Of a stretch of DNA of 64,000 bases, positions 1 to 64,000 are shown one piece after another; position 1 is the stretch's first letter; every line of letters begins with the position of its first letter. The position numbers were made by a program, and so were the translations under genes. The stretch covers positions 64,001 through 128,000 of the forward strand of contig CAWKDB010000010.1 in assembly GCA_963848295.1 (NCBI GenBank). Reading direction: 5' to 3'. The stretch comes from an uncultured delta proteobacterium (GTDB lineage: Bacteria > Myxococcota_A > Polyangia > Haliangiales > Haliangiaceae). The notes under the pieces were generated by a model, which was not told where the DNA came from, ran no database searches, and saw only the letters and a program-made list of their open reading frames with translations.

Positions 1-85
1 GCGCTCCCCATTCCTCGACGCCGAGCGCCGTGAACACACCCACGGGCGGGAACCTAACAGAGATCTGATCTGATAGCTTCACTCG

Positions 86-778
86 GTGGAGGCTCGCGAT
101 CGGTCGCGGTTGGTCGAGCAAAACCTCGCGCTCGCGCACAAGGCCGCCGCGATGATCTACCCGCGCGTCCGCGATCACATCGAGCTGGACGAGCTCGTCG
201 CCCTGGGCAACACGGGGCTCGCCGAGGCCGCGCAGCGCTTCGATCCCGATCGCGGCGCGTCGTTCGCGACCTTCGCGTGGTATCGAGTCAACGGCGCGAT
301 CGTCGACGGCTTGCGCCGACAGACCCAGCTGCCGCGCCGGACCTGGGCCAAGCTGGTCGCGCTGCGCGCCGCGGGCGAATACCTCGAGCAACGCGGCGAG
401 GCGCAAGCAGGTGCGATGCAACGGGGCGCCGCTCCGGTCGAGGGCAGCGATGCGCTGCGCGAGATCCGAGACGCGATGTCCGCGATCCGGACGATGTACG
501 TGACCTCGCTCGACGCGATGCGCGACCGCGGCTTCGACACCGCCGACGGCGCCCCGGCGAGCGACGCCCAGCTCGACACGAGTCGGTTCGCGGCGAAGCT
601 GCGCGCGGCGATCGAAGGCCTGCCCGATCGCGAGCGCGCGCTCGTGACCAAGCACTACTACGAGGGAAAGAATCTGCTCGAGGCCGGCGCGGAGCTCGGG
701 ATCTCGAAGTCGTGGGCGAGTCGGCTGCACGCGCAGGCCGTGGAGAAGCTGCGCATGATCGTCGACGATCCGGGTTAG
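86..778 (+). CDS. FliA/WhiG-family sigma-70 RNA polymerase sigma factor
   Basis: Region 2 GLAEAAQRFDPDRGASFATFAWYRVNGAIVDGLR; region 4 HTH LPDRERALVTKHYYEGKNLLEAGAELGISKSWASRLH. Confidence 0.88.
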   Translation: MEARDRSRLVEQNLALAHKAAAMIYPRVRDHIELDELVALGNTGLAEAAQRFDPDRGASFATFAWYRVNGAIVDGLRRQTQLPRRTWAKLVALRAAGEYLEQRGEAQAGAMQRGAAPVEGSDALREIRDAMSAIRTMYVTSLDAMRDRGFDTADGAPASDAQLDTSRFAAKLRAAIEGLPDRERALVTKHYYEGKNLLEAGAELGISKSWASRLHAQAVEKLRMIVDDPG

Positions 779-836
779 ATGTCGGGGCGCTGCCTACATC
801 GCAGATCGCACACCGGTCGATCTACAATATCGAGGC

Positions 837-3925
<3,089 letters not shown>

Positions 3926-3929
<4 letters not shown>

Positions 3930-4888
3930 AGAGCATCGCGATCGCACTCGCCATCCTGTTCGCAGCGGCGGCCCCGGGCCACGCGGACACGCCGTGGGCC
4001 CAAGGCGTCTCGAAGGCGACGCAGGATCAAGCGAACAAGCTGTTCGATGAAGCGAACACGCTGTTCGCGCAGCAATCGCACACCGCCGCGCTCGAGAAGT
4101 ACAAGGCCGCGATCGCGCTGTGGGACCACCCGCTGATTCGCTACAACATGGCGGTCACGTTGATCCGGCTCGAGCGATTTCTCGAGGCGTCCGACGCGCT
4201 CGAGAAGGCGCTGCGATTCGGCGCCGCGCCGTTCAACAAGGACCTCTACCAGCAGGTGCTGACGAACCAGAAGCTGCTCAACGCGAGCGTCGGCTTCATC
4301 GACTCGAGCTGCGACAAGAAGGGCGCCCACGTCTTGCTCGATGGCAAGCCCTGGTACGACTGCCCCGGTACGAAGAAAGAACGCGTCCTCGCCGGCGAGC
4401 ACGCGGTGATCGGCGAGCTCCAAGGTTATCTCACGAGCTCCGAGAAGATCGTCGTCGCGGGCGGCGCGACGGTGACCGAGAAGGTCAAGCTCATCCCGAT
4501 CGACAGCGCGGTCGCACTCAAGTATCCCCACCCGCGCTGGCAGTCGTGGACGGTCGCCGCCGGCGGCCTGGCGGTCGCGCTCGGCGGCGTCGGCGTCTGG
4601 CTGAACGGCAAGTCGACGATGGACAACTTCGAGGCCGACTTCGCGCGCCAGTGCGCGAACGGCTGCCCGAGTGCGCTCGACACGCCGGACCTCGCGTCGC
4701 TCGAGCGCGAACGGTCGAGCGCCGAGCTGCAAGGTAAGATCGGCGTCGGCTTGATGATCGGCGGTGGCGCGGTCGCGGTGACCGGTATCGTCATGACGAT
4801 CATGAACCGGCCGCGCCGCGTCCTGCCGAACATCGAGGTGATGCCGCAACCCGGTGGCATGGCGGCGAGCTACAGCGGCCATTTCTAG
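3926..4888 (+). CDS. Secreted TPR / PEGA-like protein with C-terminal TM hairpin
   Basis: Signal peptide, TPR-like helices, GAHVLLDGK PEGA-like motif; TTGA overlap with the kinase stop. Confidence 0.7.
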
Positions 4889-4901
4889 CTACGCTGCGGG
4901 C

Positions 4902-5879
4902 ATGAAACACACCACGAAGCTCGGGGCGAACGGGCCCGAGGTCGGTCGCGTCGGCCTCGGCTGCATGGCGATGTCGGGGATCTACGGCGAGACCGACGAC
5001 GCCGCGAGCATTCGCGCGATCCACGCCGCGCTCGAGCTCGGCGTCAACTTGCTCGACACCGGCGACTTCTACGGCATGGGCCATAACGAGATGCTGCTCG
5101 CCAAGGCACTCGCCGGCCGGCGCGACCGGGCGATCGTGTCGGTGAAGTTCGGCGCGCTGCGCGGGCCCGACCACAGCTGGGGCGGCGTCGATACCCGGCC
5201 GGTCGCGGTCAAGAACTTCGCGGCGTACAGCCTCAAGCGGCTCGGCATCGACGTGATCGACATCTACCGCCCTGCCCGACTCGATCCGGCGGTGCCGATC
5301 GAAGACACGGTCGGCGCGATCGCCGATCTCGTCAAGGGCGGCTACGTCCGCTACATCGGGCTATCCGAGGTCGGCAGCGAGACGATCCGGCGCGCCGCCG
5401 CGGTCCATCCGATCGTCGACGTCCAGCTCGAGTACGCGATCGCGACCCGCGGGCCGGAGACCACCGTGTTCCCGACCCTGGCCCAGCTCGCGATCAGCGC
5501 GACGCTGTACGGCGTGTTCTCGCGCGGCCTGCTCACCGGCGGCAAGACCACGGGCAAGGGCGACATGCGCGGTCACCTCCCGCGGTTCGCCGGTGGCAAG
5601 AACGCCGACGTCGTCGGCCGGTTCGCCGCGTTCGGCAAGCAGCGCGACCTGACGCCGGCCCAGCTCGCGATCGCGTACGTGCTCGCCAAGCAGCCCGCGC
5701 TCGTGCCGCTCGTCGGCGCCAAGACCGAGGCCCAGCTGCGCGACGCGCTCGGCGCGCTCGACAAACCGCTCTCGGCCGCGGACGTGACCGCGCTCGAAGC
5801 CGTGGTCCCCGCCGATGCGATCACCGGCACGCGCTACGCACCGGCGCAGATGGCGCACCTCGACAGCGAGCGCGGCTAG
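4902..5879 (+). CDS. Aldo/keto reductase
   Basis: GLGCMAMSGIYG, LDTGDFYG, SLKRLGIDVIDIY, RYIGLSE motifs; start moved to ATG 4902. Confidence 0.9.
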   Translation: MKHTTKLGANGPEVGRVGLGCMAMSGIYGETDDAASIRAIHAALELGVNLLDTGDFYGMGHNEMLLAKALAGRRDRAIVSVKFGALRGPDHSWGGVDTRPVAVKNFAAYSLKRLGIDVIDIYRPARLDPAVPIEDTVGAIADLVKGGYVRYIGLSEVGSETIRRAAAVHPIVDVQLEYAIATRGPETTVFPTLAQLAISATLYGVFSRGLLTGGKTTGKGDMRGHLPRFAGGKNADVVGRFAAFGKQRDLTPAQLAIAYVLAKQPALVPLVGAKTEAQLRDALGALDKPLSAADVTALEAVVPADAITGTRYAPAQMAHLDSERG

Positions 5880-5991
5880 CGTGCCCGACTGCAGCTGGTC
5901 TCGTTGCGCAGCACGAACTGGCCCACGTGCGATCAGCTCTTCGGCGTACGCAGCGGCCCCACCGACGAAGCTTCGACGAGGAGATCCTCGC

Positions 5992-6486
5992 CTACCTCCG
6001 CGCCATGCGAGTCGCAATTCGGTACGTGCTCACGACGAGATCGAAGTGTTTCCGAACATCGACTCGAAACCCATGCCGGACCTGCGGATCGATGATCTCG
6101 AAGCCGTGAGCATCGACCTTTTCGAGCAAGCTCCAGATCGGGGAGAATCGCTCCTCGTCGCCGTCATGAGGGACCGCGATGCCGCCGGTCCCGTCGATGC
6201 AGACTTCGATCGTGAAGCCGGCGAGCGAATGGTGAAATTCGACAGGCTGCCGTCGCGCTTCGATCTCAGCGTCGCGCTCGAAGCTATCGGCAATGCGCGC
6301 AACTCTTCGCGCAGCATCCTCGGTTGACATCCCACGGCCGACAAGCTCGGCGATCCGCGCATCAGCCGTGGTCGCGGGCCGCGGGACCAACGTCAGCTGT
6401 GGCTCGCTGGCCCGGAGCGCGTCCAGCAAGCTACGCTGGACGGCTTGGCCCGGCGGACCGGAGAAGAATTGAAGATCGTAGCTCAC
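5992..6486 (-). CDS. Hypothetical protein
   Basis: Protein-like 164 aa ORF (MSYDLQFF...) filling the gap between genes; no family recognised. Confidence 0.55.
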   Translation of the reverse strand: MSYDLQFFSGPPGQAVQRSLLDALRASEPQLTLVPRPATTADARIAELVGRGMSTEDAARRVARIADSFERDAEIEARRQPVEFHHSLAGFTIEVCIDGTGGIAVPHDGDEERFSPIWSLLEKVDAHGFEIIDPQVRHGFRVDVRKHFDLVVSTYRIATRMARR

Positions 6487-6570
6487 CTACGCGTCAACCT
6501 AACATGCCTCAGTCCTGCCCTTCGCCCGCGCGCCGCGCGCGCTAGCGGGCGCGCGCTACCGCCTTGCGCG

Positions 6571-7701
6571 TCAGCCGACGCGCGCGACGTCGGCCGGCGC
6601 GAGCGTGCCGTGCGACTGGTAGTGATCGAACAGCTGGCCCCACGTCGTGCCGGCTTTCCATTGCTCGAACACGTGGCGATCGCGCAGCGGCCAGCGGTAG
6701 TAGTCGTGATAGGCCTCCGAGCCCATCACGAACAAATTGACGAGTGGCGTGTGGAAGAACAGCTTCTGGAACCGCTTGAGCGGCCCGAACCACATCACGT
6801 CGCCGACCATCGACGCGCCGTTGTCGCCGACCGAGAACCCCCAGCGCTGATCGGCGAGCGCCTCGTCGCCGACGATCTCGATGTTCTCGCGCCGGCCGTT
6901 GCCCAGGCCCTGCTCGTCGGCGAGCTTGATGTACTCGAGCGCCATCGGATCGAAGCCCATCATCGACGCCGCGACCGCATCGATCGCGACCTGATCGGCC
7001 GACGCGAGCATGACGTCCTTGATCACCGGGCGCATCGTGCGCGGGCCCGGGCCATCGCCAGCGGTCGTGCCGTCCATGATCGCGAACAGCCCCGAGTGGA
7101 TCTCGCGCTGGATCGCGAGCAAGTCGACCAGCGTCGCGTGGATCCACGAGTGCGTGTAGTGCCGCTTCGTGTTGAGCAGGCCGCCGAACGCGTTCTTCAT
7201 CGCGCCGGTCGTCGTCGTGTAGATGTGGCACTTGACGGTCGGCAGGTGCACGATGTTTGCGCCGTGGAACGCGTCCGGGATCTGGATGCCCTCGGGGAAG
7301 ATCGTGTCGAGCACGTTCATCTTCGCGCGCGGCCGATACACCGACCAGGTCATGTCCTCGGGCTTGAAGTTGTAGCGGACCGGGATATCGTAGCGCTTGA
7401 AGATCGGGACGTAGCCGTTGAGATCCTCGCCTTTGAACGCATCGGTCACGACGGTCTTGTTCTGCACGCAGATCTGGTCGGCGTAGCCGCGCGCCTTGAG
7501 CGAGCGCACCGTGCCCTCGAGCTGCCACGGCGTCGTGTTCGCCCCGGGGAACGGGAAGTGCCACGAGATGTTGTCCTTGAGGATCGTCTGCGCCCCCGGG
7601 GCGAGCGCCTGCTCCACCCCGGCCAGGCCACACAGGCGATCGACATCGTCGAGGACGCGGTCGGGATGAACGCGGAGGACCGCGACCTTGGAACGAGCCA
7701 T
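6571..7701 (-). CDS. DUF362 domain protein
   Basis: ILKDNISWH, LPTVKCH..TTTTGAMKNAFGG, DQVAIDAVAA motifs. Confidence 0.8.
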   Translation of the reverse strand: MARSKVAVLRVHPDRVLDDVDRLCGLAGVEQALAPGAQTILKDNISWHFPFPGANTTPWQLEGTVRSLKARGYADQICVQNKTVVTDAFKGEDLNGYVPIFKRYDIPVRYNFKPEDMTWSVYRPRAKMNVLDTIFPEGIQIPDAFHGANIVHLPTVKCHIYTTTTGAMKNAFGGLLNTKRHYTHSWIHATLVDLLAIQREIHSGLFAIMDGTTAGDGPGPRTMRPVIKDVMLASADQVAIDAVAASMMGFDPMALEYIKLADEQGLGNGRRENIEIVGDEALADQRWGFSVGDNGASMVGDVMWFGPLKRFQKLFFHTPLVNLFVMGSEAYHDYYRWPLRDRHVFEQWKAGTTWGQLFDHYQSHGTLAPADVARVG

Positions 7702-7756
7702 CTCGAGAACTTAGCAAAAACTTGCCCGCGTAGATCGCAGGTACGAGGCTGGCCTG

Positions 7757-7963
7757 GTGTCCGAGACCCTCTACAGCAGCACCTATACGCCGGATCCCAA
7801 GAGCGCGCGCGACGTGCTCGCGTTCGTGCTGACCCCCGCCGGGGCGTTCGCGCACGCCGACGATCCCGAGGAGCTCGCCGCGGTCGAGGAGCTGCTCGGC
7901 GAAGCGAAGGTCGAGGCCGTCAAGCGTTGGTATGCGCTGCGCGGCGAAGACGTGCGGAGCTAG
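7757..7963 (+). CDS. Small hypothetical protein
   Basis: 68 aa ORF with typical codon bias. Confidence 0.55.
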   Translation: MSETLYSSTYTPDPKSARDVLAFVLTPAGAFAHADDPEELAAVEELLGEAKVEAVKRWYALRGEDVRS

Positions 7964-7982
7964 CCCCGGCCGGTCCGAACCG

Positions 7983-8921
7983 CTAGACCGTCTTCGCAGG
8001 CGTCGGCGGCGCGTAGGTGAACGACATCCGCTCGGTGTAGAGCTCGACCTTGACCATCTTGTGCTCGTCGGTGCCGGCGTCGGACTTGTCGGGCGTGACC
8101 GCGATGATATCGGCGTTGAAGAACTCGAGCGTGAACAAGTCCTTCTTGCCGTTGTCGTAGGTCTGGAGCATGCCGTGCAGTCGGCCCGGCATGTTGCCGT
8201 CGTTGATCATCCGCTTCGTGACGTGATCGAAGAACGGTTGGGCGTCCGCCTCCGGCAAGTAGAACGCGATCGTCGGCCAGTCGATCTGGCTCGGAGTCTT
8301 CGTCGGAGCCTTCACACCACCCATGTGGTACTCGAGCACGTTCTGCTTGATCGTGAACGAGTCGACCTTCGTGATGCGGTGACACGCGTCTTCGAACGTG
8401 TCGACGTGGAACCGGAAGTTTCGCGCGGTCCACAGCTTCTGCTTGTTGAACCCAGCCGGTTGCGGCAGCGCGTGACCGTCGCCCTTCTTGAACACGATGC
8501 CTTCGACCGACAGCCCGATCGTCATGTAGACCGCGGTGCCGTCGTGACCTTCGAGCTTCGGGAATGTCAGCTCTTTGATCATCGCCGCGGTGAACTCGCG
8601 GCGCGCGCGCTCTTTGTAATAGAAGTCCGCGGCGACGATCGCGCCGCTCTTGCGGACGGCGTCACCGGTGAAGAAGTTCGAGATCCAGGTATAGAACGGC
8701 GCGGACATCGCCATGCCGACTTGCAGCTTGATGTCCTCGAACTTCGGCTTGCCGAGCTGACGCCAGCGCTCGTAGGTCGTGCCGTTCTGGTAGGTCATGA
8801 CCTCGGCTTTGACGCCGCCGCCTTCGATCGACCGGAACAGGCCAACGTTGTCCTTGTGGTCGAGCTCGAGCGCGAAGTGCGCGGCGGCGTAGGACCGGTT
8901 CTCGGTGGTGGGTAGTGGCAT
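7983..8921 (-). CDS. T4 gp19-like (CIS-type) tail tube protein with two tandem tube domains
   Basis: N half: HFALELD..GLFRSIEGGGVKAEVMTYQNG..GKPKFEDIKLQVG..WI..RKSGAIV; C half repeats the pattern NFRFHVD..TKVDSFTIKQNVLEYHMGG..PSQIDWPTIAF. Confidence 0.75.
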   Translation of the reverse strand: MPLPTTENRSYAAAHFALELDHKDNVGLFRSIEGGGVKAEVMTYQNGTTYERWRQLGKPKFEDIKLQVGMAMSAPFYTWISNFFTGDAVRKSGAIVAADFYYKERARREFTAAMIKELTFPKLEGHDGTAVYMTIGLSVEGIVFKKGDGHALPQPAGFNKQKLWTARNFRFHVDTFEDACHRITKVDSFTIKQNVLEYHMGGVKAPTKTPSQIDWPTIAFYLPEADAQPFFDHVTKRMINDGNMPGRLHGMLQTYDNGKKDLFTLEFFNADIIAVTPDKSDAGTDEHKMVKVELYTERMSFTYAPPTPAKTV

Positions 8922-9044
8922 GCGGGTTAGGCCTCGCGAACAGTGTACACGGGGGCGTTTCTCGCCTCGCGAGCTAGGCGTGACCTCCCCATGCTACGGT
9001 GATCGGGCGGTTGGTCTTCCTAGAGCGATGGCGCATATCCAGCT

Positions 9045-10067
9045 ATGCATGATCCCGGCGCTGATAACGGATCTGCTGGAAATCTAGACGGAATTCGCGA
9101 AGGGCTGCCCCGCTGGGGGATGGTCAAAGGCGTCGCGACCGGGGCGGTCATCGAGGTCCCGGCGATCGCAGGCGCGGTCTGGTTGCTCGCACGTGTCGGC
9201 GTGGGCAATCGCGCGGAGCCGTACCTGGCCGATCTGAGGCTGACCGCGGTGTTCGCCGGGGTCGCCGCGCTCGTCACCGCGGCCGGGCTCGGCCGGCTCG
9301 CTGCGGTCGCGTCGCTCGACGGCGGCCGCCGGCACGCGATGACAGTCACCGCGCGAGCTCATGCCGCGGCGTCGGCCGCACTCGTGCTGATCGCTGCGAT
9401 CCCGCACGGCGAGCTGCCCGATCACGCGCTCGGCTATGTACCGTTCTTGCTCGGCGGCGCGGTCGTCGGCGCGCTGTGCGGCGCGGTGATCGGCGCGATA
9501 TGCGGCGGCGCGGCGCCGGTGGGAATCGCCGATGTCGTCGCGCTCGCCCGCCGGCCTAGCGAAGCGTTGCGCCAGCTCCTCGATCCGGATGACCTCGTGA
9601 AGATCGGCACGGCGCTGCGCGAACGCACGAGCCACTTGTTGAGCGGGATGTTCGAGCCCGGCCCCAAGCCGCCGAGCGAGCACGACGAAAAGCCACCGCC
9701 CGACGACAAGTCGGGCGAACGCCCGACGCGTAGCGCCGCCGAAGGCGGAGCGAAGGTCGACGACAAGTCGGGCGAACGCCCGACGCGTAGCGCCGCCGAA
9801 GGCGGAGCGAAGGTCGACGACAAGTCGGGCGAACGCCCGACGCGTAGCGCCGCCGAAGGCGGAGCGAAGGTAGACGACAAGTCGGGCGAACGCCCGACGC
9901 GTAGCGCCGCCGAAGGCGGAGCGAAGGTCGACGACAAGTCGGGCGAACGCCCGACGCGTAGCGCCGCCGAAGGCGGAGCGAAGGTAGACGACAAGTCGGG
10001 CGAACGCCCGACGCGTAGCGCCGCCGAAGGCGGAGCGAAGGTAGACGACAAGGTCGAGCCGCCGTGA
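9045..10067 (+). CDS. Multi-pass membrane protein with C-terminal 19-aa tandem repeats
   Basis: About 5 hydrophobic segments, then (DDKSGERPTRSAAEGGAKV)x6. Confidence 0.75.
   Translation: MHDPGADNGSAGNLDGIREGLPRWGMVKGVATGAVIEVPAIAGAVWLLARVGVGNRAEPYLADLRLTAVFAGVAALVTAAGLGRLAAVASLDGGRRHAMTVTARAHAAASAALVLIAAIPHGELPDHALGYVPFLLGGAVVGALCGAVIGAICGGAAPVGIADVVALARRPSEALRQLLDPDDLVKIGTALRERTSHLLSGMFEPGPKPPSEHDEKPPPDDKSGERPTRSAAEGGAKVDDKSGERPTRSAAEGGAKVDDKSGERPTRSAAEGGAKVDDKSGERPTRSAAEGGAKVDDKSGERPTRSAAEGGAKVDDKSGERPTRSAAEGGAKVDDKVEPP
9702..10052 (+). repeat. Tandem array of 6 x 57 bp plus 9 bp; member of the two-hairpin coding repeat family
   Basis: Unit gacgacaagtcgggcgaacgcccgacgcgtagcgccgccgaaggcggagcgaaggt(c/a) starts at 9702, 9759, 9816, 9873, 9930, 9987; units differ only by GTC/GTA. 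Confidence 0.97.
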
Positions 10068-10921
10068 CGAACGAGCAGTCCGATCGAACCGCGCCGCCCT
10101 TCGCCGGCGCGGCTGGTCGGGGGCGAGCCTCGACCGTCGAGGTACGCACGCTCGCGATCGCGTTGCTCGCTTCGCTGCTGCTGTGGAACCTGCCGTTCGG
10201 CGGCGTCGTGCTCTACCCGTTCAAGCTGCTCGCGACCTGGCTACACGAGCTGTCGCATGGTCTCGCGATGATCGTGACCGGCGCGGGGCTCGACCACGTC
10301 GAGATCTATCGCGACACGAGTGGGCTGGCGTATCCGAGCGCCGGCACCGGCGCGTTCGGCAGCGCCGTGATCGCGGCGGCCGGCTACATGGGCACGCCTC
10401 TGTGGGGCGCGCTGCTGCTCGTGATCACGCCGACGCCGCGCGCGGCGCGAACCGCGTTGCTCGTGCTCGCCGGGTTGTTGCTGCTGACCGTCGTCACCGT
10501 GATCACGCCGACCCCGCAGGGGGACGTGCTCGGCCGGTGGGCGCTCGTCGCGATCGCCGCGGCGTTCGCGGTCGCCGCGACCGTCGTACCGGCGCGCTGG
10601 CGGCTCCACGTCGCGCACTTCGTCGCCGCGCAGGCCTGCGTCAACGCGCTACTCGACATCCGCGTGTTGCTCCGGCCATCGCAGGTCGTCGGCGGCAACG
10701 TGACGAACGCGTCGGACGCGCAGAACATGGCGGCGGCGACGTTCGGCACGACCGCGACCTGGGCCGTGTGGACGTGGGCGATCGTGTGGCTCCTGTGGTC
10801 GCTCGCGGTGCTGTTCGTCGCGCTGCGGCTCGTGCGCGCTCGAGCGACGCCGAACGACGATGGCGAGGACCGTCAGCGCGACGAGGCGATCGCGACCGAA
10901 CCGAGCAGTCCACCGAAATAG
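10064..10921 (+). CDS. M50B-family membrane metallopeptidase
   Basis: LATWLHELSHG zinc motif, AAAGY, SDA motif, multiple TM segments. Confidence 0.85.
   Translation: MTNEQSDRTAPPFAGAAGRGRASTVEVRTLAIALLASLLLWNLPFGGVVLYPFKLLATWLHELSHGLAMIVTGAGLDHVEIYRDTSGLAYPSAGTGAFGSAVIAAAGYMGTPLWGALLLVITPTPRAARTALLVLAGLLLLTVVTVITPTPQGDVLGRWALVAIAAAFAVAATVVPARWRLHVAHFVAAQACVNALLDIRVLLRPSQVVGGNVTNASDAQNMAAATFGTTATWAVWTWAIVWLLWSLAVLFVALRLVRARATPNDDGEDRQRDEAIATEPSSPPK
10081..10136 (-). repeat. Dispersed two-hairpin repeat copy, antisense within the M50 gene N-terminus
   Basis: Reverse complement matches 24668-24723 at 48/56 nt without gaps; flanks CCGA (10080) and TCGA (10137) are 57 bp apart. Confidence 0.85.
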
Positions 10922-13050
10922 CCTGGTGCGGCGCGAACGATCGTCTCGGGTGCGTACAGCGTCGCGAGCGCCACGCCGTTGCCGAGCGGTCGGGCGGCGA
11001 CGATCATGCGATAGCGCTGGCGATTGCCGAACGCGTCGGGGAGCTGCGCGACGAGCTCGCTACCGTGCCACGGCGCTGGCAAGGTGACGAGTGGATCGCC
11101 GGCCGCCTCGGTGGTCTCGAACTTGCGCTCGCGCGCTTCGCCCGGCGCACCCTTGGTCAAAGCGGCGAGCGGGCCACGGAGGTCGACCGAGCCCGGGGTC
11201 CAGCCGAAGCGACCCAACACCCACACATCGGGCGCGTAGATCTCGGTACCGGCGACGATCCACCCGGTCGGGGCGACGACGCTGAGGTCGCCAACCGTGC
11301 GGCGCGCGGTGGGCAGCGACGCGTAGCTCTCTGCGACCGACGTCCTCACGACGAGCACCGCGGTGGCGGCGACCGCGGCGGCGAACGCCAGCGCGATGAG
11401 CGGAGCGAGATAGCGCGACACGATCGCCCAGCGCGCATGCGGGGTCAGGGCGGCGCCCGCGAGCGCACCGACCACGAGGCCCGCGCCGTGCGCCCAGTTG
11501 TCGACCATCGGGTACAACATGCCGAACCCGACGAGCGCGACCAGCACGACGCCGATCCGCGCCCACATCCCGCGGCGCATCGCGGTGCGATACAGCCGGC
11601 GATACAGCGTGAGCTCGACGAACCCCGCGCCGAGCAACCCGAAGATCGCGCCCGACGCCCCGGCGGTGACGTCGATATCGCCGTAGTAGCTCGCGATCGA
11701 GCCGGCGATCCCGGCGAGCGCGAAGATCGCGATCGTGCGCACCGCGCCGAACATCTCCTCCGCGAAGCGGCCGACGAACCACAGCGCGATCGCGTTGAGC
11801 ACGAGGTGCACCGTGCCGACGTGGATGAAGATCGCCGCGACGATCCGCCACGGCTCCGCCGGGACGAAGCCATGCACGATCGCCCCGCCGCGAGTCAACG
11901 CGCCGAGATCGCTACCGTCGCCGATAAACAGCGAGATGCACGCGGCAGCGGCGATCATGATCGCGAGCAACGCCTGGGTCGCCCACGGTCCTTGTACGCG
12001 CGGCGGCCGGATCACCTTCGGCGCGGGCGCGGCCTCGACTCTCGCGACGATCTCTGTTGCCGCGCTGCCGAGCTCGGCGCGGCGAGCCGTCGGGAGCTCG
12101 GCGAGCGCTTTTTCGATCATGACGCGCGGCCGGCCACGCGATCGCGAGCGCGCCTTGTCGTAGGCGTCGCGGGCGGCGGGCTCGTCACCCCTGCGCTCGT
12201 GAGCGACCGCGAGCCAATACGTCCGCGCCGCCGCCGTCATGTGGCGCGAGCGCTTCGGCATGACGAGCGCTTCGACCGCATCGACCCGACCGGCGAGCGC
12301 GAGGAACATCAAGCGCCCGCGATGCAGCCACACCGCGGCGTCTTGCCGGCCCTCGCAGACATCTTCGAGTCGGGCGAGCATCGTCGCCGCGCGATCGAGA
12401 TCGCCTTTGCGGCCGTAAGCGCCGAGCAACTCGATCCACACCGGTGGTGCGATGCCGAGCGCGCGGCGCAGCGCGTTGCCGCCGTCGTCGGGAGGCGTCG
12501 CGCCGAACAGGTTTGCTTCAGCGTGAGCGATCGCTTCGTCCCAGCGATACGCGGCGAGGTACAACATCGCGATCCGCTCGTCGATCGCGAGCTTGGCTTC
12601 GGCCGGCGCGCGCTGCTTCGCCATCGTCAACGCGTCGACCGTCCGCTCGATCTTGCCGTCGCGGATCTCGCGCATCGCACCGAGCATGGCCTTCTCGTCG
12701 CCGGCGCCCGAGCCGGGTGCGAGCACATCGGCGACGTCGAGCAAGCGCGCGGCAACGCCGAAATGCTCGGCCGCCGCGAACCGGCGCGCGAGCGTGCGCA
12801 GCACGGGCCCCACGACGAACAAGCAGGCGCCCGCACCGACGCCGATCGCACCCGCGATGCCGAGCAGCTCGCTCTCGGTGTGGCGCCCGATCCAGCCGAG
12901 CGTCGACAGCGCCGCGGACGCCACGAGCATCAGCCCGAACGTGGGCGTGCCCTGCGGCTGCCGGCGGATGAAGAACCAGCCCCAGTAGCCGCCCGCGATC
13001 GCGACCGACATGAGCGCGAGCTCGTAGAGCAGCGACGCTTCGGAAGTCAT
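10873..13050 (-). CDS. Rhomboid-family intramembrane serine protease with N-terminal helical/TPR region
   Basis: PWRIVAAIFIHVG..HLVLN, GASGAIFG, DNWAHGAGL motifs. Confidence 0.85.
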   Translation of the reverse strand: MTSEASLLYELALMSVAIAGGYWGWFFIRRQPQGTPTFGLMLVASAALSTLGWIGRHTESELLGIAGAIGVGAGACLFVVGPVLRTLARRFAAAEHFGVAARLLDVADVLAPGSGAGDEKAMLGAMREIRDGKIERTVDALTMAKQRAPAEAKLAIDERIAMLYLAAYRWDEAIAHAEANLFGATPPDDGGNALRRALGIAPPVWIELLGAYGRKGDLDRAATMLARLEDVCEGRQDAAVWLHRGRLMFLALAGRVDAVEALVMPKRSRHMTAAARTYWLAVAHERRGDEPAARDAYDKARSRSRGRPRVMIEKALAELPTARRAELGSAATEIVARVEAAPAPKVIRPPRVQGPWATQALLAIMIAAAACISLFIGDGSDLGALTRGGAIVHGFVPAEPWRIVAAIFIHVGTVHLVLNAIALWFVGRFAEEMFGAVRTIAIFALAGIAGSIASYYGDIDVTAGASGAIFGLLGAGFVELTLYRRLYRTAMRRGMWARIGVVLVALVGFGMLYPMVDNWAHGAGLVVGALAGAALTPHARWAIVSRYLAPLIALAFAAAVAATAVLVVRTSVAESYASLPTARRTVGDLSVVAPTGWIVAGTEIYAPDVWVLGRFGWTPGSVDLRGPLAALTKGAPGEARERKFETTEAAGDPLVTLPAPWHGSELVAQLPDAFGNRQRYRMIVAARPLGNGVALATLYAPETIVRAAPGYFGGLLGSVAIASSR

Positions 13051-13065
13051 CGGGCCAAACCTAGA

Positions 13066-14061
13066 TCAACCCGTCTGCTCGACGAACTGGCCGATGCGGC
13101 GGAACTTCTGGTAGCGACGCTCGATGAGCTCGCTCGGCGTTAGCTGCGATAAATCTTTGAGGTGCGCCTTGATCGACTGCCGCAACTTCGCTGCGGTCAG
13201 CGCCGCGTTGCGGTGCGCGCCGCCGGGCGCCTCCGGAATGATCTCGTCGCAGATGCCGAGCTCGAGCAGGTCGGGTGCGGTGAGCTTGAGCTGCGAGGCC
13301 GCCTCCGCGATCTTCGCCGGGTCGCGCCACAGGATCGAAGCGCAGCCTTCGGGTGAGATCACCGAGTAGATCGAGTACTCGAGCATCAGGATCTTGTCGG
13401 TCACGCCGAGCGCGAGCGCGCCACCCGAGCCGCCTTCGCCAATCACGACCGAGATCAGCGGGCATTCGAGGCTCGCCATCACCTGCAGCGCCTTCGCGAT
13501 CGCCTCGGCCTGGCCGCGCTCTTCGGCGCCGAGCCCGGGATACGCACCTGGCGTATCGATGAAGCACAGGATCGGCCGGCGGAACCGCGAGGCCATCCGC
13601 ATCAACCGCGTGGCCTTGCGGTAACCCTCGGGCCGCGCCATCCCGAAGTTGCGATGCATGTTGTCCTTCGTGTTGCGGCCCTTCTGGTGGCCGAGCACGA
13701 GCACTTCCCATTCGTCGAATTGAGCGAGTCCGCCGATGATCGCCGGATCGTCGCGGAAGCTGCGATCGCCGTGCAGCTCGATGAAGTCGTCCATCAGCAG
13801 GCCGACGTAGTCCATCATGTACGGCCGCCCGGGGTGGCGAGCGAGCTGGACCTTCTGCTGCGCGGACAGGTCGGCGAACACTTCTCGTTGCAGCTTGCGC
13901 GCCTTCTGCTCGAGCTTGCGGATCTCGGACGAGAAGTCGACCGACTCGGTCGAGAGGTGATGCAGCTCGTGGATCTTGCGCTCGAGCTCGATGATCGGCC
14001 GCTCGAACTCGAGGATCATCCGGTCGGTGAGCAGCGGAGGCGGTTCGGTCGTCGTCGACAT
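13066..14061 (-). CDS. accA: Acetyl-CoA carboxylase carboxyltransferase subunit alpha
   Basis: LARHPGRP, ELHGDR, PEGYRKA, FIDTPGAYPG.GAEERGQ, GEGGSGGAL, YSVISPEG. Confidence 0.97.
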   Translation of the reverse strand: MSTTTEPPPLLTDRMILEFERPIIELERKIHELHHLSTESVDFSSEIRKLEQKARKLQREVFADLSAQQKVQLARHPGRPYMMDYVGLLMDDFIELHGDRSFRDDPAIIGGLAQFDEWEVLVLGHQKGRNTKDNMHRNFGMARPEGYRKATRLMRMASRFRRPILCFIDTPGAYPGLGAEERGQAEAIAKALQVMASLECPLISVVIGEGGSGGALALGVTDKILMLEYSIYSVISPEGCASILWRDPAKIAEAASQLKLTAPDLLELGICDEIIPEAPGGAHRNAALTAAKLRQSIKAHLKDLSQLTPSELIERRYQKFRRIGQFVEQTG

Positions 14062-14067
14062 CGCGTT

Positions 14068-14979
14068 CTAGCGCCCTGCTAGGTACCGCCCAAGCGCGTC
14101 GGGGTCAACGGCCGCCGGGTCCGGGTACCAAGCGATGGCGGGATCAGGACGGTACCAAGATAGCTGACGCCGGGCGTAATGCCGTGAATTCCTTTTGACC
14201 AGCTCGATCGCGCGCGTGCGGTCGAGCCGCCCCTCCGCCACCGCGTGCAGCTCGGCGTAGCCGATCGCCTGCTGGCTGCGCAGGGGCGGCGTGTAACCCC
14301 GCGCGCGCAACGCGCCGACCTCGGCCTCGAGCCCGGCGGCGAGCATCGCGTCGACCCGCGCGTCGATCGCGGCATACAACGCCTCGCGCGGCGGCGATAG
14401 ACCCACGAGTTGCGCCGGATAGCGCGGCGGCTGCTTGCGATGGTCGTGGCGCGCCTGGTGGGCGCTCATCGGCTCGCCGGTGAGTCGGAACACCTCGATC
14501 GCGCGGATCATCCGCTTGCCGTCGTGCGGATCGATCTTCGCGGCGGCCGCGGGATCGACGCGCACGAGCTCGGCGTGCAGCTCGGCGGTCGGCAGCTGCG
14601 CCAGCTCGGCGCGCACCTCGGGAGACGCCGGCGGGCCCTCGAACAGGCCGAGCAGGAGCGCGCGGACGTACAGGCCGGTGCCGCCGCATACGATCGCCGG
14701 CACGTCGCGCACCGCGAGACTCTCGATCGCGGCGTCGGCGAGCGCGATGAACCGCGCCGCCGTCATCTCGTCGTCGGGATGCGCCACGTCGAGCAGATGG
14801 TGCGGCACCCGCGCGCGCTCGTCCGCGGTCGCCTTGCCGGTGCCGATGTCCATGCCGACGTAGACTTGCTGACTGTCGGCCGACACGACCTCGCCGCCGA
14901 TCTTCTCGGCGAGCGCGAGGGACAGGCGCGTCTTGCCCGCGCCGGTCGGCCCGACGATCACGACGAGGCGCGGCGCCAT
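14068..14979 (-). CDS. miaA: tRNA dimethylallyltransferase
   Basis: GPTGAGKT, SADSQQVY.GMDIGTGK, GGTGLY, HYARRQLSW; start ATG 14979. Confidence 0.96.
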   Translation of the reverse strand: MAPRLVVIVGPTGAGKTRLSLALAEKIGGEVVSADSQQVYVGMDIGTGKATADERARVPHHLLDVAHPDDEMTAARFIALADAAIESLAVRDVPAIVCGGTGLYVRALLLGLFEGPPASPEVRAELAQLPTAELHAELVRVDPAAAAKIDPHDGKRMIRAIEVFRLTGEPMSAHQARHDHRKQPPRYPAQLVGLSPPREALYAAIDARVDAMLAAGLEAEVGALRARGYTPPLRSQQAIGYAELHAVAEGRLDRTRAIELVKRNSRHYARRQLSWYRPDPAIAWYPDPAAVDPDALGRYLAGR

Positions 14980-15112
14980 CCGCGCATTGTGGCACGGCGG
15001 CGAGAACCGCGGTTCGCCGTGGCCCCTCGCGCGCCGACTGTCAGATCGCGACGCTCGACCGGCTTGCGGGCCGAGCGTAGACCGACCGCGCACGTCGCGC
15101 GTTTCATCGCAC

Positions 15113-15589
15113 ATGCGCTTCCTCGCGTTCGCCTTGCCGCTGTGCCTCGTCACGTCGTTCGCGCATGCGTCACCGGCGTTCACATTCGCACAGCTGCTCC
15201 GGCGCGCCGACACGGTCGCGGTCGTGACGCTGACCCACCACGACGCGAAGCACGTCACCCTGTCGCAGACGACGGTCGTGCGCGGCGCGTTCGGCAAGGG
15301 CATCGTGTTGAAGGTCATCGGCGAGATCGCGCCGCCGGCTGACGTCACGACGTTCGTGGTGCTGTCCCAGCTCGATCCGCACATCGGCGCGCCGGAGCCG
15401 GTGGTGCGCATCGGCCAAGGCCTCGAGGGCCAAGCCGGCTATCTCGGGTTCTTGCTCTACCCGGTGCGGACGATCGGTGGCCGTGCGCAGATCGACCCGG
15501 CGTTCCTGATCAAGGCGGACGGCGCGATCGCGATCGACCAGCTTCCCGCGATCGCGAAGCGCGCGCCGTTTCGCCCGATCGGCGGCTAG
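15113..15589 (+). CDS. Secreted hypothetical protein
   Basis: Signal peptide MRFLAFALPLCLVTSFAHA. Confidence 0.6.
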   Translation: MRFLAFALPLCLVTSFAHASPAFTFAQLLRRADTVAVVTLTHHDAKHVTLSQTTVVRGAFGKGIVLKVIGEIAPPADVTTFVVLSQLDPHIGAPEPVVRIGQGLEGQAGYLGFLLYPVRTIGGRAQIDPAFLIKADGAIAIDQLPAIAKRAPFRPIGG

Positions 15590-17577
15590 CGCCCGAACCG
15601 GCGCGCGATCTCGGCGAGCGGCAGGCGCAGCATCAACGGGCGGCCGTGCGGGTTCGGCGCGTCGCCGACGCCGTCGAGCGCGCGCAGCAGCGCCTCGGTT
15701 TCGCCCGCCGACAGTCGATCGCCCGCGCGCACGACCGAGTGACACGCAATCTCGGCGAGCGCACTCTCGAGTTGCTCGGCGTCGCTCGGCGCACCTTCTT
15801 CGGCCCACCGGGCGAGCAGCGCACGCAGCAGCTCCGCCGGATCGCCGTGGCGGATCCCCGCCGGCACCGCGAGCAACGCGAGCGAGCCATCGCCGCCGAG
15901 ATCGGTCTCGAAGCCGACCTGCGCGAGCACGCCGCGCAGATCACTCGCGAGCTTCGCGAGCTCCGGCGCGACATCGATCGTCGCCGGGAACAGCATGCGC
16001 TGCATGCCGACCGCATGATCGGCATCGGCGGCCTTGAGCCGAGCGAGCTCGACGAGCTCGTGCGCGACGTGCTGATCGATCAGCACGAGCCCGGCGCCGG
16101 CCTCGCACACGAGGTATGTGAGATCCAGCTGGCCGAGGTAGCGCAGCTGCGCGAAGTAGCCCGGCTCGAGCTCGGCGCGCTCGGCCGCGGCATGGTCGAC
16201 CGGCCCGCTACCGAACGCGAGGGCCGGCGCCCGGTCGGCGACCGCCGCGGGCCGCGCGTAGGCGGCGCGCGCGTACGCCGCGGCTTCAGCAGCGCGCGAG
16301 CTCCGGCCGCGATCGCGGATGCCTTGGGCCCACTCCCGCGGCCCCGGGCCAGGAGTAAACCCGAGTTGCGCCTGCGCACCGCCGGACGCCCAACCGCGCT
16401 CGCGCGCGTGCTCAAGCTGGGCGCCGTAGCGCTGCGCTAACGGCGTCGCGACTCCGCCGTCGGGTAACGCGGGCGGCTGGACGCTCGTGATCGCGGTCAT
16501 CATCACCGGCGCCGCCGCATCGCTTCGCCACCCTGCCCGCGCGACGCCTGCTTGCACGACGTGGCGCACCGCCGCTGCGACCGCAGCCGCGTCGGCAAAT
16601 CGGACCTCCGACTTCTGCGGATGGACGTTGATATCGACCGCGCCAGCGGGAACATCGACGATCGCGATCGCGAGCGGATAGCGGCCGCGAGGCACGAGCT
16701 CGCCATAGCCCATCGCGATCGCGTGCAACAACCCACGGTCTTTCACCGGCCGGCGCCCGACGAACAGCTGAACGCCCCGCGCCGTCGTCTGCGCGAGATC
16801 CGGCGCACCGAGCAACGCGTGGACGCGGGTCGCACCGTCTTCACCTGATACCTCGACGAGCCGCGCGCTGACTCGCGGTCCGAGCAGCGCGCGCGCACGA
16901 GCCAACCGATCGCGATCCGGCGGGAGGTCGAGCGCGACTCGCCCGTCGTACGCGAGCTTGAGGTGAAGCTCGGGATGCGCCATCGCGACGCGCGCGACCA
17001 GGTCGGTGACGTGGGCCGCTTCGGTCGCCTCGCCGCGCAAGAACTTGAGCCGAGCCGGCACCGCGCGAAACAGCTCGTGGACCTCGACCGTCGTACCGAC
17101 CGGGGCGCCGGCCGCGCTGACGTCTGCGACCCGCCCCGCATCGACCGTGATGCGCGTCGCCGCGAGCTCGCCGGCGACCCGGGTGGTCAGCACGAGCCGC
17201 GCGACGCTCGCGATCGCCGGCAGCGCCTCGCCGCGAAACCCGAGCGTCGTCAACCCCCACAGGTCGTCGACACTGCGCAGCTTCGAGGTCGCGTGGCGCT
17301 CGAGTGCGAGCACCGCGTCGACCGCAGACATGCCACAGCCGTCGTCGACGACGCGGATCACGCTGCGGCCACCGCCGACGACCTCGACCGCGATCGTGCG
17401 CGCGCCGGCGTCGATCGCGTTGTCGACGAGCTCCTTGACCACCGATGCCGGCCGCTCGATGACCTCGCCCGCGGCGATCTGGTCGATCACGGTCGAGGGC
17501 AAGAGCTCGATCGTGGGGACCTGTGCCCGACGATCAGCACCGCCGGAGGGCGGTGCGGTTGGATCGAACGCGGGCAT
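15586..17577 (-). CDS. mutL: DNA mismatch repair protein MutL
   Basis: QIAAGEVIERPASVVKELVDNAIDAGA, HATSK, GFRGEAL, DINVHPQKSEVRF, DQHVAHE, ACH, PHGRP. Confidence 0.96.
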   Translation of the reverse strand: MPAFDPTAPPSGGADRRAQVPTIELLPSTVIDQIAAGEVIERPASVVKELVDNAIDAGARTIAVEVVGGGRSVIRVVDDGCGMSAVDAVLALERHATSKLRSVDDLWGLTTLGFRGEALPAIASVARLVLTTRVAGELAATRITVDAGRVADVSAAGAPVGTTVEVHELFRAVPARLKFLRGEATEAAHVTDLVARVAMAHPELHLKLAYDGRVALDLPPDRDRLARARALLGPRVSARLVEVSGEDGATRVHALLGAPDLAQTTARGVQLFVGRRPVKDRGLLHAIAMGYGELVPRGRYPLAIAIVDVPAGAVDINVHPQKSEVRFADAAAVAAAVRHVVQAGVARAGWRSDAAAPVMMTAITSVQPPALPDGGVATPLAQRYGAQLEHARERGWASGGAQAQLGFTPGPGPREWAQGIRDRGRSSRAAEAAAYARAAYARPAAVADRAPALAFGSGPVDHAAAERAELEPGYFAQLRYLGQLDLTYLVCEAGAGLVLIDQHVAHELVELARLKAADADHAVGMQRMLFPATIDVAPELAKLASDLRGVLAQVGFETDLGGDGSLALLAVPAGIRHGDPAELLRALLARWAEEGAPSDAEQLESALAEIACHSVVRAGDRLSAGETEALLRALDGVGDAPNPHGRPLMLRLPLAEIARRFGR
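17511..17567 (+). repeat. Dispersed two-hairpin repeat copy, antisense within the mutL N-terminus
   Basis: 41/56 gapless match to 24668-24723; TCGA at 17507 and 17564 (57 bp period); stem gcaccgcc/ggcggtgc. Confidence 0.8.
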
Positions 17578-17641
17578 AGCGCTGGCGTACCACGGCGATC
17601 TGACGTGGAGCCGGCACTCCCGCTGGTGTATAGAAGCCTCG

Positions 17642-19774
17642 ATGGCGAGCGCCCCGCAACCCGAGTCCGACCGCGTGGTCGCGATCACCGGGGCGTGCAC
17701 GTATCTCGGCAGCGAGTTGCTGCGCCGGCTCGAAGAAGATCCGCGCTGTCGCCGCGTGCTCGCGCTCGACATCCGGCCGCCGGTTGCGGCGAACGGCCCG
17801 GGCAGCAAGGTCGCGTTCGTCAAGATCGACCTGACCCAGCCGACGGTCGACGCCGAGCTCGCGACGTTGCTCGCGCGCGAGCACGTCGACACGCTCGTCC
17901 ATGGCGCGTTCCTGTCGCACCCGACCCACGCGTCGGAGTGGGCGCACGAGCTCGAGGATGTCGGCACGATGCACGTGCTGAACGCGTGCTCCGGGGTCGA
18001 GCTGCGCCGCCTCGTGATGGTGTCGACGACGCTGGTCTACGGCGCGCATCCGAAGAACCCGAACTTCCTGACCGAGGACGCCGAGCTGCGCGGTCATCGC
18101 TCGACCGACGCCGGCCGGTTCATCGACGACAAGCTGCGCGCCGAACGCCAGGTCCAGCGGTTCGCCGCGGAGCATCCCGGCGTGGAGGTGGCCATCCTGC
18201 GGTTCGCGCCGATCCTCGGGCCGACGATCTCGAACATCTTCACGCGCTTCCTGTCGCGGCCGATCGCGCCCGTGATGATGGGCCACGATCCGCTGATGCA
18301 GTTCGTCCACGAGCAAGATGCCGCGAACGCGTTGCAGCTCGCGGTGCAGTCGCACGCGACGGGTGCGTTCAACATCGTCGGCAAGGGCGTGTTGCCGTAT
18401 ACGACCGTGCTCGCGCTGCTCGGCCGCGTGCCGATGCCGTTGCCACAGCTCGTCGCGCGTCCGCTGACCAAGTTGTTGTGGGCGACGCAGCTCGTCGGTT
18501 CGCCGCCGACGATGCTCGACCACCTGCTGTATCTGTGCGTCGCCGACGGCAGCAAAGCCAAGCGCGAGCTCGGGTTCTCGCCGCGGCTGTCGATCAAGCG
18601 CACGATCCTCGACTTCCTCGGCGTGGCCCCCGAGGACGGCGCGACCGACGTCGACGAGGGCACAGGCATGACCGACGACGGTCCGAAGCACGACGGCGAC
18701 GACGCCGACGACGCCGAGTGGTTCGGTGATGCCGATCCGCGCGTGCCCGATGCGACCGCGTTCGCCGACGATCCTTACTTGGGAGGCGAAGCGGCGATCC
18801 CCGACGAGCTCGGCGGCAGCCACGTGCCGAGCGAGCGCGGCGAGCGCGAAGCCGAGCTCCGCGAGCTCGAGCGCCGCCTCGAACAGCAGCGCACGCCGGT
18901 GTTCCCGATCGATCTGCGCCGGCACCTGCCGCTCGAAGGCGTGTGGCACCGCTGGCGCGCGCTCGCGATGTGGGGCCGCAGCGACGTCGTCGACGATTTC
19001 GGCCGCGATCCTCGCGCGACCGCTCGCTGGGAGTGGCTGTTCGAGTTCTTGTACTCGCGCTGGTTCCGCGTTCACGTCGAGGGCATCGATCACGTGCCGA
19101 CCCGCGGCCGCGCGCTGCTCGTCGCGAATCACGCGGGCACGTTGCCGTACGACAGCGCGATGGTGATGCACGCGATCCGCCGCGACCATCCCGCGCGGCG
19201 CGACGTGCGACCGCTCGTCGAGGACACCGTGTTTCACCTGCCGTTCCTCGGCCCGTTGATGAATCGGATCGGCGGCGTCCGCGCCGATCCGGCGAACGCC
19301 GAGCGCTTGCTCGAGAAGGACGAGCTCGTCGCGGTGTTCCCCGAAGGCGAGAAAGGCATGGGCAAGCTGTGGAAGGACCGCTATCGGCTGCAGCGGTTCG
19401 GCCGCGGCGGGTTCGTCAAGCTCGCGCTGCGCACGCGCTCGCCGATCATCCCGGTCGCCGTCGTCGGCGCTGAAGAAGCGGCGCCGATGCTCGGCAAGGT
19501 GACGTGGTTCGCGCGCAACATCGGCATCCCGTGGATCCCGGTCACGCCGTTGTTTCCGTGGCTCGGGCCGGCGGGCCTGTTGCCCCTGCCGAGCAAGTGG
19601 TTCGTGCGCTTCGGCACGCCGATCGATCTGTCTGCGACCTACGGCCCGGCCGCCGCGGACGATCGCCTGCTCGTCAACAAGCTCGCCGAGGGCATCCGCA
19701 CCGAGATCCAGGTCATGGTCGACGACCTGCTGGGCATGCGGCGGTCGCCCGTGCTGGCCGCGTTCTTCGGCTGA
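17642..19774 (+). CDS. NAD-dependent epimerase/dehydratase fused in frame to a lysophospholipid acyltransferase
   Basis: AITGACTYLG Rossmann motif, MQFVHEQD; acidic linker; LLVANHAG, VFPEGEKG, PIIPVAVVG PlsC motifs. Confidence 0.85.
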   Translation: MASAPQPESDRVVAITGACTYLGSELLRRLEEDPRCRRVLALDIRPPVAANGPGSKVAFVKIDLTQPTVDAELATLLAREHVDTLVHGAFLSHPTHASEWAHELEDVGTMHVLNACSGVELRRLVMVSTTLVYGAHPKNPNFLTEDAELRGHRSTDAGRFIDDKLRAERQVQRFAAEHPGVEVAILRFAPILGPTISNIFTRFLSRPIAPVMMGHDPLMQFVHEQDAANALQLAVQSHATGAFNIVGKGVLPYTTVLALLGRVPMPLPQLVARPLTKLLWATQLVGSPPTMLDHLLYLCVADGSKAKRELGFSPRLSIKRTILDFLGVAPEDGATDVDEGTGMTDDGPKHDGDDADDAEWFGDADPRVPDATAFADDPYLGGEAAIPDELGGSHVPSERGEREAELRELERRLEQQRTPVFPIDLRRHLPLEGVWHRWRALAMWGRSDVVDDFGRDPRATARWEWLFEFLYSRWFRVHVEGIDHVPTRGRALLVANHAGTLPYDSAMVMHAIRRDHPARRDVRPLVEDTVFHLPFLGPLMNRIGGVRADPANAERLLEKDELVAVFPEGEKGMGKLWKDRYRLQRFGRGGFVKLALRTRSPIIPVAVVGAEEAAPMLGKVTWFARNIGIPWIPVTPLFPWLGPAGLLPLPSKWFVRFGTPIDLSATYGPAAADDRLLVNKLAEGIRTEIQVMVDDLLGMRRSPVLAAFFG

Positions 19775-19847
19775 TCCCCGGAGGTCGTCACCGCACCCAC
19801 ATCGGGTGGCCTTGTGTTTGGTGCCCGAACGAGTCAGCCTGATATGG

Positions 19848-20792
19848 ATGCGGTGCGGGGTGATCGCGTGCCTGCTCTACGCCGGCGTGGCCCATGCCGA
19901 CCCGGCCGGAGACGTGAATCCAGAGGCAGAGAAACTGTTTCGCGATGGCCGGGCGTTTCTCAAGGACGGCAACACCGCCGCGGCATGCGATGCGTTTGCC
20001 GCGAGCGCGAAGCTCGGGCCGTCGGTCGGCACGTTCCTCAACCTCGGTGACTGCCGAGCCCGGCGCGGCGAGGTCGCGACCGCGTGGGCGGCGTTCGTGG
20101 AAGCCGGTCGACTCGCGGTCAAGCTCGACGATCCGCGCAAAGCCGAAGCGGACAGGCGCGCCGCCGAGCTCGAGCCGCAGCTGTCGTACCTGACGATCGA
20201 CGTGCCGACACCGGTCCCAGGCCTGAAGATCGCGCGCGACAACGTCGCGATCGATCCCAGCGTGTGGCACGAGCCCACCGCGATCGATCCGGGCGCGCAC
20301 ACCGTCGTCGCGACCGCCCCCGGGTTCGCGAAGTGGGCGATGACGTTCGAGGTCGCACCGAGCGGAGCTAAGGCGGTCGCGCACGTCCCGGCGCTGCGCG
20401 CGATCCCGGTCGCTCCGGCCGCCGCGCCTGCGGTGCGCACCCCGGATAGGTTCACGACCACGCGGATCATCGGGGTCGTGTCCGCCGGCGCCGGCGTGGC
20501 AGCGCTCGCCGGGTCGCTCGCGCTGGCGCTCGACGCGGAGGGTCTCGAGGACGACGCGCGTACCACCTGCCCCACCGGCACACCGTGCACGAACCTCGGC
20601 GCGAGCCAAGAGAGCGGACGGGCGGTGACGCGCGCGAACATCGCGACGGCGATCGGCGCCGCGGGGATCGTCGCGATCACGGGCGGTGTCTTCTTGTGGA
20701 TCGTCGGGCGGCCGCGCGAAGGAACGCCACCTCCGATCGCGGCGACCGCGACTCGCGACTCGTTCGCGGTCTCGCTCACGGGGCGGTTCTGA
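19848..20792 (+). CDS. Secreted TPR/PEGA-like protein
   Basis: Signal peptide, AEKLFRDGR..ACDAFAAS..GTFLNLGDC, DPGAHTVVATAPG. Confidence 0.75.
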   Translation: MRCGVIACLLYAGVAHADPAGDVNPEAEKLFRDGRAFLKDGNTAAACDAFAASAKLGPSVGTFLNLGDCRARRGEVATAWAAFVEAGRLAVKLDDPRKAEADRRAAELEPQLSYLTIDVPTPVPGLKIARDNVAIDPSVWHEPTAIDPGAHTVVATAPGFAKWAMTFEVAPSGAKAVAHVPALRAIPVAPAAAPAVRTPDRFTTTRIIGVVSAGAGVAALAGSLALALDAEGLEDDARTTCPTGTPCTNLGASQESGRAVTRANIATAIGAAGIVAITGGVFLWIVGRPREGTPPPIAATATRDSFAVSLTGRF

Positions 20793-21474
20793 TGAAGCGC
20801 ATCGCGGTCGTCGTCGTCACCGCCGGCTGCAGCGCGCTGTTCGGCATCGACAAGATTCCGTACGAGGGTGACCCCGGCCAGCCGATCGAGCTGAGCGTCG
20901 CGATCTCGGGATCCGGAACAGGCATGGTGAGCGATGACACCGGTCAGATCGCGTGCTCGAGCGGCGGCAACGGCACGTGTGCCCACGTGTACGATGCCGG
21001 GGCCACGATCACCCTCACGCCAGCCGCCGGCACCAGCAGCGCGTTCTTCGGCTGGGGCCAGGGGTGCTCCGATCAAAACGGCGACGGAGCGGCGCAGTGC
21101 ACGCTGACCGGCGCGAGCGGGTTGGTCTACGTCGTCGCCGACTTCTCACCGTATGCGGCTGGCCAGAACATGCTCACTCTCGCGCCGACGCTTGCCAACC
21201 ATTCCGATCCCAACGCATACATCATGGCGGGCTCGAATCGTTGCGACGACGATGGCCGGCCGTGCGGGTACGCGTTGGATCCGTCGGTCACCTCGGTGAC
21301 GTTGACGCCGGTGGGCGATTCGTGCGCGCCGTTCTTGATGTTCACCGGCGGTGGCTGCGCGCCCGCGACCGCGACGTGCACCGTCACATTCACCCCCGGT
21401 AGCATACAATCGGTCGTGGTCGACTTCGAGTTCGCAGCGAACGCGACGGGGTCCGGCTCGAACACGTGCGGCTT

Positions 21475-21478
<4 letters not shown>
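20792..21478 (+). CDS. Cys-rich lipoprotein with InlB B-repeat-like domains
   Basis: Lipobox TAGC; GSGTGMVS...ITLTPAAG..SAFFGWGQGC pattern. Confidence 0.65.
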
Positions 21479-22884
<1,406 letters not shown>

Positions 22885-22980
22885 ATCGAGGCCGCTCGGG
22901 ATTTGCGCACGCGTGGGTCATCTTGCCTGGCCGCGCGATATCGCGGGCGCGTTGGAACGGCCGTGTTATCGTGGACGCAA

Positions 22981-23523
22981 ATGCCCGCGCGTCACGTGAC
23001 CGAGCTAGAGCAACTGCTCGACCGCGCGCGCGAGTTGCTCGGCACCGGCGACGACGGCGAGCTGTTCGACGCGAACACCGCGGTGAATCACGCGCTCCAG
23101 CTCGACCCGGTGTCGGTCGAGGGCTGGCTGTTGAAGTGCCAGGTCGCGTCCGCCGCGGGCGACGACCTCGCCGCGCTCGCCTCGGTCGAGATGGCGTTGC
23201 GGCGCGCACCGGCCCGGCCCGAGGCCTTGTATTGGCGCGGCGCCGTGCTCGGCGATCTCGGCCGATCCCGCGAGGCGCTGCGCTCGATCGAGGCCGCGTT
23301 CGCGGCGCTCGGCGATGACGATGGCTGGCTGGTCGAAGATCTGTTCTACGAGAAGGCGACCGTGCTCGAAGCGCTCGGTCTCGGCGAAGCGGCGGTCAAC
23401 GCGATCGCCGCGGGGCTCGACCGCTGTCCCGGATCGGCGCTGCTCCGCGCCGCGCTGTCGCCGGCCGAAGCCGAGCCGACCCGGCCGCGCACGGTGCTCA
23501 AGGTCCTGCGCGGCGGTCGTTAA
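22981..23523 (+). CDS. TPR protein
   Basis: ALQLDP, EALYWRGAVLGDLG TPR patterns. Confidence 0.75.
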   Translation: MPARHVTELEQLLDRARELLGTGDDGELFDANTAVNHALQLDPVSVEGWLLKCQVASAAGDDLAALASVEMALRRAPARPEALYWRGAVLGDLGRSREALRSIEAAFAALGDDDGWLVEDLFYEKATVLEALGLGEAAVNAIAAGLDRCPGSALLRAALSPAEAEPTRPRTVLKVLRGGR

Positions 23524-23599
23524 ACGAGCTCCCCGCGTCCGGCGATCGCCGGGACGCTACGAACAGGCGCGGCGATCCGTCACTTGCTATGATCCAGAC

Positions 23600-24523
23600 G
23601 TGCATCGCGCTCGCATCGCCGTGGTCGCCACGCTCGGCGTGGTCGCAGCCGCCGGCGTGTGGGCGCTCGCGGCCGGTCCGCCCGCAGCCGCGCCCGCACC
23701 CATCGACGCGCCGAATCCGCTGACGATCGCGGTCAACGGCGGTCGCCACGTCCGGATCGACGGGCCGCGCGGTGCGATCCACGTGTGGATTCCGCCGAGC
23801 TTCCACTCCGATACCGGCGCGACGATCATCTACTTGCACGGCTACTACGACGACGCCGACTCGTCGTGGGTCGGCCATCACCTGCCCGAGCAGTTCGCGA
23901 TGAGCGCGCTCGACGCGATGTTCATCGTGCCGGAGGCGCCGGTCGCGGCAAAGACGCCGATCAACTATCCGAACCTCAGCGAGCTGCTGCGCATCGTCGA
24001 GGACAAGACCGGCGTGCAACGCGGGATGGCGTTGACCGTGGTGGTCGGCCACTCCGGTGCGTTTCGCACGATCGAGAGCTGGCTCGACGAGCCACTCGTC
24101 GATCAGCTCGTGATGATCGACTCGATGTACGCGGACGAAGAACAGATCGAGGCGTGGCTGCGTGCGTCGCCGCGCCATCGGCTGATCACGGTCGGCGAGG
24201 ATACGTTGCAGTGGAACGAGCAGTTCCTGCGCGACATCCCCGACACCGTCGTCGTCGATCGCGTGCCGCCGACCTATGACACGTGGCCGCCCGAGGCGCG
24301 GACCGCGCGCTCGGTCTACGTCCGCGCGCAGTTCGCGCACATGCCGCTCGTCACCGATGGCATCGTGCTGCCGGCGCTGCTCCGGCTCTTGCCCGTCGAG
24401 CTGCTCGGCGACGAGCCGTGGCAACAGCCGCTCGGCGCATTGCCGTCGAACGAGCTGGCTCCCGACGATGGTGGCGTCACCGGCTCGGGCTCCGGATCCG
24501 CGCTGCCGGCGCCGGCGAACTAG
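23600..24523 (+). CDS. Exported alpha/beta-hydrolase-like protein
   Basis: IIYLHGY and VVGHSGA nucleophile-elbow-like motif; N-terminal signal or TM segment. Confidence 0.6.
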   Translation: MHRARIAVVATLGVVAAAGVWALAAGPPAAAPAPIDAPNPLTIAVNGGRHVRIDGPRGAIHVWIPPSFHSDTGATIIYLHGYYDDADSSWVGHHLPEQFAMSALDAMFIVPEAPVAAKTPINYPNLSELLRIVEDKTGVQRGMALTVVVGHSGAFRTIESWLDEPLVDQLVMIDSMYADEEQIEAWLRASPRHRLITVGEDTLQWNEQFLRDIPDTVVVDRVPPTYDTWPPEARTARSVYVRAQFAHMPLVTDGIVLPALLRLLPVELLGDEPWQQPLGALPSNELAPDDGGVTGSGSGSALPAPAN

Positions 24524-24527
24524 CGCC

Positions 24528-26075
24528 ATGCAGCGCGCGGGCTTCGCGATCGGCGCGGCGCTGATCGCGGTCGGCTTCGCGCTCCCGCACCTGCGCCGCG
24601 TGTTGATCGCCGACGTCGTGACCTGGGACGCCGAACCGAGCGAGCCAGCGCAGCTGCCGGTGGGCGCCGGTCGGGGCCTGCCCCCGGCCGGCAGCGCCGC
24701 CGAAGGGCGGCGCGGTTCAATCGACGGTCCGGGGCTGGCGCCGACCGCCCGCACGCGCGTGCTCTTGATCGACGGGCTCGCTGCCGACGTCGCCGCGACC
24801 CTCCCGGCGTGGACCGAGACGTGCGCGCGCGGCGTCGCGGTGACCGTCGACGTCGGGTTCCCGACCGTGTCGCTGCCGGTCGAGGTCGCGCTGTGGTCGG
24901 GGCTCACCCAGCAGCAGACCGGCGTCGTCGGCCATCAGGGGCGGCCGCTCGTGCCGCCGCTCGATCGCCGCGCGATCCCGGCGCAGGTCGCGGGCAGCCG
25001 TGCGCTCGCGGAGAACCACGGTTACATCGTGCGCTCGCTCGGGTTCGCGACCGCGGAGCCGGCCGCCGCCGCCGATGGCCTCGGCGACGCCGATCTCGAG
25101 CATTGGGCGGCGCAGTTCGAGCCGCGCGCGATCGCTGCGGTCGCGAGTGATGCGGCGCTGGTGTTCGTCCACATCTTGCGCGTCGATAACGCCGGCCATC
25201 GCTCCGGCAAGGACTCGGATCAGTACCGCGACGCCGCACAGCGAGCCGATGCGCTGCTCGCGAGGCTCGTCGCCGCGGCGGGCAGCGACGCGCGCTGGTT
25301 CTTGCTGTCCGACCACGGCCACCTGCCGGGCGGCGGTCACGGCGGCGCGGAGCGCGTGATCCGTCAGGTCGCCGGCTGCATTGTCGGCCCCGGGCTCGCG
25401 CCGAACGCAGCGCATCCGGTGATCCACGTCGTCGACATCGCGCGCGCGATCGCCGATTCGGTCGGCGCGAAGCTCGACCCGGCGTCGCGCGGTCGCCCGC
25501 TGTCGGTCGCGTTGCGGGTTCCGCTCGTCGATGACGAGGCGCTGCCGAGTCAACCGATCGTGCCCGCCGCGCTCGCGATCGTGATCGTCGTGCTCGGGGC
25601 GGCGGCGATGGCGTGGGCCAGCGCGCGGTGGTGGCTCGCCGCGTGGTGGTGGCTGCTCGCGTGCGCCGCGCTCGTCGTCGTCCGCGGCGTCCCGACGCTA
25701 TCGAGGCCGATGATCTACTCGCCGGAAGGCCGCACGATGTGGCTCGCGTGGTCGCCGCTGCTCGCGGTCGCGTGCGTGATGACGTACGTCGCGCTCGGGC
25801 GCACGACGCTGTGGCGCGCGGTCACCGCGCAGCTCGCGCTACCGTTCGCGGCGGCCGCGGCGGCGATCACGGCGTGCGGCGGCTGGCCCGCGGTGTTCGG
25901 TGCCGAGGTCGCGCCGGTCGTGCCGCACTACACCGCGTGGATGTCGCCGCTCGTGCTCATGGCTGCGCAGGGGGCGGCGGCGGTCGGCCTTGCTGTTCTC
26001 GGAAAGTCTTGCCGGCAGGCGATCGATCGACGCGGACGTCCGGAATCGCCGCGTACATCGAGAGCAGGCGCTTGA
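24528..26075 (+). CDS. Membrane alkaline-phosphatase-superfamily protein
   Basis: LLIDGL, PTVS, VDNAGH, LSDHG metal motifs; C-terminal TM segments. Confidence 0.75.
   Translation: MQRAGFAIGAALIAVGFALPHLRRVLIADVVTWDAEPSEPAQLPVGAGRGLPPAGSAAEGRRGSIDGPGLAPTARTRVLLIDGLAADVAATLPAWTETCARGVAVTVDVGFPTVSLPVEVALWSGLTQQQTGVVGHQGRPLVPPLDRRAIPAQVAGSRALAENHGYIVRSLGFATAEPAAAADGLGDADLEHWAAQFEPRAIAAVASDAALVFVHILRVDNAGHRSGKDSDQYRDAAQRADALLARLVAAAGSDARWFLLSDHGHLPGGGHGGAERVIRQVAGCIVGPGLAPNAAHPVIHVVDIARAIADSVGAKLDPASRGRPLSVALRVPLVDDEALPSQPIVPAALAIVIVVLGAAAMAWASARWWLAAWWWLLACAALVVVRGVPTLSRPMIYSPEGRTMWLAWSPLLAVACVMTYVALGRTTLWRAVTAQLALPFAAAAAAITACGGWPAVFGAEVAPVVPHYTAWMSPLVLMAAQGAAAVGLAVLGKSCRQAIDRRGRPESPRTSRAGA
24668..24724 (+). 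repeat. Dispersed two-hairpin repeat copy, sense, encoding GRGLPPAGSAAEGRRGSID
   Basis: Hairpin 1 ggtcgggg/ccccggcc; GCAG; hairpin 2 gcgccgcc-gaag-ggcggcgc; ends in TCGA. Confidence 0.85.
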
Positions 26076-28101
26076 CGATGTCGGGGTGCTGGGCGGCGAG
26101 GTCGTCGTGCTCGGCCGGATCGCGCTCGAGGTCGTAGAGCTCGGTCAGGTTGTCGGCCGGCTTGACGATGAGGTGATACGGCCACACGACCGCGCCGTGC
26201 TGCTTCTCTTCGTGCAACGCGATCGCGCGCTCGGTGACGCGCAGCGCGGGGGGCGCATCGAGCAACGCGGGCACGAGATCGACGCCATCGAGCGGCGCCA
26301 TCGCGGTCGCCGCGCCGAGCAGATCGAGCAACGTCGGCGCGATGTCGACCAGCGACACCGGATCGACGCGCTGGCCGGGCGCGACGCCGGGCACGTAGAT
26401 CGCGAACGGGATCCGCACGAGCGGGCCATAGGTCACCTCGCCGTGGGTCTCCGGGAACCGCGGATCTTCGCCGAGCGACTCGCCGTGGTCGCTGAGGAAC
26501 ACGACGATCGTGTGATCCGCCTCGTGCCGCGCGTCGAGCTCGGCGAGGACCTCGCCGACTCCGTCGTCGATCGCGTGGAGCAGCGCGCGATAGCCGTGAG
26601 CGACCGGCGAGCCGCCGTCGTGAACGAGCGCGAGCAACGGCTTCGGCACATCGATCTGATGGTGCTCGTGGACGTCGAAGTAATGCAGCCAGATGAAGAA
26701 CGGCTCGGCGGCGACCGCCTGCACGCCGACCTCGGTCGTCGCGGCCGCGCTGACGTGGTCGCCGACATCCGCGACCTGGCCGTCGGTGCGCACCGTCGTG
26801 AAGTGATCGACGCCGCGGCGGATCAGCGTGTCGCCGACGAACCGCGTGACCTCGCCAGGAATCGCCGCCGAGGTCTGGCGGCCGAGCGCGTGCAGCGCGT
26901 CGATCAGCGTGGCGCGCGTCGGCTGGTACGGATCGAACCGGCCGGTGAGCAACGTGGACAGCGAGACATCGGTGCCGGAGGCCGGCGCGATCGCGTGGGT
27001 GAACCATACCGAATCGTCGAGTAGCTTCGCGATATGCGGGAAGTCGGCGCGATCGGGGGCACCCGGCGCGAGTGGATCGAAGCGCAACGCGTCGACCGTG
27101 ATCAGGAGGACGTTCATCGTCTTGGTGCGGGCCAGCACGCTCTGGACCGCCGGCGATGCGCGCCAGCCCTGGAGATCGAGCGGTTTCGGCTTCGGCGGGG
27201 GTGGCGGTGCCGGCATCGCATCGAGCCCGTCGCAGTTTTGATCGATGCCATCGCCGGGGATGTCGATCGCGCCGGGATGGATCGCGGGATCGAAGTCATC
27301 GCAATCGCCACCGCCGAGGATCGGCGACGCCCCATCGCGATCGAAGTCGACGAGCCAGCGCCAGGTCGCGACCAGATCGCGGCTCTGGTCACCGAACGTC
27401 GCGAGTTGCTCGCGATCCGCCGGCACCTGTAGGCCGTAGCACGCCGCCGCCGCGCCCGTGCCCACCGCGAGCCCCGCGATCACGGCCGCAAACGCCACCG
27501 GCACGGTCGCCCGCCGCGTGATCCGCAGCGCGACGCCGAGCACGACGATGATCGCGATCGTCACGCCTTGATGCGCGCTCGGATAGCCGGTGCGCAACAG
27601 CTCGCGCTCGCCGTAGATCAGCCCGGACGCGGTCGCGGCGAGCAGCAGCACGACCGTCGCGCGCCACATCAGATCGCCCGAGCGCAGCATCCGCCGGCCG
27701 ATCGCGATCGCGACCGCCGAGATCAGCCACAGCACGAGCGGCAACGCCCACGGCGCGTACTTCGCATAGGACAACGTCTGCGCGAACGCCCCGTCGAACA
27801 GCGTGGCACACACCGGCGCGGTGACCGCCGCGGTCGGCGCGCTCAACGCGAGCGCGACGAACCACCACGGCGCGCGCCGGACGAGCAGCGAGATCACCGC
27901 GATGACGCAGCCGACGATCAACCCGGTGAACGCGAACACCGGCGGAATCGCTAGGCTCAGGCCGACGCGATCGAGCCGGACCGCTTCGAGGACCCCGACC
28001 GCGAGCGCGGCGAGCACGTGGGCGCTGATGATCCAGCCGATCGGGATGGGGTCGGGTCGCGCCGGGGTGCGACCGGCGACGCCGGCTGCGCGCGAGGACA
28101 T
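25957..28101 (-). CDS. Membrane sulfatase-like hydrolase/transferase with MopE-like metal-binding motif
   Basis: N-terminal TM segments; GGGDCDD..IHPGAIDIPGDGIDQNCDG; NVLLITVDALR, HYFDVH, SDHGE; start may be 28137. Confidence 0.8.
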   Translation of the reverse strand: MSSRAAGVAGRTPARPDPIPIGWIISAHVLAALAVGVLEAVRLDRVGLSLAIPPVFAFTGLIVGCVIAVISLLVRRAPWWFVALALSAPTAAVTAPVCATLFDGAFAQTLSYAKYAPWALPLVLWLISAVAIAIGRRMLRSGDLMWRATVVLLLAATASGLIYGERELLRTGYPSAHQGVTIAIIVVLGVALRITRRATVPVAFAAVIAGLAVGTGAAAACYGLQVPADREQLATFGDQSRDLVATWRWLVDFDRDGASPILGGGDCDDFDPAIHPGAIDIPGDGIDQNCDGLDAMPAPPPPPKPKPLDLQGWRASPAVQSVLARTKTMNVLLITVDALRFDPLAPGAPDRADFPHIAKLLDDSVWFTHAIAPASGTDVSLSTLLTGRFDPYQPTRATLIDALHALGRQTSAAIPGEVTRFVGDTLIRRGVDHFTTVRTDGQVADVGDHVSAAATTEVGVQAVAAEPFFIWLHYFDVHEHHQIDVPKPLLALVHDGGSPVAHGYRALLHAIDDGVGEVLAELDARHEADHTIVVFLSDHGESLGEDPRFPETHGEVTYGPLVRIPFAIYVPGVAPGQRVDPVSLVDIAPTLLDLLGAATAMAPLDGVDLVPALLDAPPALRVTERAIALHEEKQHGAVVWPYHLIVKPADNLTELYDLERDPAEHDDLAAQHPDIVKRLLSMYAAIPDVRVDRSPAGKTFREQQGRPPPPPAQP

Positions 28102-28230
28102 CGGTCGATCTGACCACGGCGTGGCTCGCCGTGGCAACTAGCCTACGCCTCCGTACCGGAGGGCCTTCGGACCAGGGATTCGGCCATCCTTGCTGCGCCG
28201 GACCGCCGAGCGATCGATCGTCCTGGGACC

Positions 28231-28785
28231 TCAGGCCTTCGGCGGATACTTCTGGAGCTTGCGCTGCAGGCTGCGGCGGTGAATTCCGAGCCGGCGCGCG
28301 GCCTCCGAGATATTGCCGCCCGCGTCGGACAGCACGCGGTTGATGTGCTCCCACTCGGCGCGAGCGAGCGACGGGGCGCGATAATCGCCGGAGTCGGGCG
28401 GCGGCGGCTCGAGCGGCGGCGCTTCACCTCGGGCGAATGCGCCGATGATGTCGTCGGCATCGGCCGGCTTCGACAGGTAGTAGGTCGCGCCGAGCCGCAC
28501 CGCGTCGATCGCGGTCGCGATGCTGCCATACCCCGTCAACACGACGATCTTGGTCGCCGGGTCGATCTCGCGCAGCGCCTTGACCAGCTCGAGCCCGCTC
28601 TTGCCCGGCATCTTGAGGTCGACGACCGCGAGCTCCGGCGAATCGCTGGCCGCAGCCGCCACGCCGGCGTCGTAGTCACCGCCGGTCCGGACGTCATAGC
28701 CGCGGTCGGTGAACGCGCGGCCGAGCCGGGTGCGATAGACCTCATCGTCGTCGACGATCAGGATCGATAGCTCTTGCTCGCCCAT
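28231..28785 (-). CDS. regA: RegA/PrrA-family response regulator
   Basis: Receiver domain plus SLARAEWEHINRVL..GGNISEAARRLGIHRRSLQRKL. Confidence 0.9.
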   Translation of the reverse strand: MGEQELSILIVDDDEVYRTRLGRAFTDRGYDVRTGGDYDAGVAAAASDSPELAVVDLKMPGKSGLELVKALREIDPATKIVVLTGYGSIATAIDAVRLGATYYLSKPADADDIIGAFARGEAPPLEPPPPDSGDYRAPSLARAEWEHINRVLSDAGGNISEAARRLGIHRRSLQRKLQKYPPKA

Positions 28786-28862
28786 GGCCGTTGGATACCA
28801 CCACCTGTGAGATCGATGCACGCATAGTGAACGCCCCTGCACGACCGCGACATCGCTGGTGT

Positions 28863-30149
28863 TCACGGGATCGATCGCGCCGACCTAGCGGCATCGGTCG
28901 GCAGCTCGACGCGGACCTCGGTGCCGTGCGCGCCCGAATCGATCCGCAGCGTGCCGCCGACGCCCTCGATCACCGCGCGCGCGAGGAACAGCCCGAGCCC
29001 CATGCCGCGGCCCGGTGCCTTCGTCGTGTAGAACGGCTCGCCGATCCGCGCCATGACGTCGGCCGGGATCCCGGGCCCGCGGTCGCGAATGGCGACATCG
29101 AGCACGTCGCCGCGGCGGCCAGCAACGACGACGACCGCGGCGGCCGCCGGCGAGGCATCTTGCGCGTTCGTCACGAGCGACCGCAACGCTTGGCTCACCG
29201 CGCGAGGCGGCAAGCGCAACGGTGATTGCCCGACATCGTCGCTGAGCTCGCGCACCACGCTCGGCGATTCGCGCACGCCCACGAACGCCTCGTCGAGCAG
29301 CTCGCGCACGGTGCAAGACGCGACGTTCTCCCCGACCGTCCCGGCGCCCTGCGCCATCTGCTCGAGGATCGTCCGGCACCGGCCGACCTGCTCGCGGATC
29401 AACCGCGCATCCGCGGCGAGCCCGGCCTGATCGCCGAGCGCGTGCTCGAGCTCCTTCGCGGCGAGTGCGACCGTGCCGAGCGGCGTCGATAGCTCGTGGG
29501 CGGCACCGGCGGCCATCGTCGCGAGCGAGGCGAGTCGCTCTTGGCGCGCGGCGAGGCTACGCGCGAACGTCAGCTCGGTCTCCCGCGTCGCGAGCGCGCC
29601 GGTGATCCGCAGCAAGAAATACACGACGAACGCGGACGCGACCCCGAGCGCGACCCACATGCCGATCATCCGGCTGTCGTCGGGAATCACGAGCGGTTCG
29701 TGCGACAGCAGCAACAACCCGAAGCCGAGGAACGACAGGCCGACCAGCATCCACGTCCACCGCGCGCGCATCAGCACCGCGGCGAGCGCGATCTGCACGA
29801 GATAGAGAAAGCTGAACGGATTGTTGGGGCCGCCGGTGAAGTAGAGCAGCGCGGTGAGCAGCGCGATGTCGAGCGTCATCACCCCGGCGAGCTGCCACTC
29901 CGCAACCTCGCGGTGCGCGATCGCGTCCCCGCGACCGAAGAACCGCCCGCGATCACCGAAGTAATAGAGCTCGATCACGAGGTTCGACACCAGGCCGATG
30001 CCGATCACTGCGAACAGCGGAGCGATCGGGAGCCTGCCCCCGAGCAGGACCTGGCCGACCAAGACGGTCGCAGCCTGGCCCGCGAGCTCGGCCCAGCGCA
30101 GCCGCGCGAGCCACTGAATATTGACCCAGTTGCGTGCAGGAATGCTCAC
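28863..30149 (-). CDS. regB: RegB/PrrB-family sensor histidine kinase
   Basis: TGGPNNPF quinone-site-like motif, AAGAAHELSTPL H-box, RCRTIL cysteine, GMGLGLF. Confidence 0.88.
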   Translation of the reverse strand: MSIPARNWVNIQWLARLRWAELAGQAATVLVGQVLLGGRLPIAPLFAVIGIGLVSNLVIELYYFGDRGRFFGRGDAIAHREVAEWQLAGVMTLDIALLTALLYFTGGPNNPFSFLYLVQIALAAVLMRARWTWMLVGLSFLGFGLLLLSHEPLVIPDDSRMIGMWVALGVASAFVVYFLLRITGALATRETELTFARSLAARQERLASLATMAAGAAHELSTPLGTVALAAKELEHALGDQAGLAADARLIREQVGRCRTILEQMAQGAGTVGENVASCTVRELLDEAFVGVRESPSVVRELSDDVGQSPLRLPPRAVSQALRSLVTNAQDASPAAAAVVVVAGRRGDVLDVAIRDRGPGIPADVMARIGEPFYTTKAPGRGMGLGLFLARAVIEGVGGTLRIDSGAHGTEVRVELPTDAARSARSIP

Positions 30150-30171
30150 GCCGCACCCTGCACGGCTAACC

Positions 30172-31050
30172 CTACTTGGCCATCGTCGGCTCGAGCGACT
30201 TCAGTCCCTTGTCCAGCACCCACTGCTGGTAGTACTGCGCCGCCGGGGTCCCGGACGCGATCCGGTCGTTCGCCTTCTTCAGCTCCTCGTCGATCAGCGT
30301 GGTGAAGTTCTCGATCGGCATCGCGCCCGACATGAACCGGCCGTTGATGAAGAACGACGGGGTCGCGGCGACGCCGAGCTGCTGCAGGTCTTTCTGATCC
30401 TTCTGGATCAGGGCGTTGCATTCCTTCATGTCGGCTTTGAACTTGTCGGCGTTCATCCCGAGGTCGGTCGCGAACCCGAGGACGATCGGGCAACCCGCCT
30501 CGCTGTCCCAGCACCGCTTGGCCGGGCCACCGCCTTCGCCCGGTGCGTCCTTGTCGAACTGACGGCCCTTGAACCCCTTGTCCCACAGCGCGTTGTCCAT
30601 CTGATCGAACTTGCCCTGCCGGCTCGCGGCGCACGACGCCAGCGCGCCCGCGGTCGCGACCTGCGGATGGACGACGTACTGCTTGTAGACGATGCGGAGG
30701 TCGTTGCCGTACTTCTTCTTCAGCTCTTCCATCGTGTCGCGCACCCTCTCGCAGTACGGACAGGCGTAGTCGTAGGCCTTGACGAGCGTGACCTTGGCAT
30801 CGGCCGGGCCGTCGAACGGGTCGCCGTCGATCGGCATCGCGTAGGTCTTCGCGCGATCGGGCTCCGGGCGCTGGGGCCGCTGCTGGCCGCCGGCGCCGCG
30901 GCCGCCGTTCGCGATCAACTGGTCGAGCTTCTTGTCGACGCGCTCGAGTAGCGCGTGATCGGCCTTGAGCTGATCGTGGTCGGCCTCGTTCCCGTCGGCG
31001 GTACACGCGACCAACGACAACGCGGCAATGGTCATAACTAGTTTGTTCAT
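30172..31050 (-). CDS. DsbA-family thioredoxin lipoprotein
   Basis: Lipobox LVAC, DYACPYC, GVAATPSFFING. Confidence 0.88.
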   Translation of the reverse strand: MNKLVMTIAALSLVACTADGNEADHDQLKADHALLERVDKKLDQLIANGGRGAGGQQRPQRPEPDRAKTYAMPIDGDPFDGPADAKVTLVKAYDYACPYCERVRDTMEELKKKYGNDLRIVYKQYVVHPQVATAGALASCAASRQGKFDQMDNALWDKGFKGRQFDKDAPGEGGGPAKRCWDSEAGCPIVLGFATDLGMNADKFKADMKECNALIQKDQKDLQQLGVAATPSFFINGRFMSGAMPIENFTTLIDEELKKANDRIASGTPAAQYYQQWVLDKGLKSLEPTMAK

Positions 31051-32390
31051 CGCACGACTCCTTCGACTTGCTGACAAGTGTTCACGGACGGGGTCCCGGC
31101 GTTCATCAGCTCCGGGGTTGTAGCCTCAGGCTGGTCGCAATTGCAACACAGCGGTTCGTCGAGCAAAGACTCGAGCTCGGCCGCAGCATACGGATCGAGC
31201 GTCGATACGAGCTCGTCCTGGCGGGCGCGCAGCTGCGCTTGCAGCTCGCACGCTTCATCGCGCGACAACACCCCGTCGCCATCGAGGTCGGCCTCGGGGT
31301 GCGCGAGCATGAGCTTCGCGGCGAGCTGCGGGGTGTACCGACACGCGATGCGAGCGGCGGACGCGCCGGCGGTACGGGCGCCGCCGAGCACGACCGCGAC
31401 CCACGCAGCGAGCGCGAGCGTGTAGCCGAGGCCCGAGCGACGTGCCGCAGGCGGCCCTAGCACGGCGCGGACGCGGGCGTCGAGCGCGCGCGGCATCGCG
31501 AGCGCGAGCGAGCCATCGATCCACCCGCGCCGGCGTTCGGCGGCGCTGCCGGCGAGGGTTCCCTCGCCGTCGAGGTGGAGCGCGGCCATCCGCACGAGCA
31601 ACCGCGCGTAGGTCGGACGCGGCAACTCGCCCGCCTCCACGGCCCAGGCATCGCACGCGGCCTCGCGTGCGAGCTCGAGCCGGCGACTCGCGAGCAGCGC
31701 GACCGGCCACCAGAAGAACGCGGCGCACGCGACGAGCTGAAATGCGCGACCGATCGCATCGCGGCGCCGCACGTGCGCGAGCTCGTGCAACAGCGCCGCG
31801 CGCAGCAACGCGGGCTCGGCGACGAGCACCGCCGGAACGACGATCGTCGAGTGCCACCCGCCGACGACATGCGGCCCCGATGCCGCGACGACCAGCCGCG
31901 GTACGGGCAACTTCGCGCGCCGAGCGAGCTCTGCGAGCAGCGCGAGGGCAGCAAACGGAGCTGGCTTCGCGAGCCGCGCGGCGCGGGCGAGCCGGTGCGA
32001 TCGGACGAGCGCGCGGGTCAGCGACAGCGCGGCGCCGACGAGCCAGATCGTCGCGACCGCGAGGTAACCGACGGCGGGCCACGCACGAGCCGCGGGGAGC
32101 GGTGCGGCCAGCGTCGCCGGCAACGCGCTCGGCGTCGCACCGGCGCCGTGATGAAACAGCCCGGCGACGAGGTCGGACAGCGACCATGGCAGCGCCGGGC
32201 CCCATGGCAGCGCGAACTTTACGATCACGACGAGCCAGATCGCGGCTTGCCAGCTCGGGCGCAGCCGGCCGGCACGCGCGATCGCGAGCGCGAGCAGCGC
32301 GACGATCGTGCCCTGCACCGCGATCATGCCGAGCGTCGCGAGCGTGGTCTTCGCGACCGCACCGGCGGAGACGAGCGTCGCGACCGTCAC
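31047..32390 (-). CDS. BlaR1-like M56 metallopeptidase with EF-hand-like, Cys-rich C-terminus
   Basis: LLHELAHVRRRD, FFWWP, REAACDAWA; DLDGDGVLSRDE; CCNC; GTG start overlaps the blaI-like stop. Confidence 0.85.
   Translation of the reverse strand: MTVATLVSAGAVAKTTLATLGMIAVQGTIVALLALAIARAGRLRPSWQAAIWLVVIVKFALPWGPALPWSLSDLVAGLFHHGAGATPSALPATLAAPLPAARAWPAVGYLAVATIWLVGAALSLTRALVRSHRLARAARLAKPAPFAALALLAELARRAKLPVPRLVVAASGPHVVGGWHSTIVVPAVLVAEPALLRAALLHELAHVRRRDAIGRAFQLVACAAFFWWPVALLASRRLELAREAACDAWAVEAGELPRPTYARLLVRMAALHLDGEGTLAGSAAERRRGWIDGSLALAMPRALDARVRAVLGPPAARRSGLGYTLALAAWVAVVLGGARTAGASAARIACRYTPQLAAKLMLAHPEADLDGDGVLSRDEACELQAQLRARQDELVSTLDPYAAAELESLLDEPLCCNCDQPEATTPELMNAGTPSVNTCQQVEGVVR
31516..31569 (-). 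repeat. Dispersed two-hairpin repeat copy, 54 bp, sense in the M56 gene, encoding GEGTLAGSAAERRRGWID
   Basis: Hairpin ggcgaggg-aa-ccctcgcc; 31513-31553 matches 24687-24727 at 35/41; TCGA at both ends (31516, 31570). Confidence 0.8.
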
Positions 32391-32806
32391 GTGCGGTCCT
32401 TGCGCTTGCGCGCCGGCTTGGCGGGCGCTTGAGCTTCGGCGACCGCGATCCGCCGCTCGATCGCGCGCAGCTCCTCGCGCGTCAGCGCCGCGTCCTCGAC
32501 CAAGCTCAACACGAGCGAATCGGCGTTGCCGTCGAACACGTCGCGCACGAACTCGCGCAACCGCTCGCCGAGCACCGATTCGCGACGATAGGCGGCGCGA
32601 TACACGAACGGCTCGCGCGCGCGATCGACATCGACCGCGCCCTTGCCGGCGAGCCGACCCAGGAGCGTCATCACCGTCGTATAGGCGACCTCGTGGCGTC
32701 TCGCCGCGAGCTCGGCGCGAACCTCGGCGACCGACGCCGAGCCGAGCTGCCACAGCGTCTTCATGACGCGGAGCTCGGCGGGCGTGAGGTCGGGGCAGCG
32801 GGGCAT
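32387..32806 (-). CDS. BlaI/MecI/CopY-family repressor
   Basis: LTPAELRVMKTLW, AYTTVMTLLGRLAGKG, FVRDVFDGN. Confidence 0.92.
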   Translation of the reverse strand: MPRCPDLTPAELRVMKTLWQLGSASVAEVRAELAARRHEVAYTTVMTLLGRLAGKGAVDVDRAREPFVYRAAYRRESVLGERLREFVRDVFDGNADSLVLSLVEDAALTREELRAIERRIAVAEAQAPAKPARKRKDRT

Positions 32807-32829
32807 GGTTATTACGTCGTTCGTATGAT

Positions 32830-32845
32830 TACTACAGACGTAGTA
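32830..32845. promoter_or_regulatory. Putative BlaI/CopY-type operator overlapping the promoter
   Basis: Palindrome TACTAC-agac-GTAGTA (core TACAgaCGTA versus TACAnnTGTA); TTGACG -35-like hexamer on the minus strand at 32855-32850. Confidence 0.7.
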
Positions 32846-32898
32846 CGAACGTCAACACCGGTCTAGAACCGGCGTGACCTCGCCCGCATTCCGCTCCG

Positions 32899-34155
32899 CT
32901 ACAGGCCGGCTTGGTTGAGGTAGGCGACGATCGCGGCGGTCTCGTTGACCGTGCGTTGATTCACCGCGAAGTCGGCCCCGACGTAGCTGAACGAGTGGAT
33001 GTTGAGCTCGGCGCCCTGGTTGAATGTCGGCTTCATCTCCGACGGCAGCACGTAGACGCCGTCGGCGGTGAACGCATCGGGCGCGTTCGCTTCGACCAGC
33101 TGGAACAGCGGCTCCGCCACCGTCATCTCGGTCGGCGTCGCGAGGTGACAACTCGCACAGTCGATCGTGTTCGGCGAGTTGCGCGCCGGGTGATCGACGT
33201 GGACCAACCCCTCGAACGCGGTGTGGAGCTCGGTGGGGGTCAGCTGCTGCGCGGTGTTCGCCGACGCGAGCGGCTCGAAGTTGTCGGCGCTCGATGTCGC
33301 CGGGGTGAACTGCTCGGTCCCGTCGGTCTCACCGCTCCCGCTGCCACTGCCACTGTCGCTGCCGGCGTCGGTGAGCTCCTCGGACACGAACTGCTGCTGT
33401 TCCGCACCGCCGAGCGTCGGGATCACCATCGGCGTGACCACGGCGGCCATCGCATCGGTGACATCGAAGCCTTGGAACGTCCACAGGAAGTCTGGATCGG
33501 TCGCGGACAGCGTGGTCACCCGCGTCAGGTTCGAGGGCCCTGCGTGAGCGACGATGAGGTCGTAGACCGCGTGAGCCATCGCGCCATCGGCGCCCTGCTC
33601 GACCATGATCGGATGTGGCGCCAGGCCGCCGAGGCGCTCGCCGTTCGACGACGCCGCGCGCGCCTGACCGATCGCGGTCGCGATCTCGATCAGCTCGGCG
33701 CGCGAGATCGTGTAGAACGCGTGCACCGCGGAGTCCGCCGCAAACGATCCGGTGGTCCCGACCGCGGTGATCGACTGGAAGATCAACCGGAGCTGCGCCA
33801 CGCAGCCGGTGCCGTGCGGATCCGGCGCCAGCGCGGCGAAGCACGGATCGAGGCGCATCGCCACGACGTGCAGGGAGTCATACGTCGCGTTGTCGGAATC
33901 CGGCCCGCCGTTCTCCAGCTGCGTCGACCCGGCGATGCCGCCGACCGCGGTGTACAGCGCCTCGGGCAACAGCGGCCCACCGACGCCCATGGTCGACGCC
34001 GCGGGGTACACGGACGGCGCGCTCGACAGGGGGAACAATACGCTGACGTCGTTCATCTGGACCGGGCCGGCGGTCGGACCGATCGGTGGCGACTGATCCG
34101 TCGTGCAGCCGACGGCGACCACGAACATGAAGGCGAGGCTAGGTGTCGGTCGCAT
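32899..34155 (-). CDS. Lipoprotein with one CxxCH motif
   Basis: Lipobox AVGC; DCASCH near the C-terminus; start ATG 34155. Confidence 0.7.
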   Translation of the reverse strand: MRPTPSLAFMFVVAVGCTTDQSPPIGPTAGPVQMNDVSVLFPLSSAPSVYPAASTMGVGGPLLPEALYTAVGGIAGSTQLENGGPDSDNATYDSLHVVAMRLDPCFAALAPDPHGTGCVAQLRLIFQSITAVGTTGSFAADSAVHAFYTISRAELIEIATAIGQARAASSNGERLGGLAPHPIMVEQGADGAMAHAVYDLIVAHAGPSNLTRVTTLSATDPDFLWTFQGFDVTDAMAAVVTPMVIPTLGGAEQQQFVSEELTDAGSDSGSGSGSGETDGTEQFTPATSSADNFEPLASANTAQQLTPTELHTAFEGLVHVDHPARNSPNTIDCASCHLATPTEMTVAEPLFQLVEANAPDAFTADGVYVLPSEMKPTFNQGAELNIHSFSYVGADFAVNQRTVNETAAIVAYLNQAGL

Positions 34156-34226
34156 GCCCGGCGCATTCAGCAAGGTCCGAGCCAACCGACGAGCACCCAC
34201 CTCGTCGAGCGCGAGCCGCGGTCGCC

Positions 34227-35123
34227 TCAAGAATCTGAGGTTCGCCGGCGCCGCGATCGGAGATATCCGGCGGCGCGCTGGATCGGCGCCTCGAGCGCGA
34301 GCAGCGGCAGGAACGCGAAGCCGAACAGCGGATACGGAAACCAGATGTTCATCGTCAGCACGACCGTGACGTGAAAGCCCCACGCCGCGAGGGCCCAGCC
34401 CCGCGCGAGCCGGCCGCCGAGCAGCGCGATCGGCGCGCCGAGCTCGACCGCGATCGCCGCGGCCGATCCGATCGCGAGCCAGAGCGGATGGCCGAGCACG
34501 ACCGTCGCGAGCGGCGCGGTCGCATCGCCGAGCAGCGCCTTGCGCAGGTTGTCGATCGCGATCTGGCCGCGCAGCTGGTCGCCGTCGAGCCAGCTCGCGC
34601 CGGACAGTCGCAACTTCGCGAGCCCGGCGATCACGTAGGTCGCCGCGGTCAGCGCGACGAGCAACTTGATCGGCCAGCCGTAGCCGGCCGGCGCGACGCA
34701 CGGGCTGCGGCGGCGAATCGCCCAGACGTCGGCCGCCGGCGACAGCGAGAGCGCGAGCACGTGCAGCGCCATGAGGTTCTCGGTGTGGAACAGCTGGCCC
34801 CATGAGCTGCGATAGCTGCACGTCCAGATCAGCGCGAGCGCGGCGATCGGCGCGAGGTAGCGATGCGCGACGCCGAGCGTGAACGCGGCGAGCAGCACGC
34901 ACGTCGCGATCGCGAGCGCGAGCACCGCGTTCGGTGGCAACACGCCGACCACGTTCGCGACCCCGACGCCGCGAAAGCTCGACGGCGCGAGCCGCGCGAC
35001 CGCGACGAGGTCCGGCACGCGCGCGACCGTGTAGCACAGCGCGAACGCGCCGATCGCGATCCGCAGCGCCGCGAGCCGCTGTGCCGGCGCTGGCGCGAAC
35101 CACCAGTCCGCGAGCCGCTTCAT
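34227..35123 (-). CDS. HTTM-domain membrane protein
   Basis: WWFAPAPAQRLAALRIAIG, YVIAGLAKL..SG..W..G, FHV..TMNIWF. Confidence 0.75.
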   Translation of the reverse strand: MKRLADWWFAPAPAQRLAALRIAIGAFALCYTVARVPDLVAVARLAPSSFRGVGVANVVGVLPPNAVLALAIATCVLLAAFTLGVAHRYLAPIAALALIWTCSYRSSWGQLFHTENLMALHVLALSLSPAADVWAIRRRSPCVAPAGYGWPIKLLVALTAATYVIAGLAKLRLSGASWLDGDQLRGQIAIDNLRKALLGDATAPLATVVLGHPLWLAIGSAAAIAVELGAPIALLGGRLARGWALAAWGFHVTVVLTMNIWFPYPLFGFAFLPLLALEAPIQRAAGYLRSRRRRTSDS

Positions 35124-35563
35124 CGCAGGACCTGACAGCGCGCGCGCTCGCGCTCGAAACCGATCGTGCCGTGCGCGAGATATTCGATCGCGTCGTTCGT
35201 GCCGGTGACGATCCGGATCCGCGTGACGTCTGCGTAGCCGGAGTCGGCCGCGACGCCACGCGCGATCCGTTCGCACAGCGCGGCGCTGCGCTTGCCGGCG
35301 ACCTCGCGCGCGATGTTCGCGAGCGCTTGCAAGACCTCGCTGCTGCCGACGAGCTCGGGCGCGACCGACCGGCGCGCCCCATCGCGGGTCTCGGCGATCG
35401 CGTAATCGAGGGTCAGCTTCGTCGCGCGCGGGGTCGCGAACATCGGATACGTCGACAGCGGAAAGCCGTCGTCGCCGGGCGAGCGCAAGATCGGCTCGAG
35501 CGTCGCGGCGACGAGCGCGATCGAAACGAGGGCTGCAGCTCGCCGCCGCTCGCTGACCCTCAC
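35120..35563 (-). CDS. Hypothetical membrane-anchored protein, partner of the HTTM gene
   Basis: TM helix then DGFPLSTYPMFA; overlaps both neighbours by 4 bp. Confidence 0.65.
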   Translation of the reverse strand: MRVSERRRAAALVSIALVAATLEPILRSPGDDGFPLSTYPMFATPRATKLTLDYAIAETRDGARRSVAPELVGSSEVLQALANIAREVAGKRSAALCERIARGVAADSGYADVTRIRIVTGTNDAIEYLAHGTIGFERERARCQVLR

Positions 35564-36987
35564 ATCGAGCGGATCACGCGATACGAAGGATGGCCGCCGC
35601 CGATCTCGAAATAGAACGAGAACGCGAACGTGATCAGGTTGTCCGACCCGACCAGCTCCTTCGGCGGATTCGGAAACGGCGCCGCGGCGTGGAACGAGCG
35701 CACCGCCTCGTCATCGAGATCGCCGACGCCGGACGGTGTCACGATCACGATGTGCGCGAGATCGCCGTGCGGCGACAGGCTGACCCGAACCTCGGTGACG
35801 CGCGTCTTGAACCCGTAGACCGCGCCGGTCGGATCGTCGCGCCGCCACACCGTGGCGGGATCCCAGTTCTGTGCGACCGCGCGCTTCATCCGGTTGAAGA
35901 AGCTCGCATAGATGAAGCGCTTCGCGGTGAGCGCGGTCTCGTCGCCGTTGTCGATGTCGTCGAGGTGATCGACGTTGCCGCCCCCGAGCGCGCGCTCGAG
36001 CACGTCTTGCGATGGCTTGAGGTTCGGCACTTGCGGCTGGCCCCCACCGGCGCCGCCCTGCCCCCGCGGCAGCTCCGAGCGATCCTTGCGTTGCTGCTCG
36101 AACGCGCCGTCGCCCTTGCGCGTCAGGTAGCCGTCGGCGGCCGCGCCCGAGCCGCCGGTCGTGGATCCGAGCGTCTTGAGATCTTGCTGGAGCTCCGCCG
36201 GCGAGCGCGCCCCGGGCGAGCGCATCGACAACGTTCCCGGCATGTCCGGCGCGCGCGGATCCGCACCTCGCATCCGATCGGGGTCTTGCTCGTGGACCGA
36301 TTCCGGCCTCGGCTCGGCCTTCGCGACGAGCTCCTCGGGCTTGCTCTTCGCGACCATCGGCTCTTTCGGCGTGCCGCGGGCGACCGTCTGATGATCGACC
36401 TTGGTGTCGTACTCCGCGAGGAACCGGGCGTTGTCCGGCGCCTTCTCCTGCGATGGCTTCGCGGTCTCGACGATCTGCATCGGTCGCGCGGGCGCCGGCG
36501 GGGGCGGCGGCGGTGGATTATTCGGGTGCGGCGGCGGCACTACGACCGGCTTCGGCAGCTCCGGAACCGCTTGCTTGAACGCCTCGAGCAACGGCTCGGG
36601 ATCGATCGACTTGATCTTCTCCGCCTGCTTCGGATCGATCATCGCGATCTCGGTCGACGCCACATGGCGCGCGTCGCACGACGACAGATCGAGCCACATA
36701 TCGTTCATCGCCTCGTCGATGCAGGCGTCGGGGTCGCTCTGCCACGGCGCGAAGCACAGGGCGTCGCGCGCAGAGGCCGCGAGATAAGCGTTCGCGACGC
36801 AGCCCTGAGCGAGCTCGGTCGCGCGAGCCTCGGGCAGCGGCTTGGTCGGCTGGCGCAGGTTGAAATCGGCGACGCCGATCGCGTGCACCATCCCCAGCGC
36901 GGTCGCGTGCGCGGCGAACGCGGCGAAACCGAGCACGACCCAAAAGGCCGCACTCGTCTGCCTGGCTCTCCTCCTCGCGATCGGCAT
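35560..36987 (-). CDS. TonB-family protein
   Basis: TM, Pro-rich spacer, TonB C-terminal SGVGDLDDEAVRSFHAAAPFPNPP. Confidence 0.82.
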   Translation of the reverse strand: MPIARRRARQTSAAFWVVLGFAAFAAHATALGMVHAIGVADFNLRQPTKPLPEARATELAQGCVANAYLAASARDALCFAPWQSDPDACIDEAMNDMWLDLSSCDARHVASTEIAMIDPKQAEKIKSIDPEPLLEAFKQAVPELPKPVVVPPPHPNNPPPPPPPAPARPMQIVETAKPSQEKAPDNARFLAEYDTKVDHQTVARGTPKEPMVAKSKPEELVAKAEPRPESVHEQDPDRMRGADPRAPDMPGTLSMRSPGARSPAELQQDLKTLGSTTGGSGAAADGYLTRKGDGAFEQQRKDRSELPRGQGGAGGGQPQVPNLKPSQDVLERALGGGNVDHLDDIDNGDETALTAKRFIYASFFNRMKRAVAQNWDPATVWRRDDPTGAVYGFKTRVTEVRVSLSPHGDLAHIVIVTPSGVGDLDDEAVRSFHAAAPFPNPPKELVGSDNLITFAFSFYFEIGGGHPSYRVIRSM

Positions 36988-37182
36988 CCGACCTCGTTCG
37001 AGTATAGGTACGCGCGGCCCCAGCGTCAGGTCGATTTTGCGTTCCTGGTGGGATCCGCCCCGCTTGGCGCGCTCGCGGTTCGATGCCCGGCCGCGGTCTT
37101 CCTCGCGCTAGTGCGCCAAATCCGGACGAATTTCTTCGCCGGCGTCCGTGTGCCCGGGCGCGATCGGTGACACGGTTCGGCC

Positions 37183-39999
37183 ATGCCGACTCCGATCCAA
37201 CAGGCCGCCAAGCTCGGACAAGCCATCTGGTACGACAACCTCCGGCGCTCGATGCTGACGACCGGCGCGCTCAAGCAAATGATCGAGCACGACGGCTTGC
37301 TCGGCATGACGTCGAACCCCTCGATCTTCGAAAAGGCGATCGGCAGCGGCGACGACTACGACGCCGCGATCCGCGCGGACGCGTCGACGAACGACATCGA
37401 GGTGTTCGAGCACCTCGCCATCCACGACATCCAAGGCGCGTGCGACGCGTTCCGTCCGGTGTTCGATCGCACGAAAGGCGGCGACGGCTACGTCAGCCTC
37501 GAGGTCTCGCCACGGCTCGCGAACGACACCGACGGCACGATCGCGGAGGCCAAGCGCCTGTTCGCGGCGGTCGATCGCCCGAACGTGATGATCAAGATTC
37601 CCGGCACGAAGCCATGCGTCCCCGCGATCCGCGCCGCGATCGGCGCGGGCATCAACGTCAACACGACGCTGCTGTTCGCGATCGATGCGTACCTCGCGGC
37701 CGCCGACGCCTACATGTCCGGGTTGGAAGACTTCAAGATGAAGGGCGGCGACTTGTCGAAGGTCGCCGGGGTCGCGAGCTTCTTCCTGTCGCGCATCGAT
37801 ACCGCGGTCGACAAGCAGCTCGACGAGCTCGCGAAGAAGCACCCCGAGGCCGCCGCGCTCAAGGGCCAGACCGCGATCGCGAACGCGAAGCTCGCCTACA
37901 CGAAGTACCAGGAGTTGATCGCCTCGCCGCGGTGGAAGGCGCTCGTCGCCGCCGGTGCGAAGCCGCAGCGCCTGCTGTGGGCGTCGACCGGCACGAAGAA
38001 CCCGGCGTACCCGAAGCTGCACTATGTCGAGACGTTGATCGGGCCGGACACCGTCAACACCATGCCGACCGACACGTACGACGAGCTGCGCGATCACGGC
38101 GACGGCCACGTCGCGGTGACGCTGACCAAGGACGTCGAGGTCGCGAAGCAGCAGCTCGCCCAGCTCGGCAAGCTCGGGGTCTCGCTCGACAAGGTCACCG
38201 ACAAGCTGCTCGTCGACGGCGTCGCCGCGTTCGCCAAGTCGTTCGACACCCTGCTCGCCGCGGTCGCCTCGAAGCGCGCCGCGGTCGCAGCCACTCCGCA
38301 GGCCCCGGCGCAGGCGCCGGGCACCGGCGATCAGTTCCAGCTCGGTGATGCGTCCGACGACGTCGCCTCCGCGGCGCGCGATTGGGCCGCGAAGGTGCCG
38401 CGCGTCTGGAAGAAGGACGCGTCGGTGTGGACCGGCAAGGACGAAGGCAAGTGGCTCGGCTGGCTCGATGCGATCGACAACGGGCGCAAGCAGCTCGGCG
38501 ACTTCGTCGCGATCGCCGAGGCCGCGAAGAAAGACGGCCTGACCGACGCGGTCGTGCTCGGCATGGGCGGGTCGAGCCTGTGCCCGTGGGTGTTCACCCA
38601 GGCGTTCGCCGCGACCGGCTTGAAGCTGCACGTGCTCGACTCGATCCTGCCGGCGCAGATCCTCGCGATGGACAAGGCGCTGCCGATCAAGCACACGTTG
38701 TTCATCGTCAGCTCGAAGTCGGGCTCGACGACCGAGCCGAACGTGCTGATGGCGTACTTCGAGGATCGCGTGAAGGCCGCCGGCATCGACAAGCCGGGCT
38801 CGCGGTTCATCGCGATCACCGATCCGGGCAGCAAGCTCGAGGCCGCCGCGAAGGACCACGGGTTCCGCGCGGTGGTGCCGGGCGATCCGGCGATCGGCGG
38901 GCGTTACTCCGCGCTGTCGCCGTTCGGCCTCGTGCCGGCGCAGATCATGGGAATCGACGTCAAGACGCTGCTCGATCGCGCGGGCGACATGGCGACCGCG
39001 TGCAAGCAGCCGGACAAGAACCCTGGCGTCCAGCTCGGCGTCGCGCTCGGCGTGCTCGCGACCCGCGGGCGCGACAAGCTCACGATCGTCGCGTCGCCGA
39101 AGCTGCGCGCGCTCGGCGCGTGGCTCGAGCAGCTGATCGCAGAATCGACCGGCAAGCTCGGCAAAGGGATCGTCCCGGTCGACAACGAGCCGCTCGGCGC
39201 GCCCGAGGTCTACGGCGGCGACCGCGTGTTCGTGCACGTCCAGGCCAAGGGCGAGGCGGATCCGCAATCGACGCAGCTCGACGCGCTCGCGAAGGCCGGC
39301 CATCCGGTGCTGCGGCTCGATCCGATCGAGGCGATCGAGCTCGGCAAGGCGTTCTTCCGCTGGGAGATGGCGACCGCGGTCGCGGGATCGGTGATCGGCA
39401 TCGATCCGTTCGATCAGCCGGACGTCGAGGCCAGCAAGATCGCGACGCGGCGCCTGCTCGAAGCGGGCGGCACCGTCGCCGGGGCGCGGCCGATCGCGAG
39501 CGAGAGCGGGCTCTCGGTCTACGCCGACGTCACGAACACGGGCCAGCTCACCGCCGGGCGCGCGATGAGCTTCGGCAAGGTGCTCGCCGCGCACCTGTCG
39601 CGCGCGAGTCGCGGCGACTACGTCGCGATCAACGCCTACGTCGAGATGAACGCCGAGCACCAGCAGGCGTTGCAGGCGATCCGGATGTTGATCCGCGACC
39701 ACCGCAAGGTCGCGACGACGCTCGGCTACGGTCCGCGGTTCTTGCACTCGACCGGCCAGCTCCACAAGGGCGGACCGGCGAGCGGCGTGTTCTTGCAGCT
39801 CACCGCCGAGCCGGCGCGAGAGCTGGCGATTCCGGGCGAGACCTACACGTTCGCGACGCTCGAGCGCGCGCAGGCGCAGGGCGACTTCGAAGTCCTATCG
39901 GCGCGCGGCCGTCGCGCGATCCGCGTCCATCTCGGCAGCGACGTCGCGGCCGGGCTAGCCGCACTGCACCGCGCGGTTTCCGCCGCGCTCGGCGTTTGA
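37183..39999 (+). CDS. Bifunctional transaldolase / glucose-6-phosphate isomerase
   Basis: [34 protein letters not shown]; then [38 protein letters not shown]. Confidence 0.95.
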
Positions 40000-40019
40000 T
40001 TCTTCACAGGGAGAGCTCG

Positions 40020-41003
40020 ATGCAACTCGGAATGATCGGATTAGGCCGGATGGGCGCGAACATGGCGCGCCGGCTCATGCGCGGTGGTCATCAGGTCGTG
40101 GTCTACGATCGCAGCCCCGACGCGGTGAAGCAGGTCGTCGGCGAAGGCGCGAAGGGCGCCGACTCGCTCGACTCGCTGATCGCGCAACTCTCGGCGCCGC
40201 GCGCGGTGTGGGTGATGGTGCCGTCGGGGCAAGCGACCGAGTCGACCGTGATGGCGCTCGGCGAGAAGCTGTCGGCCGGCGACACGATCATCGACGGCGG
40301 CAACTCGTTCTTCAAGGATGACGTGCGTCGCGGCAAAGCGCTCGCCCCGCGCAAGATCACGTACGTCGATGCCGGCACGAGCGGCGGCGTGCTCGGGCTC
40401 GAGCGCGGTTACTGCCTGATGATCGGCGGCGACAAGGTCGCGGTCGATCGGCTCGAGCCGATCTTCAAGACGCTCGCGCCGGGTCGCGGCGACATCGAGC
40501 GCACCCCCGGTCGCGACAAGCTCGGGGGCACCGCCGAAGACGGCTACCTGCACTGCGGTCCGACCGGCAGCGGTCACTTCGTCAAGATGGTCCATAACGG
40601 CATCGAGTACGGAGTCATGCAGGCGATCGCCGAGGGCTTCGACATCATGAAGGGCGCGATGAACGCCGGCGTCGCCGACGATCACAAGTTCGACTTGAAG
40701 CTCGGCGATATCGCCGAGGTCTGGCGCCGCGGCAGCGTCCTGAGCTCGTGGCTGATCGATCTGTCCGCGAAGGCGCTCGTCGCCGATCCGACGCTCGCGA
40801 AGATGACCGGCGCGGTCGCAGACTCCGGCGAAGGCCGGTGGACGGTCATGGCCGCGATCGAAGAGGCAGTGCCGGCCGAGGTGATCACCGCCTCGCTGTA
40901 CACCCGGTTCCGGTCGCGCCAGGAGCACACGTTCGCCGAGAAGATGCTGTCGGCGATGCGGTTCGAGTTCGGTGGCCACCTCGAGAGGCCGACGGGTGGT
41001 TGA
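40020..41003 (+). CDS. gnd: 6-phosphogluconate dehydrogenase (decarboxylating, short type)
   Basis: [40 protein letters not shown]. Confidence 0.95.
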
Positions 41004-41724
41004 GGTCCGGCGGTTTGCGGATCTCGATGCGTTGAGCCGCGCGGCGGCGGATGACTTCATCGCGCTCGGGCGAGCGGCGATCGCGGCGCGCGGCGTGTTT
41101 CACGTGGTGCTGTCCGGAGGCTCGACGCCGAAGCGGCTGTTCGGGCTGCTCGCGGCTCGCGGCCCGGCGGCGCTCGCGTGGGACAAGGTCGAGCTGTGGT
41201 GGGGCGACGAGCGGTCGGTCGGCCCGACCGACGCCGATTCGAACTACCGGATGACGCGCGAGGCGTTGATCGATCCGCTGCACCTCGACGCCCGGCGCGT
41301 CCATCGCATCGCCGGCGAGCTCGAGCCGACGAAGGCCGCCGCAGACTACGAACGCGGGCTCGTCGCCGCGCTCGGTCAACCGCCGATCAGCGACCTCGCG
41401 CTGCAGGGGATGGGGCCCGACGGACACACCGCGTCGTTGTTCCCGCACTCGCCCGCGCTCGACGACACCACCCACTGGGTGGTCGCGAATCCGGTCGACT
41501 CGCCGGTCGCGAAGGGCAAGACGACGCGGATCACGCTGACCGCTCGCGCGATCAACGCGGCGCGCGCCGTGCGCTTTCTCGTCGCCGGCAAGGACAAGGC
41601 CCCCGCCCTGTACTCGGTGCTCGAAGGACCGCGCGACGGCAAGGCGTTTCCGGCGCAGCTGATCGACAACGCGACCTGGCTCGTCGACGAGGCCGCGGCG
41701 GCCAAGCTCGGGACCACGAGGTGA
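40996..41724 (+). CDS. pgl: 6-phosphogluconolactonase
   Basis: [30 protein letters not shown]. Confidence 0.93.
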
Positions 41725-42695
41725 TCCTCGCCGGTGACATCGGCGGCACCAAGACCGTGCTCGCGACGTTCGGCGACGGCCTGCATCAGGTGCGAGCGCA
41801 GGAGCTCAAGTCGGGCGACTTCGCCTCGCTCGAAGCGGTGATCGAGGCGTTCGCGCCGGAGCGCGTGACCGCGGCGTGCTTTGGAGTGGCCGGGCCCGTG
41901 ATCGGCGACAGCGCGAAGATCACGAACCTACCGTGGACGATCGCCGCGCCCTCGTTATCGCGGCGCCTCGGTGGCGCGCGCGTCACGCTGATCAACGACC
42001 TACAGGCGACCGCGTTCGGCATGCTCGCCCTGCCCGCCGACAAGTTTGCGGTCCTGCAGCCGCCTGCGGAAGCGGTGAGCGACGGCACGATCGCGGTGAT
42101 CGCGCCGGGCACCGGGCTCGGCGAGGCGGTGCTGGTCTCGGTCGCCGGCAAGTACCGCGCGCTGGCGTCGGAGGGCGGCCATGCCGATTTCGCCGCCACG
42201 ACCGACGACGAATTCGAGCTCGTACGATTTCTGCGCAGGCGTTACGGCGACCACGTCAGCAACGAGCGCGTGCTGTGCGGCGCCGGCATCGGCGACCTCT
42301 ACAGCTTCGAGCGCGAACGCACGACCGCGCCCGAGCCCGCGTGGCTCGCCCAGCAGATCGCGAGCGGTGATCGCAACGAGGCGGTGTCGCGGGCCGCCCT
42401 CGCAGGAACCGATCCGTGTTGCATCGCCGCGCTCGATCGGTTCGCGGCGCTCCTCGGCGCCGAAGCTAGCAACCTCGCGCTGCGATCGCTCGCCCGCGGC
42501 GGCGTCGTGATCGGCGGCGGCATTCCGCCGAAGGTGTTGCCGATCCTGCAACGCGGTGGGCTGATCACGCGGTTCAATGCCAAAGGACGATTCTCCAACT
42601 GGACGCGCGCTCTCGGAGTGCGCGTCGCGCTCGAGCCTCGCGCCGCGCTTTTCGGCGCAGCCCATCACGCCACCACGAAAGACCATGCGCCATGA
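41721..42695 (+). CDS. glk: Glucokinase
   Basis: LAGDIGGTKT, GVAGPV, TNLPW, LINDL, APGTGLG, SEGGH. Confidence 0.93.
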   Translation: MILAGDIGGTKTVLATFGDGLHQVRAQELKSGDFASLEAVIEAFAPERVTAACFGVAGPVIGDSAKITNLPWTIAAPSLSRRLGGARVTLINDLQATAFGMLALPADKFAVLQPPAEAVSDGTIAVIAPGTGLGEAVLVSVAGKYRALASEGGHADFAATTDDEFELVRFLRRRYGDHVSNERVLCGAGIGDLYSFERERTTAPEPAWLAQQIASGDRNEAVSRAALAGTDPCCIAALDRFAALLGAEASNLALRSLARGGVVIGGGIPPKVLPILQRGGLITRFNAKGRFSNWTRALGVRVALEPRAALFGAAHHATTKDHAP

Positions 42696-44233
42696 GTGAG
42701 ACCATCCCTCCCCCGAACCTCGTCGGTGAAATTCTCGGCGATCAGAAGACCAAGAAACGCCGCCCCGATCCGTGCGCGATCGTGATCTTCGGCGCGACCG
42801 GCGATCTGGCCGGACGCAAGCTCGCGCCGGCGCTCTACAACGTCATGCTCGACAAGTCGATCTCGGACCCGACAGTGATCATCGGCGTGTCGCGAGGTCA
42901 GATGCCGGTCAAGGATCTCGCCGCGAAGCTCCACGACGGTGTCGCCGAGTTCTCGCGCCAGAAGCTGCAACCCGCGGCGTGGGACAAGTTCGTCAGCATG
43001 CTCGACTACGTCGGCGGCGACTTTGCCGACGATGCGACGTACGTCGCACTCAGGGCCAAGCTCGAACAGGCCAAGGCCAAGGGCACGCGCGGCAACCGGT
43101 TGTTCTACTTCGCGACGCCGCCGGCGATGTTCCCGCTCATCCTCGCGAAGCTCAGCCAACACGGGCTGATCGAGCACGGCACCGGCGTCGGCCACGAGAA
43201 CACCTGTCGTGTCATCGTCGAGAAGCCGTTCGGTCGCAACTTCGCGACCGCGACCGAGCTCAACGACCTGATCGCGAAGCACCTCGACGAGAGCCAGATC
43301 TATCGCATCGACCACTACCTCGGCAAAGAGACGGTCCAGAACATCTTGGTGCTGCGGTTCGGCAACTCGATCTTCGAGCCGATCTGGAATCGCAACCACG
43401 TCGACTACGTCGAGATCACCGCGGCGGAATCGATCGGCATCGAGGGGCGAGGCGCGTTCTACGAGTCGACCGGGGTCGTTCGCGACATCATCCAGAACCA
43501 CCTGCTGCAAGTGCTGTCGCTCGTCACGATGGAGGTCCCCGCGTCGTTCAACGCCGACGACATCCGCGACGAGAAATCGCAGGTCTTGCGTTCGGTGCGC
43601 AACCCGACGCTGGTCGATGTCGCGACCGAGTGCGTCCGCGGGCAATACCGCGGCTATCGCCAGGAGCCCGGCGTCGCGAACAACTCGCAGACTCCGACGT
43701 ACGCGGCCATGCGATTCATGATCGACAGCTGGCGCTGGCAAGGCGTGCCGTTCTATCTACGCGCCGGCAAGAAGATGACCGACCGGCTCACCGAGGTCGC
43801 GATTCACTTCAAGGCCGTGCCGCTGATGCTGTTCAAGGAAGAAGCGGCCGGCAGCGTGCTGCAACCGGCGGTGCTGATCCTGACGATCCAGCCGCACGAG
43901 GGCATCTCGCTGCGGTTCGCCGCGAAGGTCCCGGGCGACAACATCGAGGTCGGCAACGTCCACATGAACATGACGTACGCCGACGCGTTCAAGCGCCCGA
44001 TCGCAGAGGCCTACGAGCGGCTGCTGCTCGACTGTTTGCGCGGCGACGCGACGCTGTTCAATCGCCGCGACGCGGTCGACCGCGCGTGGGCGTTGATCGA
44101 TCCGGTGTTGCAGGTGTGGGACGCGTCTCCCGGCGTCGAGATCTACGAGCCGGGCTCGGCCGGGCCGGCGTCGGCGGACGAGATGATCCGGCGCGACGGC
44201 CACGCGTGGCGGGAGCTCGCGCCGAGTGCTTGA
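42692..44233 (+). CDS. zwf: Glucose-6-phosphate 1-dehydrogenase
   Basis: GATGDLA, EKPFG, RIDHYLGKE, DIIQNHLLQ, RWQGVPFYLRAGK. Confidence 0.97.
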   Translation: MSETIPPPNLVGEILGDQKTKKRRPDPCAIVIFGATGDLAGRKLAPALYNVMLDKSISDPTVIIGVSRGQMPVKDLAAKLHDGVAEFSRQKLQPAAWDKFVSMLDYVGGDFADDATYVALRAKLEQAKAKGTRGNRLFYFATPPAMFPLILAKLSQHGLIEHGTGVGHENTCRVIVEKPFGRNFATATELNDLIAKHLDESQIYRIDHYLGKETVQNILVLRFGNSIFEPIWNRNHVDYVEITAAESIGIEGRGAFYESTGVVRDIIQNHLLQVLSLVTMEVPASFNADDIRDEKSQVLRSVRNPTLVDVATECVRGQYRGYRQEPGVANNSQTPTYAAMRFMIDSWRWQGVPFYLRAGKKMTDRLTEVAIHFKAVPLMLFKEEAAGSVLQPAVLILTIQPHEGISLRFAAKVPGDNIEVGNVHMNMTYADAFKRPIAEAYERLLLDCLRGDATLFNRRDAVDRAWALIDPVLQVWDASPGVEIYEPGSAGPASADEMIRRDGHAWRELAPSA

Positions 44234-44834
44234 ACCCGAGGTCGTGTTCTTCGACATCGGCGGCGTGTTGCTGACGAACGGTTGGGATCACGACTCGCGC
44301 GGCCTCGCGGCCCAGCAGTTCGCGCTCGACGCCGGGTTCGAGCAGCGCCACAACGCGCTCGCGATCGATCTCGACCGCTCGACGATCACGCTCGACAGCT
44401 ACCTCGATCGCGTCGTGTTCGATCGGCCGCGCCCGTTCTCGCGCGCCGAGCTGATCGCGTTCATCGAGGGCCAATCCCAGCCCTATCCCGAGATGCTCGC
44501 GGTGCTCGACGAGGTGGTGCGCTCCGGGCGTTACCGGGTGTTCTCGCTCAACAACGAGTCACGCGAGCTCAACGGCTATCGCATCGCCACGTTCGAGCTC
44601 GCGCGCCGGTTCCACGGCTTCTTGTCGTCGTGTTACCTCGGGCTCGCGAAGCCGGATCCGGCGATCTACGAGCGCGCGCTCGAGATCGTGCAGCGGCCGG
44701 CGCAAGCGTGCGTGTTCGTCGACGACCGCCCCGAGAATTGTGCGCCCGCCGCCGCGCTCGGGATTCGCACGATCCATCACTCGTCGGCCGCGACCACGCG
44801 CAGCGCGCTACGCGAGCTCGGCGTCGCGTTCTAG
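44226..44834 (+). CDS. HAD-family phosphatase
   Basis: FFDIGGVL, KPDPAIY, FVDDRPEN. Confidence 0.9.
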   Translation: MLEPEVVFFDIGGVLLTNGWDHDSRGLAAQQFALDAGFEQRHNALAIDLDRSTITLDSYLDRVVFDRPRPFSRAELIAFIEGQSQPYPEMLAVLDEVVRSGRYRVFSLNNESRELNGYRIATFELARRFHGFLSSCYLGLAKPDPAIYERALEIVQRPAQACVFVDDRPENCAPAAALGIRTIHHSSAATTRSALRELGVAF

Positions 44835-45263
44835 CGCCGCGATCTTCGCGAGCCTACGCACGTGGCGCGGCTCGCCGCTGAACGTCGCGCCGATGAATGC
44901 GGTGACCAGCTCGGGCACGAGCGCTTCGCCGAGCACCCGCCCCCCGAGCGTCAGCACGTTCATGTCGTCGTGCTCGACTCCCTGGTGCGCCGAGTACGTG
45001 TCGTGGCACACCGCCGCGCGAATCCCGCGGAGCTTGCACGCCGCGACCGACGCACCCACCCCGCTGCCGCAGATCAGCACACCGCGCTGAGCACCGCCGC
45101 GTCGGATCGTCTCGCCGAGCAGGAGCGCGACGTCGGGATAGTCATCGCCCTCGACGAGCGTCGGTGACAAGTCCAGCGGCTGATCGCCATGCGCGCGGAT
45201 GGCGGCGATGGCCTGCGCTTTGAGCACGAACCCGGCGTGATCGGTGGCGACCGCGATGATCAT
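44808..45263 (-). CDS. rpiB: Ribose-5-phosphate isomerase B
   Basis: DHAG, DYPD, CGSGVG, GIRAA, NVLTLGGRV, RHVRR. Confidence 0.94.
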   Translation of the reverse strand: MIIAVATDHAGFVLKAQAIAAIRAHGDQPLDLSPTLVEGDDYPDVALLLGETIRRGGAQRGVLICGSGVGASVAACKLRGIRAAVCHDTYSAHQGVEHDDMNVLTLGGRVLGEALVPELVTAFIGATFSGEPRHVRRLAKIAALERDAELA

Positions 45264-45368
45264 GCTCGAGGTTGTACCGCGTCTGCTAGCCGGCGCACGG
45301 GCTCGCGAGCGCCCAGCCCCAGATCGCAAGAACTGGCCCGCCGGCCGTGCGCTGGCGAGAATTTCGGG

Positions 45369-45863
45369 ATGGACAAGCAGGACTTGATCGCCCAGCTGGT
45401 GACCCGGCTCCAGGCCTCTGCTCGCAGTGCGCTCGCCGCGCGCGATGCGACCGCGGCCGAAGCGCGCGACGGCGCGACGCCCGACGAGAAGCGCGAGGAC
45501 GCGCGGGCCGCCCACCAACTCGGCACCCTCGGCCGTGCGCAACAACGCCGCGCGCAGCAAGCGATCGCCGAGGTCGACGCGCTCGCGACGTGGAGACCGG
45601 CTCCGGTCGCCGCCACGGCTCGGATCGAGGTCGGAGCGATCGTCGAGATCGAAGATCCCGATAGCGGTGAGGGCCGCACGTTCTTTCTCGCCCCGGTCGG
45701 CGCCGGCGTCACGTTGACCGGGCCCGGTGGTGATGGCGTGTTGTCGGTCGTCACCCCCGCGTCGCCGATCGGCACCGCGGTGATCGGTCGCGTCGTCGGC
45801 GACATCGTCGCGATCTCGCAAGCCGGCGAGTGGCGCGAGTGGCAGATCAGCTACGTCGCGTGA
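45369..45863 (+). CDS. GreA/GreB-family elongation-factor-like protein
   Basis: N-terminal coiled coil; VTPASPIGTAVIGRVVGD. Confidence 0.78.
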   Translation: MDKQDLIAQLVTRLQASARSALAARDATAAEARDGATPDEKREDARAAHQLGTLGRAQQRRAQQAIAEVDALATWRPAPVAATARIEVGAIVEIEDPDSGEGRTFFLAPVGAGVTLTGPGGDGVLSVVTPASPIGTAVIGRVVGDIVAISQAGEWREWQISYVA

Positions 45864-45917
45864 GCTCCGAGGCCAATCGATCGGCTGTTCGGCGCAGCAA
45901 GGACGGCCGAATCGGCG

Positions 45918-46094
45918 CTACTGCGCGCGCGCGACGTGCACTCGCATCTTGCCGCCGGCGCGCTCGACCGTGACCGCCCACGGCCGGCAGCACACCGCGC
46001 AGTCCTCGACGAGCGCGCCCGTCGTATCGGGATCGACGTAGAGCTCGACCCACTCGCGGCAATACGGACAGCGTACGCGCACGGTGTCGGCCAC
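45918..46094 (-). CDS. CPXCG-type cysteine-rich small protein (58 aa, absent from the ORF track)
   Basis: Manual translation [58 protein letters not shown]. Confidence 0.85.
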
Positions 46095-46115
46095 GTGACA
46101 ACGGTAGCACCCGGC

Positions 46116-48026
46116 TCAACCGTCGTCGTGCATCGCGGGCCGTACGCCCGAGGCGGCCGCTTCTGCTCGCTCCGCGGCGCGGACGCGCATGAACTCGCGC
46201 GCGATCTCGGCCTCGTCGACGAAGCCGACGACGCGTTGTTCGGCGTCGACCACCGGGAGCTCGCGCACGCCCATCGCGAGCATCAAGTCGAGCGCGCGGG
46301 TCGCCAGCTCGCGCTGCGCGAGCCCGACCGCCGGCCGCATGACATCGGCAGCGCGGACGAGGCCATCGAGATCCGGCTCCGCCGCGAGCAGCGTGACGTC
46401 GTCGAGCGTGATGATGCCGACGAGCCGCTGCGCCGCATCGATCACCGGGAACACGTCCTGCCGGCCCGCCGCCTCGGCGACCTCGAGCACTCGGGCGACT
46501 TGCTCGGTCGGCGCGAACACCGCATGCTCGTCGGGATCGAGCTTGATCCGATCGATCGTCAGGCGATCGATCGCGTCGCTCTGCGGCTTCTTGGGCGGAT
46601 GCAGCTGAATCCCGTCCTGCTCGAGCAGCGCCTCGTAGATCGGTGTCGGCCGGATCCCGCGCGCGACGCCGTAGGCGACCATGTTCGCGATCATCAGCGG
46701 CAACGTCAGGCCATACCCCGCGGTCATCTCGATGATGATCAGCACCGACGTGATCGGCGCGCGCACGACGCCGGCAAACACCGCGCCCATCCCGACGAGC
46801 GCGAACGAGCCCACCTCCGAGTGCGCATGGCCGAACAGATAGACATCGAGAGCACCGAACGCGCCGCCGAGCATCGCGCCCATGAACAGCGCAGGCGCGA
46901 AGATGCCACCGGAGCCACCGCTCGCGTACGAGAACACGGTCGCGACCAGCTTCGCAGCGCCCATCACGAGCAGCACCTCGACGCCGAGGTTGCCGGACAA
47001 GGCGTCGGCGAGCGCGCCGTAACCACCGCCCGTGATGCCGGACTCGTGACAGACCAACATCACCGTGACCGCCAACCCGCCGGTCACCAAGCCGCCGACC
47101 GCCGGCTGGGCCCAGCCCGGGACCCTCTTCATCGCGTTGAACCGCTTGCGCAACCGCAACAGCGACTCCGTGAACGCCATCGACATGAACGCCGCGCTGA
47201 TGCCGAGCGCTCCGTACAGCACGAGCGACGAGGCGTGGTCGAACGAGTACCCGGTCGGGATCGTGAACACCGGGTTCTCGCCGAGCACGCTGCGCTCGAC
47301 GACGGCCGCGAGTGCCGCGGCGACGATCACGCCGGACAGCAGCGTCTGATCGAGGTTGCCGACGATCTCTTCGATCGTGAACGTCACCGCCGCGATCGGC
47401 GCGTTGAAGGCCGCCGCGATACCCGCCGCCGCGCCGACCGGCAGCAGCAACTGGAGGTTCCGCGCCGACACCCCGGCGAGTTGGCCGATGCCCTTCGCGA
47501 CCCCCGAGCAGATCTGGACGGTCGGGCCCTCGCGGCCGAGGGATGATCCGCTACCGATCTGAACGACGCCGATGAAGAACTTCCCGATCGCGTCGGTGAG
47601 CTTCAGCTTTGCCGCCGACATCGCATACGCGACTTTGATCTGCGGAACGCCGCTGCCACGCGCGCCCGGCACGACGTAGAGCATCACGCCCGCGATGAAC
47701 GCACCGAGCGTCGGGATCAAGATGACCCACGGGATCCCGCTATGGCCTTGGTCGAAGGCGCGGTTGACCGTGCGGTCCGCTAGCCAAGAGATCGTCTCGT
47801 GGAACGCGACCGCGACCAGCCCGCACGCGCCGCCGATCAGGATCGTCAGCCCGAACAACCGCTGGCGCTCGGTCGGGCTGAATCGCGCCTTCGTCTGGAG
47901 CCACAGCTGATAGCCGCGCTGTGCGACCTCGATCGCAAACGGGGCCCGCGGCGTATCAGTGGCGCGCCGCTCGGGATCAGGCTGGGGTGGCGTAGCTTCT
48001 ACGCTCACACGCGCGCGACCAAACAC
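46116..48026 (-). CDS. ClC chloride channel/antiporter with CBS pair
   Basis: GSGVP, GREGPTVQI, GIAAAFNAP, GGIFAP; C-terminal CBS domains; start may be 48008. Confidence 0.92.
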   Translation of the reverse strand: MFGRARVSVEATPPQPDPERRATDTPRAPFAIEVAQRGYQLWLQTKARFSPTERQRLFGLTILIGGACGLVAVAFHETISWLADRTVNRAFDQGHSGIPWVILIPTLGAFIAGVMLYVVPGARGSGVPQIKVAYAMSAAKLKLTDAIGKFFIGVVQIGSGSSLGREGPTVQICSGVAKGIGQLAGVSARNLQLLLPVGAAAGIAAAFNAPIAAVTFTIEEIVGNLDQTLLSGVIVAAALAAVVERSVLGENPVFTIPTGYSFDHASSLVLYGALGISAAFMSMAFTESLLRLRKRFNAMKRVPGWAQPAVGGLVTGGLAVTVMLVCHESGITGGGYGALADALSGNLGVEVLLVMGAAKLVATVFSYASGGSGGIFAPALFMGAMLGGAFGALDVYLFGHAHSEVGSFALVGMGAVFAGVVRAPITSVLIIIEMTAGYGLTLPLMIANMVAYGVARGIRPTPIYEALLEQDGIQLHPPKKPQSDAIDRLTIDRIKLDPDEHAVFAPTEQVARVLEVAEAAGRQDVFPVIDAAQRLVGIITLDDVTLLAAEPDLDGLVRAADVMRPAVGLAQRELATRALDLMLAMGVRELPVVDAEQRVVGFVDEAEIAREFMRVRAAERAEAAASGVRPAMHDDG

Positions 48027-48151
48027 ATCCGTGCTCTATACCGCAGGTCGCTTGGCCGCCCAATCGCGGAACGCGGATTCGTATGTGGACCGAGCCGTTG
48101 TCGAAGCCGGCGAGCTGTGCTGCGAGCCTCGGGCTACTGGCAACTCCGCAC

Positions 48152-48568
48152 TTACGGTCGACCGTGCACGGCAAGCGCCAGCTGCTCGACCCGTCGGGAC
48201 GCGTCGCCGCCCCGGGCGGTGTCGCGCCGGCCATGGACGAGCTCGTCGAGTTGGCGGCGCGCGGCTCGGAACGCATCGGCGATCGCGACGTAGACGTCGG
48301 CGTGCCCCTCGTCGTGGTCCGGATCGTGCGAGACCGAGATCGTGTGATCCGGGATCGCGAGCGTGATCCTCACCTGGAACAGGTCACCATGACGATGGCG
48401 GCGACAAGGTTTGTCGATGACGACGGCGCAGTGCTCGATCCCCTCGTAGACATGCTCGAGCCGTCCGAGCCAGCGCTCGATCGCCGCTTCGACCGATGGG
48501 CTTGTCGTCATCCCGCGAAACGTGATGTCGAGTGAGGTGTTTACCAAGCCGAGATGTCCGAGGCGCAT
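48152..48568 (-). CDS. HPF/RaiA-family ribosome-associated protein
   Basis: DITFRGM..SPSVE, FQVRITLAIP, DVYVAIADAFRAARRQL; start uncertain. Confidence 0.85.
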   Translation of the reverse strand: MRLGHLGLVNTSLDITFRGMTTSPSVEAAIERWLGRLEHVYEGIEHCAVVIDKPCRRHRHGDLFQVRITLAIPDHTISVSHDPDHDEGHADVYVAIADAFRAARRQLDELVHGRRDTARGGDASRRVEQLALAVHGRP

Positions 48569-48741
48569 GGACCATGCGTAGTGCAAGAACGCCGCCGGCT
48601 GCGGACACGGCGTCAGGCTCGAGCGTTCGTGCGCGCACGTACCCGTGGGCGATGGCGCACGTGCGCGCTCGCGTCGCCGCACGCGGTCGAGCGTCGCTGA
48701 CGACGTTGGCCGCCCGGCGATTTCCGTGTAGTTTCACGCGC

Positions 48742-48838
48742 GGAAGCGCACGTCGATCTGGTGACGGCCTCGGTCTTCAAAGCCGGTGGTGCTCCGCGCG
48801 AGCGGCGGCACGGAGGGTTCGATTCCCTTGCGCTTCCG
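48742..48838 (+). tRNA. selC: tRNA-Sec (anticodon TCA)
   Basis: 8-bp acceptor stem GGAAGCGC/GCGCTTCC plus discriminator G; loop CTTCAAA (TCA 48777-48779); long variable arm; T arm GAGGG-TTCGATT-CCCTT; no encoded CCA. Confidence 0.92.
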
Positions 48839-48903
48839 CTGTCTCGTATCAAACATGGCTCGTGCGCGCGATAGCTCTAGAACAGTGTGCAGCCGTCCGC
48901 TGA

Positions 48904-49227
48904 TCAGGTCTCGGCGAGACCCAGCACGTCGAGCAACGCGGCCGAAAGCTCCTGCCATCGCGCTGCCGAGAATGTGGCGATCCAAGGGCCGAGCGCGCTG
49001 CGATCGACGGTCTTGATCCACTCCGGCTTGAGCACGCAATCGCTGGGCAGGCCATCAGTCGCGAGGAGACGCACCTCCCAACGCAGGCCGCGAATCTGGG
49101 TCGACAGCGGGACGACCGGGATCTGCGAAAGCGACGGCAGCAGATCATCGCGACCAAGGACGAGCACGGGCCGGCGCTTGTCCGGTGCGTCGAATCGGAA
49201 CCAGCGGATATCGCCGCGTTGGATCAC
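48904..49227 (-). CDS. PemK/MazF-family toxin
   Basis: IQRGDIRW..PDKRRPVLVL, IPVVPLST, DGLPSDCVL. Confidence 0.9.
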   Translation of the reverse strand: MIQRGDIRWFRFDAPDKRRPVLVLGRDDLLPSLSQIPVVPLSTQIRGLRWEVRLLATDGLPSDCVLKPEWIKTVDRSALGPWIATFSAARWQELSAALLDVLGLAET

Positions 49228-49436
49228 GGAAGCTCGGTGTCAGCGCCGTCCTCGATCGGCCCCTGAGGTCCTTGGGCAACCCACACCCTCCACAGCTCGC
49301 TCTGCTGCTCTGTCGTGAGGTGCTGCTCGTCCACCGCTTCGAGGACCACGCGTACGCGCTTCCCATCAAGCTCGGGAACGGTGCTCTCGAGCTCGATCGT
49401 CTTGCCATGCACTGTGCCGGTCTTCGTGGTTGCCAT
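49224..49436 (-). CDS. Putative antitoxin (swapped-hairpin/DUF104-like N-terminus)
   Basis: GTVHGKTIELE...DGKRVRVVL; small, acidic tail; upstream of the toxin with a GTGA overlap. Confidence 0.7.
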   Translation of the reverse strand: MATTKTGTVHGKTIELESTVPELDGKRVRVVLEAVDEQHLTTEQQSELWRVWVAQGPQGPIEDGADTELP

Positions 49437-49528
49437 CTGCGTTCTCAATGTAGCAGCGATGCGCTGATGCGAGATCCTCGATTAGTGACACCCGCGACGT
49501 AAGCCTGCGGACACGCGATCCCAAATGA

Positions 49529-49592
49529 CTTCAAAGCCGGTGGTGCTCCGCGCGAGCGGCGGCACGGAGGGTTCGATTCCCTTGCGCTTCCG
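49529..49592 (+). repeat. Duplicated 3' part of tRNA-Sec (att site)
   Basis: Exact copy of 48775-48838, beginning at the anticodon loop. Confidence 0.95.
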
Positions 49593-49662
49593 TTTTGTTC
49601 CGTGCCCGAGCGAGTGCAGGAGGCGGAGGAGAGCAACTACGGTTGTGGAATAGGCTCGCCGG

Positions 49663-51717
49663 GTGGAGACTGTCCTCAACATCACGACGGCTCCAGGCCG
49701 CGACGTTCTTCTCCGCTATCAACTGCTCCAGATGCGGCGGATTCGCGCGTTACTAGAAGCGCGAGCTGCCGAGAAGAACAATCAGGATCCAGGCCCGTTT
49801 CCGGCGGCGTTTCGTTCAGCTGGCGACGAGCTAGTGGCGCTCGAACGTGCGCACGTGATTCCGTTCGCCGAGTTGTGCAAGGTGCTCGATCTTCCCCCAT
49901 GGCTCCGGGATGCGCTCGTGCTCGCGGCGGCACCGCATCTCGACCATGGTGCTCGAGGCTCGATCGCGCGCTACTGGGGCCGCGAATCCAGAACACATGT
50001 CGATGCCGCACTCGTGATCGACCTGCTCTGCACGACGCCTGACGAGGCGATCTCCGCTGGCCCAGTCTTGCGCGAAGGGGGGCGACTGCACGCTGCCGCA
50101 CTTGTCGAATCGATCGCGCTCGCGCTGGTGCATTCGCCATCGCGGCTCGAACACGAGCTCGTTCCAACTCCTCGTCTGCTCCGCGTATTCGATGGCGAGA
50201 TCGGACTCGATCCGCGTTTCAAGTCGTTCGCGCGCTTGATCAACGCACGAATTGCGGATGCGATCGGCGTCCTGCCGGCCGAGCGCCTTGCGTGGACGGA
50301 TGCGCTCGTCGGCGCATCGCATCAGGTCAACGACCGCGATGGAGCGTGTTTGTTGCTCGCGGGGTCTCCGGGCGCAGGCAAGCTGCGCGTCGCCCAAGCG
50401 CTCGCCGCCGTGAGCGGCCGGCGATACGTCCTGAGCGTGGAGGCGTCATTCCTTCCGAGTGACGCACTTCGCCTCGGAACGTTGTTGCGCGCGCTCGCGC
50501 AGGAGGCGGAGATCCTCGGCGCGCAGCTCGTACTGCGGCGAATCGACAACTTCGTCACCGGCGGCCCCATCACCTCGGTGTTGCGCCAGTGCATGACTCT
50601 GGCAGGAGCACCGATCTGGTGTACCTCGGATGTCGATCCGATGAGAATGGATGCACCCCATCTCGGCGATCTGGCCATCGTGCGTGTCTCGATCGGACTG
50701 CCGGACATCGAGCTCCGCCGGATGGCGTGGGCCGCGGATCTCGCACGCCTTGGTGTCGCCGTCACCCAAGAGGATGTGAACACCGTCGGCAGCGAGTACC
50801 CGCTCTCGCGTGCCGGAATCGAGACAGCCGCGCGATTGGTCCGCGCACAGGCTTCGGACGTCGAACCAATCTCGACGGTTATTGGAAGGGCAGCCGAATC
50901 TCAGATGCGAGGCCAGCTAGCGCGATTTGCGAAACGCAGTCGCAGCAAGGCACGCCTCGATCACCTCGTGCTGACGGATAATACGCGCGAGCAAGTGAAC
51001 GAGCTGCTGACAGCGCTGCAACGGCGAACCTTCGTCATGGATCGTTGGGGTCTCACCGATCGTCACGCAACCGGTCGTGGGATCGTGACGCTGTTCAACG
51101 GCGCGCCGGGGACGGGCAAGACGATGTGCGCGGCCGCACTCGCGAACGAGATCGCGCAGCCCCTCTATCGCATCGACGTGAGCACCGTGGTCGATCGGTT
51201 CGTCGGCGAGACCGAGAAACAGCTCGTCAGACTGTTCGAGGAAGCGGCGGCGACACGCGCGGCGTTGCTGTTCGACGAAGCGGATTCGTTGTTCAGCAAG
51301 CGCGTCGAAGCAAAGGATTCAACCGACCGTTACTCCAATATGCAGGTCAACCTGTTGCTGAACCTCATTGAGGACTACGACGGGTTCGTCGTGCTCACGA
51401 CTAACCTCAAGGGCGCACTCGACGATGCGTTTCTTCGCCGCATCGTCTACAAGATCGTGTTCGAGATGCCAGAGCACGACGAGCTCGTCGCGCTCTGGGA
51501 ATATCATCTGCCGTCGTCGATTCCTCGCGCACAGGATGTGGATCTCGACGCGCTCGCCGAGGAGTTCCGTACGATCGCCGGCGGCGACATCAAGAACGCT
51601 GTGCTTCGCGCCGCGCTCGCCGCTGGTGGCGAACGGCCGGTCACGCTCGAGATGTTGCGGAAGTCAATGATCAACGAGCTACGTGCAAACGGTGGGGTCG
51701 TCGCCGATCGTCGGTAG
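49663..51717 (+). CDS. AAA+ ATPase, Afp15/Pvc15-like architecture
   Basis: N-terminal helical domain; degenerate AAA (GSPGAGK); intact AAA (GAPGTGKT, FVGETEK, LLFDEADSLFSKR, LTTN..LDDAFLRR). Confidence 0.85.
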   Translation: METVLNITTAPGRDVLLRYQLLQMRRIRALLEARAAEKNNQDPGPFPAAFRSAGDELVALERAHVIPFAELCKVLDLPPWLRDALVLAAAPHLDHGARGSIARYWGRESRTHVDAALVIDLLCTTPDEAISAGPVLREGGRLHAAALVESIALALVHSPSRLEHELVPTPRLLRVFDGEIGLDPRFKSFARLINARIADAIGVLPAERLAWTDALVGASHQVNDRDGACLLLAGSPGAGKLRVAQALAAVSGRRYVLSVEASFLPSDALRLGTLLRALAQEAEILGAQLVLRRIDNFVTGGPITSVLRQCMTLAGAPIWCTSDVDPMRMDAPHLGDLAIVRVSIGLPDIELRRMAWAADLARLGVAVTQEDVNTVGSEYPLSRAGIETAARLVRAQASDVEPISTVIGRAAESQMRGQLARFAKRSRSKARLDHLVLTDNTREQVNELLTALQRRTFVMDRWGLTDRHATGRGIVTLFNGAPGTGKTMCAAALANEIAQPLYRIDVSTVVDRFVGETEKQLVRLFEEAAATRAALLFDEADSLFSKRVEAKDSTDRYSNMQVNLLLNLIEDYDGFVVLTTNLKGALDDAFLRRIVYKIVFEMPEHDELVALWEYHLPSSIPRAQDVDLDALAEEFRTIAGGDIKNAVLRAALAAGGERPVTLEMLRKSMINELRANGGVVADRR

Positions 51718-52722
51718 TCAGTTCACCGGGACCGAGCGAATCGACCAGGTCCCCTTGGGCAGCTTCTCGGCCCAATACACAGCAGTGTTGTTAGCGGCGA
51801 TCGCGGATAACTCACCTTTCGCGGTCGTGACCATCCGGGTCTTTCCGTCGGCGGTGCGCGCCACAATCGCGCGCCCCTTCGTGTAGAACAGCTCGCGATC
51901 ATTGGCGGCGCACGCCACGCCAGGGTCATCGCTCTTGCGGGGGTCCGGTACCTGGACCGCCGGTCCGCCCTTGATCGGCGCGCTGAACAGCTCGATCAAC
52001 GCGCCCGGCTGCTGCGATGCGAGCGTCTGCCGGAACCACCACACGGTGGTCGCGGTCACAGCGATACACTGGATCGGGCCAGCGGGCGCCGAGACCGCTG
52101 CGATCTCCCCGCGGTTGCTGACCTTGAGCGTCGTACTCGCAATTTCGTATGCGACGAACGTAGCGTCACCCGCGCGCGCGACTTCCAGTTCGCCCGACGT
52201 TGCTGCAGCGGCCGTCGGATCGGGCAGCGCCACCGGCGCCAGCGCACCGGTCTTCAGATCGACGCGGATCGCGCGTGTTTCATAGCCGACCTGTCCCATG
52301 ACCTGGCCGATCACGATCACCGCGCCATCGACTGCGACGATGCCATTCGCCTGATCTATGACATGCTGCCTGACGTGTCGCGGAGCACCGTCATCCAGGT
52401 TGATCGCGTACACGTCCCCGCTCATGTTGGTGACGTAGTACGCCACGCCTGTGGCGATGGAGATCGAGCCTGCCGGGAGGACTCCGAGCAAGTGGAGGTC
52501 GCCTCCGGGCGTGACCGTGTAGATGCCGTTTGCCGGACCTGTGTCGTCGGCCGTCTCACCGCGCTGTGTCTGGACGACGAGCTTCGCACCCACCGCTTGG
52601 ATCCAGACCGGAATCTCTGGGATTTCGATGACTTGAGATCCCCGCGCCGCATGGCCCCCGCATCCATCCAACGCGAGTGGTGCTAACAGCGCAGTCGCTG
52701 CAACGAGATGGCGTCTTCCCAC
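51718..52722 (-). CDS. Putative lipoprotein, beta-propeller-like
   Basis: Lipobox-like LALDGC; repeats such as IAVTATTVWW and IAANNTAVYW. Confidence 0.65.
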   Translation of the reverse strand: MGRRHLVAATALLAPLALDGCGGHAARGSQVIEIPEIPVWIQAVGAKLVVQTQRGETADDTGPANGIYTVTPGGDLHLLGVLPAGSISIATGVAYYVTNMSGDVYAINLDDGAPRHVRQHVIDQANGIVAVDGAVIVIGQVMGQVGYETRAIRVDLKTGALAPVALPDPTAAAATSGELEVARAGDATFVAYEIASTTLKVSNRGEIAAVSAPAGPIQCIAVTATTVWWFRQTLASQQPGALIELFSAPIKGGPAVQVPDPRKSDDPGVACAANDRELFYTKGRAIVARTADGKTRMVTTAKGELSAIAANNTAVYWAEKLPKGTWSIRSVPVN

Positions 52723-52871
52723 GTTGCGATGATACTCCAGCTACAACAGACCTCTGATTCGATGACCAGGGCGAGCAAGCAGCCACCGCAACGACGGGCA
52801 AGACCGCACCGGTTCGCGAGGAGCGGGTCACCGAGAAGCATGGGGAGCAGACGTGGAACCGGGACGAAGGC

Positions 52872-54242
52872 GTGATGGGCATCCTGCCCGCACAACCCAT
52901 CGGCATCGAATACGCGACCGGCAAGGCCGAGAGTTTCAAGCTCATGGCGGAGGAGACTGACTCCTCACGCGTGACGATGACAGGCACGCGGAGATCTGGC
53001 GAAGGGGCTGCCTTCCACAGCCAGATCCGGATGATGAACAACTACAACGAGGACGTTTGGTCGATCGAGGAGTCGCAGCGCGAGTACGACTCGATGGCTC
53101 CGCTCGGGAACTTGGCGGTGCAGTCGTTCGCCAAGCTCCAGATGGTCGGGAAAACGATCGGCGTGGACGAAGGCTTCCAGCTCGATGCCAAGGAGACCGC
53201 CGCCCTCGGACCGGCGTCCAGAACCGCCGAGAACATCGGCATGCTCCAGGACGGCGAAGGCCACTCCGTAAAATCTGCCGCCGACAAGGTCAGCGGCTTA
53301 CGCGTGGAGTTGCTCGGGGCGGGTACGAACATGGCATCCGTCGCGGACAAGGTCGTGTTGCGCAAGCTAAAAGAAGAGCTCGAGACCGAGAAGGGCAACA
53401 AGGAAAAGATCGAAAAGAAGATCGAGAAGATCGCGGGCGTCATCGGTTATCTCGACAAGGCGGGTGCACTCGTGGCCGGTGGCGCTGGGCTGGTTGCGGG
53501 GCCGGGAGCTGCAGCGACCGCTGCCGCTGAGTTGGATGAGGCGAGCGCCGTCGCCCCGGAGATGAAGAGCCTCCAGGAAGGTGGCGACAAAGTCGAGAAG
53601 GCCGGCGGACCACTCGAGGGAATCGCGAAGGTGGGGCTCGAGATGTTCTACGCCAAGGAGATGAACGCGATCCAAGGCAAGATTGCGACGATCACCGCGG
53701 AGATTCCGGGTGCCGAATACCGGCTAGAGCGCGACGCGATCAAAGCCGCGAAGGATCACTTCGACGGCGTCGCCAGGCTGTACGAGAGCGCCGTCGAGAA
53801 CTACAAACTGGCGATCAACAATCGGCGCGAGTCGATGGGGGCGATCGGCGGCAGGGCCGACAACGTCGTCGACAAGACTGGCAACGATGCGATGGATTCA
53901 CAAGCGATGGTCTACACCGCCACTGCGTACGAAACGCAATCCTTCCTCGGCACCGCGATGGAGGCCGGAGCACGTACCCAGGCGAAGGTCGATCAGGCGT
54001 CCCACGACATGCGCACCCGCCGAAACCAACACTGGGGGATGCTCAGTGACGCGATGGACGTGACGAATGAACCGCGTACTGAGGGCGAAGACGGGCCGGA
54101 CATTCAAGGCATCAAACACATGAGCCGGCTCATGATGTGGTGGATGCAGGGCGCAGGCAAGGTCGCAGGCGACGTCGATCGACAGGTCGACAAGAAGGCG
54201 AGTCACGTCATGGGCGCGGTCGGATATAGCGGCCACTACTGA
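52872..54242 (+). CDS. Hypothetical alpha-helical protein with coiled coils and a Gly/Ala-rich hydrophobic segment
   Basis: 456 aa ORF with strong codon bias; frame is open upstream to 52758. Confidence 0.75.
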   Translation: MMGILPAQPIGIEYATGKAESFKLMAEETDSSRVTMTGTRRSGEGAAFHSQIRMMNNYNEDVWSIEESQREYDSMAPLGNLAVQSFAKLQMVGKTIGVDEGFQLDAKETAALGPASRTAENIGMLQDGEGHSVKSAADKVSGLRVELLGAGTNMASVADKVVLRKLKEELETEKGNKEKIEKKIEKIAGVIGYLDKAGALVAGGAGLVAGPGAAATAAAELDEASAVAPEMKSLQEGGDKVEKAGGPLEGIAKVGLEMFYAKEMNAIQGKIATITAEIPGAEYRLERDAIKAAKDHFDGVARLYESAVENYKLAINNRRESMGAIGGRADNVVDKTGNDAMDSQAMVYTATAYETQSFLGTAMEAGARTQAKVDQASHDMRTRRNQHWGMLSDAMDVTNEPRTEGEDGPDIQGIKHMSRLMMWWMQGAGKVAGDVDRQVDKKASHVMGAVGYSGHY

Positions 54243-54327
54243 CGCGCCGATGCAAACGACTTCGGATCCCGATCGTACGGGATGCTCCTTCTCGCACGCG
54301 ATGGGGCTCGGCGACGGAAGCTACAGC

Positions 54328-54346
54328 TTTCGCGGTTCCCGCGAAA
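54328..54346. terminator. Possible bidirectional terminator hairpin
   Basis: TTTCGCGG-ttc-CCGCGAAA between convergent genes; U-tails are short. Confidence 0.45.
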
Positions 54347-54349
54347 CGC

Positions 54350-57007
54350 CTACCCTGCGGTCTGGAGGCCGGCCGCGATGCCGCCGATCGTCGTGGAGAC
54401 GATCCGTCCGAGCCGCGCGTGATCGCCGAGCGCGGCGCGCCGGCGGAGGAGCGCTTCGATCTGGATGTGCGACAGCAGATCGAGGTGAGGATTGCGCCGG
54501 GCGACCGAGGTCGCGAGGTACGGGCGGTTCACGAGTGGATCGGTGATCGCCAAGGTCTCGTGCAGGGCAGCGACCGTGCGCGCGTGCTCGGTCTCGATCA
54601 GCTCGAACAGCTTTGCGGCGTCTGGATCGGCAAGCCTCGCGTACTCGCGGGCCACGTCGATGTCGGCGCGCACCAGTGAGAGCTCGCAGTTTCGGATCAG
54701 GGCTCGAAAGAACTTCGACCGGCGCACGAGGTCGCGCACGCCATCGACGCCGAGCTCCGACGCGAGCGCCTCGATCGCGGTGCCGACCCCGAACCATCCG
54801 GGAATGCCGTGGCGGCTCTGGGTCCAAGAGAACACCCACGGAATCGCGCGCAGCGACTCCAGCGTGAGGCCGCCTTTGCGCGACGCCGGCCGCGAGCCCA
54901 GCGGGAGGTGCGCGACGTCTTCGATAGGGGTTGCCGCGAGTGTGTACCGCGCGAGCCGATCCTCGTCGGCAGTCAGCTCGAGATACGCGAGCCGAGCGGC
55001 GGCCGCGGCGCGTTGAAGCATCGGGTCGTCGGCCAGATCGTCGTCGCGCTTGCGGTCGCAAGTCGCCGCGAGCACGGCGGCCAGCGTCTGCTCGAGATCG
55101 CGCTCTGCGATCTCGGGTTGGGCGTAGCGCGCCGTGACCGTCTCGCCCTGCTCGGTGACGCGGAGACGTCCGCGTACCGCCGACGCCGGTTGCGCCAGGA
55201 TCGCGTCGCTCTCCGGTCCGCCGCCGCGGCCGAGCGCGCCGCCTCGACCGTGGAAGATCGTGAGCATCACACCGGACTTGTTGGCCACGGCGGCGAGCTC
55301 GACTTGCGCGTGACGCAGCACGACCGCCGCCGCGACGTACCCGACCTGCTTGCCGGAATCCGAGTACCCGATCATCACCTCGAGCTCGCCGCGGAGCTCG
55401 GCCGATAACGCGGGCTGTGCGAGGATGTCGGTCGCGATCGCTCCCGCGCGCGACAGGTCCTCGAGTTGCTCGAGCAGCGGCACCGGCCGGAGCTCACCGG
55501 GCGCGAGGCCGGCAGCACGAGCAAGGAACGCGACCTCGAGCAGATCCGAGACCTCGCGCGTGAAGCTGATCACGTAACGCTCGCAGGCGCGCGGTCCGAG
55601 CTCGCGGCGCGCGCGACCTATCGCATCGAGCGTCGCCAGCAGATCCTTCGTTGCTTCGGAGGCACCTTGCCGATCGCGCTCTGGCGCAAATGGCCGAGCG
55701 AGGACTTCGCCGAGCACCTTCCGTCGGGCCGCCTCGTCGCGAGCGAGATACCCGGTCACGCCACCGCGGGTCAGCAGCTCGCCGACGACGCGCTCGTGAA
55801 CGCTTGAATGTTGGCGCAGGTCGAGCGATGCGAGGTGAAACCCGAAGACGTCGACGCGGCGTCGAGCGTCGCGGAGCTCTTCGTTAGCGACCTCGGCGAG
55901 CCCGGCCGCGCGCAGGTTGCGATCGAGGAGGTCGAGCTCGTCGTGGTATGCGGTCGCATCGACGTAAGCTTCGTCGCGTTGGTCGAGCGTCGCGCGCAGC
56001 CGCGCCTGCATGTACCAGAGCTTCTCGCGCCATGGCTCGTACGCGGTTCGCGGCCGGGCCCGGGCGGCGACTTCCGGGAGGCGCTCGCGATCGAGCGCGA
56101 GAGACCTCTCGAGCTCCTCGATCGACCCGGCCGACCCGTTGGCGCGCAGCGACGACACCGACAACGTCCGCCCGAGGGTCACGACGTCTTCGAGGTAACG
56201 CGAGATCGCGACCGTGCGCTGACGAGCGAGCGCCGTGCGCGTCACCGGTGCGGTGACGTTCGGGTTGCCGTCGCGGTCGCCGCCGACCCAGGTCCCCCAC
56301 CGCAGGAACGTCGGGAGCCGCCAGGTCTCGCCGAGGCGCTGCCCGAGCCGATCCTCCGCGGTCCGATAGATTCGCGGCGTCACATCCAACAGCGAGCGGC
56401 GAAACACGTCGAGAGAGTTCTCGATCTCGTCGATCGGCGTGGGACGCCGCGCACGCGAATCCTCCGAGGCGAGGAGCGCGAGGACCTCGGCCGCGAGCAT
56501 CTGTTTGGCACGCGCGCGCCCGGTCCGATCGAGGTCATCGAGGATCGCGGTGATCCTCGCGAGGTGATCGAGCGCGGTCCGGCGTCGCGCCTCGGTGGGA
56601 TGAGCCGTCAACACCGGCATGACCAACGCCGCATCGAACAGGGTGCGTAGCTCGGGTGCGGTCGCGCCGGCATCGATCACGGAATCGATCGTTGCTGCTA
56701 GGCCGTCGGGGATGCGATCGCCACGCGATCGAAGCGTGCGGAGACGTTGGCGCTCCTCGGCGATGTTCATCAGGTGGCACCACAGGGCCTGCGCACGCGC
56801 CACTTCTTCGAGCTCACCCTCGGTGAGATGGGAGAACTGATCGGCAAGCGCACGTCGTCCGCCGGACAGCTCGCCGGCTCGGAGCTCGGTCGCCGTCGCC
56901 CCCAGGCGTCTACTCAGCTCGAATGCGGACGGTCCATCGAGCGTCGCGACCGCCGCCCACAACGCGTCGACGAGATGCGTGATGTCGCGCTCCAGAGGCT
57001 CGTCCAC
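54350..57007 (-). CDS. ppc: Phosphoenolpyruvate carboxylase
   Basis: VLTAHPTE, WVGGDRDGNP, DLRQHS, VMIGYSDSGK, FHGRGG..GRGG, RVTEQGE, LRAIPWVFSWTQ. Confidence 0.96.
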   Translation of the reverse strand: MDEPLERDITHLVDALWAAVATLDGPSAFELSRRLGATATELRAGELSGGRRALADQFSHLTEGELEEVARAQALWCHLMNIAEERQRLRTLRSRGDRIPDGLAATIDSVIDAGATAPELRTLFDAALVMPVLTAHPTEARRRTALDHLARITAILDDLDRTGRARAKQMLAAEVLALLASEDSRARRPTPIDEIENSLDVFRRSLLDVTPRIYRTAEDRLGQRLGETWRLPTFLRWGTWVGGDRDGNPNVTAPVTRTALARQRTVAISRYLEDVVTLGRTLSVSSLRANGSAGSIEELERSLALDRERLPEVAARARPRTAYEPWREKLWYMQARLRATLDQRDEAYVDATAYHDELDLLDRNLRAAGLAEVANEELRDARRRVDVFGFHLASLDLRQHSSVHERVVGELLTRGGVTGYLARDEAARRKVLGEVLARPFAPERDRQGASEATKDLLATLDAIGRARRELGPRACERYVISFTREVSDLLEVAFLARAAGLAPGELRPVPLLEQLEDLSRAGAIATDILAQPALSAELRGELEVMIGYSDSGKQVGYVAAAVVLRHAQVELAAVANKSGVMLTIFHGRGGALGRGGGPESDAILAQPASAVRGRLRVTEQGETVTARYAQPEIAERDLEQTLAAVLAATCDRKRDDDLADDPMLQRAAAAARLAYLELTADEDRLARYTLAATPIEDVAHLPLGSRPASRKGGLTLESLRAIPWVFSWTQSRHGIPGWFGVGTAIEALASELGVDGVRDLVRRSKFFRALIRNCELSLVRADIDVAREYARLADPDAAKLFELIETEHARTVAALHETLAITDPLVNRPYLATSVARRNPHLDLLSHIQIEALLRRRAALGDHARLGRIVSTTIGGIAAGLQTAG

Positions 57008-57176
57008 GCTCCCGTTGTAGTAGATGACGGTCGGACAAGCAGCCCATCCGGAAGCCGATCATCGTCACCGTCAGCGCGACGGCGATGGCGCCGACGTGCG
57101 GCCGACTCACCTGACTCGATCCGAGCGCATGGCGGCGAGCGCGGTACGCTTCGAGCATCCAACCGCTGGAGGAGTC

Positions 57177-57308
57177 ATGTGGGACCTCGGAACAAACCAT
57201 CCGGACTACACCTACTCGAACGACGACGCGCAGGCCAAGCTGGCCCTGGTCTTGAGCTCGGTCGCCGCGACCGTCTGGGTCTGGATCATCCTCGTCGTCG
57301 TCGCGTGA
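57177..57308 (+). CDS. Small single-TM protein (43 aa)
   Basis: GGAGG RBS before the ATG; hydrophobic C-terminal helix. Confidence 0.5.
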   Translation: MWDLGTNHPDYTYSNDDAQAKLALVLSSVAATVWVWIILVVVA

Positions 57309-57319
57309 GCCCGCGCCGA

Positions 57320-57850
57320 TCAAACCCTCGCGCCGGCCGCGTGGATCGCGGTCTCGGTGGCGCCGGTGCGTAGCAAGATCGCCCGGGCGCGGTCGACCTC
57401 GCCCGCCGTGCCATGAACCGCAAGGACGAATTGATCGGCCTTGAGAGCGCGCTCGTACCGGATGACGCTGTCCTTGGGGATCCCGACGTTGTACAGCGCG
57501 GCGCCGACCACGCTCAGGCCGCCGACGACGACCGCGCCCTCGAGCACACCCACGAGCCAGCTGACGACCGGCCCGGCGAGGGCCAGCGGTCCGATCCCCG
57601 GCACGATGAAGAACGCGCCCCCGAACAACGCGCCCCACAACCCGCCCCAGAACGCACCGCGCGTGCCCCAGGCCTTCAGTCGATCGCCGTGGTTGTAGTA
57701 CCCGACGACTTGTTCCTCGGTGTGATAGTCGCGCCCCATGATCGACAGCGACTTCATGTCGACCCCGGATCGTTGCAGCTCCTTGACCGCGGCCTCGGCC
57801 AACTGGTGAGTCGGATAGATCGCCACCGCGATGTCGTCGTGGTTCGGCAT
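57320..57850 (-). CDS. General-stress-protein-17M-like membrane protein
   Basis: AEAAVKELQRSG..LSIMGRDYHTEEQVVGYY; glycine zipper; GIPKDSVIRYE. Confidence 0.8.
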   Translation of the reverse strand: MPNHDDIAVAIYPTHQLAEAAVKELQRSGVDMKSLSIMGRDYHTEEQVVGYYNHGDRLKAWGTRGAFWGGLWGALFGGAFFIVPGIGPLALAGPVVSWLVGVLEGAVVVGGLSVVGAALYNVGIPKDSVIRYERALKADQFVLAVHGTAGEVDRARAILLRTGATETAIHAAGARV

Positions 57851-57939
57851 GGTCGTTCTCCCTTCACCGGGTACGACGCACGCTGCATCGCGACGTTCAG
57901 CTGCGCGCACCGAGGCGACGCCGCACGCCGGGCGAGCGG

Positions 57940-58347
57940 TTACGCGTCGCCGGGCGGCGCGTATTGCAGCGCGGCGGCTCGGATCACGTCGAGATCGAAC
58001 GGCTTGTCGATCACGCACGAGGCGCCGAGCCGTCGTGCTTCGGCGCGAGTGACCTCGTCGGCAAACGCGGTGATCAAGATGAACGGCATCGACCAGTCGA
58101 CCGCGCGTAGATGCGCGAGGACCTCGAGGCCGGTCAGCGACGGCATCCGTTGGTCTGCGATGATGAGATCGACGCAGCGCTGATCGCGCGCGGAGATGAT
58201 CAAGCGACGAACCCAGGCTTCGAGCTCGAAGCCATCGCTCGCGTCGATGACCCGGAACCGGTCGGTCTCGAGCGAGATCGTGAGCAGATGGCGCAACAGC
58301 GGATCGTCTTCAGCAACCAGGACGACAGGCGATCGAGTCTCGGTCAT
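57940..58347 (-). CDS. Single-domain response regulator
   Basis: VLVAEDD, ADQRMP, ITAF, DKPF. Confidence 0.88.
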   Translation of the reverse strand: MTETRSPVVLVAEDDPLLRHLLTISLETDRFRVIDASDGFELEAWVRRLIISARDQRCVDLIIADQRMPSLTGLEVLAHLRAVDWSMPFILITAFADEVTRAEARRLGASCVIDKPFDLDVIRAAALQYAPPGDA

Positions 58348-59855
58348 GAGGAACCCCTTCCGTGATCGTTCGATGGTGCGGGCGATGGCTGCTCGGGCTC
58401 GAGTGGCAGCGCGATCGCGAATTGACTTCCTTCGCCCGGTTTCGAGCTGACATCGATCCAACCGTTGTGCTCCGCGACGATGCCGTAGGCAACCGAAAGT
58501 CCGAGCCCGGTGCCTTCGCCGACATCCTTCGTCGTGAAGAACGGCTCGAAGATGTGGGGCAGGACGTCCGGCGCGATGCCCGGTCCGGTGTCCGCGATCT
58601 CGATCTTGGCGAAGTCCCCGGCGATCTGCTCCGGATTCTCTAGGTTCGACCCGACGAAGCGAGTGACCTTCACCGACATCCGACCCTTGTGCCCCATCGC
58701 CTGCAATCCGTTGACGACGAGGTTGGTGATCACCTGCTGGATCTGGCCGCGATCGACGCTACAGACGAGGACGCGGTCGCCGACGTCGACGTCGAGGTCG
58801 ACCCGGTGTTGCGACGCGAGCGGCGCGAGCAGCGCGAGCGTGTCCCGCACGAGTGGGCCGACTTCGACGCGCGCCCGTTGCGGGGCGCCGCGTCGCGCGA
58901 AATCGAGCAGCTGGCGAAGGATCTTGGCGACCCGCTGGGTCTGCTCGATGACGATCGACGCGCTGTCGTGATCGCGCGTCCCGGGCGGGTGCCTGCTCGT
59001 GATCAACTGCGCGTGACCGCTGATCACGTTGAGCGGAGTCCCGATCTCGTGCGCCATGCCCGCCGCGAGCTTGCCGACGGTCGACAACCGGTCGGCGTGA
59101 CGGACCAGCTCGAGCGCCGTGATCTTCTCGGTGGTCTCGGCCGCGAGTCGATCGCGCGCCTCGGCGAGGCGATCGCACATGATGTCCACCTCGGCCCCGA
59201 GCTGCCCGAGCTCGTCCTTCTGCGCGAGGTGAAGCCGCGCCGACAGATCACCGCCGCCGATCCGGCGGGTCTGCTCGACCAGCCGATTGACCGGCCGGCC
59301 CACGAGCACCGCGCCGAGCGCGAGCGCCAAGCCTCCGCACAGCCCGACCACGATCAGCGCCGCGATCGTCGCATGTCGAATCGTCCGGTGGATGAGGCTC
59401 TCTTCCCGGGCCAGCGAGCGTTGCACCTCGATCGCGCCGCGCCGCCCGTTCGGCGCCGCCGCGGCGACGTAGGTGAACGTGGAGTCAGCCTGATCGCCGG
59501 CGCGACGCCCACGCACGACCAGCGGTGCGCCGTCGGCCAGCGCCGCGAGCGACGCCGACGTCTCGATCGGCGCATCGCGATCGCTCGCGGCGACGTCGAG
59601 CCACACCCACCGGATCGCGACCCGGTGCTGGCGTCGGTTGGCGCCTTCGACGAGCAGCCGTGCCTCGGCCTCCCCGGCCGAGCGCCACACGCTCGTGGTC
59701 GCTCCCGCGAGCGTTCGACCGAGCATCACATCATCGTCGTGAAGCGCGGCCTCGGACTCGTCGACCTCGCGACCGACGCGAAACCCCGAGCTGACCGCGA
59801 TCACCGGAAGGATCGCGAGCACGAGCCCGATCGTGAGCTTCAGCGTGACGCGCAT
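58344..59855 (-). CDS. HAMP-domain sensor histidine kinase
   Basis: Two TM segments, HAMP, AHEIGTPL, FEPFFTTK.VGEGTGLGL. Confidence 0.92.
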   Translation of the reverse strand: MRVTLKLTIGLVLAILPVIAVSSGFRVGREVDESEAALHDDDVMLGRTLAGATTSVWRSAGEAEARLLVEGANRRQHRVAIRWVWLDVAASDRDAPIETSASLAALADGAPLVVRGRRAGDQADSTFTYVAAAAPNGRRGAIEVQRSLAREESLIHRTIRHATIAALIVVGLCGGLALALGAVLVGRPVNRLVEQTRRIGGGDLSARLHLAQKDELGQLGAEVDIMCDRLAEARDRLAAETTEKITALELVRHADRLSTVGKLAAGMAHEIGTPLNVISGHAQLITSRHPPGTRDHDSASIVIEQTQRVAKILRQLLDFARRGAPQRARVEVGPLVRDTLALLAPLASQHRVDLDVDVGDRVLVCSVDRGQIQQVITNLVVNGLQAMGHKGRMSVKVTRFVGSNLENPEQIAGDFAKIEIADTGPGIAPDVLPHIFEPFFTTKDVGEGTGLGLSVAYGIVAEHNGWIDVSSKPGEGSQFAIALPLEPEQPSPAPSNDHGRGSS

Positions 59856-59970
59856 CCAACCCCGTACGACGACGCGCGGCGCCCGTCGTTCACCGAGCGG
59901 GAATGCACCGACCCGTGGGTCGGTTAACGCGTCAGCGACACCGGGTCTGATTGCCTCGACCCGTGTGGCG

Positions 59971-60354
59971 TTACGACGCTGGCACGGCCGGCGGCTTGAA
60001 GTCGTAGACGAACGTCGCTCGGCCCTCGTTGCGGTCCGGTGGATCGAGCTTGAGGCCGGTCATCGTCTTCAAGACGCAGTCGCCGACCGGCTTCGGCGCG
60101 GTCGACTTGGTCGCATCGACCGTCGCGTCCGCGATGCTGCCGGTCTTCTTCTGAACGACGAACTTGACGGTCACCGTGCCGGCGGCCGTCGCGTCGGCCT
60201 TGAGCGCCTCGTCGTAGCAGCTCTGCAGCGGACCGTTGCCGGTGGCCAGCAACGCGGCCGTATCGGTCCGATACGCCTCGAGCCCTCGCGCCGTGCCGGT
60301 GCAGCCGGACGCGGAGGCGAACAACACGCATGCGATTGCGAGCGATTTCATCAT
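59971..60354 (-). CDS. AgmX/PglI C-terminal-like lipoprotein
   Basis: Lipobox ASGC; LQSCYDEALK...GTVTVKFVV...VGDCV. Confidence 0.7.
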   Translation of the reverse strand: MMKSLAIACVLFASASGCTGTARGLEAYRTDTAALLATGNGPLQSCYDEALKADATAAGTVTVKFVVQKKTGSIADATVDATKSTAPKPVGDCVLKTMTGLKLDPPDRNEGRATFVYDFKPPAVPAS

Positions 60355-60992
60355 GGCGTCTTCCCCTTCGCCGGAGTGTGGTTCGCCGTCTGCGTCGTTT
60401 TCGGCGTGGTCTCACCGACGTCGACCGTCTCGTGTTTTTCCTCGACGACCTTCTCGGCGCCGGTCTTGGGATCGACCTCGACCTTCTTCTTCGTGACGTC
60501 CTGCTCGAGGATCGAGAACTCGACCCGGCGGTTCTTCTCGCGACCGTCGTCGGTGCTGTTGTCGGCGATCGGCTTGTCGACCCCGTAGCCGACCGAGGTC
60601 AGCTCTTTCGCGGAGATTCCGTGACCGGTGAGGTACTTCATCACCGCGGCCGCGCGCTGCGAGGACAGCGTCAGGTTGTGGCTCGCGCTTCCCTCCGAGC
60701 TCGCATAGCCCTCGACCCGGATCCGCTTGATCTGCGGATTCTTCGTGATGACCGACGCGATCTCGTTCATCAGGTCGTCTGATTCCGGCTTGATCGTCGC
60801 CTTGTCGAAGTCGAACTGGATCTTCTCGTGGATCTCGATCTTGTTGTCACGCACCTCGACGCGCGGCGGCGCCGCGGCGACCGGAGCGGCGCTGCCGGTG
60901 ATAGCGAGCGTGCTCTGCCCCTGAAACACGACTGGCTTGCCGCAGGCCATGAGCGAGCCGGCGGCAACCGAGATAAGCAATATTGAGCGCAT
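60351..60992 (-). CDS. OmpA-family lipoprotein
   Basis: LMAC lipobox; IQFDFDKATI, NLTLSSQRA, NRRVEF. Confidence 0.9.
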   Translation of the reverse strand: MRSILLISVAAGSLMACGKPVVFQGQSTLAITGSAAPVAAAPPRVEVRDNKIEIHEKIQFDFDKATIKPESDDLMNEIASVITKNPQIKRIRVEGYASSEGSASHNLTLSSQRAAAVMKYLTGHGISAKELTSVGYGVDKPIADNSTDDGREKNRRVEFSILEQDVTKKKVEVDPKTGAEKVVEEKHETVDVGETTPKTTQTANHTPAKGKTP

Positions 60993-61112
60993 CTTGGGCC
61001 AGGACGGCTCGTCCGGGCGGGTGTTCACGACTCGCCGCGCTTTTGTGCGCGGTTTCGTCTAACTACGCGTCATCACTGGGGTCAGAGATCGCACGATCCG
61101 GAGCTATCGGCG

Positions 61113-62015
61113 CTATTTCTTGGGCGGGGTTCCGAGATCGTCGAGCGGAGGCAAATCGGACAGGTTGGGCTGCAACACGATCTCGATCCGGCGGTTTTGA
61201 GCCCGGTGCTCGTTCGTGTCGTTGGGGCCGATCGGATCGAACTCGCCATACCCGGCAGCGGCGAGCACCTTCGGGTTCATGCCCTGGGCGATGAGATAGT
61301 GGACGACCTCGACCGCACGCCGCGTCGATAGCTCCCAGTTCGACGGAAACAGCTCGGTGCGGATCGGCACGTTGTCGGTGTGGCCGGCGACGAGGAAGTC
61401 GCGATCGGGGACGGTCGCGAGCACCTGAGCGACCTTCGCGAGCGCGGCCTTGCCGTCGGCCTTGACGTCGGTCCGCCCCGAGGCGAACAAGATGTCGTTC
61501 GGCAGCGCGATGATCATCCGGCCGCCGCGGATCACGACCTTGAGCTGGCCCGAGTCGATCATCGAATGCAACTTCGCGACGAGGTTGCGGAACGTCGCCG
61601 CGCGCGCTTCGGCTGCGGCGGCCTGCTTGCGAAGCTCGTCGAGCCGCGCCGAGGTGTCGGCCATCGCCTGGGTGAGGGCGCCGCGCTCCTTCACGAGGCT
61701 GTCGACGTTCTGGCCGAGCTTCTCGAGCCGAGACTTGAGTGTCGTGATCAGCTGCGTGTCGTCGTCGAGCTGCTTCTGAAGCCCAGCTTTCTCGGCGACC
61801 GCTTTGTCGAGCGCGGCCTGCGTGTCGGCGAGCTTGCTCTGTTGCTCGAGAAAGTTCTTCTGCGCCGTCGCGATCTGATCGGACAGCGACGACTCGCGCT
61901 GCTTGGCCGCCGCGGCATCGGATTCGCGCGCCTTCGTAAGGTCAGCGATCTTGCGGTTGTAGGTGCCGCTACTGACGCATGCAGACAGGGCGAGGACCGC
62001 GATCAGCGCTTTCAT
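61113..62015 (-). CDS. OmpA/MotB-family lipoprotein with coiled coil
   Basis: LSAC lipobox; ILFASG, GHTDN, SNWELSTRRA, NRRIEI. Confidence 0.9.
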   Translation of the reverse strand: MKALIAVLALSACVSSGTYNRKIADLTKARESDAAAAKQRESSLSDQIATAQKNFLEQQSKLADTQAALDKAVAEKAGLQKQLDDDTQLITTLKSRLEKLGQNVDSLVKERGALTQAMADTSARLDELRKQAAAAEARAATFRNLVAKLHSMIDSGQLKVVIRGGRMIIALPNDILFASGRTDVKADGKAALAKVAQVLATVPDRDFLVAGHTDNVPIRTELFPSNWELSTRRAVEVVHYLIAQGMNPKVLAAAGYGEFDPIGPNDTNEHRAQNRRIEIVLQPNLSDLPPLDDLGTPPKK

Positions 62016-62110
62016 CGGGACTAAAGACGATGGTCCGAACCTCGCGTTCACGATTTTCGTGAACGTCGATCCGATACGGGCGTCGTTGTGGGCAGCAAAG
62101 GAGCCAAGTC

Positions 62111-62839
62111 ATGCGTCTGTCCGCCTTGTTAGTTGTCACTGCAGCGATCGCCCCGGCGGTTGCTTCGGCCGCCCCCACCACCCACGAGTGGAAGCTCGAC
62201 CGACCGGTCGTCAGTCGATTCTGGCCCGCGAAGGGTGACCCTGGCACGAAGGTCACGATTCATGGCCAGAACTTCGCGACCGATAGCGTCGTCGTGTGGG
62301 GCGGAGCCACCATTCCCGGAGCCCACGTCACGCCGACCGAGATCTCGTTCACTGTCCCGCACGGCGCGAAGACCGGAGAGCTCGAAGTTCGCGAAGGCGC
62401 GCACGAGCTACCGGTCGGGACGTACCAGGTCGAGCACTACGACGCCGCTCGCGATCTAGCGAAGCTCGACGCCGACCGCAAGCAGCAGGCCGAGGCTGCG
62501 TGGAAGACCCGCCAGGCCGCGCTCGCGAAGGACGCGACCGCGCGCGCGGCGGATCTCGCGAAGAAAGAACATGACCTCGAAGCGACGCGCGACAAACGAC
62601 GAGAGGTCGAGTTGTCCGAGCTGCGGACCAAGTGGCATGCGCCGGTGCTCGCTAACCCCGACGTCCAGGCCGAGCTCACCCTGCACGCTCAGCGCACCGC
62701 CGAGCTCGATCGCATGGATCGACTGGCCGCGGCAAAGGCCGACGGCAAGCTCGCCGTCCGCATCCAGGTCGCCTTGGCGAAGGAGAACGATCGCCACGAG
62801 CAGCGGATGTCCACCTTCCAGAACATGAGCAAGAAGTGA
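62111..62839 (+). CDS. Secreted IPT/TIG-domain protein with coiled-coil tail
   Basis: Signal peptide; P.KGDPGTKVTIHGQNF, EISFTVPHGAKTG. Confidence 0.75.
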   Translation: MRLSALLVVTAAIAPAVASAAPTTHEWKLDRPVVSRFWPAKGDPGTKVTIHGQNFATDSVVVWGGATIPGAHVTPTEISFTVPHGAKTGELEVREGAHELPVGTYQVEHYDAARDLAKLDADRKQQAEAAWKTRQAALAKDATARAADLAKKEHDLEATRDKRREVELSELRTKWHAPVLANPDVQAELTLHAQRTAELDRMDRLAAAKADGKLAVRIQVALAKENDRHEQRMSTFQNMSKK

Positions 62840-62847
62840 GGTCCGCC

Positions 62848-63159
62848 ATGAAATCGATCATCCTGGTGCTCGGCCTGGCCGCAGTCACCACCGGCTGCAA
62901 GAAAAAACACGCCGAAGAAGCGACCGCACCAGCGGCGGCGAACAACTCGATGAACGGCTCGGCCAACGGCTCGGCGATGGCGGGCAGCGGTAGCGCGGCT
63001 GCGATGGCCGCGGGGTCCGGCGCAACGGCGAGCGGGAGCGCGACGGCGCCGGCAGATCTGCCGACCTCGGTCGACTTCGAGGCCCAGGCGAGCAAAGATG
63101 TGACCGATTCCAACCTAGAGGCCAAGCTCGGCGCTCTCGAGAAACAGCTCGCAAACTGA
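62848..63159 (+). CDS. Small lipoprotein
   Basis: TTGC lipobox; Ala/Gly/Ser linker. Confidence 0.7.
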   Translation: MKSIILVLGLAAVTTGCKKKHAEEATAPAAANNSMNGSANGSAMAGSGSAAAMAAGSGATASGSATAPADLPTSVDFEAQASKDVTDSNLEAKLGALEKQLAN

Positions 63160-64000
63160 CGACACCAGCGGATTCCCAGGAACGAGCGCGGGTCCTCGCG
63201 CTCCTGAAGCGCTACGGCTGGAACGCGACGTCGTTCCAGATCCTCGAGCCTGGCTATCGCTATTGGTTCGACGGCGACGACGCGTGCGTCGGTTACGTCG
63301 ATACCGGCCGCGCGTGGGTCGTTGCGGGATCGCCGATCGGCCCGGCCGAGCGCATCGCCGGCGTGTGCGAGCGCTTCATCGCGCATGCCGCGGCGGCTCG
63401 ACGGCGCGTTTGCTGCTTCGGAACCGAGGCGCGGTTCAGCGAGGCGACTGGTTGGCCCGCGCTTCGAGTTGGCGACCAGCCGATCTGGGATCCGGCCGAG
63501 TGGACGCGCGTCGTCGGCGAAGGTCCGAGTCTACGCGAACAGCTCCGTCGCGCGCGCGCGAAGGGCGTCGTGGTGCGAGCCGTCGCCGAGTCCGAGCTAG
63601 CGCCCGATCATCCGACGCGCGCTCGTCTGGAGGTGGTGATCCGGAGGTGGCTCGCGACCAGGTCGATCGCGCCGATGGGCTTTCTCGTCCAGGTCGATCC
63701 GTTCACGTTTCCCGAGGAACGGCGTTGCTTCGTGGCCGAGCGCGACGGTGCGACCGTGGCGTTCCTCGGCATCATCCCGATCTACGAGCGCCGCGGCTGG
63801 TTCTTCGAGGATTTCCTGCGCGACCCGGAGGCACCGAATGGAACGGTCGAGCTGCTGGTCGACGCGGGGATGCGCGCCGCCGCGGCCGAGGCCGTTCCGT
63901 TCGTCACGCTCGGACTGGTACCGCTCGCCGGCGAGGTGACCTCTTGGCTGCGAGCGGTGCGCCGACTCGGCCGTTCGCTCTACGACTTCGACGGGCTGCG
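63156..64000 (+). CDS. DUF2156 / phosphatidylglycerol lysyltransferase C-terminal-like protein (runs off the window)
   Basis: Manual translation: LLKRYGWNATSFQ, WVVAGSPIG, LREQLRRARAKG, RDPEAPNGTVELLV, TLGLVPL, LYDFDGLR; start proposed at CTG. Confidence 0.8.
   Translation, partial: MTTPADSQERARVLALLKRYGWNATSFQILEPGYRYWFDGDDACVGYVDTGRAWVVAGSPIGPAERIAGVCERFIAHAAAARRRVCCFGTEARFSEATGWPALRVGDQPIWDPAEWTRVVGEGPSLREQLRRARAKGVVVRAVAESELAPDHPTRARLEVVIRRWLATRSIAPMGFLVQVDPFTFPEERRCFVAERDGATVAFLGIIPIYERRGWFFEDFLRDPEAPNGTVELLVDAGMRAAAAEAVPFVTLGLVPLAGEVTSWLRAVRRLGRSLYDFDGL

What the first reader, a model, noticed from the sequence alone, without database searches (positions are those of the whole stretch)
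9702..31573. A 54-57 bp two-hairpin, TCGA-flanked repeat inserted in-frame in five different proteins
Seen: copies at 9702-10052 (x6), 10081-10136, 17511-17567, 24668-24724 and 31516-31569. All share hairpin 1, a GTAG/GCAG-like tetramer, hairpin 2 (GCGCCGCC-GAAG-GGCGGCGC type) and a TCGA-like end. Against 24668-24723, the 10081 copy matches 48/56 and the 17511 copy 41/56, without gaps. TCGA flanks both sides at 17507/17564 and 31516/31570; CCGA/TCGA flanks 10080/10137 and 9700/9757. The 24668 copy has TCGA on the right only. Periods are multiples of 3 (57, 54) and every copy found is inside a CDS. Sense copies give SAAE peptides (TRSAAEGGAKVD, AGSAAEGRRGSID, AGSAAERRRGWID); antisense copies give TAPP peptides. 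Stems covary (gtcgggcg/cgcccgac versus ggcgaggg/ccctcgcc; a G-C to A-T pair in hairpin 2 of the mutL copy). Known: GTAG plus hairpin is the REP/RAYT substrate layout, and Rickettsia palindromic elements insert into coding sequence. Inference: a non-autonomous, structure-conserved mobile element that duplicates TCGA and adds 18-19 aa peptides to proteins. No mobilising enzyme is in this window.
Basis: partly seen in the sequence, partly recalled or inferred. Interest (0 to 1): 0.85.

Follow-up and report, generated by a model that had tools for sequence, protein, structure and literature searches.

The report
Jumping hairpin repeat inserting into proteins
A 57-base, two-hairpin DNA repeat occurs about 200 times in this soil myxobacterium, mostly inside genes, where it adds 18-19 amino acids and is often missing at the same spot in a sister genome; it likely moves as single-stranded DNA and likely picks its landing site by pairing with its own internal four-letter tag, using an enzyme not yet identified.

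Summary
The repeat is mobile: 199 copies at 160 loci in this genome (reversed-genome control 0), 120 loci inside called genes. A 90%-identical sister genome (G100) lacks all four single window copies (57, 57, 54, 54 nt). Of 73 comparable G100 copies, 33 are absent here by exactly 57 nt. Both stems covary, and hairpin-2 loops fit the DNA-stable cGNABg motif (108/117) rather than GNRA (1/117).

The 'TCGA duplication' is only partly right. A CGA-like core is shared by both ends and the empty site, but end variants are uncorrelated. GCAG/TCAG copies land at C-G-A (19/32 empty sites) and GTAG copies at C-A-A (5/6). This matches the published TnpA-REP guide rule, though it rests on one subfamily switch. 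No mobiliser was found: 0 of 123 Y1 loci carry a copy.

Best reading: a non-autonomous, REP-like single-stranded element of Kofleriaceae (29/90 genus genomes), tolerated in genes because its length is a multiple of three. Intragenic REPs and Rickettsia RPEs are precedents. The scan had not reported this repeat before.

The parts
9702..10052 (+). Tandem array of six 57-nt GTAG-subfamily (B) units; end core CAAG at 9707-9710 and 10049-10052; first guide GTAG at 9730-9733; encodes six DKSGERPTRSAAEGGAKVD-type peptides near the C-terminus of the 9045 ORF
   Evidence: shared with G100 (at least 2 units, then an assembly gap)
10080..10140 (-). Single A-subfamily copy (guide decayed to GCCG), 57 nt net, near the N-terminus of a Peptidase_M50B gene; antisense TAPP peptide
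   Evidence: clean 57-nt absence in G100
17507..17567 (+). Single A-subfamily copy (guide TCAG at 17534-17537) in the N-terminal extension of MutL (gene on minus strand)
   Evidence: 54-nt absence in G100; MutL relatives show no such extension
24664..24724 (+). Single A-subfamily copy (guide GCAG at 24691-24694) in a phosphodiesterase-family gene; sense SAAE peptide
   Evidence: clean 57-nt absence in G100
31516..31573 (-). 54-nt variant with a shorter hairpin 1 (guide GCAG) in a Peptidase_M56 gene; sense SAAE peptide
   Evidence: 54-nt absence in G100
9045..10067 (+). Host ORF 1 (membrane protein, no Pfam family over cut-off)
10064..10921 (+). Host ORF 2, Peptidase_M50B
15586..17577 (-). Host ORF 3, MutL
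24276..26075 (+). Host ORF 4, phosphodiesterase/metalloenzyme family (start uncertain; own caller gives 24528)
31047..32753 (-). Host ORF 5, Peptidase_M56 (start uncertain; own caller gives 32390)

Best explanation
This is a mobile 54-60 bp two-hairpin repeat that sits in frame inside many genes; it likely moves as folded single-stranded DNA, is likely cut and joined by an unlinked Y1 HUH (RAYT/TnpA-REP-like) enzyme, and likely chooses its target by pairing with its own internal tetranucleotide. Shown: presence/absence at orthologous sites with 57-nt (sometimes 54 or 60) differences; two covarying stems; one short core at empty sites that also stands at both element ends; that core differs with the tetranucleotide (GCAG/TCAG goes with C-G-A, GTAG with C-A-A). 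Inferred: in the folded strand the 5' core C-N-A-N' lies against tetranucleotide positions 31, 29, 28 and 27; the enzyme cuts within that core at both ends, releases a 57-nt unit and joins it into a matching core elsewhere, so both ends carry the core without a true target duplication. Inferred: copies persist in genes because 57 is 19 codons and most frames are open; the peptides are tolerated passengers, later eroded in frame or multiplied into tandem arrays.
For: Mobility. Polarity for MutL: no extension in relatives. Structure: 91.1% of cells paired, 124 compensatory cells, 0 of 500 shuffles reach this, slid controls 29-55%; top mutual-information pairs are stem pairs. DNA-type loop: cGNABg in 108 of 117, GNRA in 1 of 117 (the motif is named in a reference title in PMC3201870). 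Target switch: CAA in 5 of 6 GTAG empty sites and 0 of 32 GCAG/TCAG empty sites, CGA in 19 of 32; 3' tails hold CAA in 21 of 30 GTAG vs 13 of 205 GCAG/TCAG loci, background 7%. Published rule: TnpA-Mb picks CA through T2 and G4 of GTAG and is retargeted by guide changes (PMC8266576 section 20); applied to GCAG it predicts CG, near-invariant at both A ends (83/85 left; 76/85 C and 82/85 G right). A27 goes with T in the 3' flank (20 of 36) vs G27 (13 of 104), p=8e-7, seen separately in both genomes. RAYT-like Y1 genes exist in G000 (9) and 87 of 90 genus genomes.
Against: No REPtron: 0 of 123 Y1 loci from the genus carry a copy within about 1.5 kb, and no mobile-element family recurs near 314 copy loci. 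Y1 genes are just as common in genomes without the repeat, and the three G000 proteins tested score under the NF047646 cut-off. No leading/lagging bias (77 vs 82 loci, tallied), unlike IS608. The GCAG-to-GTAG contrast may be a single evolutionary event, and copies are related, so p-values overstate. In the 60-nt variants of other genomes the fifth core base follows the element's own position 5, not position 27 (read by eye), so simple end-target identity explains that part as well as guide pairing does. G31 also pairs with C50 in 70 of 71 copies, so it may not be free to act as guide. The cut point is unresolved: at positions 2-4 informative empty sites follow the left end 11 to 1, which does not fit a cut at C|G. 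No two G000 loci share identical positions 5-57, so present activity is not shown.
Confidence: 0.58

Rival explanations
1. No dedicated transposase: stable single-stranded hairpin fragments are copied into sites with 3-6 bases of microhomology to their own ends by host repair or template switching, and the target switch merely follows the element's end sequence.
For: No linked enzyme. The 3' flank resembles the element's 5' end for about 3 bases beyond the core (0.57, 0.45, 0.39 vs background 0.30, 0.33, 0.30). At least one tandem array carries flank-derived bases in its inner units, as slippage would give (C11:700845). No replichore bias.
Against: Unit length is fixed: 33 of 73 comparable sites differ by exactly 57 nt. 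The unpaired CAG and the loop bases are conserved beyond pairing needs. The CG/CA choice matches an enzyme rule measured independently.
Confidence: 0.17
2. A different HUH enzyme, such as an IS91-family Y2 transposase or a relaxase, moves the unit.
For: G000 has two Y2_Tnp matches. IS91 is recalled to target CAAG/GAAC, like the GTAG subfamily core; this is recalled only, and one search found no paper to check it.
Against: Y2 was not found in G100, G078, G054, G043 or G061, the repeat-richest relatives, 86-94% complete. No copy lies near 29 Y2 loci or the G000 locus.
Confidence: 0.08
3. A short structured RNA is reverse-transcribed and inserted by a group II intron or retron RT.
For: G000 has 3 RVT_1 matches over cut-off. 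Retron-like repeats in Nannocystis are recalled, not checked.
Against: Loops fit DNA-stable, not GNRA, motifs. No copy lies beside the RT loci (best E 0.74). No Rfam match.
Confidence: 0.07
4. A MITE moved by a DDE transposase with a 4-bp TCGA target-site duplication.
For: TCGA stands on both sides in 28 of 85 full-length single copies, and empty sites hold one core.
Against: No terminal inverted repeat under any choice of boundary (sequence). End variants are uncorrelated; left T is 52/85 and right T 78/85. The GTAG subfamily uses CAA.
Confidence: 0.07
5. Conserved protein motif or chance GC-rich similarity.
For: The genome is 68% GC and low in complexity.
Against: Reversed-genome control 0; copies are read in several frames and on both strands; orthologues lack the segment.
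Confidence: 0.01

Closest known systems
GTAG REPs with TnpA-REP/RAYT (Ton-Hoang 2012, PMC3333891; Corneloup 2021, PMC8266576)
   Same: Tetranucleotide (GTAG or GCAG/TCAG) at the 5' foot of a short GC-rich hairpin; many dispersed and tandem copies; the end and target dinucleotide fits the T2/G4 cross-pairing rule; the same site 5' and 3' of the hairpin.
   Different: The tetranucleotide is internal, after a second hairpin; the unit is a single direct element of fixed length, not an inverted REP pair; mostly intragenic; CG or CA rather than the usual CT; no flanked tnpA found.
Intragenic GTAG/CGTC REPs (Di Nocera 2013, PMC3733652; e.g. Opitutus terrae)
   Same: In-frame 20-30 aa inserts in housekeeping and repair genes.
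   Different: There most REPs are intergenic; here 120-144 of 160 loci are coding, close to the coding share of target sites. The passages read hold no mention of myxobacteria.
Rickettsia palindromic elements (RPE; review PMC2229807)
   Same: Palindromic repeat fused in frame into conserved proteins, apparently near neutral.
   Different: RPEs are 105-146 bp long stem-loops with terminal inverted repeats and unknown target rule; this unit is 54-60 bp, has two short hairpins, no TIR, and a defined target core.
IS200/IS605 ends (IS608 type) and class 3 TnpA-Y1 hairpins (Quentin 2018, PMC6006769)
   Same: Guide tetranucleotide 5' of a hairpin about 10 nt from the 3' end; class 3 hairpins have a CnGA foot and high copy number.
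   Different: The IS608 four-base guide/cleavage pairing (rule recalled) does not fit either strand; no lagging-strand bias; the aligned Y1 proteins carry a YxxNN motif, not the class 3 Y---Q. The class 3 sequences in Table S1 were not seen.

Membership tests
GTAG-type REP / REPtron | GT[AG]G tetranucleotide at the 5' foot of a hairpin | tested here: inconclusive
   Met by the 35 B hits (mostly GTAG); the 164 A hits carry GCAG/TCAG, and in both the tag is internal.
GTAG-type REP / REPtron | High copy number, dispersed, structure conserved | tested here: met
   199 copies, covarying stems.
GTAG-type REP / REPtron | Predominantly extragenic, often inverted pairs (REPIN/BIME) | tested here: not met
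   10 of 160 loci intergenic; 38 of 39 adjacent pairs are direct, 1 inverted.
GTAG-type REP / REPtron | A tnpA-REP gene flanked by the cognate repeat | tested here: not met
   0 of 123 Y1 loci examined, out of more than 800 matches in the genus; genomes incomplete.
GTAG-type REP / REPtron | Strand-specific cleavage by TnpA-REP directed by the tetranucleotide | not testable with these tools
   Only the genomic footprint (CG vs CA cores) was tested.
MITE (DDE-type) | Terminal inverted repeats | tested here: not met
   Consensus ends are not inverted beyond about 3 bases.
MITE (DDE-type) | Target-site duplication copied from the target | tested here: not met
   Left and right variants uncorrelated at positions 1-4; position 5 vs 62 only 57% identical.
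IS200/IS605 non-autonomous derivative | An autonomous element with the same left and right ends | tested here: not met
   Half-element scans of G000 found eroded copies and no separated end pair around a gene; genome 85% complete.
IS200/IS605 non-autonomous derivative | Bias to the lagging-strand template | tested here: not met
   77 vs 82 loci by GC-skew strand.
Rickettsia palindromic element | In-frame insertion into conserved proteins | tested here: met
   Clean 19-aa inserts in ThyA (G100) and PlsX (G000) against PDB chains.
Rickettsia palindromic element | 105-146 bp single long stem-loop with TIR; sequence kinship to RPE | tested here: not met
   54-60 bp, two hairpins; sequence kinship itself was not tested.

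The most novel reading that the evidence does not exclude
A self-guided 57-nt single-stranded DNA insertion unit: its internal four-letter tag programs its own genomic target, a one-base change in the tag has retargeted a natural subfamily from CGA to CAA, and it has become a lineage-wide source of 19-residue loop insertions in hundreds of proteins, moved by an unlinked and possibly undescribed HUH-type enzyme.
Probability: 0.4. Interest if true: 0.86.

Novelty: new variant of a known kind. Interest (0 to 1): 0.72.

Why it matters
How REP-like repeats spread is described as unresolved in the 2021 TnpA-REP paper. This family gives dozens of filled/empty site pairs with a fixed unit length and a natural guide/target switch, so the guide model can be tested on a minimal substrate. 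It also shows a repeat that barely avoids coding DNA: two genomes about 90% identical differ by many 19-residue inserts, some inside conserved domains (ThyA, PlsX, RecG, ArgRS), which makes it a measurable source of protein length variation. A retargetable 57-nt integrating unit would also interest HUH-based genome engineering.

Tried and rejected
Public runs: four contig sets laid on window 12001-32000 showed no joint skipping a copy among the 15 joints listed (96 not shown); coverage was thin, and one X1 contig (17405-17777) carries the MutL copy unchanged and may be the source sample. Not used as evidence.

Mobiliser hunts that led nowhere: Y1 in G000 and 15 repeat-bearing relatives plus a genus census (scans 54, 83, 104); a local Y1 profile against all six frames of G000 found only further members and fragments of the same family; Y2; RT; GIY-YIG in 5 genomes; clustering of 948 proteins near 314 copy loci gave only common kinases, regulators and transporters; half-element scans. 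IS110, TnpB, relaxase and integrase families were not searched by profile.

No match in viral contigs. Genome-collection hits outside Kofleriaceae/Deltaproteobacteria titles (Streptomyces, Burkholderiales and others) lack hairpin 1 and the end core and were rejected as chance.

My early idea that position 4 covaries with 28 was not significant (p=0.13). Replichore bias was rejected. The literature search for IS91 ends gave nothing usable. No covariance model, structure prediction or complex prediction was run.
Full report
Observation. The window is G000:C10:64001-128000 of a 7.78-Mb, 68% GC genome, 85% complete. Hosts in the window are an unnamed membrane protein, Peptidase_M50B, MutL, a phosphodiesterase-family protein and Peptidase_M56.

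Genome census. Two profiles give 164 (subfamily A) and 35 (subfamily B) hits at E<=0.01, with 0 and 0 in the reversed genome. These are 199 copies at 160 loci; 14 loci are clusters, with a 57-nt direct spacing in 37 of 39 adjacent pairs. By my own gene caller, 120 loci lie inside genes, 24 in open 5' extensions, 6 overlap partly and 10 are intergenic. About 85% of TCGA sites lie in well-scoring called genes (86,844 of 102,157), so genes are neither sought nor avoided. The frame spread of 105 A loci broadly follows the codon phase of CGA, with an excess of the antisense TAPP frame (57 vs 38.6 expected, p=0.008). Eroded copies add to the count.

Anatomy, numbering A from the left TCGA as 1-61. 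Stem 1 pairs 3-12 with 20-29; G/T-C-A-G stands at 28-31; stem 2 pairs 31-38 with 43-50; a tail leads to GATCGA. On 71 aligned copies (68 from G100, 3 from the window), 91.1% of cells pair and 124 are compensatory; 0 of 500 shuffles reach either value and slid controls pair 29-55%. Pair 4:28 is mostly a mismatch (55 of 71). Relatedness inflates the shuffle test. The hairpin-2 loop is cGNABg in 108 of 117 distinct copies and GNRA in 1; C14 and G17 are kept in 105. cGNABg, gCNNGc and GNA loops are named as stable DNA loops in PMC3201870 (passages and a reference title seen). B has c-GAAC-g and c-GAA-g loops (sequence). I infer that the forward strand, as DNA, is the structured species; shared descent could account for part of this.

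Mobility. G100 is about 90% identical. It lacks the window copies at 10081 and 24668 by 57 nt and at 17511 and 31516 by 54 nt, and shares the 9702 array. I fetched loci for about 90 of the 121 pattern hits in G100. They gave 95 matches: 18 had no orthologue, 4 had short flanks, and 73 were comparable. Of these, 35 differ by exactly 57 nt (2 are tandem self-matches, leaving 33), 9 by 0, and 29 by other lengths. At sites inside called genes, 40 differences are non-zero multiples of three and 1 is not. MutL relatives show no comparable extension before the conserved IAAGEV block, so that copy is a gain. ThyA in G100 and PlsX in G000 carry inserts of about 19 residues against solved structures. 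Of 34 sampled hosts (every second of 68 eligible), the insert lies inside a Pfam-matched domain in 8, at a truncated domain edge in 3, outside in 18, and 5 had no match. No two G000 loci share positions 5-57, so most insertions postdate the split from G100 but current activity is not shown. The A core pattern occurs in 27 of 90 genus genomes and the B pattern in 4, 29 in union, with reversed-pattern controls 0; units of 51-60 nt with varied hairpin 1 and constant hairpin 2 occur.

Ends and target. Of 32 A empty sites (one misregistered site dropped), 19 read CGA at positions 2-4, 12 read TCGA and none CAA; the genomes differ by 10%, and position 3 is usually a synonymous site. Left and right tetramer variants are uncorrelated, so this is a shared core, not a copied duplication. 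Of 9 comparable B loci, 3 are shared and 6 empty; 5 of the 6 read CAAG or CAAC. Across all Kofleriaceae loci held, 3' tails contain CAA in 21 of 30 GTAG loci and 13 of 205 GCAG/TCAG loci (background 7%), and CGA in 151 of 205 (background 39%). In A, the first flank base after the right core tracks the stem pair 5:27 (A27 with T 20 of 36, G27 with T 13 of 104; p=0.006 in G000 and 2.5e-5 in G100). Both subfamilies allow the same foot pairing: C with G31, the second base with 29, A opposite 28, the fourth base with 27. Corneloup 2021 (passages and section 20 read) showed that TnpA-Mb selects CA through T2 and G4 of GTAG and can be retargeted; extended to GCAG (my inference) this gives CG.

Against this reading. 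It rests on one subfamily switch. In 60-nt variants the fifth base follows position 5 rather than 27 (by eye). G31 is usually paired in stem 2. Informative empty sites favour the left end 11 to 1 at positions 2-4 and split 4 to 4 at position 1, so the cut is placed only within positions 1-5. There is no strand bias by replichore (77 vs 82). Above all, no enzyme is linked: 0 of 123 Y1 loci, 0 of 29 Y2 loci, no RT or GIY-YIG locus, and no recurrent mobile family near 314 copy loci. Y1 genes occur in 87 of 90 genus genomes, with or without the repeat.

Comparison. It works like a REP handled by a Y1 HUH enzyme, but fails REP membership on location and on a flanked tnpA, and fails MITE membership on TIRs and duplication. 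In-frame palindromic inserts are known from intragenic REPs (PMC3733652, passages and section 15) and RPEs (PMC2229807, passages). Excision and tandem-amplification models for BIMEs are in PMC3333891 (passages). Class 3 TnpA-Y1 hairpins with a CnGA foot are described in PMC6006769 (passages and section 12); a supplement search for five taxon names found nothing, and its Table S1 sequences were not seen and may bear on kinship. I found no description of this family in paper searches (listings only), Rfam or the scan's index; subscription journals are not covered.

Verdict. A real mobile repeat family, a new variant of the REP/RPE kind, with unusually clear filled/empty pairs and a natural tag/target switch. 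The element's mobility is near certain; the Y1 guide mechanism is about 0.6. Interest 0.72.

Noticed in passing
G000 C10/C2, loci L001-L009: A RAYT-like Y1 family with 9 Pfam matches and further fragments, with ragged ends. L004 is bracketed by inverted GTAG-starting 27-nt arms whose first 10 bases on one side match the B-subfamily core; other copies do not keep those bases.
   Followed up: partly
L214 (G100:C41:11028-14285) vs G000 C10:1513424-1513428: A roughly 1.64-kb Y1 element present in G100 and absent from G000, inserted after a CT dinucleotide and with GTAG near both ends, so this RAYT-like gene moves as a unit.
   Followed up: partly
L205, L206, L207 (G000 C11:721418, C2:795818, C10:2116505): A multi-copy reverse transcriptase element (98% identical copies) with many 200-550 bp non-coding derivatives, one beside a Y1 gene; looks like a group II intron family.
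   Followed up: no
G000 C10:51970-54550, about 10 kb before the window: Two divergent IS91-like Y2 transposase ORFs with a small HTH gene, next to a multi-copy element.
   Followed up: partly
L262 (G000 C11:700334-702295): Arginyl-tRNA synthetase carries five tandem copies (about 95 aa) that split its catalytic domain; the inner units have flank-derived bases that break the stem foot, suggesting slippage.
   Followed up: partly
window 24722-24750: The flank after the 24668 copy, present also in G100, resembles an eroded hairpin 1, so the new copy may have landed at an older one.
   Followed up: no
G000 genome-wide: Loci cluster modestly: 44 neighbour gaps under 10 kb vs 31.5 expected (p=0.005); several genes hold two or three separate copies.
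   Followed up: partly
L297, L320: Two full elements in a genome titled Acidobacteriota; misbinning or transfer was not resolved.
   Followed up: no
G000 C10:3847820, C2:1055999, C2:1473709 and others: Shared copies shortened by in-frame deletions (6-36 nt) relative to G100, showing erosion that keeps the frame.
   Followed up: partly
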